Source of the DNA: Macrostomum lignano
Lineage: Eukaryota
Length of the DNA stretch: 64,000 bases
Assembly: GCA_002269645.1 (NCBI GenBank)
Contig: NIVC01003360.1
Location: forward strand, 1-64,000
Direction: 5' to 3'
Part shown: piece by piece, positions 1-64,000 of the stretch
How positions within the stretch are numbered: the stretch's first letter is position 1
How the letters are laid out: every line of letters begins with the position of its first letter
Position numbers and translations under genes: made by a program
The notes under the pieces: generated by a model
Told to the model about the DNA's origin: nothing
Database searches by the model: none
Seen by the model: the letters and a program-made list of their open reading frames with translations, nothing else

Positions 1-638
1 GGTAACAGCTCCGCTTTTAAAACAGCATCGATAATCAGTTAACGCATGATCAGGAATATTTTATTTGAATCGTAGACACTTTATGCGAACCATTAATAAC
101 AATCAGGATTCATTCCAGTGGCAAATACTGACATCAAAACGTCGGTGAGATATATTTTTGTTTGGTTTAAGATAACAATAGAAGGAGTAAAAGAGCAAAT
201 GGGGATTTATATTGGCTTCAATCGGTGACATAGCAGCACAAGCAGCTACCGCAACAGACAACGCAGTTGCTGCAATTAACGAGTTTAATGTTCAGAATAT
301 CCGCCTGCAGGTTGATGATCAATATATCCGGTTAAAGACCCCCTAAATTTAAATATAGGCAAATAATAATGTTAATGATTTTATAAAATATTATCAGATT
401 ATGCTAAAAATGAAGCGTATGCCGTCCCTCAGTACACACCCACAGAGTAAACATTCATCCAGTGGTTGTTTATGATCTAACGGCACAGAAAGAAAACGTA
501 GCCAATATTGGACTTAATTATATGTTAGAGATTAATAAAACCGGTAATCAGGCACTTGACGCCCACGTATTGTTTCTAGAGGAATATATGTCAATTGCTA
601 AAGCTGATGGCACGATTGTTCGGGACGCGCCGCTGTAA
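1..638 (+). pseudogene. Major capsid protein (double jelly-roll), 3' part, multiply frameshifted
   Basis: Manual frame-joining gives ...FQWQILTSK/(P)VRYIFVWFK...FNVQNIRLQVDDQY/(Y)PVKDPLNLNIG...HPVVVYDLTAQKEN...LFLEEY...APL* (TAA 636-638). This parallels the Polinton MCP C-terminal motif series (W.VKT..PRY.IV.FQ; N.KL.LN...YP...LNL; PL.VID.S.Q.E). At least six frame changes are needed. Confidence 0.7.
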
Positions 639-689
639 AATGAGTGCAGGTCTCCGACCGTCGCGCCTATTTAAATTATTTCTTTAAAA

Positions 690-1487
690 ATGGTAAAGGC
701 AAAACACGATAAGATATTTCAAATGATCCTTTTCTTTGTTTAGTAATTGGTGGTCGGGTAAAGGAAAAACACACTTTGTTTACGATTTATTAACAACAGA
801 TGGAATGCTAGACTATAATAATTTAATAATTTATACTAACAAACCTAGAATAAAATATTATGAATTTCTTAAACATGGATTAAAAAACAAATTAAAAAAA
901 GATGTCTTGTTTAGAATGTTAAGAGCATATGAGCAATATGAGGATGATGACGAACCGCGATTTAATCTAGCAGACATTGAGGATTTATGTAAAACAATGG
1001 CACAACAGCCAGAAAACATCACCGATCGCCCCGAAGGGTCGCGGACTTCGTCCGATCGAGCCCCAACTGTTAGAGTATCAACCCGATTAGCCTATGATCA
1101 AATTCCAAAACATGATAAAACACTAATTATTTTGATGATTGTATTAATGACGGTGATCAAGAATTACAAAAGGAAATTTTTGTTAGTGGTAGAGGAGATG
1201 GAATTGGAGCTTTTTATCTTACTCAATCCTTTAGAGAATTAGAATCGATTATAAAAAAGAATGCTAGCTGTTGTGTAATGTTTGATTTAGATAACTATGA
1301 TCTACAAAATATTCACGCTAGATTTAATCCCGGGTTGGATGCAAAACCATTTAAAAGTATGTGTAAAAAAATTTGGGATGATAGCCAATACAAACATATT
1401 TATATCAATCCGAGGTTAGAAAGGAAACATAGAATTTTAACAAATTTGATAAAAGAAGATAATGAGGAAGAAGAGGATCGTGCATAG
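690..1487 (+). pseudogene. A32/FtsK-like genome-packaging ATPase, three frameshifts
   Basis: ATG at 690 in AAAAATG context. Joined frames read LCLVIGGSGKGKTHF (Walker A), TLII(F)DDCIND (Walker B), FVSGRGDG.GAFYLTQSF (GRH/Q-like motif), then KNASCCVMFDLD. It merges ORF-track ORFs 736-1242 and 1278-1487. Confidence 0.85.
1025..1056. repeat. 30-nt double-hairpin element, in frame in the ATPase
   Basis: AT CGCCCC-GAA-GGGTCG CGGAC-TTC-GTCCG AT; encodes DRPEGSRTSS(D). Confidence 0.85.
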
Positions 1488-1566
1488 CACGCGTACCTTG
1501 GTACGATCGCCCCATAGGGTCGCGAACTTCGTTCGATCGTTCCTTCGGAACGCGGACTTCGTCGAT
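1476..1566. repeat. Tandem array of three double-hairpin elements at the ATPase stop
   Basis: gAT CGTGC-ATA-GCACG CGTACC-TT-GGTACG AT CGCCCC-ATA-GGGTCG CGAAC-TTC-GTTCG AT CGTTCC-TTC-GGAACG CGGAC-TTC-GTCG AT. Confidence 0.85.
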
Positions 1567-1583
1567 TAATTTCCACTATAAAA

Positions 1584-2369
1584 ATGACTACAAATTTAGA
1601 TACTATAAAACAATTGGTAGATCGAACTAATTCAAAATTTAGTACAACATTACAGTTTATAATGACAACCAGCGAGCAACGGATTCAATTGCGCGATCCA
1701 TTACAACTTGATCAAAGCCTAAGTTATCAAATAGGTTTAATACTATTTTCGGTTTTCAACATGCCTCAATTAATTAATGCAACAAATAATCAATTTAGAT
1801 ATTCTAAAGATTCCGGAGCCAATTGGACAACATTTAGCGTTAACCCAGGAGCGTATAGCTATACTGATTTGAATGCTTATATAGAAGGAGAATTAACATC
1901 TAACGGCGATTGGGTAGCAGGCGCGATTGTTATAGGTGTTGATTTACCGTCTGGCAGATTCACACTATCACTAGGATCCGGATATCAGGTTGATTTCACA
2001 ATTGCAAATTCACTCAGAACCATACTTGGATTTAATTCCCGAATAGTTACCACATCAAGCACCGGTGATACAGTTGGAAATATAGAGGGTGGAGTAAATA
2101 CAATTAATATAACAACCGACATTTCAAACGGTGGTTATATAACAGACGATAACGGAGTTTTGGTTCAACGTGGAATTATTTATTCAATCCCATTTCTTGC
2201 TGTTCCAATTGGAGAGAAAATGATTGTATCACCTCAAACCCCAATATATTACCCATTAAATCAATATAATGTTCAATCAATTTATATTAGGATTGTAGAT
2301 GAAAGCGATAGATTAATAAGTTTTGGTGGGCAGTCAATAACAGTGATTTTACGTATAAAACAGGTTTAG
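1584..2369 (+). CDS. Minor capsid protein (penton, single jelly-roll)
   Basis: 261-aa beta-rich ORF with LRTILGF, INITTDISNG.Y and PIYYPLNQYNVQSIYIRIVDESDRLISFGGQSITVILRIK. The last motif is the typical Polinton penton C-terminus (I.D...R.I.F.G..I...L). Confidence 0.8.
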   Translation: MTTNLDTIKQLVDRTNSKFSTTLQFIMTTSEQRIQLRDPLQLDQSLSYQIGLILFSVFNMPQLINATNNQFRYSKDSGANWTTFSVNPGAYSYTDLNAYIEGELTSNGDWVAGAIVIGVDLPSGRFTLSLGSGYQVDFTIANSLRTILGFNSRIVTTSSTGDTVGNIEGGVNTINITTDISNGGYITDDNGVLVQRGIIYSIPFLAVPIGEKMIVSPQTPIYYPLNQYNVQSIYIRIVDESDRLISFGGQSITVILRIKQV

Positions 2370-2370
2370 C

Positions 2371-2398
2371 CGAACCAAAGGTTCGAGGACTTTGTCCG
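2371..2398. repeat. Double-hairpin element immediately after the penton stop
   Basis: CGAACC-AAA-GGTTCG AGGAC-TTT-GTCCG, starting 2 nt after TAG. Confidence 0.8.
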
Positions 2399-2413
2399 TT
2401 TCCTATAGTAAAA

Positions 2414-2623
2414 ATGGGTAATCGAACAACATGTTCGCGTGCAAAGCACGATAATAATAATAATTTAATAAAAAAACAATCAGAAAAAGTTAAAAAAGCT
2501 GAAGATAATTACGAACTAGAACTAGCAAAATTAAGGCAGTTACAAGCTGATAAAATAAGAAAGGAATTGTTAAAACCCACACCTACGAAACTAACTAAAA
2601 CCAAGAGTTTTTCAGGAACATAA
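2414..2623 (+). CDS. Small basic coiled-coil viral protein, unknown function
   Basis: 69-aa Lys-rich ORF with the same CTATA...AAAATG start context as neighbouring viral genes; its stop abuts the protease start. Confidence 0.45.
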   Translation: MGNRTTCSRAKHDNNNNLIKKQSEKVKKAEDNYELELAKLRQLQADKIRKELLKPTPTKLTKTKSFSGT

Positions 2624-2624
2624 A

Positions 2625-3011
2625 ATGACCATGACGTGGGATGATTTTAAACAAAGATATGGAACGGACACAACAAGCAATATCGAATTAACAAATTGGG
2701 CGAGGCAGTTAAAAATAAAACCATTCAGATGTGTTATGCGAGATGAGATCAAAGACTTACCACAATATGGATCTTTCATTGTTAATATTGAAACAACAAA
2801 AGAAAACGGTGTTCATTGGTCAGCAGTTTATTCAAAACCAAAACTTGTTTATTTTTTTGATTCATACGCGCTTCCTCCGTTACAGGAAATAAAAGACAAA
2901 TTTAATCATACTAAAAATCGTTTATGTGGAGATCATCACGAACAGTTTCAAACCTTTGATAAAAGTTATTGCGGACAAGCAGCGTTATATTTTTATATCG
3001 ATTTCGAATGA
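2625..3011 (+). CDS. Adenain/Ulp1-like cysteine maturation protease
   Basis: Catalytic residues are in the expected order: NGVHW (His), YFFDSYA (Asp), FQ (oxyanion Gln), SYCGQ (Cys). Confidence 0.9.
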   Translation: MTMTWDDFKQRYGTDTTSNIELTNWARQLKIKPFRCVMRDEIKDLPQYGSFIVNIETTKENGVHWSAVYSKPKLVYFFDSYALPPLQEIKDKFNHTKNRLCGDHHEQFQTFDKSYCGQAALYFYIDFE

Positions 3012-3042
3012 AGCTCGTGTAAACCACAAAGTATTTAAGACT

Positions 3043-3074
3043 ATCATGCAAAGCATGCGAACCTAAGGTTCGAT
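3043..3074. repeat. Double-hairpin element (reverse orientation) between protease and fibre
   Basis: AT CATGC-AAA-GCATG CGAACC-TAA-GGTTCG AT. Confidence 0.8.
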
Positions 3075-3103
3075 TTTAGACTCTATAAAATAGACAGTAA
3101 AAA

Positions 3104-4978
3104 ATGATATTTTCTGGAACACCCTCATGGAACGGAACAACAAGTAGTGGTGGTGGTGGCACATCTGGTGGAATAAGTGTTACATTTGGAGATAATCGAT
3201 ATATTAATGAAGATGAAGGTTATAAAAAAAGTGAAGTTGATACTAAACTAAATTTGAAACGGAATGTTGCAGATTCCTATACCAAAACTGAAATCGATAC
3301 TTCATTAAATCTTAAAAGAGATATTAGCGATTCATATACAAAATCAGAGGTTGACACTGGGTTAAATTTAAAAAGAGATATAACTGATTCTTATTCTCGA
3401 ACTGATTCTGATTCGCGTTATGTTCAAGCCACCGCAACCGGAACTTTAGATATGGATAACAATCGAATTATAAATGTTGCAATTACAACGAATAACTCGG
3501 TAGTTGATAAGAACTATGTCGATAATCAGGTTGGTAGTCGTAACGGCAATATCAATATGAATAATTTTAAATTAACAAATTTATTATTTGGAACAGAGGC
3601 CACAGACTCGGTCAATTTAGGGCAGGTCAACGCTCGAGCTAATGTAACCGACGCCGATATTTTTGCCACGCCGCTTACATCAAATACTTCAAATCCAGAT
3701 GTTGTTCTTACAGCATCCGAAAATACCAACGATGCTTTTCGAGTTGGAGATGGAAGCCTTGCGACACAATGGTCACCAAATACCGGAACCACAACCAATA
3801 TGGAAATTCAATTTGAATTTTTAGGTTATAATCGAAGAATAAATGAATTAAGAATTACAGGCAGCGCAACTATTGATATTCCATCGGGATGGTCGGTTCG
3901 TGCAAAAAATGTTGCTACCGATGCATGGACGGTATTACGAACGTCGGGATCACCAATTCAAGCAACTTCATTTGCGTTAACTAATTTAACGGTTAATTTT
4001 TGGAAATATTATAGCGTTTTATTCCCAACTGGTGGCACCGCTACACAACCTATCGAGGTTCGTCTAATACAATTATTTGAACACCGAGTTGAAATTCAAG
4101 ATCTTAATTGGCCAAATGAAATACTATCTGCTACCCCGCGAGCGTACGTAGATCAGGTAGCAACTCCAACTTCAAATGGTAGAATGTCTGCCGGTGATAA
4201 AAATAAATTGGATAATATTCCCGCGATTGATGCCGCATTATTCGAGCCAGTAATTTGTAATTGGACTGGATATCAAAATCCAACAACCGCTGGAGATATA
4301 TATCCAGTTGGTTCTTTAATTGGCGACGCTTCTTATATCGATTATCAAAATGGAGCTAGAATTACTCGTGAAACTGGTGGAGTAAGTGGGGCATTACAAT
4401 TCAATTTCACACATTTTCAAAATATATCTGCGTCTTTCTATTTCCGAGTCGCTAATTCTACAGGAGATGGTGCAGATGCGGTTTGGTTTTATGCATATTG
4501 TCACGAACGCCCAACAAGTGAAGGTGGGACTGGATTAACAACCGACGCCGGATTGATAGTTTTTGCAAGTGAGTGGCATGATAAATTTGGCGTTGTATGG
4601 AGTAATAAAAAATCAGACGGATCAAGCCGCGCGGATGTTAATACTGACGCAGATCAAACGGTAGATTATGCAAATATTGATAACGGCGATTGGCATTTAT
4701 TTGAAATTAATATTTTAAATCAAAGGGTTTGGTACCGATTACAGTCATACAATGTTGCTGGTGATTCTTTTACCCTCATTGGACAGAACGTTTTCACATA
4801 TGATAGTGGAACTTGGGGAACTTTAGATAAATCTGGAACCCTTATGGGTTTTGGTGCTCGAACTGGAGGATCGGATGCTGCACATTTTATTCGTGGCGCA
4901 GCCGTTTGTGGTAGCACATCGTTTGGTTATGTTTTTCCTTCTACCGCTTATTTAGAAAAACCACCCGTACAAATCTAA
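3104..4978 (+). CDS. Fibre-like virion protein: tail-fibre repeats, discoidin/F5-8-like domain, C-terminal L-type (ConA-like) lectin-like domain
   Basis: Three 19-aa Y(T/K)K(S/T)E(V/I)DT.LNLKR(D/N)..DS repeats. Trimer-stalk motifs LDMDNNRIINV, DKNYVD and GRMSAGDKNKLDNI. DGSLATQWSP...WTVL discoidin-like segment. SASFYFRV...GADAVWFY...WHLFEI lectin-like segment. Confidence 0.65.
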   Translation: MIFSGTPSWNGTTSSGGGGTSGGISVTFGDNRYINEDEGYKKSEVDTKLNLKRNVADSYTKTEIDTSLNLKRDISDSYTKSEVDTGLNLKRDITDSYSRTDSDSRYVQATATGTLDMDNNRIINVAITTNNSVVDKNYVDNQVGSRNGNINMNNFKLTNLLFGTEATDSVNLGQVNARANVTDADIFATPLTSNTSNPDVVLTASENTNDAFRVGDGSLATQWSPNTGTTTNMEIQFEFLGYNRRINELRITGSATIDIPSGWSVRAKNVATDAWTVLRTSGSPIQATSFALTNLTVNFWKYYSVLFPTGGTATQPIEVRLIQLFEHRVEIQDLNWPNEILSATPRAYVDQVATPTSNGRMSAGDKNKLDNIPAIDAALFEPVICNWTGYQNPTTAGDIYPVGSLIGDASYIDYQNGARITRETGGVSGALQFNFTHFQNISASFYFRVANSTGDGADAVWFYAYCHERPTSEGGTGLTTDAGLIVFASEWHDKFGVVWSNKKSDGSSRADVNTDADQTVDYANIDNGDWHLFEINILNQRVWYRLQSYNVAGDSFTLIGQNVFTYDSGTWGTLDKSGTLMGFGARTGGSDAAHFIRGAAVCGSTSFGYVFPSTAYLEKPPVQI

Positions 4979-4993
4979 ATATTTATATATAAA

Positions 4994-5320
4994 ATGGCTT
5001 TTAGTAGAACTCCATCGATGCGGCAAAATAATGTTATTATTCCTATTCCTAAACAAGAATCAAATATAAAAACATTCAAATCTCATACCAAATTTTTATT
5101 TAGTACTGTAAATGTTCAGGATAACAAGAAGCTTCAAGAATTAATTAAGTTATTAAAAAATCATATTATACTTCAAGAGTTTTGGAAAATAGGATTTAAA
5201 TGGGAGAAAAAAGAAAGAATCACTCCAATACAATACCTATTGAGCTCGGGACAAATACCCAAAGAGCGCGGGGAATTCATTTTGGTGCTATTAAAAATAG
5301 ACGAAAATGTCGGTGTCTGA
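4994..5320 (+). CDS. Hypothetical viral protein
   Basis: 108-aa ORF with TATATAAAATG start context, inside the viral gene cluster. Confidence 0.5.
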   Translation: MAFSRTPSMRQNNVIIPIPKQESNIKTFKSHTKFLFSTVNVQDNKKLQELIKLLKNHIILQEFWKIGFKWEKKERITPIQYLLSSGQIPKERGEFILVLLKIDENVGV

Positions 5321-5903
5321 AGCAGATAAAAGGGAACGTGATCATTTTGACCGAACCGAAGGTTCGCGTGCTATGCACGACCAACGCAAGGGTCACATGT
5401 TGAGTAATGTTGATCGAATAAATTATGATTATGATTTATATACTAAAAAAGTAAGAAGAATTTCAAATCATATCAGAAATATGGATTTTTTCAATATTGG
5501 ATTTGGAAGCTTATCGATGTTATGTGTAATTGTTTTAGGTATTTTACAATCATTTCCAACTCTTAATTTATCTCAATTATTTTTAGGTATTTCAATTGGC
5601 TCAATATCAGGTTTTGAATTGATCAGGAACTTATCAATACTTTTAGCAATTAAATTATATCTTAAAAAAAGAAAGGAAAAATATAAATCTTTAAGAGATG
5701 TTGCAAAACAATATAAAAATCAATTATATTTATATGTGCAAAAAATATTGGATGACGGAGAGATAACTATTCATGAATTATCAACCGCGGTTGAGTTATA
5801 TGAAAAATATTTAAAAGATAGAAATAGAATTTTGGATGTTGAAACTTTTACCGATATGGAATTGAAGAATTGCGTTTGGACAAACCCAAAGCTCCTCCGA
5901 TAG
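5307..5903 (+). CDS. Two-TM plus helical protein typical of Polintons; probable frameshift near 5866, true stop possibly 5989
   Basis: Two hydrophobic segments followed by KEKYKSLRDVAKQYKNQL...KILDDGEITIHEL...EKY, resembling the K..KH..I..LA...AL.D..IS..EF pattern I recall from Polinton accessory proteins. An alternative frame continues ELRLDKPKAPP...VELQVV*. Confidence 0.55.
   Translation: MSVSEADKRERDHFDRTEGSRAMHDQRKGHMLSNVDRINYDYDLYTKKVRRISNHIRNMDFFNIGFGSLSMLCVIVLGILQSFPTLNLSQLFLGISIGSISGFELIRNLSILLAIKLYLKKRKEKYKSLRDVAKQYKNQLYLYVQKILDDGEITIHELSTAVELYEKYLKDRNRILDVETFTDMELKNCVWTNPKLLR
5352..5379. repeat. Double-hairpin element, in frame in the 2-TM ORF
   Basis: CGAACC-GAA-GGTTCG CGTGC-TAT-GCACG; encodes DRTEGSRAMH(D). 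Confidence 0.8.
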
Positions 5904-5956
5904 AAACTATTGAATACAAACCGGAAACTATTGCTACCGGGTTACAAAGTCCGCGG

Positions 5957-6469
5957 TCAGGAAGTACTGTAGAACTTCAGGTTGTTTAGTTTATTTAATG
6001 CATACGTTATATATTCTTCCCAAAGTGGTAACTCTCTTCTGATCCTAGGTTTGGATTTTTTATCAATACATAAAAATTCCAATGACTTTTTCAGTAACAT
6101 TTCGTTAGGTATGTTACCTATCCTTATAAACTTTGTATTCTCTCGAATAAGAAAATTGAAATAATATCCAACTAAAATTAAAATCCTTTCGGAGTCTTTC
6201 GAACTTAATCCCTTTCCTTTATTTAAATGGAAAAAGTTATTATATAAATAAACATTATTTCCCGGAATTAAAATTGGATCGGAAATGTCTCTTGTAAGAT
6301 TTCTTAAAATTGTGTTTTTAAAATAGTAATATGAATTTTCAATCTTTTTTATTTTTTCAAATTGATATATTTTAGAACATGAATAGCACATATGATATAT
6401 ATCTCCGTTTGCTGTTTGCCCTCTGTGCATAGTCACATTACATTTATTACAAACATAAATGTCTTTCAT
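5957..6469 (-). CDS. Hypothetical protein with N-terminal CxxC...CxxC zinc ribbon
   Basis: CNKC...CYSC at the N-terminus; AAAAAATG start context. Confidence 0.5.
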   Translation of the reverse strand: MKDIYVCNKCNVTMHRGQTANGDIYHMCYSCSKIYQFEKIKKIENSYYYFKNTILRNLTRDISDPILIPGNNVYLYNNFFHLNKGKGLSSKDSERILILVGYYFNFLIRENTKFIRIGNIPNEMLLKKSLEFLCIDKKSKPRIRRELPLWEEYITYALNKLNNLKFYSTS

Positions 6470-6495
6470 TTTTTTGTTATTTTTTTAGATTAAAA

Positions 6496-6879
6496 ATGGA
6501 AAGTTGGTTCAAAACCGATTCTAATGTGATTAATTATCTCACACCCAATATGTTGGAGAATAAAGAATATAATATTGTATGTTTGAGACAGGTTAAATTT
6601 ATTGGACTTCAATCGATATTTTTACAATTAGATGGGCAAAAAATTTTATGTCTAAGCGGAGATGATGTTAAAAATTTTCCTGTTTTAGTTATTAATAAAC
6701 CTAAAGCGTTTGTTATGAAATACAGCAACGAGGGTGGATTGCAATTTAAACTAAAACAACCAAAAAATAAAAAGAGTGACAGGACTGTAAAATTGGCTTC
6801 GGTTTGGGAGGATGACCCCCCGAATAAGTTTAAATTTTTTATAAGAAAAAATGGATACGATAAAAATCCTTATCACTAA
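6496..6879 (+). CDS. Hypothetical viral protein
   Basis: 127-aa ORF, TAAAAATG start, divergent from the zinc-ribbon ORF. Confidence 0.5.
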   Translation: MESWFKTDSNVINYLTPNMLENKEYNIVCLRQVKFIGLQSIFLQLDGQKILCLSGDDVKNFPVLVINKPKAFVMKYSNEGGLQFKLKQPKNKKSDRTVKLASVWEDDPPNKFKFFIRKNGYDKNPYH

Positions 6880-7231
6880 AGAGCGTGAACTTAATGATAT
6901 TAATAAAAAAATAAATATAATTATATCTCAGAAATATCATGAGTATGGGGACGATATGTTTCCCATCCGATATGAGATAGATAAAAGAAAACGTTTTTTA
7001 AGACAAGATATTGTTTATGCTGAAATAGTAATTGAAATTGAAATAGATAGATTGGTTAGAAAAATAAAAAAACTTAGGAAAAAAATAAAGGATTGTTTAA
7101 GTTACCCTGACGACTGCGAGGAAAATTGGCCTTCAATATTATATGAAATCGAAATGGATATTATGCTTAAACAATTACATGCTTTAGTTTTTTTCCGCCC
7201 CGAAGGGTCGCGGATTTTATCCGATAAGTAA
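6851..7231 (+). CDS. Hypothetical coiled-coil viral protein
   Basis: 126-aa charged ORF converging on PolB; its last codons (RPEGSRILSDK) are encoded by a double-hairpin element. Confidence 0.5.
   Translation: MDTIKILITKERELNDINKKINIIISQKYHEYGDDMFPIRYEIDKRKRFLRQDIVYAEIVIEIEIDRLVRKIKKLRKKIKDCLSYPDDCEENWPSILYEIEMDIMLKQLHALVFFRPEGSRILSDK
7196..7225. repeat. Double-hairpin element at the convergent ends of ORF 6851 and PolB
   Basis: CGCCCC-GAA-GGGTCG CGGAT-TTT-ATCCG AT; the PolB TAA stop (7217-7219) lies in arm B. Confidence 0.8.
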
Positions 7232-10200
7232 TTTTTCTGTTAATCTCTTCCAGTTATTCAAGACTTTTTCCTTATTTAATTTTTTAAGTTCTTTTGGAAA
7301 TGTTGAATAATAATTATCTATATCTTTTTCATATTCTAGAAATGTATTATATTCACAATCACATTCGGATTCACAATCACAATCGTAATAATAATTATTT
7401 ATTGCCGCTTTGTATTCATTATATTTACTTATTATATCTTCTTTTTGTTTTTTATCTTTTATCATATTTTTTATCTCTTCTTTTAAACCATATGGATATG
7501 TTTTAATTTTATCATCTAAATATCTTTTATCATCAAATGGACTTAATGTTTTTTTATCTGTCTCGATGACAAACATCTGATGCTTATCTGAATTTAATCG
7601 ATATTGTGGAGCATGATAATTTTCAATTGTATTAAGGTAATCTAAAAGTACGTTTTTATAATCATCAAATGTTATCTTTTTTACTGCTGCTCTTGATACC
7701 CCTTTTATTTTTTTTACCTCTCCCTCCTGTCCTAAAACCTTAAATGCATAGCATTTTGATCTTATTGCTATAAACTCGGTTATGATTTTGCTATTTAATT
7801 CATCTTTCATTTTAAGTACAACTTTTTTATTTTGATCTGATTTTAAAGGATGGTTATCCGGATAGTCGGAGGTATCCAATGTATCCTTAATTTTTTCCAT
7901 ATCTTTATAGACATCGAACCTTTGGTTCGCGGACTCCGTCCGATCCTCTGTTTCAACCTTAAATACCAAACTGTCGGTGTCTGCATATATTGGATAGTTA
8001 TCTGGCCATGTTTTATTTATAACATCATAATAATATTCATACATTACCAGCTTTGCATAATCTAAAACAACCATTCCAATAAATATTGGTTTAAGAAATT
8101 TTGTTGTTTTATTTCTCATATGAATACCCATAAAGTTATCATCAAATTTTATAAAGTCTTTAAAGTTAGGTTTTGAGAAATATTTCTTTGCTTTATCAAT
8201 ATCCTTTTCTAAATGGAATTGGGTTCTATCTCTAATATTTTCAACCGTTTTTCCATAAAAAGCATTATTCATTAATTTCCAATAATCTTTCTCAAAATTT
8301 GTTTTTGACATCTGTCTCTGATTTGAATTAAAGTCAATATATTTAGCTAACCAATCTTCCTCAATAAACGATATTGTTCGATGTACTTTAGACACTTTTA
8401 ATCCCTGTTTTTCATAAAATTGTAGAAGCTTATAATGCACTACATAGTTTTTCTTATCATGTAAATTTAATATTAATTTTTTTGTTGCTAGATGTTTTGC
8501 ATTATCTACTTTAAGATAATCTTTTTGTGTTTGTGATAAATCATCTTCATTAACTGAACAATGCTCTGGAGCTAAAGGATATTTATATGTTTTTGCTTTT
8601 GCTTCCCGAGTATATTGCAAATCCACCTCTACAATACAGCCCCTTCCTTCGGGAATATTTTTGTAATAATCGGGGTCATCTTCCCATTGGAAATCAGCTA
8701 TTGGTAATTTTTGTTTCATACAACCACCGTATAAATTGTTTGCATCTAGATATAATACATATGATGATTTTTCTTTTTTATTATAATTTGGTAGATATTT
8801 ATTATTTACTTTAGTATATCTATCTCCTAGTACACCCGAGAATCCGCCGCGAATTCCTCTCTCAATCATTAACAACATATCATGATCAGTTAGTAAATCA
8901 ATCTCAACATCTGTGTATTTCAAACCGCAAGCCCATGTTAATCCGGGTGCACTGAAACAATAAGCGGGATCAATTTTAAAGTTCTCATATGTATGATTCC
9001 TAAAGTTTTCAAATGCATCAGCTAATAGGAGAACATCTGCTTTAAGATATAGATTATGATAATCTTTAAATGTTTTACAATTAAAATATTTCCATACTTT
9101 TTGAGCGTGTTCATAATCCGATTCACTTATATTTGTTTGTGATAATGTTGAATAAAACTTTTCTATGGGTGGTAATTCAGTATGAAAAAATACGTCTTCA
9201 GATGTTACATATTCATATGGATAGATGCCCTTACGAGTTAATAGCATTAGTTCTTCCTCGGATAGTTTTTCCTTTTTGAAACGATTCAATATTATTGGAA
9301 AGTTTTTCTTTACTATTTCTAAATCCCACGGTTTTGGAACAAGTGATGAAACAACATTTGCTAAAGATGTTGATAAGAATCTCAAGGAATCTAGAAAAAC
9401 TAGATGGGAGTATTTCTTACCATATGTTATTGATATATAATTTTCTGATGTTTTAGGTAATATATTTATTTCATATTCGTCCTTTCCTAAATGAAGCAAT
9501 TCTCGAACTAGGAAATGAAAATCATATCCGGAACCATTATGAAAAAATACTGGTATTTCCTTACATCCTTTTCCTTCTTTTGCGTTACATGATCTACATG
9601 CTGCCCCTCGATAAATTCCCGTTAGATGACAATGTTCTCGTATCTTATTTTTCTTACTTAAATATCTTTTGCACATATAACAATTTGTTGCATTTTTATA
9701 ATTGTCTCTATCCTTATCTGTCATAATAATATTTTTTGATAATTTATCATATTGATTTTGAATATATTCAAATACATTTACTAATGATTCTGCCATGTGC
9801 TTAGCTGCATCTTTACCGTGGTAAGTAATCATCCTTGATTTAAATATATGATCGGCTACGGAGTGTACATATATACAATAACTATTAGGAAACTGTTGTG
9901 CTAATTTTTTTGTGCATTCACCATCAGATAATGTCTGTGATTCTTTTAAGGGAACATTTGTTGCTTCAAAATCAGCATATATTACTATTGGTTTTTTAAT
10001 TGCCATATAATGTTGTTGGAACATTAGGGTTGCATCTTCAGATGCTGGCATTACAGCATTAGTAAATTTGTGATCTAAACAAAATCGTTGATGATTTTTA
10101 AGAGCTGTTTCATCCTTTTTAAATGTGAAACAATTTCTACATAGTGGATATCTATTTCTATTTTCTCTTAAAAAGGAACTAATGTCCTTTATGTATATAT

Positions 10201-10954
10201 AATGTGTTTCATTTTCACGCTGCATGTACAAAAGGTCGATTTGATCTGGTGCTGTTATATCTGTTGCTGGCTTAACAAGATAACACCTTTTCTTATACCA
10301 TTCTGGATCGACCTGTTGGGTCGCGGACTCCGTCCGATCGGTTGAAATTTCTTCTAGATCTTTTGGTTCTTCAATTGTAAACACATTAATATTTAAACCA
10401 TTCATTTTTTCAATCTTATATATATCATCTATTGCTACTGGGTATGATATGTTTTTCATTATTATTTCATTCTCATATTGTTTATAATTATATATTTTAT
10501 TAGTGTGTGATTCTACTTGATTGTGATATTTATGAATTAATAAACACCATAATAAACATTTATTATCTTTATTGTTTGGATTTATGATCATTGGTGATTT
10601 AAATTTGAGCTTCATATGTGATCGTCCTTTAAGAATTTCTATGGGTGCAATCTTTACTATTGCTGAATTACAGGATACAAATATAAACCCGGATCCGTTT
10701 TCTGTCATCTTATCTATCCATTCATCAAACTCAGCTTCTATTTGATTAAATTGATTATTGTAATTTCCCATTGATAGTAGTGTTTTATATGATTCTTGTG
10801 AAAAGTTATTTATTACTTCAATTTCTGAATTTGCATTAAGAATATTTGGTTTTTTAAATTCTGTTTCAACTTCTATTTTATACTTAATTGGCTGTCGTTT
10901 GTTATTTGGCCTTATAGTATAATTGTTTAATATGGTCTTTAATTTATCTTTCAT
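7217..10954 (-). CDS. polB: Protein-primed family B DNA polymerase with N-terminal OTU-like region and endonuclease VII-like zinc domain
   Basis: Uninterrupted 1245 aa. ExoI YADFE, ExoII HNGSGYDFHF, ExoIII YLKADVLLLAD. Pol motifs YLDANNLYG, KLMNNAFYGK, YADTDS. CYMC...REHCHLTGIYRGAACRSCN is EndoVII-like. N-terminal GSG...INPNNKDNKCLLWC is typical of this pPolB group. Confidence 0.97.
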   Translation of the reverse strand: MKDKLKTILNNYTIRPNNKRQPIKYKIEVETEFKKPNILNANSEIEVINNFSQESYKTLLSMGNYNNQFNQIEAEFDEWIDKMTENGSGFIFVSCNSAIVKIAPIEILKGRSHMKLKFKSPMIINPNNKDNKCLLWCLLIHKYHNQVESHTNKIYNYKQYENEIIMKNISYPVAIDDIYKIEKMNGLNINVFTIEEPKDLEEISTDRTESATQQVDPEWYKKRCYLVKPATDITAPDQIDLLYMQRENETHYIYIKDISSFLRENRNRYPLCRNCFTFKKDETALKNHQRFCLDHKFTNAVMPASEDATLMFQQHYMAIKKPIVIYADFEATNVPLKESQTLSDGECTKKLAQQFPNSYCIYVHSVADHIFKSRMITYHGKDAAKHMAESLVNVFEYIQNQYDKLSKNIIMTDKDRDNYKNATNCYMCKRYLSKKNKIREHCHLTGIYRGAACRSCNAKEGKGCKEIPVFFHNGSGYDFHFLVRELLHLGKDEYEINILPKTSENYISITYGKKYSHLVFLDSLRFLSTSLANVVSSLVPKPWDLEIVKKNFPIILNRFKKEKLSEEELMLLTRKGIYPYEYVTSEDVFFHTELPPIEKFYSTLSQTNISESDYEHAQKVWKYFNCKTFKDYHNLYLKADVLLLADAFENFRNHTYENFKIDPAYCFSAPGLTWACGLKYTDVEIDLLTDHDMLLMIERGIRGGFSGVLGDRYTKVNNKYLPNYNKKEKSSYVLYLDANNLYGGCMKQKLPIADFQWEDDPDYYKNIPEGRGCIVEVDLQYTREAKAKTYKYPLAPEHCSVNEDDLSQTQKDYLKVDNAKHLATKKLILNLHDKKNYVVHYKLLQFYEKQGLKVSKVHRTISFIEEDWLAKYIDFNSNQRQMSKTNFEKDYWKLMNNAFYGKTVENIRDRTQFHLEKDIDKAKKYFSKPNFKDFIKFDDNFMGIHMRNKTTKFLKPIFIGMVVLDYAKLVMYEYYYDVINKTWPDNYPIYADTDSLVFKVETEDRTESANQRFDVYKDMEKIKDTLDTSDYPDNHPLKSDQNKKVVLKMKDELNSKIITEFIAIRSKCYAFKVLGQEGEVKKIKGVSRAAVKKITFDDYKNVLLDYLNTIENYHAPQYRLNSDKHQMFVIETDKKTLSPFDDKRYLDDKIKTYPYGLKEEIKNMIKDKKQKEDIISKYNEYKAAINNYYYDCDCESECDCEYNTFLEYEKDIDNYYSTFPKELKKLNKEKVLNNWKRLTEKLLIG
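7913..7944. repeat. Double-hairpin element, in frame in PolB near motif C
   Basis: AT CGAACC-TTT-GGTTCG CGGAC-TCC-GTCCG AT; read on the minus strand as DRTESANQRF(D). Confidence 0.85.
10307..10338. repeat. Double-hairpin element, in frame in the PolB N-terminal region
   Basis: AT CGACCT-GTT-GGGTCG CGGAC-TCC-GTCCG AT; read on the minus strand as DRTESATQQV(D). Confidence 0.85.
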
Positions 10955-11449
10955 TTGTTTAAAATATTCTTTATAATTTGTATTTATATCCTATATACTA
11001 AAAATGAGTTGTCTGTGGGTATGCGATAGATTTCAGAAAAATTGGCTCAACCGATTTTCTTCAAACTTGCACCATTCGATCAGAAATTTTCCTGGGACTG
11101 TACATGCATCTTGGCTAAGAAATTGCTCAATTCTAAAGGGATTAAATATTCGAAAAACATGCTTTTTTGCAAAGGTCAAGCAAAATTTTCGACTTGAAAT
11201 GCATTGTAAGAATGCTAGAGAAAAACCTGACTGACTGAATTTTGATTCTGATAAAGATTGCATCACAACAAGTTGAAAACAGTGTCGAAGAAATGCACAC
11301 ACGACTTGATTTAAATTGCGTAACCAATATTGCTAACTTAAATTGAGACTGATACTGGCTGACTGAGAAATTGATTATGTCATAACTTTTACTTTAATTG
11401 ACTTGCTGTAAGAATTGAATTATAAGGGCCACAATTCATAGAAAAGAGA

Positions 11450-11515
11450 TAGCCTAGATACGAACAGACTGGACTGCCAACGTAGCGACCTGGGTTCGAA
11501 TCTTAGTAGAGCAAA
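11450..11515 (+). mobile_element. tRNA-derived SINE head fragment
   Basis: GATAGCCTAG A-box-like sequence and GGGTTCGAATC B-box; no complete cloverleaf. Confidence 0.4.
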
Positions 11516-11569
11516 ATAATTTTTTTATTTAATCACCTTGAAAACACGAAACTGCTAAACATAAAAAAG

Positions 11570-12260
11570 CACAATGTCAAACATAAAAGAGGCACCATGT
11601 CAAACATTACATGGTCACCATGTAAAACATATACGTGACTCTATGTCAAACATTACATGGTCACCATGTAAAACATATACGTGACTCTATGTCAAACATA
11701 AAAGAGCCACCATGTAAAACGTAAAAGAGCCACCATGAAGAACATTAAAGAGCCACCATGCCAAACATAAAAGAGCCACCATGTAAAATATTAAAGAGCC
11801 ACCATGGCAAACATAAAAGAGCCACTATGTCGAACATTAAAGAGCTAGCATGTCTAACATTAAAGAGCCACCATGTCGAACATTAAAGAGACACCATTTC
11901 GAACATAAAAGAGCCACTATTTCAAACGTAAAAGAGCCACAATGTAGAATATTAAAGAGCCACTATGTTGAACATTAAAAAGCCACCGTGTCAAACACTA
12001 AAGAGCCACTATTTCGAACATTAAAGAGCCACCATGTCGAATATTAAAGAGCCACCATGTAGAATATTAAAGAGCCACTATGTCAAACATTAAAGAGCCA
12101 CTATGTCAAACGTAAAAGTGACTTTATGTCAAACATATAGGTGTTTTTATGTCAAACATTAAAGAGCCACCATTTCGAACATTAAAGAGCCACCATGTCA
12201 AACATAAGAGAGCCACCATGTCAAGCATAAAATAGACACAATTTCAAACGTAAAAGAATT
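11570..12260 (+). repeat. 23-bp minisatellite AAAGAGCCACCATGTCAAACATT, block 1
   Basis: Period of 23 measured between GAGCC anchors; copies are degenerate. Confidence 0.9.
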
Positions 12261-12344
12261 GCCAGCCAATGCCAATTTTAAGTCATGCCAATTTTAAAGG
12301 AGCCACTATAAAGCTAAGGAAATTTTCGCACTAGCTACTTATTG

Positions 12345-12535
12345 TCTGGTGGATGCTTGCTATTTGGAGATACTTGCTATCTGGGGGGTGCTTGCTATCT
12401 GGGGGATGCTTGCTATCTGAGGGTGCTTGCTATCTGGGGGATGCTTGCTATCTGGGGGATGCTTGCTATCTGGGGGGGTACTTGCTATCTGGGGGATGTT
12501 TTCTCTCTGGGTGATGCTTGCTGTCTTGGGATGAT
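12345..12535 (+). repeat. 18-bp minisatellite GATGCTTGCTATCTGGGG, block 1
   Basis: Period 18; gives the spurious MLAIWG ORFs. Confidence 0.9.
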
Positions 12536-12599
12536 TTCTTTTTGGATTGCACTTTATTTGAGCAGTTTCTCGGTTTTCTTTGTATAGGTTTTTTTTGTA

Positions 12600-13450
12600 T
12601 GTCGAATATTAAACAGCCACTATGTCAAACATAAAAGAGCCACCATGTCAAACATATACGTGACTCCATCTCAAACAATAAAGAGCCACTATGTCAAACA
12701 TAAAAGAGCTACCATGTCAGACATAAAAGAGCTACCATGTCAAATATACAAAAGCCATCATGTCAAACATAAAACAGCCACATATACGTGACTTAATGTC
12801 AAACCTTAAGGAGCCTCCATGTCGAACATTAAAGAGCCACCATGTAAAATATAAAAGAGCTACCATGTAAAATATAAAAGAGCCACCATATCAAACATAA
12901 AAGAGCCACCATTTTAAACATATACGTGACTCCATGTCAAACATTAAAGCGCCATCATGTCAAACATATATGTGACTGCATGTCAAACATAGAAGAGCCA
13001 CCATGTCAAACATAAAAGAGCCACCATGGCGAACATTAAAGAGCCACCATGTCAAACATAGAAGAGACACCATGTCAAACATAAACAGCCACGATGTAAA
13101 ATTTAAAAGAGCTACCACGTAAAATATAAAAGAGCCATCATGTCAAACATTTACGTGACTCAGTGTCAAACATTAAAGAGCCACCATGTCGAACATTAAA
13201 GAGCCACCATGTTAAACATAAAAGAGCCACTATGCCGAACATAAAAGAGCCACCATGTCAAACAACTAAGCCACCATGTCAAACAATGAAGAGACACCAT
13301 GTCAAACATAGAAGAGCCACCATGTCAAACATAACAGAGACAACATTTCAAACGTAAAAGGGCCACCATGGTAAACATAGAAGAGCCACTATGTCAACAT
13401 TAAAGAGCCACCTTTTTAAACATAAAAGAGACACCGTTTCAAACATAAAA
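12600..13450 (+). repeat. 23-bp minisatellite, block 2
   Basis: Same unit as 11570-12260. Confidence 0.9.
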
Positions 13451-13509
13451 GAAGTGTCATGCCAAACAAAATGGAGCCACTATAAAGCTAAGGAAATTGT
13501 TGCACTAGC

Positions 13510-13945
13510 TACTTTCTCTGGTGGATGCTTGTTATTTAAGGATGGAAACTTGCTATCAAGGGGATGCTTGCTATCGGAAGGATGCTTGCTACTGGGGTAA
13601 CTTGCTATTGGGAGATGCTTGCTCTTGGGGGGTAGAGGGTACTTGCTATCTAAGAGGGGGTTGCTAGATATCTATAAGGTCTCTTTGTATCCAGGTTAAT
13701 GCTTGCTATCTGGGGTTGCTTGCGGTCTGGGGGATTGCTTGCTATCTGGGGGATGCTTGCTATCTGGGGTTGCTTGCAGTCTAGGGGATGCTTACTATCT
13801 GGGGTCTGGGGGATGCTTGCTATCTTGGGGTTGCTTGCTATCGGGGGGATGCTTGCTATCTGGGGGATGCTTGCAGTTTGGAGGATTTTGCTATTTGGGG
13901 ATCGATGCTTGAATGCTGTCTGAGGATGCTTGCTGTCTTGGGATG
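13510..13945 (+). repeat. 18-bp minisatellite, block 2
   Basis: Same unit as 12345-12535 and preceded by the same junction GGAGCCACTATAAAGCTAAGGAAATT. Confidence 0.9.
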
Positions 13946-14063
13946 TTTTGTTTTTAGAGGGAATGTCTGTTGTTTTTTATGAAGGCTTTATTTCGCTGTC
14001 TATTTGTTATTTGTAAAGAACAAGGATTCTATCCAGATGTCCCCCATCGGGGGGCGAAGATTG

Positions 14064-14264
14064 CTAGTCTATATCTATACCTATTACTTCAGCTCCATTT
14101 TGTCCTTGTGGTTGGGGGTTATCAATATCATTTAATTGTCTTTCTAAACGTATCTCATTTTCTGCCCTAACTCTAGCTTCTATATTAGCTCTTTCTAATT
14201 CCAATTGAGCTATTAATTGCGCTCTAAGTTCAGGGTTGTCGATTTGAGCTAAAATTGCTTCCAT
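14064..14264 (-). CDS. Small acidic coiled-coil viral protein
   Basis: 66 aa, CTATAAAATG start context, internal IDNP duplication. Confidence 0.45.
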   Translation of the reverse strand: MEAILAQIDNPELRAQLIAQLELERANIEARVRAENEIRLERQLNDIDNPQPQGQNGAEVIGIDID

Positions 14265-14348
14265 TTTATAGAATAAAATTTATATAATGTTTGAATTATT
14301 GATTTTTTAATTTTGTGTTTTTGGTGTCCAGACCCTCCCCCCAGGAGC

Positions 14349-15308
14349 CTATTCGAGATCTGCTTTTGGTAATAGCAATCCGTTTCCCATAACGTTTGAA
14401 TTTAAGAAAATTCCTGAACCTGCTTTTGGTCGCATTTCGAGATATAATCCGCTTCCATCATGTTTTTCAATGATGTTAAAATCTTTTCCTAACTTATTAA
14501 AAATTTTCTGAACAGCTGGTCTAAAATTGGATCCAATATTGTCAAAAAATCCTTTAGCTTTCTCACCCGTTTTTTCTAAAGTTTGGCCAAATTCGTGTAG
14601 TTTATCTGCGACAACTCCACTTCCTTGGGTCGTTCCTTTTAAAATTAAACCTTTTCCAGCTGCTAATTTAGCTTCTGCATTTCTTTTTTGCTCTGCTGTT
14701 GCTGAACTACTATTAATGGTATCTATAAGTTTTTGTTTGAATTGTGCGTCCTGTGTTATTTGCTGTCTTTGAAATTCGGCCTCTCTTTTGGCTTTTTCAT
14801 CCGCGGCTTTTTTGTCATTTACTGCTTTTGCAATTCCAGCCGCTCCTCCAGCGACTCCTCCAGCTGCTCCAATTCCTGCAAAAATTATTGGGAGCAAAGT
14901 TGCGAGGGGTAATATACCCCCTTCTTTTGCTTTTAATTCTCCTAACTGTTTTATGTTATCATGAATTCTTTTTCCTGCTAAACCAGCTGCTCCAGCTGCC
15001 CCAAGTCCTAAAAGAATTGGTAAAATGGGTAACAACCCGCCGTCCTTTTTAGTGTGAGTCTCCAATAAAAATTTTACATCGGAGTCTGTCAGCCTATAAT
15101 TTCTACCATGATTCTTAAAGGATATTGGTCTTCCTTCTTGTGCATATTTCGCAGCAAGTTTAAATGTATTGATGTCGTAGTCAAATTTTTTGCCTAAGCG
15201 ATCCAATCTTTTTAACATTGCGTGACTATGTTTATTATCGTCTAGATTTAAAGTATCTACAATTTCTCCTATAAAATATAGCCGTTTTTCGTCATTAACT
15301 GAGTCCAT
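14349..15308 (-). CDS. Virion core/maturation polyprotein with two adenovirus pX-like hydrophobic segments and GxG-L(Y/F)L repeats
   Basis: DGG-LLPILPILLGLGAAG and EGG-ILPLATLLPIIFAGIGAAGGVAGGAAGIAKAVND resemble HAdV pX (RGG-ILPLLIPLIAAAIGAVPG). The C-terminus carries GSGLYL, GSGIFL and GNGLLL repeats. Confidence 0.65.
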   Translation of the reverse strand: MDSVNDEKRLYFIGEIVDTLNLDDNKHSHAMLKRLDRLGKKFDYDINTFKLAAKYAQEGRPISFKNHGRNYRLTDSDVKFLLETHTKKDGGLLPILPILLGLGAAGAAGLAGKRIHDNIKQLGELKAKEGGILPLATLLPIIFAGIGAAGGVAGGAAGIAKAVNDKKAADEKAKREAEFQRQQITQDAQFKQKLIDTINSSSATAEQKRNAEAKLAAGKGLILKGTTQGSGVVADKLHEFGQTLEKTGEKAKGFFDNIGSNFRPAVQKIFNKLGKDFNIIEKHDGSGLYLEMRPKAGSGIFLNSNVMGNGLLLPKADLE

Positions 15309-15318
15309 TTTTATATTG

Positions 15319-15729
15319 TTAAAATTTCTTTAATCCTTTTCCGCCTTTAATTGTGGTTAACATTTTATTAAAATCCTGAATATCTTTATTACTTATTGGT
15401 GTGCTTTTCGTGGGGGTTTCTGTTGGTTGTGCGGCTTGAGTTGTTTCCTGCGCTAGTTTCAAATCTTTTATTGCTTTTATTTGTGAGAGGGTGTCGTTAA
15501 ATTCTCTCAATTTCTTTAGTTCTTCTACTGCCCTCGCTGCTTCGATTCCGCCCTTTACAGCGTTTGTTATAGAACCTGCTGCAGAGCCTGCTTGGCCTAT
15601 AAGACCCATATTGTCTTTAACGAAATTCGCTGCTGTACCAACCACATCAAAAAGACCCTCACCTCGGTATTCAACTGGGTCTCCTACCTGCAATTCGTTC
15701 AGATTTTGCATATGTGTAACGTGTGTCAT
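15319..15729 (-). CDS. Putative membrane-active core protein (pVI-like organisation)
   Basis: Likely start is MTHVTH at 15729 (AAAAAATG context). YRGE-GLFDVVGTAANFVKDNMGLIG forms an amphipathic helix; the C-terminus is IKGG-KGLKKF. Confidence 0.55.
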   Translation of the reverse strand: MTHVTHMQNLNELQVGDPVEYRGEGLFDVVGTAANFVKDNMGLIGQAGSAAGSITNAVKGGIEAARAVEELKKLREFNDTLSQIKAIKDLKLAQETTQAAQPTETPTKSTPISNKDIQDFNKMLTTIKGGKGLKKF

Positions 15730-15887
15730 TTTTTGTTCTATTTTTAGTAACAGAAAAATTAAGTTGCAGACACTAAAGAAAAGGGTAGTGTGCAAGCATC
15801 TCGAGCGGTTTTATTTTATAGCTCTTTTTTACTCTTTTTTGTATAGAAAATAAAGAAGACGCAAACACAAAAGATTCTCTATCCAAA

Positions 15888-15919
15888 AATGAACCTATGG
15901 TTCGCGGGCTGTGCCCGAT
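15888..15919. repeat. Double-hairpin element upstream of the core-gene cluster
   Basis: A TGAACC-TAT-GGTTCG CGGGC-TGT-GCCCG AT; a further hairpin TGCTCC-GCT-GGAGCA follows at ~15933-15947. Confidence 0.75.
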
Positions 15920-16172
15920 GGCACAAATGGCCTGCTCCGCTGGAGCACAATGGACGCTTTTTATTCGATGAATGGCCATTTTTCTCTCTGTCCTCGGTGC
16001 ATTGTGTCTATAACAGCACATGAATTTTTCTCATAGCTTAGAAAAAATCATGTATACACTAAAAGAGTTTGGTGCACACACACACATGATTTTTTCTAAG
16101 CTATGAGAAAAATTCATGTATACACTAAAAAGATTGTCAGTTTAATAGTTATGGAAATAGCACGCAAATTAT

Positions 16173-17060
16173 TTACTTCTTAACCCATTTTCCTCCTTCG
16201 AACATCTCTCGGACTTCGGCGGCGCTCTCAGCTTTGTCTTCCGCGTCAGGATCTTCGTTGAAAGCTACAATATAAAAGCAAGCTTTAAAAAATATGAACT
16301 TACTTACATTACCACAATAGTGAAGCAATCACTTACTGTCTTCATACCACTGGTGAACTTGCTTTTCTTCAGGACTGCCATCTTTCAAAACCAAAGCAAC
16401 TGTCTCGTGTTGCATCTTGAGAAGTTCCTTAAACCTGGCATCGTTGTTTGCCTTCTTGCAAATCGCAGCATTATAATTAATTACTATGCCCATTGAATAG
16501 GTAGAAAAAATTAAACCTGGGTATTCAAGGCAGAGTTGATAGTATTTGTTATAATCCTCAACCTTCCGGCTGGTTATGTTGAATGAGTCGGCCAGCTCTC
16601 GCTCTGTCATTCGATACTTCGTGCTTAAATAGTAGATAAGTCTACCCTGCTCAAATTGCATCATTGCCTTAGCAATCGATAGAGCTTCAATAGATGACTT
16701 TATTTTCTTAAATCTTTCAATCAAATCATGTTTGGTCGTACCTTCAAGCTTGAGACCAACGTGGGATAGGCCTTGTGTAATCGCTTCCACGCACACACTA
16801 ACTCCTCTATCTTCGTTCTCCTCTAACTTCTGATAGATTGTCTCTAGCACATTCTCCACATAACCTTTCTCTTTCCTCTTTTGGGTGGTCGGCTTCTTTT
16901 CACTCACCCCATCCAACTTTTCTAAACTATCATGTAAGGCCTCCAATTCCTTCTCCGAGAAGTCTTTAAGTCGGCAACCAATTAATGACTTATCCTTCCT
17001 TGATAAATTCGTAGCAATCTCGACAATAGATGATATCCTTGCTTCTTTCGATGATGCCAT
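16173..17060 (-). CDS. Two-exon helical/HTH-like protein (exon 1 17060-16337, intron 16336-16265, exon 2 16264-16173), 271 aa
   Basis: GTAAGT donor and TTGTAG acceptor join in frame (724+92=816 nt), replacing the short ORF end with ...EDTFNEDPDAEDKAESAAEVREMFEGGKWVKK*. MTERELADSFNITSRKVEDY is HTH-like. Confidence 0.65.
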
Positions 17061-17533
17061 GATAATACGTTTGTTAGTTCTTGTAAAAGACAGATATTAG
17101 GAGTTGTGCATAAATAAGAGACTATTTGCTGTGGCTAGTTTTTTAGATTTCATCATTCTTATACACACAATTAAAGCTTGGGGTGGAGTGCTGAAAATAA
17201 TAAAAGCGCTTTTCATGAGTAAGCAACTCACCTTCCTGTTGTAGCCAGTTTGAGTCTGAGGTTTGCGCTTCGGTAAATGATGAGTATAATAGAAACCCCG
17301 AATTCCCGCGTTAGTCATTATACTGTCTGCGACCCTTTGGGGTGATCATGCAAAGTTTTTCTTTTTGTGAGCTGCTTTAAGATAGTTAAACACTGTTCCT
17401 TTTCTATGACTCAGTTTGGGTCAGACTGTGCCCCTTCGCGCCTGCGGCGCGTGCGAGGGTTTATAGAGAATTTGAAGTGTTAGAAGTGTTGGGGTGTGTT
17501 GGAAGTGTTGGAAGTGTTGGAAGTGTTGGGTAG

Positions 17534-17811
17534 AGTAGTAGTAGGGAAAAAGACGCTTCTAGATCAGACCTTTTTTAATGGTCGTTTATAAGGTTCCAGA
17601 GGGGGGACACGAGGGGTGTGATAAGATGAGTTGGGGATGGGTTATATTGATTTTTGGTATTAAGGGGTGTTGTGGGTGATTATGGGTGATTAGATGTGTT
17701 AAGGGTGTTTAGATGTGTTTTTTTATTTACCCCCCGTGTCCCCCCTCTAGACCCTTAAAACGGCTGTTAAAAAAGTGCTCTGGGTCTGGAAGCGTCTTTT
17801 TCCCTACTACT
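17534..17811. repeat. Palindromic Polinton terminus (inverted ~85-bp arms starting AGTAGTAGGGAAAAAGACGCTTC)
   Basis: 17534-~17620 is an imperfect reverse complement of ~17725-17811. It is preceded by short GAAGTGTTG repeats (~17473-17530). The next six bases, GCCAGG, are the candidate target-site duplication. Confidence 0.7.
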
Positions 17812-18419
17812 GCCAGGATACCCTCTTTGTTCTCAGCAAACACAGAGGCTTCCATGCAGAGCCCAGCCCATAGAATTCTAGAAAACTATCTATTCTCTAG
17901 AGCTCTATTGTCCACCCTCCCTGTTGGCTCTAGATAACTATCTAGAATCCAATGCTATACACAACCAGACAACCAGACTGCTGCATTTGTCAAAGCGGGC
18001 ACATTGGTAGAAGATCGGTAAGAATCCAGTAAAAATCTTGTCCAGAGAGACGTATGTATATGTACTGTCCATAGACCATATAGGACCTGCGCGAAACTCG
18101 AGGGTCCTGCCCCAGTGTTCTGTGGGGCAAAAAGCAAGCAAACTATGATCCCACCCCTTAACGCACGTTAATCGATAAAGACTCCACGGCATTGGCTCTC
18201 ATTCGCTGAGTACTAAATTGTGCCGACATCCGGTTCCTTCCTCATATGAGTCCTGCATCGCTTCAAAACCAGTGAAAGAATATTTTTCATTTCAGACATT
18301 GCCCATTCACACCACATATAGGGCTCTAGAAAAAAAAAGAGAAAAAATCTCAGTTCAGATGCAGCTAATGTGGATCTTGCAGCTCTTTGTCATGAAGTAC
18401 TTACTTCATTGGTCGCTTT

Positions 18420-18850
18420 AACAAACCCTAAATTTCACAACGTCGAAAAGTTGTGCACAGTATTTCATAAGCTCGAAATTTCAAAAGCTCTAAATTTCAC
18501 AAAGTCAAAAACAAAACTTGCACCAGACTGCATAAACTATATCACAAGCCCTAAATTTCACAAGCCCTAAATTTCACAACGCCTAAAAACACTATGGAGA
18601 TACAATCTTCTAAAATCCTTCTGTATCTCCATAGCTAGTGTTTTTAGGCGTTGTGAAATTTAGGGCTTGTGGAATTCTGTGCATGCCTTTTAGGTGTTAT
18701 GAAATTTAGGGCCTGTGAAATTTAGATCTTGGGAAATCTGCTGCATTGCTTATTTTCGACGTTGTGAAAATTAGAATTTATGAAATATAGGTCTTATAAA
18801 AGGTTCCGGTTTCGACGTTGTAAAAATTAGGGTTTGTAAAACGAACCTAG
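18420..18850. repeat. Foldback block of CCCTAAATTTCACAA(CG) modules, including a 113-bp palindrome at 18559-18671
   Basis: Direct modules on the left and inverted modules (TTGTGAAATTTAGGG) on the right; ~46-bp arms with one 4-nt bulge. Confidence 0.75.
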
Positions 18851-18874
18851 TTATATGTACAGTTGGGTAATTAC

Positions 18875-21800
18875 TGATTTTCCGGAATTCGCCCATTTAA
18901 ATACATTGGAATTTTCCGGAATCTCCGCATTCAAATAGCTGGAAAGCTGATTAAGCTAGAGACAGGATTCTTTCTGGGGAAGACACCGAATGGTACGCTC
19001 TAATGATCTGTAGAATCTCATATTTGAGTCTACTGATAGAGCTTGGCAATTCCTGATTGATTTTCCCGAATTCGCCCATTTAAATACATTGGAATTTTCC
19101 GGAATCTCCGCATTCAAATAGCTGGAAAGCTGATTAAGCTAGAGACAGGATTCTTTCTGGGGAAGACACCGAATGGTACGCTCTAATGATCTGTAGAATC
19201 TCATATTCGAGTCTACTGATAGAGCTTGGCAATTCCTGATTGATTTTCCCGAATTCGCCCATTTAAATACATTGGAATTTCCCGGAATCTCCGCATTCAA
19301 ATAGCTGGAAAGCTGATTAAGCTAGAGACAGGATTCTTTCTGGGGAAGACACCGAATGGTACGCTCTAATGATCTGTAGAATCTCATATTTGAGTCTACT
19401 GATAGAGCTTGGCAATTCCTGATTGATTTTCCCGAATTCGTCCATTTAAATACATTGGAATTTCCCGGAATCTCCGCATTCAAATAGCTGGAAAGCTGAT
19501 TAAGCTAGAGACAGGATTCTTTCTGGGGAAGACACCGAATGGTACGCTCTAATGATCTGTAGAATCTCATATTTGAGTCTACTGATAGAGCTTGGCAATT
19601 CCTGATTGATTTTCCCGAATTCGCCCATTGAAATACATTGGAATTTCCCGGAATCTCCGCATTCAAATAGCTGGAAAGCTGATTAAGCTAGAGACAGGAT
19701 TCTTTCTGGGGAAGACACCGAATGGTACGCTCTAATGATCTGTAGAATCTCATATTTGAGTCTACTGATAGAGCTTGGCAATTCCTGATTGATTTTCCTG
19801 AATTCGCCTATTTAAATACATTGGAATTTCCCGGAATCTCCGCATTCAAATAGCTGGAAAGCTGATTAAGCTAGAGACAGGATTCTTTCTGGGGAAGACA
19901 CCGAATGGTACGCTCTAATGATCTGTAGAATCTCATATTTGAGTCTACTGATAGAGCTTGGCAATTCCTGATTGATTTTCCCGAATTCGCCTATTTAAAT
20001 ACATTGGAATTTTCCGGAATCTCCGCATTCAAATAGCTGGAAAGCTGATTAAGCTAGAGACAGGATTCTTTCTGGGGAAGACACCGAATGGTACGCTCTA
20101 ATGATCTGTAGAATCTCATATTTGAGTCTACTGATAGAGCTTGGCAATTCCTGATTGATTTTCCCGAATTCGCCCATTTAAATACATTGGAATTTCCCGG
20201 AATCTCCGCATTCAAATAGCTGGAAAGCTGATTAAGCTAGAGACAGGATTCTTTCTGGGGAAGACACCGAATGGTACGCTCTAATGATCTGTAGAATCTC
20301 ATATTTGAGTCTACTGATAGAGCTTGGCAATTCCTGATTGATTTTCCCGAATTCGCCCATTTAAATACATTGGAATTTTCCGGAATCTCCGCATTCAAAT
20401 AGCTGGAAAGCTGATTAAGCTAGAGACAGGATTCTTTCTGGGGAAGACACCGAATGGTACGCTCTAATGATCTGTAGAATCTCATATTTGAGTCTACTGA
20501 TAGAGCTTGGCAATTCCTGATTGATTTTCCCGAATTCGCCCATTTAAATACATTGGAATTTTCCGGAATCTCCGCATTCAAATAGCTGGAAAGCTGATTA
20601 AGCTAGAGACAGGATTCTTTCTGGGGAAGACACCGAATGGTACGCTCTAATGATCTGTAGAATCTCATATTTGAGTCTACTGATAGAGCTTGGCAATTCC
20701 TGATTGATTTTCCCGAATTCGCCCATTTAAATACATTGGAATTTCCCGGAATCTCCGCATTCAAATAGCTGGAAAGCTGATTAAGCTAGAGACAGGATTC
20801 TTTCTGGGGAAGACACCGAATGGTACGCTCTAATGATCTGTAGAATCTCATATTTGAGTCTACTGATAGAGCTTGGCAATTCCTGATTGATTTTCCCGAA
20901 TTCGCCCATTTAAATACATTGGAATTTCCCGGAATCTCCGCATTCAAATAGCTGGAAAGCTGATTAAGCTAGAGACAGGATTCTTTCTGGGGAAGACACC
21001 GAATGGTACGCTCTAATGATCTGTAGAATCTCATATTTGAGTCTACTGATAGAGCTTGGCAATTCCTGATTGATTTTCCCGAATTCGCCATTTAAATACA
21101 TTGGAATTTCCCGGAATCTCCGCATTCAAATAGCTGGAAAGCTGATTAAGCTAGAGACAGGATTCTTTCTGGGGAAGACACCGAATGGTACGCTCTAATG
21201 ATCTGTAGAATCTCATATTTGAGTCTACTGATAGAGCTTGGCAATTCCTGATTGATTTTCCCGAATTCGCCCATTTAAATACATTGGAATTTCCGGAATC
21301 TCCGCATTCAAATAGCTGGAAAGCTGATTAAGCTAGAGACAGGATTCTTTCTGGGGAAGACACCGAATGGTACGCTCTAATGATCTGTAGAATCTCATAT
21401 TTGAGTCTACTGATAGAGCTTGGCAATTCCTGATTGATTTTCCCGAATTCGCCTATTTAAATACATTGGAATTTCCCGGAATCTCCGCATTCAAATAGCT
21501 GGAAAGCTGATTAAGCTAGAGACAGGATTCTTTCTGGGGAAGACACCGAATGGTACGCTCTAATGATCTGTAGAATCTCATATTTGAGTCTACTGATAGA
21601 GCTTGGCAATTCCTGATTGATTTTCCCGAATTCGCCCATTTAAATACATTGGAATTTCCCGGAATCTCCGCATTCAAATAGCTGGAAAGCTGATTAAGCT
21701 AGAGACAGGATTCTTTCTGGGGAAGACACCGAATGGTACGCTCTAATGATCTGTAGAATCTCATATTTGAGTCTACTGATAGAGCTTGGCAATTCCTGAT

Positions 21801-24800
21801 TGATTTTCCCGAATTCGCCCATTTAAATACATTGGAATTTCCGGAATCTCCGCATTCAAATAGCTGGAAAGCTGATTAAGCTAGAGACAGGATTCTTTCT
21901 GGGGAAGACACCGAATGGTACGCTCTAATGATCTGTAGAATCTCATATTTGAGTCTACTGATAGAGCTTGGCAATTCCTGATTGATTTTCCCGAATTCGC
22001 CATTTAAATACATTGGAATTTCCGGAATCTCCGCATTCAAATAGCTGGAAAGCTGATTAAGCTAGAGACAGGATTCTTTCTGGGGAAGACACCGAATGGT
22101 ACGCTCTAATGATCTGTAGAATCTCATATTTGAGTCTACTGATAGAGCTTGGCAATTCCTGATTGATTTTCCCGAATTCGCCTATTTAAATACATTGGAA
22201 TTTCCCGGAATCTCCGCATTCAAATAGCTGGAAAGCTGATTAAGCTAGAGACAGGATTCTTTCTGGGGAAGACACCGAATGGTACGCTCTAATGATCTGT
22301 AGAATCTCATATTTGAGTCTACTGATAGAGCTTGGCAATTCCTGATTGATTTTCCCGAATTCGCCCATTTAAATACATTGGAATTTCCGGAATCTCCGCA
22401 TTCAAATAGCTGGAAAGCTGATTAAGCTAGAGACAGGATTCTTTCTGGGGAAGACACCGAATGGTACGCTCTAATGATCTGTAGAATCTCATATTTGAGT
22501 CTACTGATAGAGCTTGGCAATTCCTGATTGATTTTCCCGAATTCGCCATTTAAATACATTGGAATTTCCCGGAATCTCCGCATTCAAATAGCTGGAAAGC
22601 TGATTAAGCTAGAGACAGGATTCTTTCTGGGGAAGACACCGAATGGTACGCTCTAATGATCTGTAGAATCTCATATTTGAGTCTACTGATAGAGCTTGGC
22701 AATTCCTGATTGATTTTCCCGAATTCGCCCATTTAAATACATTGGAATTTCCCGGAATCTCCGCATTCAAATAGCTGGAAAGCTGATTAAGCTAGAGACA
22801 GGATTCTTTCTGGGGAAGACACCGAATGGTACGCTCTAATGATCTGTAGAATCTCATATTTGAGTCTACTGATAGAGCTTGGCAATTCCTGATTGATTTT
22901 CCCGAATTCGCCTATTTAAATACATTGGAATTTCCGGAATCTCCGCATTCAAATAGCTGGAAAGCTGATTAAGCTAGAGACAGGATTCTTTCTGGGGAAG
23001 ACACCGAATGGTACGCTCTAATGATCTGTAGAATCTCATATTTGAGTCTACTGATAGAGCTTGGCAATTCCTGATTGATTTTCCCGAATTCGCCCATTTA
23101 AATACATTGGAATTTCCGGAATCTCCGCATTCAAATAGCTGGAAAGCTGATTAAGCTAGAGACAGGATTCTTTCTGGGGAAGACACCGAATGGTACGCTC
23201 TAATGATCTGTAGAATCTCATATTTGAGTCTACTGATAGAGCTTGGCAATTCCTGATTGATTTTCCCGAATTCGCCCATTTAAATACATTGGAATTTCCC
23301 GGAATCTCCGCATTCAAATAGCTGGAAAGCTGATTAAGCTAGAGACAGGATTCTTTCTGGGGAAGACACCGAATGGTACGCTCTAATGATCTGTAGAATC
23401 TCATATTTGAGTCTACTGATAGAGCTTGGCAATTCCTGATTGATTTTCCCGAATTCGCCCATTTAAATACATTGGAATTTCCCGGAATCTCCGCATTCAA
23501 ATAGCTGGAAAGCTGATTAAGCTAGAGACAGGATTCTTTCTGGGGAAGACACCGAATGGTACGCTCTAATGATCTGTAGAATCTCATATTTGAGTCTACT
23601 GATAGAGCTTGGCAATTCCTGATTGATTTTCCCGAATTCGCCCATTTAAATACATTGGAATTTCCGGAATCTCCGCATTCAAATAGCTGGAAAGCTGATT
23701 AAGCTAGAGACAGGATTCTTTCTGGGGAAGACACCGAATGGTACGCTCTAATGATCTGTAGAATCTCATATTTGAGTCTACTGATAGAGCTTGGCAATTC
23801 CTGATTGATTTTCCCGAATTCGCCATTTAAATACATTGGAATTTCCGGAATCTCCGCATTCAAATAGCTGGAAAGCTGATTAAGCTAGAGACAGGATTCT
23901 TTCTGGGGAAGACACCGAATGGTACGCTCTAATGATCTGTAGAATCTCATATTTGAGTCTACTGATAGAGCTTGGCAATTCCTGATTGATTTTCCCGAAT
24001 TCGCCATTTAAATACATTGGAATTTCCCGGAATCTCCGCATTCAAATAGCTGGAAAGCTGATTAAGCTAGAGACAGGATTCTTTCTGGGGAAGACACCGA
24101 ATGGTACGCTCTAATGATCTGTAGAATCTCATATTTGAGTCTACTGATAGAGCTTGGCAATTCCTGATTGATTTTCCCGAATTCGCCCATTTAAATACAT
24201 TGGAATTTCCCGGAATCTCCGCATTCAAATAGCTGGAAAGCTGATTAAGCTAGAGACAGGATTCTTTCTGGGGAAGACACCGAATGGTACGCTCTAATGA
24301 TCTGTAGAATCTCATATTTGAGTCTACTGATAGAGCTTGGCAATTCCTGATTGATTTTCCCGAATTCGCCATTTAAATACATTGGAATTTCCCGGAATCT
24401 CCGCATTCAAATAGCTGGAAAGCTGATTAAGCTAGAGACAGGATTCTTTCTGGGGAAGACACCGAATGGTACGCTCTAATGATCTGTAGAATCTCATATT
24501 TGAGTCTACTGATAGAGCTTGGCAATTCCTGATTGATTTTCCCGAATTCGCCCATTTAAATACATTGGAATTTCCCGGAATCTCCGCATTCAAATAGCTG
24601 GAAAGCTGATTAAGCTAGAGACAGGATTCTTTCTGGGGAAGACACCGAATGGTACGCTCTAATGATCTGTAGAATCTCATATTTGAGTCTACTGATAGAG
24701 CTTGGCAATTCCTGATTGATTTTCCCGAATTCGCCCATTTAAATACATTGGAATTTCCGGAATCTCCGCATTCAAATAGCTGGAAAGCTGATTAAGCTAG

Positions 24801-27800
24801 AGACAGGATTCTTTCTGGGGAAGACACCGAATGGTACGCTCTAATGATCTGTAGAATCTCATATTTGAGTCTACTGATAGAGCTTGGCAATTCCTGATTG
24901 ATTTTCCCGAATTCGCCCATTTAAATACATTGGAATTTCCCGGAATCTCCGCATTCAAATAGCTGGAAAGCTGATTAAGCTAGAGACAGGATTCTTTCTG
25001 GGGAAGACACCGAATGGTACGCTCTAATGATCTGTAGAATCTCATATTTGAGTCTACTGATAGAGCTTGGCAATTCCTGATTGATTTTCCCGAATTCGCC
25101 ATTTAAATACATTGGAATTTCCCGGAATCTCCGCATTCAAATAGCTGGAAAGCTGATTAAGCTAGAGACAGGATTCTTTCTGGGGAAGACACCGAATGGT
25201 ACGCTCTAATGATCTGTAGAATCTCATATTTGAGTCTACTGATAGAGCTTGGCAATTCCTGATTGATTTTCCCGAATTCGCCCATTTAAATACATTGGAA
25301 TTTCCGGAATCTCCGCATTCAAATAGCTGGAAAGCTGATTAAGCTAGAGACAGGATTCTTTCTGGGGAAGACACCGAATGGTACGCTCTAATGATCTGTA
25401 GAATCTCATATTTGAGTCTACTGATAGAGCTTGGCAATTCCTGATTGATTTTCCCGAATTCGCCCATTTAAATACATTGGAATTTCCCGGAATCTCCGCA
25501 TTCAAATAGCTGGAAAGCTGATTAAGCTAGAGACAGGATTCTTTCTGGGGAAGACACCGAATGGTACGCTCTAATGATCTGTAGAATCTCATATTTGAGT
25601 CTACTGATAGAGCTTGGCAATTCCTGATTGATTTTCCCGAATTCGCCCATTTAAATACATTGGAATTTCCGGAATCTCCGCATTCAAATAGCTGGAAAGC
25701 TGATTAAGCTAGAGACAGGATTCTTTCTGGGGAAGACACCGAATGGTACGCTCTAATGATCTGTAGAATCTCATATTTGAGTCTACTGATAGAGCTTGGC
25801 AATTCCTGATTGATTTTCCCGAATTCGCCCATTTAAATACATTGGAATTTCCGGAATCTCCGCATTCAAATAGCTGGAAAGCTGATTAAGCTAGAGACAG
25901 GATTCTTTCTGGGGAAGACACCGAATGGTACGCTCTAATGATCTGTAGAATCTCATATTTGAGTCTACTGATAGAGCTTGGCAATTCCTGATTGATTTTC
26001 CCGAATTCGCCATTTAAATACATTGGAATTTCCGGAATCTCCGCATTCAAATAGCTGGAAAGCTGATTAAGCTAGAGACAGGATTCTTTCTGGGGAAGAC
26101 ACCGAATGGTACGCTCTAATGATCTGTAGAATCTCATATTTGAGTCTACTGATAGAGCTTGGCAATTCCTGATTGATTTTCCCGAATTCGCCCATTTAAA
26201 TACATTGGAATTTCCGGAATCTCCGCATTCAAATAGCTGGAAAGCTGATTAAGCTAGAGACAGGATTCTTTCTGGGGAAGACACCGAATGGTACGCTCTA
26301 ATGATCTGTAGAATCTCATATTTGAGTCTACTGATAGAGCTTGGCAATTCCTGATTGATTTTCCCGAATTCGCCCATTTAAATACATTGGAATTTCCGGA
26401 ATCTCCGCATTCAAATAGCTGGAAAGCTGATTAAGCTAGAGACAGGATTCTTTCTGGGGAAGACACCGAATGGTACGCTCTAATGATCTGTAGAATCTCA
26501 TATTTGAGTCTACTGATAGAGCTTGGCAATTCCTGATTGATTTTCCCGAATTCGCCATTTAAATACATTGGAATTTCCGGAATCTCCGCATTCAAATAGC
26601 TGGAAAGCTGATTAAGCTAGAGACAGGATTCTTTCTGGGGAAGACACCGAATGGTACGCTCTAATGATCTGTAGAATCTCATATTTGAGTCTACTGATAG
26701 AGCTTGGCAATTCCTGATTGATTTTCCCGAATTCGCCCATTTAAATACATTGGAATTTCCGGAATCTCCGCATTCAAATAGCTGGAAAGCTGATTAAGCT
26801 AGAGACAGGATTCTTTCTGGGGAAGACACCGAATGGTACGCTCTAATGATCTGTAGAATCTCATATTTGAGTCTACTGATAGAGCTTGGCAATTCCTGAT
26901 TGATTTTCCCGAATTCGCCCATTTAAATACATTGGAATTTCCGGAATCTCCGCATTCAAATAGCTGGAAAGCTGATTAAGCTAGAGACAGGATTCTTTCT
27001 GGGGAAGACACCGAATGGTACGCTCTAATGATCTGTAGAATCTCATATTTGAGTCTACTGATAGAGCTTGGCAATTCCTGATTGATTTTCCCGAATTCGC
27101 CCATTTAAATACATTGGAATTTCCGGAATCTCCGCATTCAAATAGCTGGAAAGCTGATTAAGCTAGAGACAGGATTCTTTCTGGGGAAGACACCGAATGG
27201 TACGCTCTAATGATCTGTAGAATCTCATATTTGAGTCTACTGATAGAGCTTGGCAATTCCTGATTGATTTTCCCGAATTCGCCCATTTAAATACATTGGA
27301 ATTTCCGGAATCTCCGCATTCAAATAGCTGGAAAGCTGATTAAGCTAGAGACAGGATTCTTTCTGGGGAAGACACCGAATGGTACGCTCTAATGATCTGT
27401 AGAATCTCATATTTGAGTCTACTGATAGAGCTTGGCAATTCCTGATTGATTTTCCCGAATTCGCCATTTAAATACATTGGAATTTCCCGGAATCTCCGCA
27501 TTCAAATAGCTGGAAAGCTGATTAAGCTAGAGACAGGATTCTTTCTGGGGAAGACACCGAATGGTACGCTCTAATGATCTGTAGAATCTCATATTTGAGT
27601 CTACTGATAGAGCTTGGCAATTCCTGATTGATTTTCCCGAATTCGCCCATTTAAATACATTGGAATTTCCCGGAATCTCCGCATTCAAATAGCTGGAAAG
27701 CTGATTAAGCTAGAGACAGGATTCTTTCTGGGGAAGACACCGAATGGTACGCTCTAATGATCTGTAGAATCTCATATTTGAGTCTACTGATAGAGCTTGG

Positions 27801-30800
27801 CAATTCCTGATTGATTTTCCCGAATTCGCCCATTTAAATACATTGGAATTTCCGGAATCTCCGCATTCAAATAGCTGGAAAGCTGATTAAGCTAGAGACA
27901 GGATTCTTTCTGGGGAAGACACCGAATGGTACGCTCTAATGATCTGTAGAATCTCATATTTGAGTCTACTGATAGAGCTTGGCAATTCCTGATTGATTTT
28001 CCCGAATTCGCCATTTAAATACATTGGAATTTCCGGAATCTCCGCATTCAAATAGCTGGAAAGCTGATTAAGCTAGAGACAGGATTCTTTCTGGGGAAGA
28101 CACCGAATGGTACGCTCTAATGATCTGTAGAATCTCATATTTGAGTCTACTGATAGAGCTTGGCAATTCCTGATTGATTTTCCCGAATTCGCCCATTTAA
28201 ATACATTGGAATTTCCCGGAATCTCCGCATTCAAATAGCTGGAAAGCTGATTAAGCTAGAGACAGGATTCTTTCTGGGGAAGACACCGAATGGTACGCTC
28301 TAATGATCTGTAGAATCTCATATTTGAGTCTACTGATAGAGCTTGGCAATTCCTGATTGATTTTCCCGAATTCGCCCATTTAAATACATTGGAATTTCCC
28401 GGAATCTCCGCATTCAAATAGCTGGAAAGCTGATTAAGCTAGAGACAGGATTCTTTCTGGGGAAGACACCGAATGGTACGCTCTAATGATCTGTAGAATC
28501 TCATATTTGAGTCTACTGATAGAGCTTGGCAATTCCTGATTGATTTTCCCGAATTCGCCCATTTAAATACATTGGAATTTCCGGAATCTCCGCATTCAAA
28601 TAGCTGGAAAGCTGATTAAGCTAGAGACAGGATTCTTTCTGGGGAAGACACCGAATGGTACGCTCTAATGATCTGTAGAATCTCATATTTGAGTCTACTG
28701 ATAGAGCTTGGCAATTCCTGATTGATTTTCCCGAATTCGCCCATTTAAATACATTGGAATTTCCGGAATCTCCGCATTCAAATAGCTGGAAAGCTGATTA
28801 AGCTAGAGACAGGATTCTTTCTGGGGAAGACACCGAATGGTACGCTCTAATGATCTGTAGAATCTCATATTTGAGTCTACTGATAGAGCTTGGCAATTCC
28901 TGATTGATTTTCCCGAATTCGCCATTTAAATACATTGGAATTTCCGGAATCTCCGCATTCAAATAGCTGGAAAGCTGATTAAGCTAGAGACAGGATTCTT
29001 TCTGGGGAAGACACCGAATGGTACGCTCTAATGATCTGTAGAATCTCATATTTGAGTCTACTGATAGAGCTTGGCAATTCCTGATTGATTTTCCCGAATT
29101 CGCCCATTTAAATACATTGGAATTTCCGGAATCTCCGCATTCAAATAGCTGGAAAGCTGATTAAGCTAGAGACAGGATTCTTTCTGGGGAAGACACCGAA
29201 TGGTACGCTCTAATGATCTGTAGAATCTCATATTTGAGTCTACTGATAGAGCTTGGCAATTCCTGATTGATTTTCCCGAATTCGCCCATTTAAATACATT
29301 GGAATTTCCGGAATCTCCGCATTCAAATAGCTGGAAAGCTGATTAAGCTAGAGACAGGATTCTTTCTGGGGAAGACACCGAATGGTACGCTCTAATGATC
29401 TGTAGAATCTCATATTTGAGTCTACTGATAGAGCTTGGCAATTCCTGATTGATTTTCCCGAATTCGCCCATTTAAATACATTGGAATTTCCCGGAATCTC
29501 CGCATTCAAATAGCTGGAAAGCTGATTAAGCTAGAGACAGGATTCTTTCTGGGGAAGACACCGAATGGTACGCTCTAATGATCTGTAGAATCTCATATTT
29601 GAGTCTACTGATAGAGCTTGGCAATTCCTGATTGATTTTCCCGAATTCGCCATTTAAATACATTGGAATTTCCCGGAATCTCCGCATTCAAATAGCTGGA
29701 AAGCTGATTAAGCTAGAGACAGGATTCTTTCTGGGGAAGACACCGAATGGTACGCTCTAATGATCTGTAGAATCTCATATTTGAGTCTACTGATAGAGCT
29801 TGGCAATTCCTGATTGATTTTCCCGAATTCGCCCATTTAAATACATTGGAATTTCCCGGAATCTCCGCATTCAAATAGCTGGAAAGCTGATTAAGCTAGA
29901 GACAGGATTCTTTCTGGGGAAGACACCGAATGGTACGCTCTAATGATCTGTAGAATCTCATATTTGAGTCTACTGATAGAGCTTGGCAATTCCTGATTGA
30001 TTTTCCCGAATTCGCCCATTTAAATACATTGGAATTTCCCGGAATCTCCGCATTCAAATAGCTGGAAAGCTGATTAAGCTAGAGACAGGATTCTTTCTGG
30101 GGAAGACACCGAATGGTACGCTCTAATGATCTGTAGAATCTCATATTTGAGTCTACTGATAGAGCTTGGCAATTCCTGATTGATTTTCCCGAATTCGCCA
30201 TTTAAATACATTGGAATTTCCGGAATCTCCGCATTCAAATAGCTGGAAAGCTGATTAAGCTAGAGACAGGATTCTTTCTGGGGAAGACACCGAATGGTAC
30301 GCTCTAATGATCTGTAGAATCTCATATTTGAGTCTACTGATAGAGCTTGGCAATTCCTGATTGATTTTCCCGAATTCGCCCATTTAAATACATTGGAATT
30401 TCCGGAATCTCCGCATTCAAATAGCTGGAAAGCTGATTAAGCTAGAGACAGGATTCTTTCTGGGGAAGACACCGAATGGTACGCTCTAATGATCTGTAGA
30501 ATCTCATATTTGAGTCTACTGATAGAGCTTGGCAATTCCTGATTGATTTTCCCGAATTCGCCCATTTAAATACATTGGAATTTCCCGGAATCTCCGCATT
30601 CAAATAGCTGGAAAGCTGATTAAGCTAGAGACAGGATTCTTTCTGGGGAAGACACCGAATGGTACGCTCTAATGATCTGTAGAATCTCATATTTGAGTCT
30701 ACTGATAGAGCTTGGCAATTCCTGATTGATTTTCCCGAATTCGCCCATTTAAATACATTGGAATTTCCCGGAATCTCCGCATTCAAATAGCTGGAAAGCT

Positions 30801-33800
30801 GATTAAGCTAGAGACAGGATTCTTTCTGGGGAAGACACCGAATGGTACGCTCTAATGATCTGTAGAATCTCATATTTGAGTCTACTGATAGAGCTTGGCA
30901 ATTCCTGATTGATTTTCCCGAATTCGCCCATTTAAATACATTGGAATTTCCCGGAATCTCCGCATTCAAATAGCTGGAAAGCTGATTAAGCTAGAGACAG
31001 GATTCTTTCTGGGGAAGACACCGAATGGTACGCTCTAATGATCTGTAGAATCTCATATTTGAGTCTACTGATAGAGCTTGGCAATTCCTGATTGATTTTC
31101 CCGAATTCGCCCATTTAAATACATTGGAATTTCCCGGAATCTCCGCATTCAAATAGCTGGAAAGCTGATTAAGCTAGAGACAGGATTCTTTCTGGGGAAG
31201 ACACCGAATGGTACGCTCTAATGATCTGTAGAATCTCATATTTGAGTCTACTGATAGAGCTTGGCAATTCCTGATTGATTTTCCCGAATTCGCCATTTAA
31301 ATACATTGGAATTTCCGGAATCTCCGCATTCAAATAGCTGGAAAGCTGATTAAGCTAGAGACAGGATTCTTTCTGGGGAAGACACCGAATGGTACGCTCT
31401 AATGATCTGTAGAATCTCATATTTGAGTCTACTGATAGAGCTTGGCAATTCCTGATTGATTTTCCCGAATTCGCCCATTTAAATACATTGGAATTTCCCG
31501 GAATCTCCGCATTCAAATAGCTGGAAAGCTGATTAAGCTAGAGACAGGATTCTTTCTGGGGAAGACACCGAATGGTACGCTCTAATGATCTGTAGAATCT
31601 CATATTTGAGTCTACTGATAGAGCTTGGCAATTCCTGATTGATTTTCCCGAATTCGCCCATTTAAATACATTGGAATTTCCCGGAATCTCCGCATTCAAA
31701 TAGCTGGAAAGCTGATTAAGCTAGAGACAGGATTCTTTCTGGGGAAGACACCGAATGGTACGCTCTAATGATCTGTAGAATCTCATATTTGAGTCTACTG
31801 ATAGAGCTTGGCAATTCCTGATTGATTTTCCCGAATTCGCCCATTTAAATACATTGGAATTTCCGGAATCTCCGCATTCAAATAGCTGGAAAGCTGATTA
31901 AGCTAGAGACAGGATTCTTTCTGGGGAAGACACCGAATGGTACGCTCTAATGATCTGTAGAATCTCATATTTGAGTCTACTGATAGAGCTTGGCAATTCC
32001 TGATTGATTTTCCCGAATTCGCCATTTAAATACATTGGAATTTCCGGAATCTCCGCATTCAAATAGCTGGAAAGCTGATTAAGCTAGAGACAGGATTCTT
32101 TCTGGGGAAGACACCGAATGGTACGCTCTAATGATCTGTAGAATCTCATATTTGAGTCTACTGATAGAGCTTGGCAATTCCTGATTGATTTTCCCGAATT
32201 CGCCCATTTAAATACATTGGAATTTCCGGAATCTCCGCATTCAAATAGCTGGAAAGCTGATTAAGCTAGAGACAGGATTCTTTCTGGGGAAGACACCGAA
32301 TGGTACGCTCTAATGATCTGTAGAATCTCATATTTGAGTCTACTGATAGAGCTTGGCAATTCCTGATTGATTTTCCCGAATTCGCCCATTTAAATACATT
32401 GGAATTTCCCGGAATCTCCGCATTCAAATAGCTGGAAAGCTGATTAAGCTAGAGACAGGATTCTTTCTGGGGAAGACACCGAATGGTACGCTCTAATGAT
32501 CTGTAGAATCTCATATTTGAGTCTACTGATAGAGCTTGGCAATTCCTGATTGATTTTCCCGAATTCGCCCATTTAAATACATTGGAATTTCCGGAATCTC
32601 CGCATTCAAATAGCTGGAAAGCTGATTAAGCTAGAGACAGGATTCTTTCTGGGGAAGACACCGAATGGTACGCTCTAATGATCTGTAGAATCTCATATTT
32701 GAGTCTACTGATAGAGCTTGGCAATTCCTGATTGATTTTCCCGAATTCGCCTATTTAAATACATTGGAATTTCCGGAATCTCCGCATTCAAATAGCTGGA
32801 AAGCTGATTAAGCTAGAGACAGGATTCTTTCTGGGGAAGACACCGAATGGTACGCTCTAATGATCTGTAGAATCTCATATTTGAGTCTACTGATAGAGCT
32901 TGGCAATTCCTGATTGATTTTCCCGAATTCGCCTATTTAAATACATTGGAATTTCCCGGAATCTCCGCATTCAAATAGCTGGAAAGCTGATTAAGCTAGA
33001 GACAGGATTCTTTCTGGGGAAGACACCGAATGGTACGCTCTAATGATCTGTAGAATCTCATATTTGAGTCTACTGATAGAGCTTGGCAATTCCTGATTGA
33101 TTTTCCCGAATTCGCCCATTTAAATACATTGGAATTTCCGGAATCTCCGCATTCAAATAGCTGGAAAGCTGATTAAGCTAGAGACAGGATTCTTTCTGGG
33201 GAAGACACCGAATGGTACGCTCTAATGATCTGTAGAATCTCATATTTGAGTCTACTGATAGAGCTTGGCAATTCCTGATTGATTTTCCCGAATTCGCCCA
33301 TTTAAATACATTGGAATTTCCCGGAATCTCCGCATTCAAATAGCTGGAAAGCTGATTAAGCTAGAGACAGGATTCTTTCTGGGGAAGACACCGAATGGTA
33401 CGCTCTAATGATCTGTAGAATCTCATATTTGAGTCTACTGATAGAGCTTGGCAATTCCTGATTGATTTTCCCGAATTCGCCTATTTAAATACATTGGAAT
33501 TTCCCGGAATCTCCGCATTCAAATAGCTGGAAAGCTGATTAAGCTAGAGACAGGATTCTTTCTGGGGAAGACACCGAATGGTACGCTCTAATGATCTGTA
33601 GAATCTCATATTTGAGTCTACTGATAGAGCTTGGCAATTCCTGATTGATTTTCCCGAATTCGCCTATTTAAATACATTGGAATTTCCGGAATCTCCGCAT
33701 TCAAATAGCTGGAAAGCTGATTAAGCTAGAGACAGGATTCTTTCTGGGGAAGACACCGAATGGTACGCTCTAATGATCTGTAGAATCTCATATTTGAGTC

Positions 33801-36546
33801 TACTGATAGAGCTTGGCAATTCCTGATTGATTTTCCCGAATTCGCCCATTTAAATACATTGGAATTTCCCGGAATCTCCGCATTCAAATAGCTGGAAAGC
33901 TGATTAAGCTAGAGACAGGATTCTTTCTGGGGAAGACACCGAATGGTACGCTCTAATGATCTGTAGAATCTCATATTTGAGTCTACTGATAGAGCTTGGC
34001 AATTCCTGATTGATTTTCCCGAATTCGCCCATTTAAATACATTGGAATTTCCCGGAATCTCCGCATTCAAATAGCTGGAAAGCTGATTAAGCTAGAGACA
34101 GGATTCTTTCTGGGGAAGACACCGAATGGTACGCTCTAATGATCTGTAGAATCTCATATTTGAGTCTACTGATAGAGCTTGGCAATTCCTGATTGATTTT
34201 CCCGAATTCGCCCATTTAAATACATTGGAATTTCCCGGAATCTCCGCATTCAAATAGCTGGAAAGCTGATTAAGCTAGAGACAGGATTCTTTCTGGGGAA
34301 GACACCGAATGGTACGCTCTAATGATCTGTAGAATCTCATATTTGAGTCTACTGATAGAGCTTGGCAATTCCTGATTGATTTTCCCGAATTCGCCCATTT
34401 AAATACATTGGAATTTCCCGGAATCTCCGCATTCAAATAGCTGGAAAGCTGATTAAGCTAGAGACAGGATTCTTTCTGGGGAAGACACCGAATGGTACGC
34501 TCTAATGATCTGTAGAATCTCATATTTGAGTCTACTGATAGAGCTTGGCAATTCCTGATTGATTTTCCCGAATTCGCCCATTTAAATACATTGGAATTTC
34601 CCGGAATCTCCGCATTCAAATAGCTGGAAAGCTGATTAAGCTAGAGACAGGATTCTTTCTGGGGAAGACACCGAATGGTACGCTCTAATGATCTGTAGAA
34701 TCTCATATTTGAGTCTACTGATAGAGCTTGGCAATTCCTGATTGATTTTCCCGAATTCGCCCATTTAAATACATTGGAATTTCCCGGAATCTCCGCATTC
34801 AAATAGCTGGAAAGCTGATTAAGCTAGAGACAGGATTCTTTCTGGGGAAGACACCGAATGGTACGCTCTAATGATCTGTAGAATCTCATATTTGAGTCTA
34901 CTGATAGAGCTTGGCAATTCCTGATTGATTTTCCCGAATTCGCCCATTTAAATACATTGGAATTTCCCGGAATCTCCGCATTCAAATAGCTGGAAAGCTG
35001 ATTAAGCTAGAGACAGGATTCTTTCTGGGGAAGACACCGAATGGTACGCTCTAATGATCTGTAGAATCTCATATTTGAGTCTACTGATAGAGCTTGGCAA
35101 TTCCTGATTGATTTTCCCGAATTCGCCTATTTAAATACATTGGAATTTCCGGAATCTCCGCATTCAAATAGCTGGAAAGCTGATTAAGCTAGAGACAGGA
35201 TTCTTTCTGGGGAAGACACCGAATGGTACGCTCTAATGATCTGTAGAATCTCATATTTGAGTCTACTGATAGAGCTTGGCAATTCCTGATTGATTTTCCC
35301 GAATTCGCCTATTTAAATACATTGGAATTTCCGGAATCTCCGCATTCAAATAGCTGGAAAGCTGATTAAGCTAGAGACAGGATTCTTTCTGGGGAAGACA
35401 CCGAATGGTACGCTCTAATGATCTGTAGAATCTCATATTTGAGTCTACTGATAGAGCTTGGCAATTCCTGATTGATTTTCCCGAATTCGCCCATTTAAAT
35501 ACATTGGAATTTCCCGGAATCTCCGCATTCAAATAGCTGGAAAGCTGATTAAGCTAGAGACAGGATTCTTTCTGGGGAAGACACCGAATGGTACGCTCTA
35601 ATGATCTGTAGAATCTCATATTTGAGTCTACTGATAGAGCTTGGCAATTCCTGATTGATTTTCCCGAATTCGCCCATTTAAATACATTGGAATTTCCCGG
35701 AATCTCCGCATTCAAATAGCTGGAAAGCTGATTAAGCTAGAGACAGGATTCTTTCTGGGGAAGACACCGAATGGTACGCTCTAATGATCTGTAGAATCTC
35801 ATATTCGAGTCTACTGATAGAGCTTGGCAATTCCTGATTGATTTTCCCGAATTCGCCTATTTAAATACATTGGAATTTTCCGGAATCTCCGCATTCAAAT
35901 AGCTGGAAAGCTGATTAAGCTAGAGACAGGATTCTTTCTGGGGAAGACACCGAATGGTACGCTCTAATGATCTGTAGAATCTCATATTTGAGTCTACTGA
36001 TAGAGCTTGGCAATTCCTGATTGATTTTCCCGAATTCGCCCATTTAAATACATTGGAATTTCCCGGAATCTCCGCATTCAAATAGCTGGAAAGCTGATTA
36101 AGCTAGAGACAGGATTCTTTCTGGGGAAGACACCGAATGGTACGCTCTAATGATCTGTAGAATCTCATATTTGAGTCTACTGATAGAGCTTGGCAATTCC
36201 TGATTGATTTTCCCGAATTCGCCCATTTAAATACATTGGAATTTTCCGGAATCTCCGCATTCAAATAGCTGGAAAGCTGATTAAGCTAGAGACAGGATTC
36301 TTTCTGGGGAAGACACCGAATGGTACGCTCTAATGATCTGTAGAATCTCATATTTGAGTCTACTGATAGAGCTTGGCAATTCCTGATTGATTTTCCCGAA
36401 TTCGCCTATTTAAATACATTGGAATTTTCCGGAATCTCCGCATTCAAATAGCTGGAAAGCTGATTAAGCTAGAGACAGGATTCTTTCTGGGGAAGACACC
36501 GAATGGTACGCTCTAATGATCTGTAGAATCTCATATTTGAGTCTAC
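18875..36546 (+). repeat. Satellite DNA array, ~183-bp unit, about 97 copies
   Basis: Period of 183 measured at 19061/19244/19427. Internal units differ mainly by homopolymer length. There is one EcoRI site (GAATTC) per unit and no spacers. Confidence 0.98.
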
Positions 36547-37539
36547 GGATACAGCTGGCAAATGTAAGTTTTCTAGGACTAATTCCTATCTTAAATACAC
36601 TAGAATTGGCGAAAAATTGCCTTGAATGGCTCATAAAGCAGTGACATGATTTTCTATGACATCAACAAGCGCACGCAATTGACTTTCTTGTAGAACTGTG
36701 ATTGAATGCTAATGCAAAATAAGTAGTTCTAATTTAGTTCAGATTTAATTGAAATAACTTGATTACAACGTAACTTGATTAAACGTTTTTCTTGTTTGTC
36801 TTGTAATCGCGGCCGCTTTGAGGCTTTGTCATTGGAGGATTGATCTTTGAGCGGGGATGAGGTGGGGAACAGTGGAGGGGAATGGGAGACGAAAAAAATT
36901 AATGAGCTATAATGTTAGATTGTGTTAGATTTCCTGCGATTCTGCGGGTGTTTTGCCTCTTCCCAGGGCCCCTACTGTATAAGATAATGGCTTTATGATG
37001 CGCATTCTATGCTATATTATATCTTTTTTTCTTACTCCATGCTTCTCCGCCTGTCATAGAATTAAAAATAGCAGAGAAAGGCAGGCTCGTCAGGATTCAC
37101 GTCAGGAAGACAGAGCCATAAATCCGTCTCCGATGTTAATTAGCGATGGAAGCAAAATACAAAGGCAATAAAAAATTCCACCCCTTCTCCCCCTTACGCC
37201 CCTGGAGAAAGAGCGATCATCCCTGCATCAAGCTCGATCATTAGCCATGGCGGGGAGTGCGAAATTTTATAAAGGTACTCGTTACTGCATCAGCGCATTG
37301 AATTCAGCAATTAAATAAATCACAACAATGTGGGTCGTTTTGACATCTTATTTTTTCGGTATCTCCTCGAATATTTCCTCATGAAAAATTGTAGTAGCTG
37401 GTACATGTATATTTTTCACAATTGCGAAAACAGTTTTCCAGAAAATTCCATGTTATTCATTTTTAAGAATATAATTTTACGGCCCAAAAGACCAATCTAA
37501 ACATCTACTGCTGCAAATCAGGTCTCTGATTACTACTCA

Positions 37540-37770
37540 GGTCTTTGATTGACTACTTATAGAGCTTGGCAAGTCGTCCTGATTGATTTTCAATGATTTT
37601 TCCATTTAGAATGCATTAGAATTAGCGGAATCGCCGCCTTTGGATATCTCGAATGCTGATTGAGATAGAGACATGATTCTTTCTGCTCTAGACACCGACT
37701 AGACCAATCTAAAAATGTTGAAAATTAGCATGTCTCGATCAGGCTACTGAGATACAGCCGTCAAATGGAC
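37540..37770 (+). repeat. Diverged single monomer of the 183-bp satellite plus the array's 3' flank motif
   Basis: ATAGAGCTTGGCAA..CCTGATTGATTTT..CCATTTA.AAT.CATT.GAATT..GGAATC.CCGC..GCTGATT.AG.TAGAGACA.GATTCTTTCTG..GACACCGA, then GATACAGC.G.CAAATG as at 36548-36564. Confidence 0.8.
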
Positions 37771-39003
37771 GGACACTTGAATGTAGTATAGTAGCTTCGT
37801 GTTAAATTTGTATCGTATTCGCAACTTTTTATAGGTTTGCTGCACATGTTTTTTAGCTGGTACTGTTAGTGGGAGAGTTGGAACTTTTAGAGTATAATAC
37901 ATTTCATTGTGGACCAACGTTTTTTTAACGTTTTTACAACGGCTATTTTGTACTTTACCTCTAGTATAAAAATCTTTTGTTGGAGCAACGTTATTTGGCA
38001 GCCCGGGTATAAAAATGATTTATGATTTAATGAATTTTTAATGGTTTAATGAATATGTTTTGCCATTCTTAGCTGACTGTGTAACAATATGTGTAACAGA
38101 GAGGATATATAATAGATTAATAAAACCAATGAGTCGAGAGCTGTGCCATGCATTTTTATGATTTTTAGGTACAGGAATGTACGATAAAAAATGAACATAG
38201 AATCCTACTTTTCTGAACAAAAAGCTTTAATGAATACCAATAGAGATATAAAAGACATAACATATCAAAAGATGAACATTGAGTCTGCCTCCAATCGAAA
38301 GCAATAACAATTTTTGTGCGAAAAAATGAAAACTTCCTATATCTCCATGGTGTATTTTTCGCCAAACTTTTCCCGTGAAGCGTGAGTGTCGCGTCCCGTC
38401 TTATACATTGCTTAAGTTGTCCTTGTCGAAAGGCCAGCCAAAAGCTGTAACAAATAAATCCAAAATTTAATACTTCATGCAATCAATCTTTGGCTAGATC
38501 TGAAATGGGATTAAAAATCAAATTGATAGATTCTATCTAAATGATCACTTTATTGATTTCAAAAATTCTAGGAAATAAACTGTGAAATGATCGAGGCAAT
38601 GATAATTAAACAAACAGATTCGATGATGCGTATCGAATATGGGTGATATCGATACCAAAGAGCGATACGGGGTGAAACATCTAAACCTATATGCTATCTA
38701 TCTTTTAAATTATCGCCGGTAATTTTCACACATGGAAAACGTAATAGATATATAAAAAAAACTATATCAACTATCGTATTTTTAAATAGTTGTTGTGAAT
38801 ATCACTATACAGATTTATTGCATTTAAGCAGAACTATTTTGTGTTTTTTTGTTAAAATAAGTCTATCACATGTTCTAGCAATAACCGTTTATTGTGCGTC
38901 ATTTTCAAATGATGCAATCTGCCAATCTGACGAAATTTTGTTCAGAAAGGCTGCAAGAATTGTAATCGGACACAATCGTTCACTTTAAAACATGAGACTT
39001 TAG

Positions 39004-39170
39004 CAGGGGCTTAGCCAAAGTGGGGGACACTGGGGACATGTCCCCCCCGCTGGATGGGGAATTTTTTTACTTCCTTTGTATTTTGCTTCCATCGCTTCTA
39101 TCGGAGATGGATTTGTCTCTGTCCGGGTCCGGGACTGTCCCCCCTGTCGTGAATCCTTGCTACGCGCCTG
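39004..39170. mobile_element. Short MITE, probably hAT-type
   Basis: Terminal inverted repeats CAGGGGCTTAGC / GCTACGCGCCTG, flanked by near-duplicated 8-mers GACTTTAG / GACTCTAA. Confidence 0.55.
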
Positions 39171-40287
39171 GACTCTAAAGTATGTTAAGTGTGTACCCTA
39201 AATCGTACCTGGTTCCTAACCTATTTACTGTGTCTATAGTCTACTAAGTTGTTCTTCAAAGCTTATTAAATCAAATGGAAAATATATATTATTCTTAGCT
39301 AATCATAAATTCATAAAAAATTTGCTTTAAAATGTAGGCTGTAGGCCTAGCTCTAACCAATATGCTTTTTGATAGCAGCTAGGGCCCTATAGTAGGCTAA
39401 TATTGCTTTGCTATGCCTACTTTTTATATGTAAGCTAAGCCATATACAAAAATGTTCCAAATTTTTATCATTTAGAACTTCAATAATTTTGCTACCAAAG
39501 TATAAATTTGATTTAGCTATAAATTCAATGGTTCATTTTTAAGTACACTATAGGTTTTTATGCAGCCTAATCATCTAATGTAATAAATAAGCTTATTAGA
39601 TATAGTTTTACTTTTGCTTATATAACTAATTTTTAATTATAATATAAAATTAGATAGGAAGGCTAGCTGTTAAAATTAAACTAATTAATACCTTCTTAGC
39701 AATTTTTTTATTAGTAACTTTTGTTAAATAGCAACTTTTTGAGTTTCTAGCTAGCAACTTTCTAAATTCTAGCTAGCAACTTGGTATGTTAACAGTGACA
39801 TTTAAACAAATATAATTAAAATTAAATAAAGAAAAAACAAATATTTAATTGATAGGCCTATCATAATATGACTATTAATCAGATGCTTGCTTTAGATTTT
39901 AAATTATTTATATATAGAAAGTAAACACTAAATTTTATTTACTAGGGGGGCCTAATCTAATGAATGTATATTTTATTTTCCTTAATTAATTTTTTTATAT
40001 TTCTCTATTATTATTATTCTTTATTAAATTAATATAAATATATAAAATAAATATGCATGCATAATCTCCTTGATTTACACTGGCTATGCCACTTTTTTGA
40101 CCAAAAATGTGATTTACCTTTGAAAAAATCATAAAGCAAAAGTTAACACAATTTTGGATAAATGAGAAAAGTAACTATGACTATTCTATGAATACTAAAT
40201 GTAAATTTGTATTATGTCTGTATTTTTTAGATGGGTATTTTTGCAACTTATCCCTGGTTTACCATAATAATGATAGCCAGTAGTTGT

Positions 40288-40459
40288 CATACTTGGGCGC
40301 AACCTTGGGATTCACCTAGCCATTTCTATTAGCAACACACACATGTAAGTCACTATTGGACGGAATAGTAGTCACGTGACTGCTCTCAGCCAATAGCGAC
40401 TTACATGTGTGTGTTGCCAATAGAAATGGCCAGGTGATTCTCAAAGTTGCGCATGTATG
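40288..40459. mobile_element. Palindromic MITE-like element, copy 1
   Basis: Long imperfect inverted repeat GCGCAACCTTGGGATTCACC...GGTGATTCTCAAAGTTGCGC; a second copy lies at 53267-53438. Confidence 0.75.
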
Positions 40460-41186
40460 GTAGTTGTGCATATATGTAAATAAATATATATTTAAATAAG
40501 TTGAATTTACTATATTATTTATAATTTTTGTTTTCTGTAAGATTTTTAATATAGAAATAATTATTGCATATGATTAGTAGATTAAGATTCATTTTTAGTA
40601 TATAGATTGCAAAGAAGCTTAATATAAGTTTTAAAGGGAAAGGAAATTTTTGTTTGAAATTTTGACAAAGGAGGATAAATTTTTTTGGGAAGGGCTAAGC
40701 CATGAGCAATCCTTCTTACATTTTATGTAGCCTAGTATAATAAATATATAATATATATATATTAGCTCTTATAATCAATTTATACAAGTTTGTAAAATTA
40801 GACATTTCTAATATTAATTCTAACATTAAAAACTATTTATCAAGTATATTAGCAAAAAGCTAGTAAAATTGCAACAAAAAATCTATTACATAATTTGAAA
40901 GAGACATATCAAAAAGTTTTTGGTTACCAAATCAAATTTTGAAAAACTTGTGATCAAATTTTAGCTAATTCAAACAAAAATCCTAAAAACCCTTATTTGG
41001 CAATTAGAAATTAATAGCCCTATTAGTTCAGGTGTGATTCAAAGATTTACATTTCTTTGAAAGTGTATATTTCTCATGGAAAGACACATTAGATTTTTCA
41101 GTTTGTTGCTCTCACCACAAAAAAAAACTAAGAGAAATATAATAACTTTTGCTAGACAGATACCATATTATATAATTATTTGGTAT

Positions 41187-41570
41187 TCTGGTTAGAAGCT
41201 TGGTGTTATGGTCAGAAGCTTGATTTTCTGGTCAGAAGCTTGATGTTCTGGTCAGAAGCTTGATGTTCTGGTCAGAAGCTTGATTTTCTAGTCAGAAGCT
41301 TGGTGTTCTGGTCAGAAGCTTGATGTTCTAGTTAGAAGCTTGATGTTCTGGTAAGAAGCTTGATGTTCTGGTCAGAAGCTTGATGTTCTATTCAGAAGCT
41401 TGGTGTTCTGGCCAGAAGCTTGATGTTCTAGTTAGAAGCTTGATGTTCTGGTAAGAAGCTTGATGTTCTGGTCAGAAGCTTGATGTTCTAGTTAGAAGCT
41501 TGATGTTCTGGTAAGAAGCTTGATGTTCTGGTCAGAAGCTTGGTGCCCTGGTCAGAAGCTTGATGTCCAG
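41187..41570 (+). repeat. 20-bp minisatellite TGGTCAGAAGCTTGATGTTC
   Basis: Direct tandem copies visible. Confidence 0.9.
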
Positions 41571-41793
41571 GTTTTTCTAGTGTTCTGGTGAACATATTTC
41601 AATAAAATGGGTATATTAAATATGCTTATATAACTTCTAGAGCTCACTGTACATTTCAGGCAAGTTCATATTGAATAATTTAATGAAAAATTAAACCTAC
41701 TACATCAAATGGCCACTCTGCTGGCAACCACCAAACTAACTATTATCAAGAGGCAGCAAAAGCAAGACACCTGAAACAGACGTACTACAAACA

Positions 41794-44235
41794 ATGAAGT
41801 TCTTTAAGCCTAAATTTGCTTGCAACAAGCAATCAGCGCAGGCTCCACAACCGCAAGCCGCCGCTGTAGCAGCTGCTAGTGTTGATGAATCAGTTCAAGA
41901 TCTCTCTAAATCGCAGGATACTACTCAGTCTACAGATAAGCAGCAGCCAGTATCCAAGTCTTTGCCAAGCTCGACTGCCACTGCGGCTGATTCTGTTGAT
42001 GCAGTCACGCAGCCGCCAGTCAATGCTAGTGGCAAGAAGGAAAGCGAAGCCGCTTGCGCTATGATCACGCTGAGCACAAGTGGCGATCAGCATCCAGCTA
42101 CTCGTAAGCCAACGGTACCAAATGTTACATCTGTTGACTTAGATGATGGCGTCGATGAACAGCTGCTGTCCGATGGCGGCGAAGAGGCGGACGACGAGTG
42201 CGAAGAGGAATCCAAATCGGCGCCAACTTTGGCTAGCGGTGCCGATGGCAGGGTTGGCGGCAAGTATGGCTCCGTTATGACGCTGTTTCAACGGAAACGA
42301 CCAGTGCATCATCAACAACAACATCAGCAGCAACAGCAACAGCAACAGCAACACTTGCAGAATCTGCAACAGCAAGTAGCTTCTAACGCTTCGTTGCAGG
42401 CCAAGCGTATGGATAATAACGGCGCAGGCCTGCGCACTATGCGGATGCGAGACCTGATCTATTGGTGAGCTGGAAGTTCAAATTGATTATTAATGTTTAA
42501 AAAGTTTAATATCTACGTGCTTTGGGGGTTTGGCACCGTTGAAAAGGTTATTGTGACAAGAATCGGTTACAGAGTCATTGCAAACAACTCACTAGTAGTT
42601 GGCTCTGGGGCGACTCTGGTGACTTTCTAACGACTTGCAGAATATCATCCATGAGTCGTTGTTTTGGCGCTTAACTTTCTACTAACTGAAGTAAACGTTT
42701 TTTTGGATCTGCTTGCCAACAGAGTTGTATAAATCAGACTTGCACTTCTGAGCTGTCGCCTGTGATTTGCATCACAATGCCCAAACCTCCATGGTCCCAT
42801 TTGTTTGTTTTTTCTTCAGGTGTCCAAAGGATCAGCCGCCGCCAAAGTGGCGCCGCGAATCTGGAGGTCAGCAGTCAACGGGTTCGTTGATGCCGACCGC
42901 TGACAACTCAGCAGCAGCAGCCAGTCAGCAACAACAGCAGCAGCAGGCCGAGCCTCAATCGTCAGTGAAAACCGAATCTACCACAGCAGCCCGAATGGCA
43001 CCTCAAGTGATGCTGGACAGTCGCGGCAATATTGTACTTAACGAAGAGTCATTGTATATTCGAGAGTCGGCTCCGGCTATTGTTGAAGAGGTGCGCGAAG
43101 ACTGCGCCGAGCTGAGGGCCACTTATCGAAGCTTCCGGAATGTCGGCGGCCGTGGCGCCGCCACCCGTGGCCGGCAGTGGAGCTGCAAGGAGACTCTGCG
43201 ATTCTACAAAGCCGTGAGCACAATTGGAACGGATTTCTCCTATATGGCCAGCTTGTTCAAGGGCCGGTCGAGGGAGGAGTTAAAGGTGAGTTCTGCCCAT
43301 TCCGTTGAGTCATGAGCACATGCTGTAAGCGCGACAATACTGTCGCAGACACACGCTCGCACAGGGTGTTGAGCGGCCCTGACTTTCTAATCGACAGACC
43401 AATGTATTCTGTGTGTCTTGGATGCTGACCCTCATGCCCGTTGAAAACGTTACTATGACAAGAATCGCTAGAGTCATTACAAACAACTCACTAGTGACTC
43501 TAGTGACTTTAGGGCGACTGTTGAGTCACCTCGAATGAAATCGAAACAACTGGGTTGTAGCGCGAGAGTCAGACGCGTTTGCCGTTAAGCTGATCTGCCC
43601 CTTACCCCGTGTCTATTAATAGATTCTCAAAGCTTATAGATTTTTCGGGCAGACAGAGACAGTCTAAGACTAAGACATAATAATGACACACTAAGTCTCA
43701 TTCATCAGGACACACCAAGACACGAACAATACTAAGTAACATGAAGGCACAAACAACACTAAGACACACCAAGACACAAAAAATACACTGAGACACATGA
43801 AGACTCTCTGAGGCACATAATACAAGCATACCGTATAAAAAGACAAAGCACATCAGGATTACAGCAAATCTAATCAATTATTTATTATAATTTCACCCAC
43901 AGCGAAAATACAAACGCGAAGAAAAAGCCAATCCGCATCTCATCGATCAGATGTTAAAGAAGCGCAAACACTACGATTTGAGCATGTTTGAGCTCAGCTC
44001 GGACTCAGACACGGGCGCCGATGCAAAGTCCAACTCAGGGTCCGTCAGCGGACAGAAGGCCGCCAAGTTTGGCTCGGGCGGCGGCCAAGCAGCAGCCAGT
44101 AAGCCGTCTGACATTGTCATGGAGGGTCTTAAACGGCACCTTCAGTTGAAGAACAGCGCCGGTGCCAGCAGCAAGAAGCAACAACAGCAGAAGCAGGTGG
44201 AACAGCAAGATCAAACTGTGACGGTTGTTATCTAA
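41794..44235 (+). CDS. BDP1: TFIIIB subunit B'' (Bdp1), three exons: 41794-42464, 42820-43285, 43903-44235 (489 aa)
   Basis: GT-AG junctions join in frame. MRMRDLIYWCP, APQVMLDSRGNIVLNEESL and the SANT/Myb domain WSCKETLRFYKAVSTIGTDFSYMASLFKGRSREELKRKYKREEKANPHLIDQML are all Bdp1 hallmarks. Confidence 0.88.
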
Positions 44236-44282
44236 TTAATCTGGCCCTAAATTGTTCACCGCGCTGAAATTCGTAAATCTAC

Positions 44283-44560
44283 TTTGAGGTCAGAAAGGTT
44301 TAGGAACATTTGAAGGTCAGAAAGGATTAGGAACATTTGAAGGTCAGAAAGGATTAGGAACATTTGAAGGTCAGAAAGGGTTAGGGACATTTGAAGGTCA
44401 GAAAAAGTTACAAACACTTTAAGATCATAAATAGGACCATTTAAAGGTCAGAATGCGTTAGGAACACTTGAAGGTCATGAAAATTCTAAGCTGAGTTTGA
44501 AACTCCTAAAGGTCAGTAAGATTTAGGAGCTCTTAAACATTAAACTAGGTTAGAAACGTT
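44283..44560 (+). repeat. 27-bp degenerate minisatellite (GGTCAGAAAGGATTAGGAACATTTGAA)
   Basis: Period 27 at 44288/44315/44342. Confidence 0.8.
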
Positions 44561-45589
44561 TAAAGTTCAGTGATAGATTAGGATAGCTAACTACCACTAT
44601 TGTCTTGCTATAGGGCGGTAATGAAAAGTTATTTACATGTAATTAAATAAAAAATGAATTAGATTTTTTGTTTAACTCCTGGTTTGAACTTATCCTGCTT
44701 ACTATTATCTAAGTATAATAGTTAATTGCTAACTGCAATAAGTAAGTATCGATAAAGCGATCTCTCAGGCGTTGTGATGATATTAATATTGCAATTATTA
44801 ATTTTGTTCTATCTTGCTATTATTTAATTCATTCGCTTATTTGCATTAGCTGTTTCATTTTTATCATGTAAAACACACCTGTAATAGAGGTATTTCTGTC
44901 GATTGTGTTGAAATAAAATTAAAAAATAATGCCCCCTGCTCAAGGTTATGGTAAAATGTTATTATACAGGTGGTTGGTTCGTTATTGTATCTTATAATGC
45001 CACGCTAATTGACACGTACTTAACCTCTGTACTGGGATCCGTCTCTGATAGTTATAAAAATGCAGTAATGAAAGACGTGTAAATCAAAACCTGACGATTT
45101 TTATAACTTAAAATCAAACACCCATTTTTTCAGACAACTTTGTACATATTAACTGTCGTTTAGTGTTAACCTTCTGTTGAAATTTAATTAATAAGTATTC
45201 CATTTTGTCTCTGTCCATTGCCTAAACTTATTTTATTTTATTTTAGTTTGTCGTCTTGGCAGTTGATAGGCTATTTACATTTTTCCGGATGCTAATCATG
45301 TACTTTGACCGCATTGGACTATTATCAAAGTGTCGGAGTTAAGTACCTTGTGTGCACTGTTTTTGCCAGCTTTTTTGTCCAGTGATTATAAAAAAATAAA
45401 TCACAGTTTCTACTAAAAGTGAATTGAAATTAAAATTATAGGCTTCGACTGGTTGCTTTGTCACCTTCTTTGGCATGGTTGCTTGCGTGTGCACTGCGGT
45501 GTTCGATCCAATCACATTGGCTGAATTTACTGATGAATAAAATCTATTTATTTAATTCGAAACACTTTATCTTTGCATTTTTTATTCTT

Positions 45590-47390
45590 TTACACCCTAG
45601 ACACCGGATTTTACACCCTAGACATCGGGTTTTACTTCCTAAACATCGGGTTTTACACCCTAGACACCGGGTTTTACACCCTAGACACCGGTTTTACACC
45701 CTAGACACCGGGTTTTACACCCTAAACACCGGGTTTTACACCCTAGACACCGGATTTTACACCCTAAACACCGGGTTTTACACCCTAGACACCGGGTTTT
45801 ACACCCTAAACACCGGATTTTACACCCTAGACACCGGGTTTTACACCCTAGACACCGGATTTTACACCCTAGACACCGGTTTTACACCCTAGACACCGGG
45901 TTTTACACCCTAAACACCGGCTTTTACACCCTAAACACCGGGTTTTACACCCTAGACACCGGGTTTTACACCCTAGACACCGGGTTTTACACCCTAGACA
46001 CCGGATTTTACACCCTAAACACCGGGCTTTACACTCTAAACACCGGGTTTTACACCCTAGACACCGGGTTTTACACTGTAGACACCGGGTTTTACACTCT
46101 AGACACCGGGTTTTACACTCTAGACACCGGGTTTTACACTCTAGACACCGAGTTTTACACTCTAGACACCGGGTTTTACACTCTAGACACCGGGTTTTAC
46201 ACTCTAGACTCCGGGTTTTACACTCTAGACACCGGGTTTTACACCCTAGACACCGGGTTTTACTTCCTAAACATCGGGTTTTACACTCTAGACACCGGGT
46301 TTTACACTCTAGACACCGGGTTTTACACCCGAGACACCGGGTTTTACACCCTAGACACCGAGTTTTACACCCTAGACACCGGGTTTTACACTCTCGAGAC
46401 ACCGTGTTTTACACCCTAGACACCGGGTTTTACTTCCTAAACATCGGGTTTTACACTCTCGAGACACCGGGTTTTACACCCTAGACACCGGGTTTTACTT
46501 CCTAAACATCGGGTTTTACACTCTAGACACCGGGTTTTACACTCTAGACACCGGGTTTTACACCCTAGACACCGGGTTTTACACCCTGGACACCGGGTTT
46601 TACACCCTAGACACCGGATTTTACACTCTAGACACCGGGTTTTACACCCTAGACACCGGGTTTTACACCCTGGACACCGGGTTTTACACCCTAAACACAG
46701 GGTTTTACACCCTAGACACCGGGTTTTACATCCTAAACACCGGGTTTTATACCCTAGACACCGGATTTTACACCCTAGACACCGGGCTTTACACTCTAAA
46801 CACCGGGTTTTACACCCTAGACACCGGGTTTTACACTCTAGACACCGGGTTTTACACCCTAGACACCGGGTTTTACACCCTGGACACCGGGTTTTACACT
46901 CTAGACACCGGGTTTTACTTCCTAAACATCGGGTTTTACACTCTAGACACCGGGTTTTACACTCTAGACACCGGGTTTTACACCCGAGACACCGGGTTTT
47001 ACACCCTAGACACCGAGTTTTACACCCTAGACACCGGGTTTTACACTCTCGAGACACCGGGTTTTACACCCTAGACACCGAGTTTTACACCCTAGACACC
47101 GGGTTTTACACTCTCGAGACACCGGGTTTTACACCCTAGACACCGGGTTTTACTTCCTAAACATCGGGTTTTACACTCTAGACACCGGGTTTTACACTCT
47201 AGACACCGGGTTTTACACCCTAGACACCGGGTTTTACACCCTAGACACCGGGTTTTACACCCTGGACACCGGGTTTTACACCCTAGACACCGGATTTTAC
47301 ACCCTAGACACCGGATTTTACACCCTAGACACAGGGTTTTACACCCTAGACACCGGATTTTACACCCTAGACACCGGGTTTTAAACCCTA
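45590..47390 (+). repeat. 21-bp minisatellite ACACCGGGTTTTACACCCTAG
   Basis: About 85 tandem units; source of the spurious CKTRCLG ORFs. Confidence 0.95.
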
Positions 47391-47515
47391 ATATTTTTAC
47401 CCTAAACTTCAGGCCTAGATTTTGCACTCTCATCCTAGTCACTATATCTAAACCGCAAGGCACTGTACATTCGATCTAAGCTGAGTTAGTCTGGCACCAA
47501 TATTTCTCGCTGAAG

Positions 47516-49665
47516 GCCTCCCTGCTGCTGAAAGCCCAACTGGAGGGGGTGACGAGCCTCCGACCTGTCGGCGACGACTTTCGCTGGTACATCCGTCTCC
47601 GCTGCCTCAATTGCGGCGACGAAACGCCCGAATTAGTGTACGTCTGCCTGGACGAGGAGCACGAGATCCATGGCAGTCGGGGTACGGCGCATCTGGTCAT
47701 CAAGTGCAAACTGTGCCACCGAGAGAACACGCTCAGCATCCTGCCTGACAGCATTGCCTCGTATGACTTGGATGATTCTAACAAATTCAAATCTATTGTC
47801 GTATTCGATTGCAGAGGAGTTGAACCGACCGAATGGAGTCCGCGGATTGGCTGGGCCTGCGCTGGAGCAGAAACTGGCACCCAGTTTCCCGAGGTGAGGC
47901 TCTGACTGAGATGGAATGTGATGAAGATTGGGATTGGACAGGGACACTAGAAACAGCGTAACTAAGACTAAGTACGCTTAGTACGGGAAGACTAAGTATG
48001 AAGGATATTTGAAAGGATGTATCAGAAACATAGGAAAGAATGTGTCAGAAGTATGTTAAGAAGCATGTGTCAGGAGTGTGTTGGGAAGCATGTGTCAGGA
48101 GTATGTTGGGAAGCATGTGTCAGGAGTGTGTTGGGAAGCATGTGTCAGGAGTGTGTTGGGAAGCATGTGTCAGGAGTGTGTTGGGAAGCATGTGTCAGGA
48201 GTGTGTTGGGAAGCATGTGTCAGGAGTGTGTTGAGAAGCATGTGTCAGGAGTGTGTTAGGAAGCATGTGTCAGGAGTGTGTTGGGAAGCATGTGTCAGGA
48301 GTGTGTTGAGAAGCATGTGTCAGGAGTGTGTTGGGAAGCATGTGTCAGGAGTATGTTGGGAAGTATGTGTCAGGAGTGTGTTGAGAAGCATGTGTCAGGA
48401 GTGTGTTGGGAAGCATGTGTCAGGAGTGTGTTGGGAAGCATGTGTCAGGAGTGTGTTGGGAAGCATGTGTCAGGAGTGTGTTGGGAAGCATGTGTCAGGA
48501 GTGTGTTGGGAAGCATGTGTCAGGAGTGTGTTGGGAAGCATGTGTCAGGAGTGTGTTGGGAAGCATGCGTCAGGAACATAGGAAAGAATGTCAGAAACAT
48601 AGGAAAGAATGTCAGTAACATAGGAAAGAATGTCACGAACATAGGAAAGAATGTCAGGAACATAGGAAAGAATGTCAGGAACATAGGAAAGAATGTCAGG
48701 AACATAGGAAAGAATGTCAGAAACATAGGAAAGAATGTCAGGAACATAGGAAAGAATGTCAGAAACATAGGAAAGAATGTCAGTAACATAGGAAAGAATG
48801 TCAGGAACATAGGAAAGAATGTCAGGAACATAGGAAAGAATGTCAGGAACATAGGAAAGAATGTGTCAGGAGTGTGTTGGGAAGCATGCGTCAGGAACAT
48901 AGGAAAGAATGTCAGAAACATAGGAAAGAATGTCAGTAACATAGGAAAGAATGTCACGAACATAGGAAAGAATGTCAGGAACATAGGAAAGAATGTCAGG
49001 AACATAGGAAAGAATGTCAGGAACATAGGAAAGAATGTCAGGAACATAGGAAAGAATGTCAGGAACATAGGAAAGAATGTCAGGAACATAGGAAAGAATG
49101 TCAGGAACATAGGAAAGAATGTCAGGAACATAGGAAAGAATGTCAGGAACATAGGAAAGAATGTCAGGAACATAGGAAAGAATGTGTCAGGAGTTGGTTG
49201 GGAAGAATGTGTCAGGAACATAGGAAAGAATGTCAGTAACATAGGAAAGAATGTCAGGAACATAGGAAAGAATGTCAGTAACATAGGAAAGAATGTGTCA
49301 GGAGTTGGTTGGAAAGAATGTCAGTAACATAGGAAAGAATGTCAGGAACATAGGAAAGAATGTGTCAGGAGTATGTTGGGAAGAATGTCTGAGAAACAAT
49401 TCGAAAGGATGTTTGATAAAAATTTTGGGAATTGTGTCAGGAAATTTGGAGTATACAAGCAAGAATGTCTCTTAGAAACGCGGCTGTTCACAAATTTTAA
49501 AAACAAAATTCTCTTATTAGAAATTTTTTGAAAAATTCCTCTGCAAACCCGTTTGTCGTCACGCAGGTGAACCTGACTGAACTTGACTGGTCCGACTTCG
49601 ACGAGAAGGCCAAGGCGTCTGTTGGTGTCTATGAGGTTGAGTACAAGTTCACGCATACCAAGTAG
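47516..49665 (+). CDS. CZIB: CXXC motif-containing zinc-binding protein (UPF0587/DUF866); exons 47516-47893 and 49567-49665, first micro-exon not located
   Basis: LKAQLEGVTSLRPVGDDFRWYIRLRCLNCG...KCKLCHREN...FDCRGVEP...|VNLTELDWSDFDEKAKASVGVYEVEYKF matches C1orf123/CZIB; GT-AG junctions are in phase 0. Confidence 0.9.
48030..49390 (+). repeat. Intronic composite minisatellite: 25-bp TGTGTCAGGAGTGTGTTGGGAAGCA and 21-bp TGTCAGGAACATAGGAAAGAA
   Basis: Two unit types share TGTCAGGA and alternate in blocks inside the CZIB intron. Confidence 0.93.
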
Positions 49666-50434
49666 GAATTGAGCGAGACATAGCAACCGTTACTAAGGCT
49701 TGTGTTGTTTGATCTGCTGACAATTGCACGATCTTGTTTTCTTTAATTAGTTAAATTATTAACTATAATACATGAATGATGCTGAACCCAGTGATACTGG
49801 TGCATATTAGTGTGCTATCATTGTCACTTATAATTCAAATTGATGTAATTAATAAAGCTAGGTTACTGATAAAAATATATACGCTAATTTGCAGCTTAGC
49901 TGTAAGTACCTACATGTTGAATAGACTTCATAAGTTTATTGCTGAATGTTGATTAAATCGGTGATGGATTATGACAAATATACGCAAATACCAAATCGAG
50001 TTTAACCTTTGATGTCTGTGCCAAAATGCCATGAAGTATTTTTTTATTTCTATTATTTGTTTTAAATACTGCAGTGTTCGAAGATTTTATGGTACTGGTT
50101 GATTTTTGGACTGAATAAGCTGTGATTTATCGATCTGACGGAGCGCATGTACTCTTATTATCACATCAGGATGAGCTGGAAGTCTCAACTAATTAACCAC
50201 TCGATGCGTCCGTCTTGAAGACAGGCAGTGACTGCGCTATGTACATGTAGAGATCAATGGCTGGACTAGCTTGTATCAAGGATGAAGGTATAATTATACT
50301 CTTGGTAGCAATTGCACCTAGCGGATTTCTAGATTACCGATAAAGTTGGTCAAGGACTACTAACTATTAACTCGTGTTGTCACGCAACAAAAGTTAAGCA
50401 ACAATTTTAAAGCTATAATTTCAGTATCACGTGT

Positions 50435-50770
50435 GTAGGCGTAGCCTAGTGATTAGAGAGCGTCGAACTCGATCACGACTGAAAGGTCTGGGGTTCGATT
50501 CTTGACCCACTGGGAACAATTAGTGTCCATGAGCAAACATCTAACTCTGCATTGCATATCAGTTCACCCAGCTGTAAATGGGTGCCAGCATTAGCTGAGG
50601 TAATTGAGGCTGTGTGGCGACTGATACGCCGCACAATAGCTGCGGCTGAGCTGCTGGTTGCACAACGCTTTAAGAAGTCCCAGACATCCCCGATGGGGTT
50701 TGACTTTGATGGCCTGTTTAAATCGCAGCCTGAGTTAGCGAGGGTTAGCTAGCTGATGCTGAGGATGTAC
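50435..50770 (+). mobile_element. tRNA-derived SINE with CORE-like central domain
   Basis: A-box TAGCCTAGTGATT, B-box GGTTCGATTC, then GTGTCCATGAGCAAACATCTAAC...CACCCAGCTGTAAATGGGTGCCAG; related copy at 59150-59402 on the minus strand. Confidence 0.7.
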
Positions 50771-51947
50771 CTCTATAAATCTCACAGAATATAGAAATCT
50801 ATATACTGCTTCTGTGTACAATCTCTGCTCCATAGGACGAAGCATCGAATTGGAATCAATGACGAACCAAAAGGTTCATGACTAAATTTGTTAAAGCGTG
50901 TAATATTTTTGAATAGAAAGAAATTGGTAGCACTGCAGCAGAAACAGTATATAAGGCTGTTTTATGTGTATGTGGAAATTTATTTGCTAGCTAATAAAAA
51001 TTTGACGTGAAGCAATAAAGAACGCTATGATGTGCACGTACAGTAACTGAGCAACCATCAGAATGTTACTAATAAAACATTAATTACTTGGACTACTTAA
51101 ACTGGATGTACACCTAGCAACAGGTTAAAGTTTTTTTCAGAACTCAGCCCCAACTAACACAATTCAAAACTACACCACAAGGCCCTGTCTGGCTTAGGTT
51201 GATGAGGTCTGAGGAGAGGGTTTGGAGGTAGAGTGTGATTAATGCTGTCACTGGTTTTGGCCCTTTGGGTGAAATTTCAACATGTTGCTTAGTGCACGTA
51301 TACTCGCTTGTGACTCAAATAATAACTATATATGTATTACATCTCGCATGTATATTATAGTAGTGAAGTGAAAAGCAAAATAGTAACGAGTAAAATTTGC
51401 CTCGAGTGAAATGCAGCCATGCCTCATCAATACAAATATGTTATAACACCTAATTGACGATTAAAATTTGCAAAATATCGAAGGTTTTTTCTTACGACAA
51501 ACGCCGATCCTCAATTTGCATGTACCGTAACTAATTTGTTTATTAACAGAAGTCTCCATTCCGAAACCAGTGATCGACAAGTGACAAGCTTTATTCCACC
51601 CAACTCCAGCCATAGCGCCCTTCACTCTCTCCTCATCAGGCCTAAGCTTGCTTGGAGGGCCTTTTTGAGGCAAATTACATCACCCGCATTTGACACGAGG
51701 GGCTGAGATCTAAGAATACTTGATCCACTGGTTTCGGAGGTGATAACTTTAGCATGCCACAGAGTGTGCCTTTCATCTCGAAGTTTGTATAACTGAGCTA
51801 AATTACAGGCTATCACCTTGATTTTATTAGATTCAATGTCAGAAATTTTGTTTGCATCGTCATTTCGACTTTTTTGAATTGTTTGTTTCGCAAATAGTCT
51901 AGTAACTAAGTGACTCCGAATGATTGTGCAGTCCAGCAGCCAATCAG

Positions 51948-53081
51948 TCACAGATAAGTAGACAGGGAAGCAGTGTTATTGTCAGACACTGGCAAAACGT
52001 CACTGCAAGAAGTACAACGCGGAGGATCACTGCTGTTGATGGCACCCCTGCCAAATCCAGTTCTAATCGAATTGATTCTTTTGCAAGTGTTGCAGACTCG
52101 ACCAACACAACCGGGTTTTGGTCGATAATCACTCGATAGAGTCATGGTTTTCGACAGTGCCATACCAGAGCCGCGACCGAATGAAAATGTTTTGTTGGCA
52201 CTAGCGGTAACACCGGTACTACTGGTAACACCGGGATTATACTGGTGGTTGGAATCTGCTGTCAGTGTTGATTGACACCGACTAGGCGATTGAATAATTG
52301 ATAGCTCGGCTGCCACCAAGTCAATTAGCAACAATTGCAGCTCTTGCAGTCGATGCTGACTATCGTCGGGACGTTTTCGAAGATGAAACTCGCTGCCATC
52401 GTCCATGAGTGAGTAGCCCATTGCTTCAAGCAGTCTGCTGTAGCCGGGCAATTTGAACAGACTGTGCACAGCGAATCCGCTGTAGCAACTAATCGAATTC
52501 AACTGTGTCTTCCAAGGGAACAACAGTAAGTTTGCTAGCATGCGCTGAAGGCATTGTATTGTTGAAATGGCGCAATAGCGATCGTCAGTCAGGTTGCTAT
52601 TTTTAATCTGGAGGTTTTTATGAGGAGGTTGGGGCTAGTATACATACTGTGGAAGTATGGGTCTGAATACATTTATGCACATCTGTGCTCTGATATAAAC
52701 GAAATAAACATAGCTATCTTCTTGCCTACTTTCTGGCTGGGTGTTTGAATTTCGTGTTGGTTATTAAAGACTTATTAATTAATAGCCCAATATAATAAAG
52801 GCTGATTCTAAAGGTAAATTTAATGTATTTGTAAGCATTCAATGCTACCACTATAAAGTAACCTGTGTGAAAATTAAAAAAAGAAAACTTACATGTTGAA
52901 CAGTTTTTGCTACATCAACATTGCACAAAACTGGCAAGCCATCAAATTTATATATTAATATACAGTTAGTAGCTTCATTGTGAAATGAGCTAATACTGCA
53001 AGGCCAATATTGTTGCTGGTTCTTTTGCTGATCATGTAGCCACTGAATTCGTTTTTGCTTTACATTAGAAGCTGAAGACAT
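51948..53081 (-). CDS. SPATA2/tamozhennic-like PUB-domain protein with C-terminal Cys cluster; exons 53081-52893 and 52607-51948 (282 aa)
   Basis: NLLLFPWKTQLNSISCYSGF...LEAMGYS matches the SPATA2 PUB-like motif (NLLLFPWKKEF..IKTY.G). CNTC...CTSC follows. GTAAGT donor and CCAG acceptor are in phase 0. Confidence 0.7.
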
Positions 53082-53266
53082 TGGCTCTGGAATTGATAGT
53101 TTACATATATATAATTAAAATGGAAAATCAAATTAAATAATTCTATTTGGCACTAGATTCAATATCAAACAAGCCAGCCTATGAAACAAGTAAGAAATTT
53201 GTAATAAAAATATTAAAAGGGAAATAGAAAATTAAAATTTAGCATTAAAACAATGATGTATAAATT

Positions 53267-53438
53267 CATGCTTGGGCGCAACCTTGGGATTCACCCGGCC
53301 GTTTCTATTGGCAACACACACATGTAAGTCACTATTGGACAGAATAGTAGTCACGTGACTGCTCTCAGCCAATAGCGACTTACATGTGTGTGTTGCCAAT
53401 AGAAACGGCCGGGTGAATCCCAAGGTTGTGCATGTATG
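53267..53438. mobile_element. Palindromic MITE-like element, copy 2
   Basis: Homologous to 40288-40459. Confidence 0.75.
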
Positions 53439-54977
53439 TATAAATTTCTATATATTCTAGAATCTATCTAGGAGCTTAGTTCCTAGGCCTAACCTAAGAC
53501 CTAAATCAATAGTGCAACAATAAAATCAATAATGGGAAGGAAGGCAGATCTATAAAAGATAAATCTAATCATACATGCGCAATAGTCGGCCGAGTCAGCC
53601 GATCTGGCCAACTGATTTGGCGGCCAAACAAGGAAGTCGCAAAAACGCCCACCCAAAAAAATACCCAAGTAGTAGTACTAAATAGCTGATGAAGCATTTT
53701 GACTTAAAAGGACAGTCATAGTTACTCCTGCTGTTTACCCAAAGTAGCATTAATTTTGCTTTATGCTACTTATGCTAGGGTTTTTACATGTACTACTACT
53801 ATGTCATTTTTTACTACGTTGCATTTTTGTTAAAACTAAGTCGCATGGCTGACTGAATTTTGGAGGTTGCGCAGGTATGAATCTAATATAAATAAAGATA
53901 GAGTTAATTTATGCCTATAAACCCTAGAGGCCTATTAGGCTATACTTTTTCATAAAAAAATACTTTTTTTGCTGGAATTTCATTTATATAAATGAATGAA
54001 TAATGTTGAATATTTATTTAGCTAAAGTAAAAATGGATAAAAATGATAACTGATATAGACACATAGGCCTATACATAATTTTTTTTCTTTTTTAGCTTAT
54101 TAAGCTAATACTTCTTTATTAAAAATAAGTGCTTTTAAAGGCTAATTGTTTTGTAAAACTACAATTTGGTTAAACAATAAATTCTCAAGAGATCTTTGAT
54201 TATTTGACAAAATATCTTATAGAAGTAGTCTAGAACTTGACAATTTTTAAGTAAAGAGTACATTAATACCCAAGGTATATGAACTTTTCATTTGGCTTTA
54301 GTATTATGTCTAATATTATAGGATAGGCCTATATATAGCCAAGCCAAGGCTATTTTGGCTATAGCTAAAGCAAGCCATTTTTTAATAAAATTCCATTTTG
54401 GCGAACTGGCTTATGCAAAAGCAAAACCTTTTTCTATTTAAATTTTTTTCATGGTCAAATAGACCATTTAAAAATATGAGATTAGTAAATAAGCTTCTTT
54501 ATCAATATTCTCCTTGCAAAAAAATCAATTTAGTATCATCCATTGTAATAGGCAAATACACTATTATTAAATATTCTAGTAATAAGTCTTACTAAATTAT
54601 TTTTAGGCCTATTAATACTCTCTAATCAGCAATGCGGTATGCGGAAATACCCATGTTGGTGTAATTTGAACTACAAACTAGGCCGATGAATTCAGAAATT
54701 GCAATGCAGTTTGTGCGCACTGGCCCGGAGTATAGTAAGTGCCAAATAAATCCAAACGGTTTGACTGGTGTTAAAGACTAACTGTAAATCGTGGCTTTAT
54801 TCAAACGATTAAAATATGTTTAACTGTTGTTTGAGTTATGTTCAAAGCCACGATATTAAATGGCGCCGATTTAAATATCGTATAAATGAAAGCCCTGCAG
54901 CGCGCAATCATATGGGCAATGAGACACTCGAATAAATTAAATTTTGTGTACAGATACTTGTAGAGACGATATGCAAA

Positions 54978-55301
54978 ATGCAACTACTGAAAAAAGAGAA
55001 AAACAGAACTGTGCTTGATATAATCAGAGCCATGGTTGAGTTTGATCAAGGCAACGATACTACCGACCGTTTTTTACCACAACCGGGTCCAACAACAGCA
55101 ACTGTGACTGATATTAGGCGAGATTCGAATCCTCAATATGTTCGAACGTATTCAGTAGCTGATATTGCGATTGTTGCAGCTATTTTTATTGTTGTAGTTC
55201 TGTCGTTAGCTGTCGTATTCGTCCTGCGACGACGCCAAAACTGCGGCTCAGGCTCAGTCTGCATCTGTACACAGCGAGAAGATTCCGATGTGCAACTTTA
55301 G
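54978..55301 (+). CDS. Possible exon encoding a single-pass membrane segment
   Basis: Thr/Pro-rich stalk, hydrophobic IAIVAAIFIVVVLSLAVVFVL, then an RRR stop-transfer; upstream frame interrupted. Confidence 0.35.
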   Translation: MQLLKKEKNRTVLDIIRAMVEFDQGNDTTDRFLPQPGPTTATVTDIRRDSNPQYVRTYSVADIAIVAAIFIVVVLSLAVVFVLRRRQNCGSGSVCICTQREDSDVQL

Positions 55302-58025
55302 TCGGAATATAGAACAGCTCTTCAGCTCTTCAGCTCTTCGGCATAAAGAACGGCTCAAGAACTGACTCTTGTCTTACTACATTTTCTCAGCTAAAAAGCA
55401 GTTGTGTACGAGCGTAAGTACGAGTACGCTCGTATATTCTGCTGATCAACACAAGAAATTTCGATCTACACATCTAGATCTACATCGATTGTTTTTAATA
55501 AATGTAATATTAATGAATCTAGACACTTAATTAATATGCTTTTCTATATATTGTATTTATTTTCACAAAAAACTGCCTGGCAAATACCGGTAAATTTACT
55601 GCAAATACATTTTAGTTGTATTTGAGCTTCGGCCATAATTTATGCTGCTTTCTTTAATAGTTTGCACTTTTTATATAATTTCTACTTATTAAACAATTTT
55701 CCATTATAACATCTACGCGCACAACCTTATATCCGGCTCATATCCAGCTTTTGCTTTTCGATTTTTTATAAATAATTCTAGTATGTGCAGTGCAAGTATT
55801 ATATATTTTGAATTATGCAATTCAAATGCACGAGTTTATTACAATGTTATAGTTAATGGAGTTTTTTCATTTCAGTGGATAAACATACTAACTATAACTA
55901 TTTCAGTTTAACGAATGCGGTTTAATATGATGTGATTTATATGTAACACAGCTTTCAGGTCAGAGAGGTACTATAGCTGTATCAATATGCTCGACTGCCA
56001 ACCGTTGCACGTGCGAATGTGATTTTACCTTAACCATTATGAATACTTAGATTGTTAGGATCGGATCGTGGACCATGCAAGAACGCAGCCTAGACCAGGG
56101 ATTGTGTACCTACATTTATAACTTCTTCGTACTAACTATATGCATGCAGCCTGGTGTCGGGACAACGCACTCCGCAGTCATATATCTCGGTCAAACTGTA
56201 CTTCTGTACTGCCAATGCACGCACAAGTCTGGCTGCGTATTCGGGGTAAAAAATCACGAATTTTGCGAATCCCAGTATGGGATAAAAATTTTAAATCTTT
56301 CTAACAGGATATGCACCTGTTTTAATTCTGTACGTCATGCACTAGCGTTGCAAATTTGGTTCACGGGGGGATTGCTAAGATATCAAAGGCTCATGTGAGG
56401 GGGGGGGGCGTTACTCAGATGTTAAGGGTCAATTGAGAGTTTTTGGTACAGGCCCACGCATCAAAGGGAGAGTTAGGGTTGAGATGCTGCAGATTACTTA
56501 TGCTAGAATATATCTGGCTTTTAGGGCTGTATGCTGCTTTATTTTAGCTTTAAACATCATTTTCTTCAAGAAACTAACAATAGTAACTGTGCAGATCCAA
56601 GGACAACTGAAGTTACGTTATATATAGGACGCGACACTCAGCTTTCGTGGAAATTTTTTTGGAGGCCCGTAAGCCGTATAAAGTTCTACGTACATAAGCC
56701 TAGGATTCTACCGCTACAAATAGAGCACAGTACTGTGTGTGTTGTAATAAACCATTCAGGTTTTCATTTCTTACTAAACTTGATAAGCTGACTTCACCTA
56801 CTAAGTAAAATAATTATATCACGTTCCTTTAATGGCCAATGACAATATGCTTTTTTAATCCTTTTTTGCTGATAATCATGGTTTCTTTATATCCCAATTG
56901 TCAACAAGAGACCATGTTTACAACAAAGCAAAATTTTTATACTTATTATATTTATTACTTTTTATTTTGCACTTGCTAAATGAGATTATTAGTTTACAAA
57001 CTAAAACCTCGTTTTCGCTTTTGACTGGGAATTGTGACTGACTGACAAATTTCTAAAGAAAATTTGGCGTATTTTTAAATTGCACAAATTTGGTTGTTTT
57101 CACTGTACTTAACTGTACGCTGCTTATACATGTAGTCTACTATTTTTTTACTTACATTTTAGCGAAGAACAAAATTCTGGACCTAACATCGAAAGAATTA
57201 GCTTTCTACCTGCAACTAGTCGAGAATTACATATATGTGAAGACCAGGCCTCCAATAAAACTTACACGATACGCGAGTGTTGCGTCCTACTACTTCAGTT
57301 GTCCTTGTGCAGATCAGGTCAAAACAGCGCGCGCTACTACATTTGTAGACAGGCCTTATTCAAAAAATGATTCCTTTCTCAGTTGCTTCACCGTTGGGAG
57401 TGGATTGCTGGTCAAGTTCTCAAAGTGGATAAAAAGAACTGCCGGTCAGATGGGTTCCGAATCTCAAATACTGGGATTGAGAGACATCCCTGAACTGAGA
57501 CTGAAGCGTGTTGGGGTTGTGTTCGGCCAATGCTGGGGAGCAGTTGGGAATGAATTGCTCAAAAAGCAGCCCCCCCCACGCCACCGAGGCATGACAGGAC
57601 AGTAGTGCAAGCAACTCAAACACACAGACAAATTTTATTATTCATTTGTAGCCAGGACTTTAAATGCAAAATTAATCCAGAACCGATCATGTGATCCATC
57701 AACAAGGGAGTTAATATTCTTCAGTGCAACTTACTGTTTCAATTAAAGCTATGAAACTTCTGAAACTTTTCTCGGATTAAAGGCAAATGTTTTTTACAAC
57801 TTGCATGCCTTATAGCGCATGTATCAGATAGACTGGATTTGTACACTCGAAAAGTACAGCTGCAAAGATTACTAGAAACAAATGGACTGGATGTAACTCG
57901 ATTTGATTCTGGGAAAATATGCTGACTTTTGTACATGTACTCATGCAGAGGAAAAGTTCTCAATACGAAATCATGACGTTGCATTGTACACAGATACACA
58001 TCGTACGCAATAAATAATTTTTGGG

Positions 58026-58590
58026 ACCAAGGGGCGCCAGCACCAAGGGGCGCCAGTACCAAGGGGCGCCAGCACCAAGGGGCGCCAGCACCAAGGGGCG
58101 CCAGCACCAAGGGGCGCCAGCACCAAGGGGCGCCAGCACCAAGGGGCGCCAGCACCAAGGGGCGCCAGCACCAAGGGGCGCCAGCACCAAGGGGCGCCAG
58201 CACCAAGGGGCGCCAGCACCAAGGGGCGCCAGCACCAAGGGGCGCCAGCACCAAGGGGCGCCAGCACCAAGGGCGCCAGCACCAAGGGGCGCCAGCACCA
58301 AGGGGCGCCAGCACCAAGGGGCGCCAGCACCAAGGGGCGCCAGCACCAAGGGGCGCCAGCACCAAGGGGCGCCAGCACCAAGGGGCGCCAGCACCAAGGG
58401 GCGCCAGCACCAAGGGGCGCCAGCACCAAGGGGCGCCAGCACCAAGGGGCGCCAGCACCAAGGGGCGCCAGCACCAAGGGGCGCCAGCACCAAGGGGCGC
58501 CAGCACCAAGTGGCGCCAGCACCAAGTGGCGCCAGCACCAAGTGGCGCCAGCACCAAGTGGCGCCAGCACCAAGGGGCGCCAGCAAGGGG
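58026..58590 (+). repeat. 16-bp GC-rich minisatellite AAGGGGCGCCAGCACC
   Basis: About 35 tandem units; source of the PLVLAPLGAGAPWCWR ORFs. Confidence 0.95.
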
Positions 58591-59149
58591 CACCTTCGGC
58601 TACATATGTACCAGTATTCATGTAAAATAATCCTTCAAATGCGGCTCTTATCTATATTAACTGCACGCATGGAGATAAAAATCTGAAATACCCCCAGACC
58701 GCGCAGCAAACTAAAATGCATATATAAAAACCGCAGCAATTTATAGAGATGTACTTTTCCATTGCAAGACTTTACGGGAAATGTAATTTATGGGACGTGC
58801 ACAGATGCAAGCTAGCTATAGTCTTCTGTATCCACTGACTTTATTTGCCATTTTAAATGTTGATATGCTGTACGGCCCCATAGTACATGTAGGTTAGGAT
58901 CTTATGCAGTCATTTTGTATCGACAACATAGTCGGGGATAAAAGCATAAAATCTGACAGCGTTTAGTTTGACAGGATGTTTTAATTGCTATTTTAATTTA
59001 GTAAATAAAGATCTTAGAGATTTAGAATTTTGTGATGTGAAAACGAGTGATCTTTGCTTATTGTTTACCGATAGTACCATATGAATAAGCTTATTGTTAC
59101 TATATTCGACTAGAAGCATTGTTTAACGTTAAAGCGTTGTTTATTACTC

Positions 59150-59402
59150 TTACATTGTTGGCGCATCTGAAAGCTGTGTAGTGTGTACGGCTGTTCAGTC
59201 CAAGGACTGGGGGGGGGGGTTGCCACACACCCTCAATTACCCCAGCTGGCACCCATTTTACAGCTTGCGTGAACTGAAGCAATAAAGAGTTATTAAGTGT
59301 TTTGCTCAAGGACAAAAATTGTTCCAGTAGGATCCGGAATCGAACCCCCGACCTTTAAGTTGTGAGTCCTACGTACGCTCTAACCAGTAGGCTAAAACGC
59401 CC
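59150..59402 (-). mobile_element. tRNA-derived SINE, same family as 50435-50770
   Basis: Reverse complement reads TAGCCTACTGGTTAGAGCG...GGTTCGATTCC...GTCCTTGAGCAAAACACTTAA...AGCTGTAAAATGGGTGCCAG. Confidence 0.7.
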
Positions 59403-59831
59403 TACTACAAATTATAAAGATATCAATTACACTTGTAGGGGGCTATAGCAATGAATCAGTGTGCGTGTGCAGTGCAGTGCACACACTACACTGTATTTTG
59501 ATACATCAATAACGTTTAAACTACAGAAAACAAACCGCATGCAGCCTAGCTAGCCCGGCCCCGTCGTGTGCTTGTCTCATGCCAAAATCAGCAAAGATTG
59601 CAACAGAATTTATTTCCCACAAAAAAGTTGTACCGAATAAGGAAGCATACGAACGCATGCTGTAGCCAATCTATGTAGTAAATGGAAATATTCAAACGAC
59701 TAATATTACTTGAATTCTTGCTTGTCTCGACCATAACAAGCAGCTATACCGGTATACTGTTGCAGTCGCGCAGTGAGATGCCGGTAGCCCTTAGGTAGGT
59801 GGACTTTATGCATGGTGAGGGGACAAAAGAG

Positions 59832-59980
59832 ACGCGGGCAGACACTCATTTGGGCACCGCAGACACTCTCATTTCGGCGCCGCGGGCAGACACTCATTTG
59901 GGCACCGCAGACACTCTCATTTCGGCGCCGCGGGCAGACACTCATTTGGGCACCGCAGACACTCTCATTTCGGCGCCGCA
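59832..59980 (+). repeat. 48-bp tandem repeat, three copies
   Basis: GCGGGCAGACACTCATTTGGGCACCGCAGACACTCTCATTTCGGCGCC x3. Confidence 0.9.
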
Positions 59981-61370
59981 AGCGCTATATTTTGTGGCCC
60001 TGAAGCAAAATTATTGATTCCCACAATGCGTCACAAGGTGGGATGGGGGACAAAGCATTGGGATGCCCCCCCTCTAGCTTTTACAGGGGGACATGCCCCC
60101 CATTTCCCTTGAGTGGCGACGCCCCTGGAGCGAGCTATCAAAGGATTTTTGGGCCTGAAAACGGGAAAAGTTCGGGCCGAGGTAGGTGAGCTTGTACTGA
60201 GTAAAGACGGGGCATTCACAGATGAGATGAGGGTCATTGTCGCTAACCCCGATGTCCCTGGCGGTTGAGTTCAAGCAGAAGCCTGTGGAGGGACAGTCCC
60301 GCGGGGCTGCCACTAGCAGGTTAATTAGATCTTGGTGAGAAATAAATCTATAATTATGCCACATATTTAGTTTTTTTAAAATAAAAATTCATCGCATGAG
60401 CTGTTGCTATAGCTACTAATAAGTAGCGAGTGAGGATTATGCAGGCAAATTTTTTGAGTAGAATTTTTTTCTTATAGTCAGATCGGCTTCCACTGCGCAT
60501 TTACACGCGGTTATCTACACAGATTCTGTATATTAATGGATTGGATGGTTCCTTTTTTCAAACTAATATTGTATACAATATACAATCATATATGATTGAC
60601 AGCTACGTTAAGCTTTGTGTGTTTTGATGAGTACATCAGTCTTGAGTTCAGATCATCGATGATCTCTAGTTGCACTTAGAAAATACATTACATGTATATG
60701 ATGAGATGCACTACTACTACTTAAAACCTCAATAGTAGTATCCAAGTTCAGCCAGTGATCAGCAACTCATTAAGTTTAAAAAATTTATACAGACTCAAGA
60801 CTTTAATATATAGCATATTATTGCACATGCTGCAGTACTAATACTTATAATTGAAATATAGTAAATTTAAATACACGTTAAATACATCTCTTTTAAATTA
60901 TCCGAGCATAACAACCCATTCATGCTCAGCTGCCTTAGATAATGACGCGCGCAAGACTAGGAAGGCACAAGCAGCATATACTGCAGCGCATGTCTCATAG
61001 TTGTCCCAATAAATAGTTCTCAGTAGCTGTGTTGCTATGCCATCAACCTCTTGAGTGTGGGTAATACAGGCACAGTTTTTAAAAAAAAACTTTTAATGAT
61101 GCACTGTATGCAGGGTGCAGTTGAATAGACAGACTGCATGCGGTTAATTGCTATAGCAAAACTATGTGCCAGACACATGCAAGTATAGGGACACAGGAAC
61201 TGACAGTGGCGACTTCAAGGGGGATAGGAGGATAAATAATTGGGTAGAAACTGCCGCCAGCATATTGCCAACCCCAGTCTCGTTAGAGCCAGAAAAGCAG
61301 ATTGCAAAATCCAAAACTGCCTGAGCAAAACTTTCAAATTGGAAACTGGAAACTACTTGTAGCTATCAGG

Positions 61371-62182
61371 ATGAGCTCAAAACTGCTGAAATTCCTGCTC
61401 GTGCAAGCCTTCGCCATCGCTGACTCCGAGGCCGATACAAAGATTGAAGATTTTCGAATGGACTCAAGCGGGAGCAGCTCCTCGCCAGTGAGCTTTGCTT
61501 CCCACAAGACGAGCAGTAGGATTTACTGCTCTGGACTATGCTCAACAAAACCTGGCTGCTTTGGCATCTGCTGGGTCAACTCTGCTAAAGACTGTCGACT
61601 TTTCACGGTGTCCGCCTACTTTAACCGTGACTCGTGGACAATGCTCACGACAGAGCGTTGCGATATTTACGCTTCTATAGTCAGTGAGTGAAGGAGAGTT
61701 CATGCAGATGAATCAGTTTTGAATCAGTAGTCGCCTCGCGGACAGCTCCTTAACCATGCTAATAAATTTTAGATTCAACAATTCAACAGCTTCCATTCAC
61801 CGGATGCAGCCAAAGTGGAAATTCATCTGGAGGAGTTTGCAGCCGGGCTATCGATGGGGACAAGCGTCAAAATTATTTCAAGAGATCTTGCAGCCACACA
61901 GACCTTACAGTTCCGATTTGGTGGGAGGGCCAGCTGCCTCAGCAGTCCATGGTCGCATCCGTCACCATCTACAACAGGCAGGACTGCTGCGCAGATCGGC
62001 TGAACAACTTCCAGCTGCTGGTTGACGGAGTTGTGTGCTACGACATGAACATCGCCATCCCATTCTCGGTGACCAACCTCAGCTGCTGGCAACTTGGCAG
62101 TCAAGTTCGAATTCTGAATCGGCAGTTTGCAGCCCTTTGCATCTGTGAAATTGAAGCTTTTGGCTTCTTCTTTTCCGACTGA
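61371..62182 (+). CDS. Secreted PAN/Apple + F-type lectin (fucolectin) protein; exons 61371-61683 and 61773-62182 (240 aa)
   Basis: Signal-peptide-like start; C-x3-C...C...C PAN pattern. Exon 2 reads RAIDGD...SCSHT...WW...VTIYNRQDCCADRLNNF, retaining the F-type lectin H...RxDxxxxR motif. The phase-1 junction is in frame. Confidence 0.8.
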
Positions 62183-63904
62183 TCGAAGCCCTAAGAGACC
62201 AAGTGATCAAATATTGGCACTCTTTAGCGTAGCGAACCTCTCTCTAACATTCCAGTGCAATGTGATGCTAAATGTTTGACAATGTAGAAATTGTGTAGGA
62301 CAATATTATAAGTCCAGGGACGCACAGCTGAAGGAAGGGAGCAACTACATAACAATAAGTAAGCAAGCAATATTCACAAATATTTTTCTATAATAATCAC
62401 TTCCTACTCTATCTCTTCTCTTTTACTCTACTAATAAAATTGAGAACACGATATACATTTATGCTACTAAACTAAGTAGCTTAACTGGACTTTGTTCCTA
62501 CAATCAACAGTTCAAAGCACCCAGGACTAAACCACACGCTAACCTTAATAATCTTACAAAAGTACAAAAGTTTAGACCAACTGTATCTCGAGTTGGCGTG
62601 GCAGGTTTTACCATAGACAAATAGGTACCCTCTTTTTCGTTCCCACTGCTCACTGTTAGTTTGAAATTTAACAGCTACTTGCAAGACTGAATCGAATACA
62701 CGTTGATTTTTGGAACGAAACTTTCTTTAATTCAAAAAGTTGTCAAATAAAAAATGCAAACAAACAAACTATTGTGTAGCGTTCGTAGCCACACATATTT
62801 ATTGAGCCGCTAATTCAACAAAAGCAATCACAAACAAATCAAAGAGATGACAAAAAGGTTTGGAAAAATTAAGCAACAGAAAGTATACAATTGTCTACAT
62901 GTGTGATGTGCATGATAATGAAAATTACTATAAAAGCAATAGAAATAATAAAAGCATAAATATAGTCGCAAGAAAAAGCTAATTAAGCAACTACTGAAGA
63001 AAACAGCAAGCTGGAAGATAAAGAATGCTAAAAAATCAAATTGCACAATTAATTGATATTTAGGTTTAACAATAATAAAAAAATATAAAAACGTCAAATA
63101 TTGCACAATGAAGTCACTGCGTGTTCAACTGCAAGTCGATAAAATGGCTGATAAAAACAAAAGTAATTGCTTAGTCTAAATTCAGTCTAAAATACAAATG
63201 ACAAAAGTGCGTTTCAGAGTCAAGTCTCTCATTTCCTATTCTACCTGTGTCACCTGCAACTATTTCGAAACGACTCAGAGACCGCACAAGTGACCCCAGA
63301 ACACGTCTTTCATTTACGGTTTCCATCGGATCAAGCATCACTGAAATGACAAACCTAAGAAAAGAAAGCTTTAAGAAATGATAAAAGCAGTCGCAAAAAT
63401 GGCACAAAGAAGCGGTTAGCAGTTAATAGGAAAATAAGCGATAGCAACTTTTTAAAAAATGCGAATAAACAAGAGAGTAAACTTTCCTGAAAACAATAGC
63501 AACCAAACTAGATTAAAGCACCAACTTAATTCAGCTGTATTGTTGACGCAAAATTTACAGGAAAAGCAGCTAATGAATATAAAATAATAAATAGATAAGC
63601 AAAATTATATAAATAAAAGCATAGGCTAAATGAGAACAATATATAAATATTATTTTCGATCCAAAAGTTGGTAAAAATAGCAAAATAAAATCGACTGCAG
63701 CATACATGCAGTCAGCTGTTCAACCCAGTTGCGCTCTTGTTACTCGTGCACGCTCAGGTAAGCGCATGGACAAAAATATTTGTGCGGGAGTTAAGCAGAG
63801 CAATGACCTTGTTTAAGGCCATGGACATTGGAGGATCGTTTTCTTGAATGTTTCTTTAGGAACAAAGTTCACCATTTTTAAAGATCTGGGGGTCTGGTTT
63901 AGCA

Positions 63905-64000
63905 ACTGAGGATCTGGGAGGCTGGCCCACCAACTGGGGATCTGGGAGGCTGGCCCACAAACTGGGGATCTGGGAGGCTGGCCCAGAAACTGGGGATCTG
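63905..64000 (+). repeat. 28-bp tandem repeat running off the window end
   Basis: GATCTGGGAGGCTGGCCCACAAACTGGG with period 28. Confidence 0.8.

Follow-up and report, generated by a model that had tools for sequence, protein, structure and literature searches.

Genes and double-hairpin units of the Polinton

The window (the whole stretch of Macrostomum lignano DNA that we analysed, 64,000 nucleotides of contig NIVC01003360.1) carries Polinton-derived DNA followed by 46 kb of host DNA (Table 1). In the Polinton part within the window, which holds only a portion of the element, we found no capsid or integrase genes. The DNA polymerase contains an inserted Endonuclease VII-like domain (PF02945 at residues 420–471). 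It has 247 homologues, many of them in animal assemblies and the best with 46% identity (BLASTP), and the best structural matches of its predicted model are to phi29 DNA polymerase (E = 3e-17, TM = 0.65–0.68). The frameshift in the ATPase gene was recognised by comparison to the ATPases of two other Polinton-like loci (L003 and L248), as homologous blocks lie in two reading frames. The 261-residue protein from the capsid-gene block has tblastn matches in L002 (22077–22805, E = 4e-22) and in L003. The protease candidate has no match in Pfam. The two ORFs at 14349–15795 are homologous to neighbours of the capsid gene in L001, so they belong to a second Polinton-derived segment.

Table 1. Genes and hairpin units in the window
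Feature	Position	Strand	Remarks
A32-like packaging ATPase gene	736–1487	+	one frameshift; one unit inside, another at end
Unit	1025–1056	+	inside ATPase frame, read RPEGSRTSSD; 48.4 bits, E = 1e-10; descriptor match; fold -7.3 kcal/mol
Unit, first of array	1477–1507	-	ATPase stop codon in loop; 39.9 bits (-) vs 9.9 (+); fold -7.6 kcal/mol
Unit, second of array	1506–1537	+	intergenic; 46.1 bits; fold -6.5 kcal/mol
Unit, third of array	1536–1566	+	second stem one base short; directly upstream of next gene's TATAAAA...ATG; 13.6 bits
Conserved Polinton gene, 261 aa	1584–2369	+	capsid-gene block; adjoins ATPase gene as in relatives
Unit	2369–2400	+	begins 1 nt past stop of ORF 1584–2369; 39 bits; fold -7.1 kcal/mol
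Unit	2421–2452	+	in frame, 3 codons into ORF 2414–2623; perfect pairing; 38.9 bits; fold -9.4 kcal/mol
Adenain/Ulp1-like cysteine protease candidate	2625–3011	+	homologous to L002 16909–17349 and L003 12897–13244
Unit	3043–3074	-	intergenic, ~35 nt past stop of protease-like gene; 45.4 bits (-); fold -8.5 kcal/mol
Unit	5350–5381	+	32 nt past stop of ORF 4994–5320 and in first 25 codons of ORF 5307–5903; perfect pairing; 43.8 bits; fold -9.6 kcal/mol
Unit	7194–7225	+	convergent 3' ends of ORF 6851–7231 (+) and polymerase gene (-), both frames terminating in or just past unit; 40.7 bits
Protein-primed family B DNA polymerase gene	7217–10954	-	intact frame, 1245 codons; two units
Unit	7913–7944	+	inside polymerase gene, other strand reads DRTESANQRF; 45.6 bits
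Unit	10307–10338	+	inside polymerase gene, read DRTESATQQV; 43.8 bits
Two ORFs, 319 and 158 aa	14349–15795	-	tblastn vs L001, E = 3e-9 and 1.5e-6
Unit	15888–15919	+	second Polinton-derived segment, between two - strand genes; 40.7 bits
Possible degenerate relic (weak)	17324–17347	-	11.2 bits, E = 0.45

Within the first 17.4 kb of the window, a descriptor scan and a covariance model identified 11 full units, one truncated unit, and one weak relic. The descriptor was two abutting hairpins with stems of 5–6 bp, loops of 3–4 nt, at most one mismatch, and at least three G:C pairs per stem. As the first-pass annotation had advised, we compared the units to shuffled and host sequence. The scan found 11 units in positions 1–18000, versus a mean of 0.02 and a maximum of 1 in 200 dinucleotide shuffles, and it found none in the host DNA at 18001–64000 (0.33 expected). 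The covariance model was trained on 12 units and then run over the window. It recovered 11 full units at 38.9–48.4 bits (E ≤ 3e-8) and gave the truncated unit an E value of 0.11; in the host part of the window, nothing scored above noise. The truncated unit, which has lost a base, escapes the descriptor scan.

All 11 positions listed in the first-pass annotation do hold a unit, and the scan added the unit at 2421–2452. The annotation's relic near 14038 has to be dropped: it is a single CCCCC/GGGGG hairpin, which the covariance model does not recognise. Its relic near 17330 survives only as a weak candidate. Its view that the units are confined to Polinton DNA, with no full unit in the 46 kb of host DNA, agrees with both the scan and the model within this window. 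(The host DNA that was covered comprises these 46 kb, including a single satellite of 17.7 kb, as well as about 9 kb by L002 and 8 kb by L246.)

Most units have the architecture that was first described: AT, a 6-bp stem with a 3-nt loop, a 5-bp stem with a 3-nt loop, and AT. Several are exceptions. The unit at 1477–1507 has a first stem of 5 bp and one loop of 4 nt; the unit at 2369–2400 lacks the AT flanks; the unit at 5350–5381 has AC(C) on both sides in place of AT; the unit at 15888–15919 begins with T instead of C; and three units share a C·T mismatch in stem 1. The units at 1477–1507 and 3043–3074 are in the opposite orientation. The array at 1476–1566 consists of three head-to-tail units with shared AT(C) junctions. 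The ends of the unit form a short inverted repeat (ATCG...CGAT). Two more GC hairpins follow the unit at 15888–15919, at 15910–15947.

The stems show the compensatory covariation that had been claimed for them. Across the units, 96.9% of paired cells can pair, as compared to 80.4% in shuffles (none of 500 reached the observed value) and 23–42% if the partners are slid; 7 of 11 pairs, and 20 cells, have changed on both sides. The computed minimum-energy fold of the single-stranded DNA is the double hairpin for every unit, at -6.5 to -9.6 kcal/mol. Furthermore, the hairpin modules recur in differing combinations: the unit at 1027 combines CGCCCC-GAA-GGGTCG with CGGAC..., the one at 7196 combines it with CGGAT..., and CGGAC-TCC-GTCCG is present at both 7915 and 10309. 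The units also preserve the reading frames of genes in the window, as the first-pass annotation had stated. Together, these observations support a genuine family of hairpins in Polinton-derived DNA, whose structure is conserved and which leaves reading frames intact.

Empty and filled sites in homologues and sister elements

The comparison of empty and filled sites that had been suggested favours insertion. In an alignment of the polymerase, the unit at 7913–7944 is a clean insertion of 10 residues that is absent from all ten of the closest homologues. The inserted peptide begins 9 residues past the DTDS motif, and Asp codons flank the unit's core on both sides in the window's gene, where the homologues have a single Asp. 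In the structural model (mean pLDDT 89), this segment is one of only two with pLDDT below 50. The other unit in this gene, at 10307–10338, lies within a 21-residue stretch that is found exclusively in the window's protein (alignment columns 425–445). The empty sites for the window's own family thus come only from protein alignments, with homologues of 49% identity or less; together with the relatives described below, they show that the units are insertions.

Analogous families in related Polintons could be compared at the DNA level. Over 10 kb, L002 and L246 (both from one assembly) have 96.2% identity. L246 lacks about 12 discrete insertions of GC hairpins that are present in L002, and it has one that L002 lacks. 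Most of the L002 insertions fall within genes. Eight clean in-gene insertions between L002 and L246 have lengths of 30, 33, 36, 33, 30, 36, 27, and 33 nt, which are all multiples of three (a chance of 1.5e-4), and one intergenic insertion is 50 nt. Most of the insertions are flanked by A/T-rich direct repeats of 3–4 nt (AAT, AAC, TTT, or GAAT), with a range of 0 to 7 nt. Similarly, a hairpin of 24 nt with a TAA repeat is inserted in the integrase gene of L396 and is absent from L243, whose DNA is 88% identical there. The proposed alignment of sister copies thus gives presence/absence polymorphisms with short, target-like direct repeats. The hairpin insertions in these relatives were recently gained; for instance, the insertion in the L002 protease is missing from outgroups. 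This polarity rests on the outgroups, and precise loss of a palindrome between short repeats could mimic a gain. L002 has 20 GC hairpins within its 14.4-kb element and none in 9.1 kb of flanking DNA. About 500 bp beyond the terminal repeats of L246, there is a small group of hairpins of the L002 type.

We found no units of the window's type in 32 Polinton-like loci (426 kb in total), and there was no excess of GC hairpins in L001, L003, L243, L244, L247, L248, or L249. No units occur in relatives whose polymerase shares the Endonuclease VII-like domain, so this domain alone is not sufficient. Different Polinton lineages have other families of GC hairpins, unrelated in sequence; L384 and L389 (Polinton-like contigs from IMG/VR) have a distinct family of palindromes of 22 nt, which are located mostly at the ends of genes. 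A perfect unit of the window's family is present in L096, a 1-kb fragment from a metagenome that is Polinton-like (its ORF matches Polinton phospholipase-type genes) and is unrelated to the window's element. About 0.5 perfect pairings are expected by chance among the 120 pattern matches listed, so this match on its own could be due to chance, and it is convincing only because of its Polinton context. These comparisons show that the units and the related hairpin families are sporadic among related Polintons.

Proposed nature and spread of the units

We propose that the units are probably copies of a tiny, selfish, structure-dependent DNA element, similar to mitochondrial GC clusters, that spreads among replicating Polinton genomes. 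The unit is best explained as a core of 27–28 nt (two abutting GC-rich hairpins) plus a duplicated target of 2–4 nt, usually AT within GATC, with a net gain of 30 nt. The boundary of the element in the window's family can be drawn as 27 + 3 or as 28 + 2.

We also considered that the units might be cis-acting signals at gene boundaries, such as hairpins for transcript 3' ends or termination, or insulators between closely packed genes, which the virus retains for that role. Giant viruses set their transcript ends by hairpins (the "hairpin rule" of Mimivirus), and many units are suitably placed: 8 or 9 of 12 follow a stop codon by no more than about 60 nt, several are between a stop codon and the next gene's TATAAAA...ATG, and one is at a convergent pair. 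The palindromes at gene ends in L384 and L389 would fit as well, as would the fact that non-coding DNA, which makes up 3.4% of positions 1–11000, holds 5 of the 11 units there (P = 2e-5). However, purifying selection against in-gene insertions gives the same bias. Also, three units are deep within essential frames (two run antisense to the polymerase gene), about half of the genes are free of units, as are relatives whose genes are in the same order, and the L002 insertions are mostly in genes and missing from a 96%-identical sister. So this role seems unlikely.

It is less likely still that the units are ultra-short MITE-like elements, moved in trans by a cut-and-paste transposase from the host nucleus or from another transposon. 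There is a precedent for MITEs colonising a giant virus genome, that of Pandoravirus (PMC4495683). The short inverted repeat at the units' ends would fit, and A/T-rich target duplications of 3 nt would be accounted for, as the repeats of the related families are mostly of this length (AAT, TAA, TTT, AAC). But a nuclear transposase should scatter copies into host DNA, and there are none in the flanks examined. At 21–33 nt, the units are well below the usual size of MITEs; the length of the flanking repeats varies (0 to 7 nt); and the hairpins of different Polinton lineages are unrelated in sequence. We know of no matching autonomous element.

Binding sites or replication-origin-like palindromes, which a viral protein would recognise by their double-stranded sequence and not by a folded structure, would explain the palindromic form of the units, their constant CG ends, and the crowding of the terminal non-coding region of L002 with similar hairpins. 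This seems very unlikely, as the arms covary with no single sequence kept, the copies in genes are at non-conserved positions, and close relatives lack units entirely. Finally, chance, low complexity, or an assembly artefact can practically be dismissed: apart from the fact that hairpins picked by eye can generally mislead, nothing favours it, and it is inconsistent with the shuffles and the model's E values, with a polymerase frame that is kept across two units, and with similar hairpin insertions in independent assemblies and metagenomes.

If the units are selfish elements, as we propose, then copies would enter A/T-rich sites of Polinton genomes and would persist where they do little harm, which could be in intergenic DNA, at the ends of genes, or within genes as an added loop of 10 residues. 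Confinement to viral DNA and the in-frame filter suggest spread during viral replication, as the first-pass annotation had it. We infer the enzyme and the timing as follows. The units would spread at the DNA level during the viral-style replication of Polintons, when protein-primed strand-displacement synthesis would expose single strands on which the GC stems could fold. The polymerase might then switch templates at a few bases of microhomology and copy the unit into a new site. Or a structure-specific nuclease might make a staggered cut; an Endonuclease VII-like domain is part of the polymerase itself. The data are compatible with either route and do not tell them apart.

Comparison with known systems

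Like the transcript-end hairpins of giant viruses, bacterial REP elements, and intrinsic terminators, the Polinton units are short palindromes that are concentrated at gene ends. Unlike these, they also occur in essential genes, in either orientation; close relatives lack them; and the hairpins differ between sister elements. With the MITEs of Pandoravirus they share being non-autonomous mobile DNA that has settled in the genome of a eukaryotic DNA virus. But those MITEs are conventional transposon derivatives several hundred bp long, are related to a known transposase family, and are shared with the host's genome, while the Polinton units are a tenth of that size and do not occur in the flanking host DNA. 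Rickettsia palindromic elements are another likeness, as selfish palindromes that lie in frame within genes; Ogata and colleagues reportedly described them in 2000 as selfish palindromic DNA that is translated as an extra surface peptide. However, these are bacterial, are roughly 100–150 bp, and lack a comparable contrast of GC with AT or the design of two mini-hairpins.

The first-pass annotation had compared the units to mitochondrial GC clusters and double-hairpin elements, and this fits published reports (PMC4478555, PMC2800124). The double-hairpin elements of Allomyces and the repetitive hairpin-forming elements (RHE) of sponges are likewise built of two or more hairpins and scattered among close relatives. 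Their occasional insertions in protein-coding genes keep the frame and are thought to be retained in the transcript, and spread via RNA was suggested for the Allomyces elements (PMC2800124). In contrast, nothing about the Polinton units points to RNA. Also, the Allomyces and sponge elements are mitochondrial, and most sponge RHE lie between genes or within rRNA genes, and many are AT-rich or longer.

[quoted passage not shown] The Polinton units share the short GC-rich hairpins in very AT-rich DNA, the direct-repeat flanks, the conserved stems and shuffled modules, and the variation in copies among close relatives. For the yeast clusters, an endonuclease acting in trans was proposed (PMC4478555). 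Unlike them, the Polinton units are of 27–28 nt instead of 42, with no kinship in sequence; at least a quarter of them are in protein-coding frames and are apparently translated; and their replicon is a virus-like animal transposon that is integrated in the nucleus, not a mitochondrial genome. We found no description of such elements in Polintons in the literature; they would be selfish micro-DNA of a type known mainly from mitochondria, here in a virus-like transposon of an animal genome.

GC-rich double hairpins and the element that carries them

We read the sequence at the positions listed in the first-pass annotation and confirmed GC-rich units of the design it had described, with 41-68% GC content in surrounding DNA of 27-39%. 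We then searched with a descriptor for two abutting hairpins, with stems of 5-6 bp, loops of 3-4 nt, no more than one mismatch, and three or more G:C pairs in each stem. (A double-hairpin scan without the GC requirement gave many AT-rich chance matches, in viral and host DNA alike, so this descriptor was substituted for it.) The descriptor found 11 units in positions 1-18000, versus 0.02 on average, and never more than 1, in 200 dinucleotide-preserving shuffles. One of these units, at 2421-2452, had been overlooked before. In the host DNA (18001-64000), the descriptor found no units where 0.33 would be expected, and a covariance model also found none, which agrees with the earlier impression that full units are absent there. 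A twelfth copy, the truncated third unit in the 1476-1566 array, has lost one base and escapes the descriptor.

The units form a repeated family in which the pairing is conserved, rather than the sequence. In an alignment of the 12 units, 96.9% of the cells are paired, as compared to 80.4% after shuffling columns (none of 500 shuffles reached the observed value) and 23-42% for slid partners. Both sides have changed in 7 of the 11 pairs (20 cells), so the compensatory covariation that had been noticed by eye holds up. A covariance model built from this alignment recovered all 11 full units, with scores of 38.9-48.4 bits, and gave the truncated unit an E value of 0.11. Two degenerate relics had also been suggested. 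The one near 17330 is possible only (the model matches 17324-17347 with E = 0.45), and the one at 14038 is not recognised by the model. According to the model, the units at 1477-1507 and 3043-3074 are oriented opposite to the other ten, which is a marginal bias (P = 0.04). For every unit, the computed minimum-energy fold as single-stranded DNA is the double hairpin (-6.5 to -9.6 kcal/mol). No known RNA family from Rfam matched anywhere in the window. Most of the units have AT or GAT/ATC on both sides (AC(C)/AC(C) at 5350-5381), and the palindromic GATC context makes their boundaries ambiguous; their inverted ends are only 2-4 nt. The units also show tandem arrays with common junctions, recombined modules, and a sporadic distribution.

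The polymerase of the element has 247 homologues, many of them in animal assemblies, and several of these are named proteins of corals and insects. The best homologue is 46% identical by BLASTP (46-49% in a multiple alignment). The polymerase contains an Endonuclease VII-like domain (PF02945, residues 420-471). A structural model of residues 300-1165 has a mean pLDDT of 89 and, among known structures, matches phi29 DNA polymerase best (E = 3e-17). A sequence-profile search of solved structures returned no polymerase, but the fold comparison did return one. The C-terminal tail of about 85 residues is rich in Cys and Tyr and is absent from the ten homologues that we compared, and the reading frame terminates within a hairpin unit.

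In the contigs of homologues, the polymerase adjoins genes for a double jelly-roll capsid, an rve integrase, a phospholipase, and an A32-type ATPase, and one of these elements is embedded in a contig of 463 kb that also contains a C-type lectin gene. This stretch of the window is therefore Polinton-derived DNA in an animal genome. Besides the polymerase, the ATPase, and the protease-like gene, the window has two further conserved genes. In tblastn comparisons, the integrases of two Polinton-like relatives, L001 and L002, matched nothing in the window, and neither did the double jelly-roll major capsid genes of L001 and L002. Because the element extends past the start of the window, the integrase gene may lie outside it. 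One end of the element is also outside. The two ORFs that resemble capsid-flanking genes point to a rearranged or a second, partial Polinton-derived segment. By analogy to the array of about 60-bp units beside the terminal repeat of L246 (8930-9440), another relative, the tandem arrays past the polymerase gene may be subterminal repeats. In the host part, a search with the SANT-like exon returned no homologues.

Genes, ORFs, and repeats in the window (L-numbers are loci from other assemblies or metagenomes, mostly Polinton-like relatives)
Feature	Position	Strand	Remarks
A32-like packaging ATPase	736-1487		homologous to ATPases of L003, L246, and L248; one frameshift breaks it
Protease-like (adenain-like) gene	2625-3011		homologous to L002 and L003 genes
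Polymerase ORF	7217-10954	-	intact, 1245 codons; protein-primed family B DNA polymerase
Tandem arrays, 23-bp unit	11557-12257 and 12599-13452		just past the polymerase gene start
Tandem arrays, 18-bp unit	12345-12530 and 13699-13942		same region past the polymerase gene start
Two ORFs	14349-15795	-	homologous to capsid-flanking genes of L001; abut with no capsid gene between them
Inverted repeat	16018-16119		perfect 36 nt, 30-nt spacer; AT-rich, unrelated to the GC units
Segment bounded by inverted repeats	17537-17811		about 275 bp, 27-nt inverted repeats (96% complementary), second inverted pair nested; MITE-like look
Satellite	18875-36561		period of 183 bp (a 365-bp period also scored), 97 copies with 99% identity; begins about 1.5 kb past the last Polinton-derived sequence
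Host-type ORFs	41794-43315		poly-Gln tracts, SANT/Myb-like segment
Minisatellites	45588-49363 and 58026-58585		21-, 25-, 21-, and 16-bp units, up to 86 copies; underlie most long spurious ORFs of the host part

Filled and empty sites

Sequence comparisons identify the unit copies as insertions; short direct repeats at the junctions are clear in related families, where a filled site can be set against an empty one. We found presence/absence variation between relatives, the check that the first-pass annotation had suggested, in three comparisons: the window polymerase against 10 homologues, L002 against L246, and L396 (from a hydrothermal-vent metagenome) against L243.

In the window polymerase, the unit at 7913-7944 encodes the peptide DRTESANQRF, which begins nine residues past the DTDS motif and corresponds to a clean 10-column gap in the ten closest polymerases. 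An Asp codon flanks the core of this unit on both sides, where the homologues have a single Asp. In the structural model, the peptide is placed between the DTDS-bearing strands and the next helix. Just two segments of the model have a pLDDT below 50, and one of these (residues 707-712 of the modelled fragment) is inside the peptide. On this model, we read the insertion as an extra, disordered loop. The other polymerase unit, at 10307-10338, falls in a 21-residue segment that is exclusive to the window in the alignment with ten homologues. The unit in the ATPase sits in a variable linker, and the empty-site comparison was not alignable there. For the window's family, the empty sites are at the protein level: the homologues are at most 49% identical, and given the 46% identity of the best BLASTP hit, there is no DNA-level empty site.

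DNA-level comparisons come from the relatives, and in these the hairpins were acquired recently. L002 has 20 GC-rich hairpins, versus 2.2 expected, and all of them lie within the 14.4-kb element, with none in 9.1 kb of flanking sequence. Their stems (such as CTGCC/GGCAG) are unlike those in the window. L246 is from the same assembly as L002; the two have a common gene order and are 96.2% identical over 10 kb. About 12 discrete GC-hairpin insertions in L002 are missing from L246, and conversely, one is in L246 only. Eight clean insertions within genes have lengths of 30, 33, 36, 33, 30, 36, 27, and 33 nt, all multiples of three (1.5e-4 by chance); an intergenic one is 50 nt. Most of the insertions have a direct repeat of 3-4 nt (AAT, AAC, TTT, or GAAT) at their two ends, with an overall range of 0-7 nt. 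The segment that is inserted in the L002 protease is also absent from the window and from L003, which sets the polarity of that insertion. In L396, which has a third hairpin family, the integrase gene contains a 24-nt insertion with a TAA repeat. This insertion is absent from L243 (88% DNA identity there) and from three other integrases.

We also noticed that a terminal non-coding region of L002 (9100-9660) is crowded with GC hairpins and that the small L002 gene beside it (9583-9984) is extended at its N terminus by about 50 residues, which are made of such hairpins and are absent in L246. L246 itself has a small cluster of L002-type hairpins (8340-8410) about 500 bp outside its tandem terminal repeats, in either element or host DNA.

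Other hairpin families are scattered among the relatives. About 4 of 12 close relatives examined have some hairpin excess, as do 4 of 26 IMG/VR contigs with a related polymerase (of other kinds of GC hairpins). L001, L003, L243, L244, L247, L248, and L249 have no GC-hairpin excess. The window type of unit does not occur in 32 Polinton-like loci (426 kb), and scans of IMG/VR for its pattern gave nothing, or chance matches in GC-rich phage contigs. A pattern scan of metagenomes matched at least 120 loci, and among the matches listed, L096 is the relevant one: a perfect unit of the window's family in a 1-kb fragment (35% G+C), adjoining an ORF that is homologous to phospholipase-type genes of L001, L002, L246, and L370. 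The other 119 of the 120 are chance matches or conserved bacterial genes. L122 is a bacterial gene, and L044 belongs to a eukaryotic repeat that is longer and unrelated. Two Polinton-like loci from IMG/VR, L384 (1558-15762) and L389, have 22-nt perfect palindromes with covarying arms, mostly at gene ends; eight of those in L384 are clustered at 11575-11934. These palindromes are a different family and look more like a gene-end or origin signal.

Gene ends, reading frames, and spread

Three of the window's units lie well inside conserved reading frames. One (1025-1056) is in the ATPase; the other two (7913-7944 and 10307-10338) are in the polymerase and antisense to it. The units at 2421-2452 and 5350-5381 are within the first 25 codons of small ORFs, and the remaining units are intergenic or at gene ends. 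In two cases (1477-1507 and 7194-7225), the unit supplies or overlaps a stop codon. The non-coding 3.4% of positions 1-11000 holds 5 of the 11 units there (P = 2e-5).

The main rival explanation is that the units are signals at gene ends. This would explain the positional bias, and some units may have been co-opted at gene ends. But it leaves unexplained the copies inside essential genes, the absence of units from close relatives, and the polymorphism between sister elements. The units are a real finding, and no known Polinton feature accounts for them.

As the first-pass annotation had claimed, the insertions preserve the frame: every in-gene copy in the window adds exactly 30 nt. All six in-gene copies are also read in one frame relative to the unit. 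We considered this constant frame as a signal of selection and rejected it. Each of the six has an in-frame Asp codon (GAT or GAC) after it, and three also have GAT before them, but in these genes 67% of the GAT triplets on the sense strand are in frame anyway (P about 0.09). So the constant frame arises from the flanking Asp codons.

The absence of hairpins from host flanks, together with lengths within genes that are multiples of three, argues that the insertions were gained while the genes were under selection, and that whatever mobilises them works on the DNA of the virus and not on that of the chromosome. The proposed spread during viral replication is thus likely, given the confinement to viral DNA (versus 46 kb of host DNA in the window) and the in-frame filter. 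We can imagine two routes. A strand-displacing polymerase could switch templates at a folded hairpin, guided by a few bases of microhomology. Or, a structure-specific nuclease could make a staggered cut, and the Endonuclease VII-like domain of the polymerase would be a candidate. This domain is also present in relatives that lack units, so it is not sufficient.

A broader proposal, which we consider possible but rather unlikely, is that Polintons and adintovirus-like elements carry their own hyperparasitic GC hairpin modules of 21-33 nt. These would be mobilised only in replicating viral genomes, by the viral replication or nuclease machinery (a protein-primed polymerase with an Endonuclease VII-like domain), and would repeatedly add loops of 7-12 residues to the polymerase, integrase, protease, and structural proteins at the core of the virus. 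On that view, they would be a nuclear-virus counterpart of mitochondrial GC clusters, and the movement of hairpin elements could be deciphered by sequence comparison alone, from dated insertions in the sister copies within each host genome.

Significance and comparison with known elements

Selfish DNA of this small, hairpin-forming type has a decades-long record in mitochondria and some bacteria. The way it moves is an unsettled question (PMC4478555), and there are few documented cases of transposable elements within virus genomes (PMC4495683). We find a known kind of element in another replicon, an animal virus-like transposon, with the full range of hallmarks: pairing is conserved, flanking repeats are short and target-like, units form tandem arrays, modules are shuffled, and sister copies differ by presence/absence. 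Since a host genome has many Polinton copies of graded divergence, alignments can directly show where insertions occur, which targets they favour, and their rate and polarity, which gives a new approach to the old question of how hairpin elements move. Through the units, core Polinton proteins also vary in length with the frame kept, and annotators should be aware that GC-rich islands in AT-rich viral genes are not necessarily conserved motifs. Our results suggest that family-agnostic scans for hairpin excess in collections of eukaryotic viruses would find more families.

The literature that we searched on Polintons, Mavericks, and adintoviruses (subscription journals were outside the search) does not describe dispersed hairpin micro-elements, as the first-pass annotation had supposed; terminal palindromes do appear in the literature on Polinton-like viruses. 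Rickettsia palindromic elements are inserted in frame in coding genes and are translated, in a different host, and they are an order of magnitude larger than the units. In-frame insertion is common to both, and we regard the resemblance as an analogy rather than membership. Unlike a MITE, the units have inverted ends of just 2-4 nt, flanking repeats of 0-7 nt (in the related families), no copies in the flanking host DNA, and no partner element that we could identify. The MITEs of Pandoravirus are transposable elements in a virus genome, so they have a viral host in common with the units, but they are an order of magnitude larger (PMC4495683).

Of the known kinds, the hairpin elements of mitochondria come closest. 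The GC clusters of yeast mitochondria have AG or ACT flanking repeats and change mainly in their loops; they vary among strains, merge, and shuffle, by a mechanism that is unresolved (PMC4478555). The hairpin elements of sponges and Allomyces are scattered across close relatives and are occasionally in frame within protein genes (PMC2800124). Like these, the units are GC-rich hairpins in AT-rich DNA, with pairing that is maintained by compensatory changes. However, they are in a Polinton replicon, are smaller, and have no sequence relationship to the mitochondrial elements. Their stretch is joined to a nuclear-type satellite and host DNA (the host portion is beyond 18.9 kb), and they do not reside in a mitochondrial genome. 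The units behave like the mitochondrial elements but belong to neither family.
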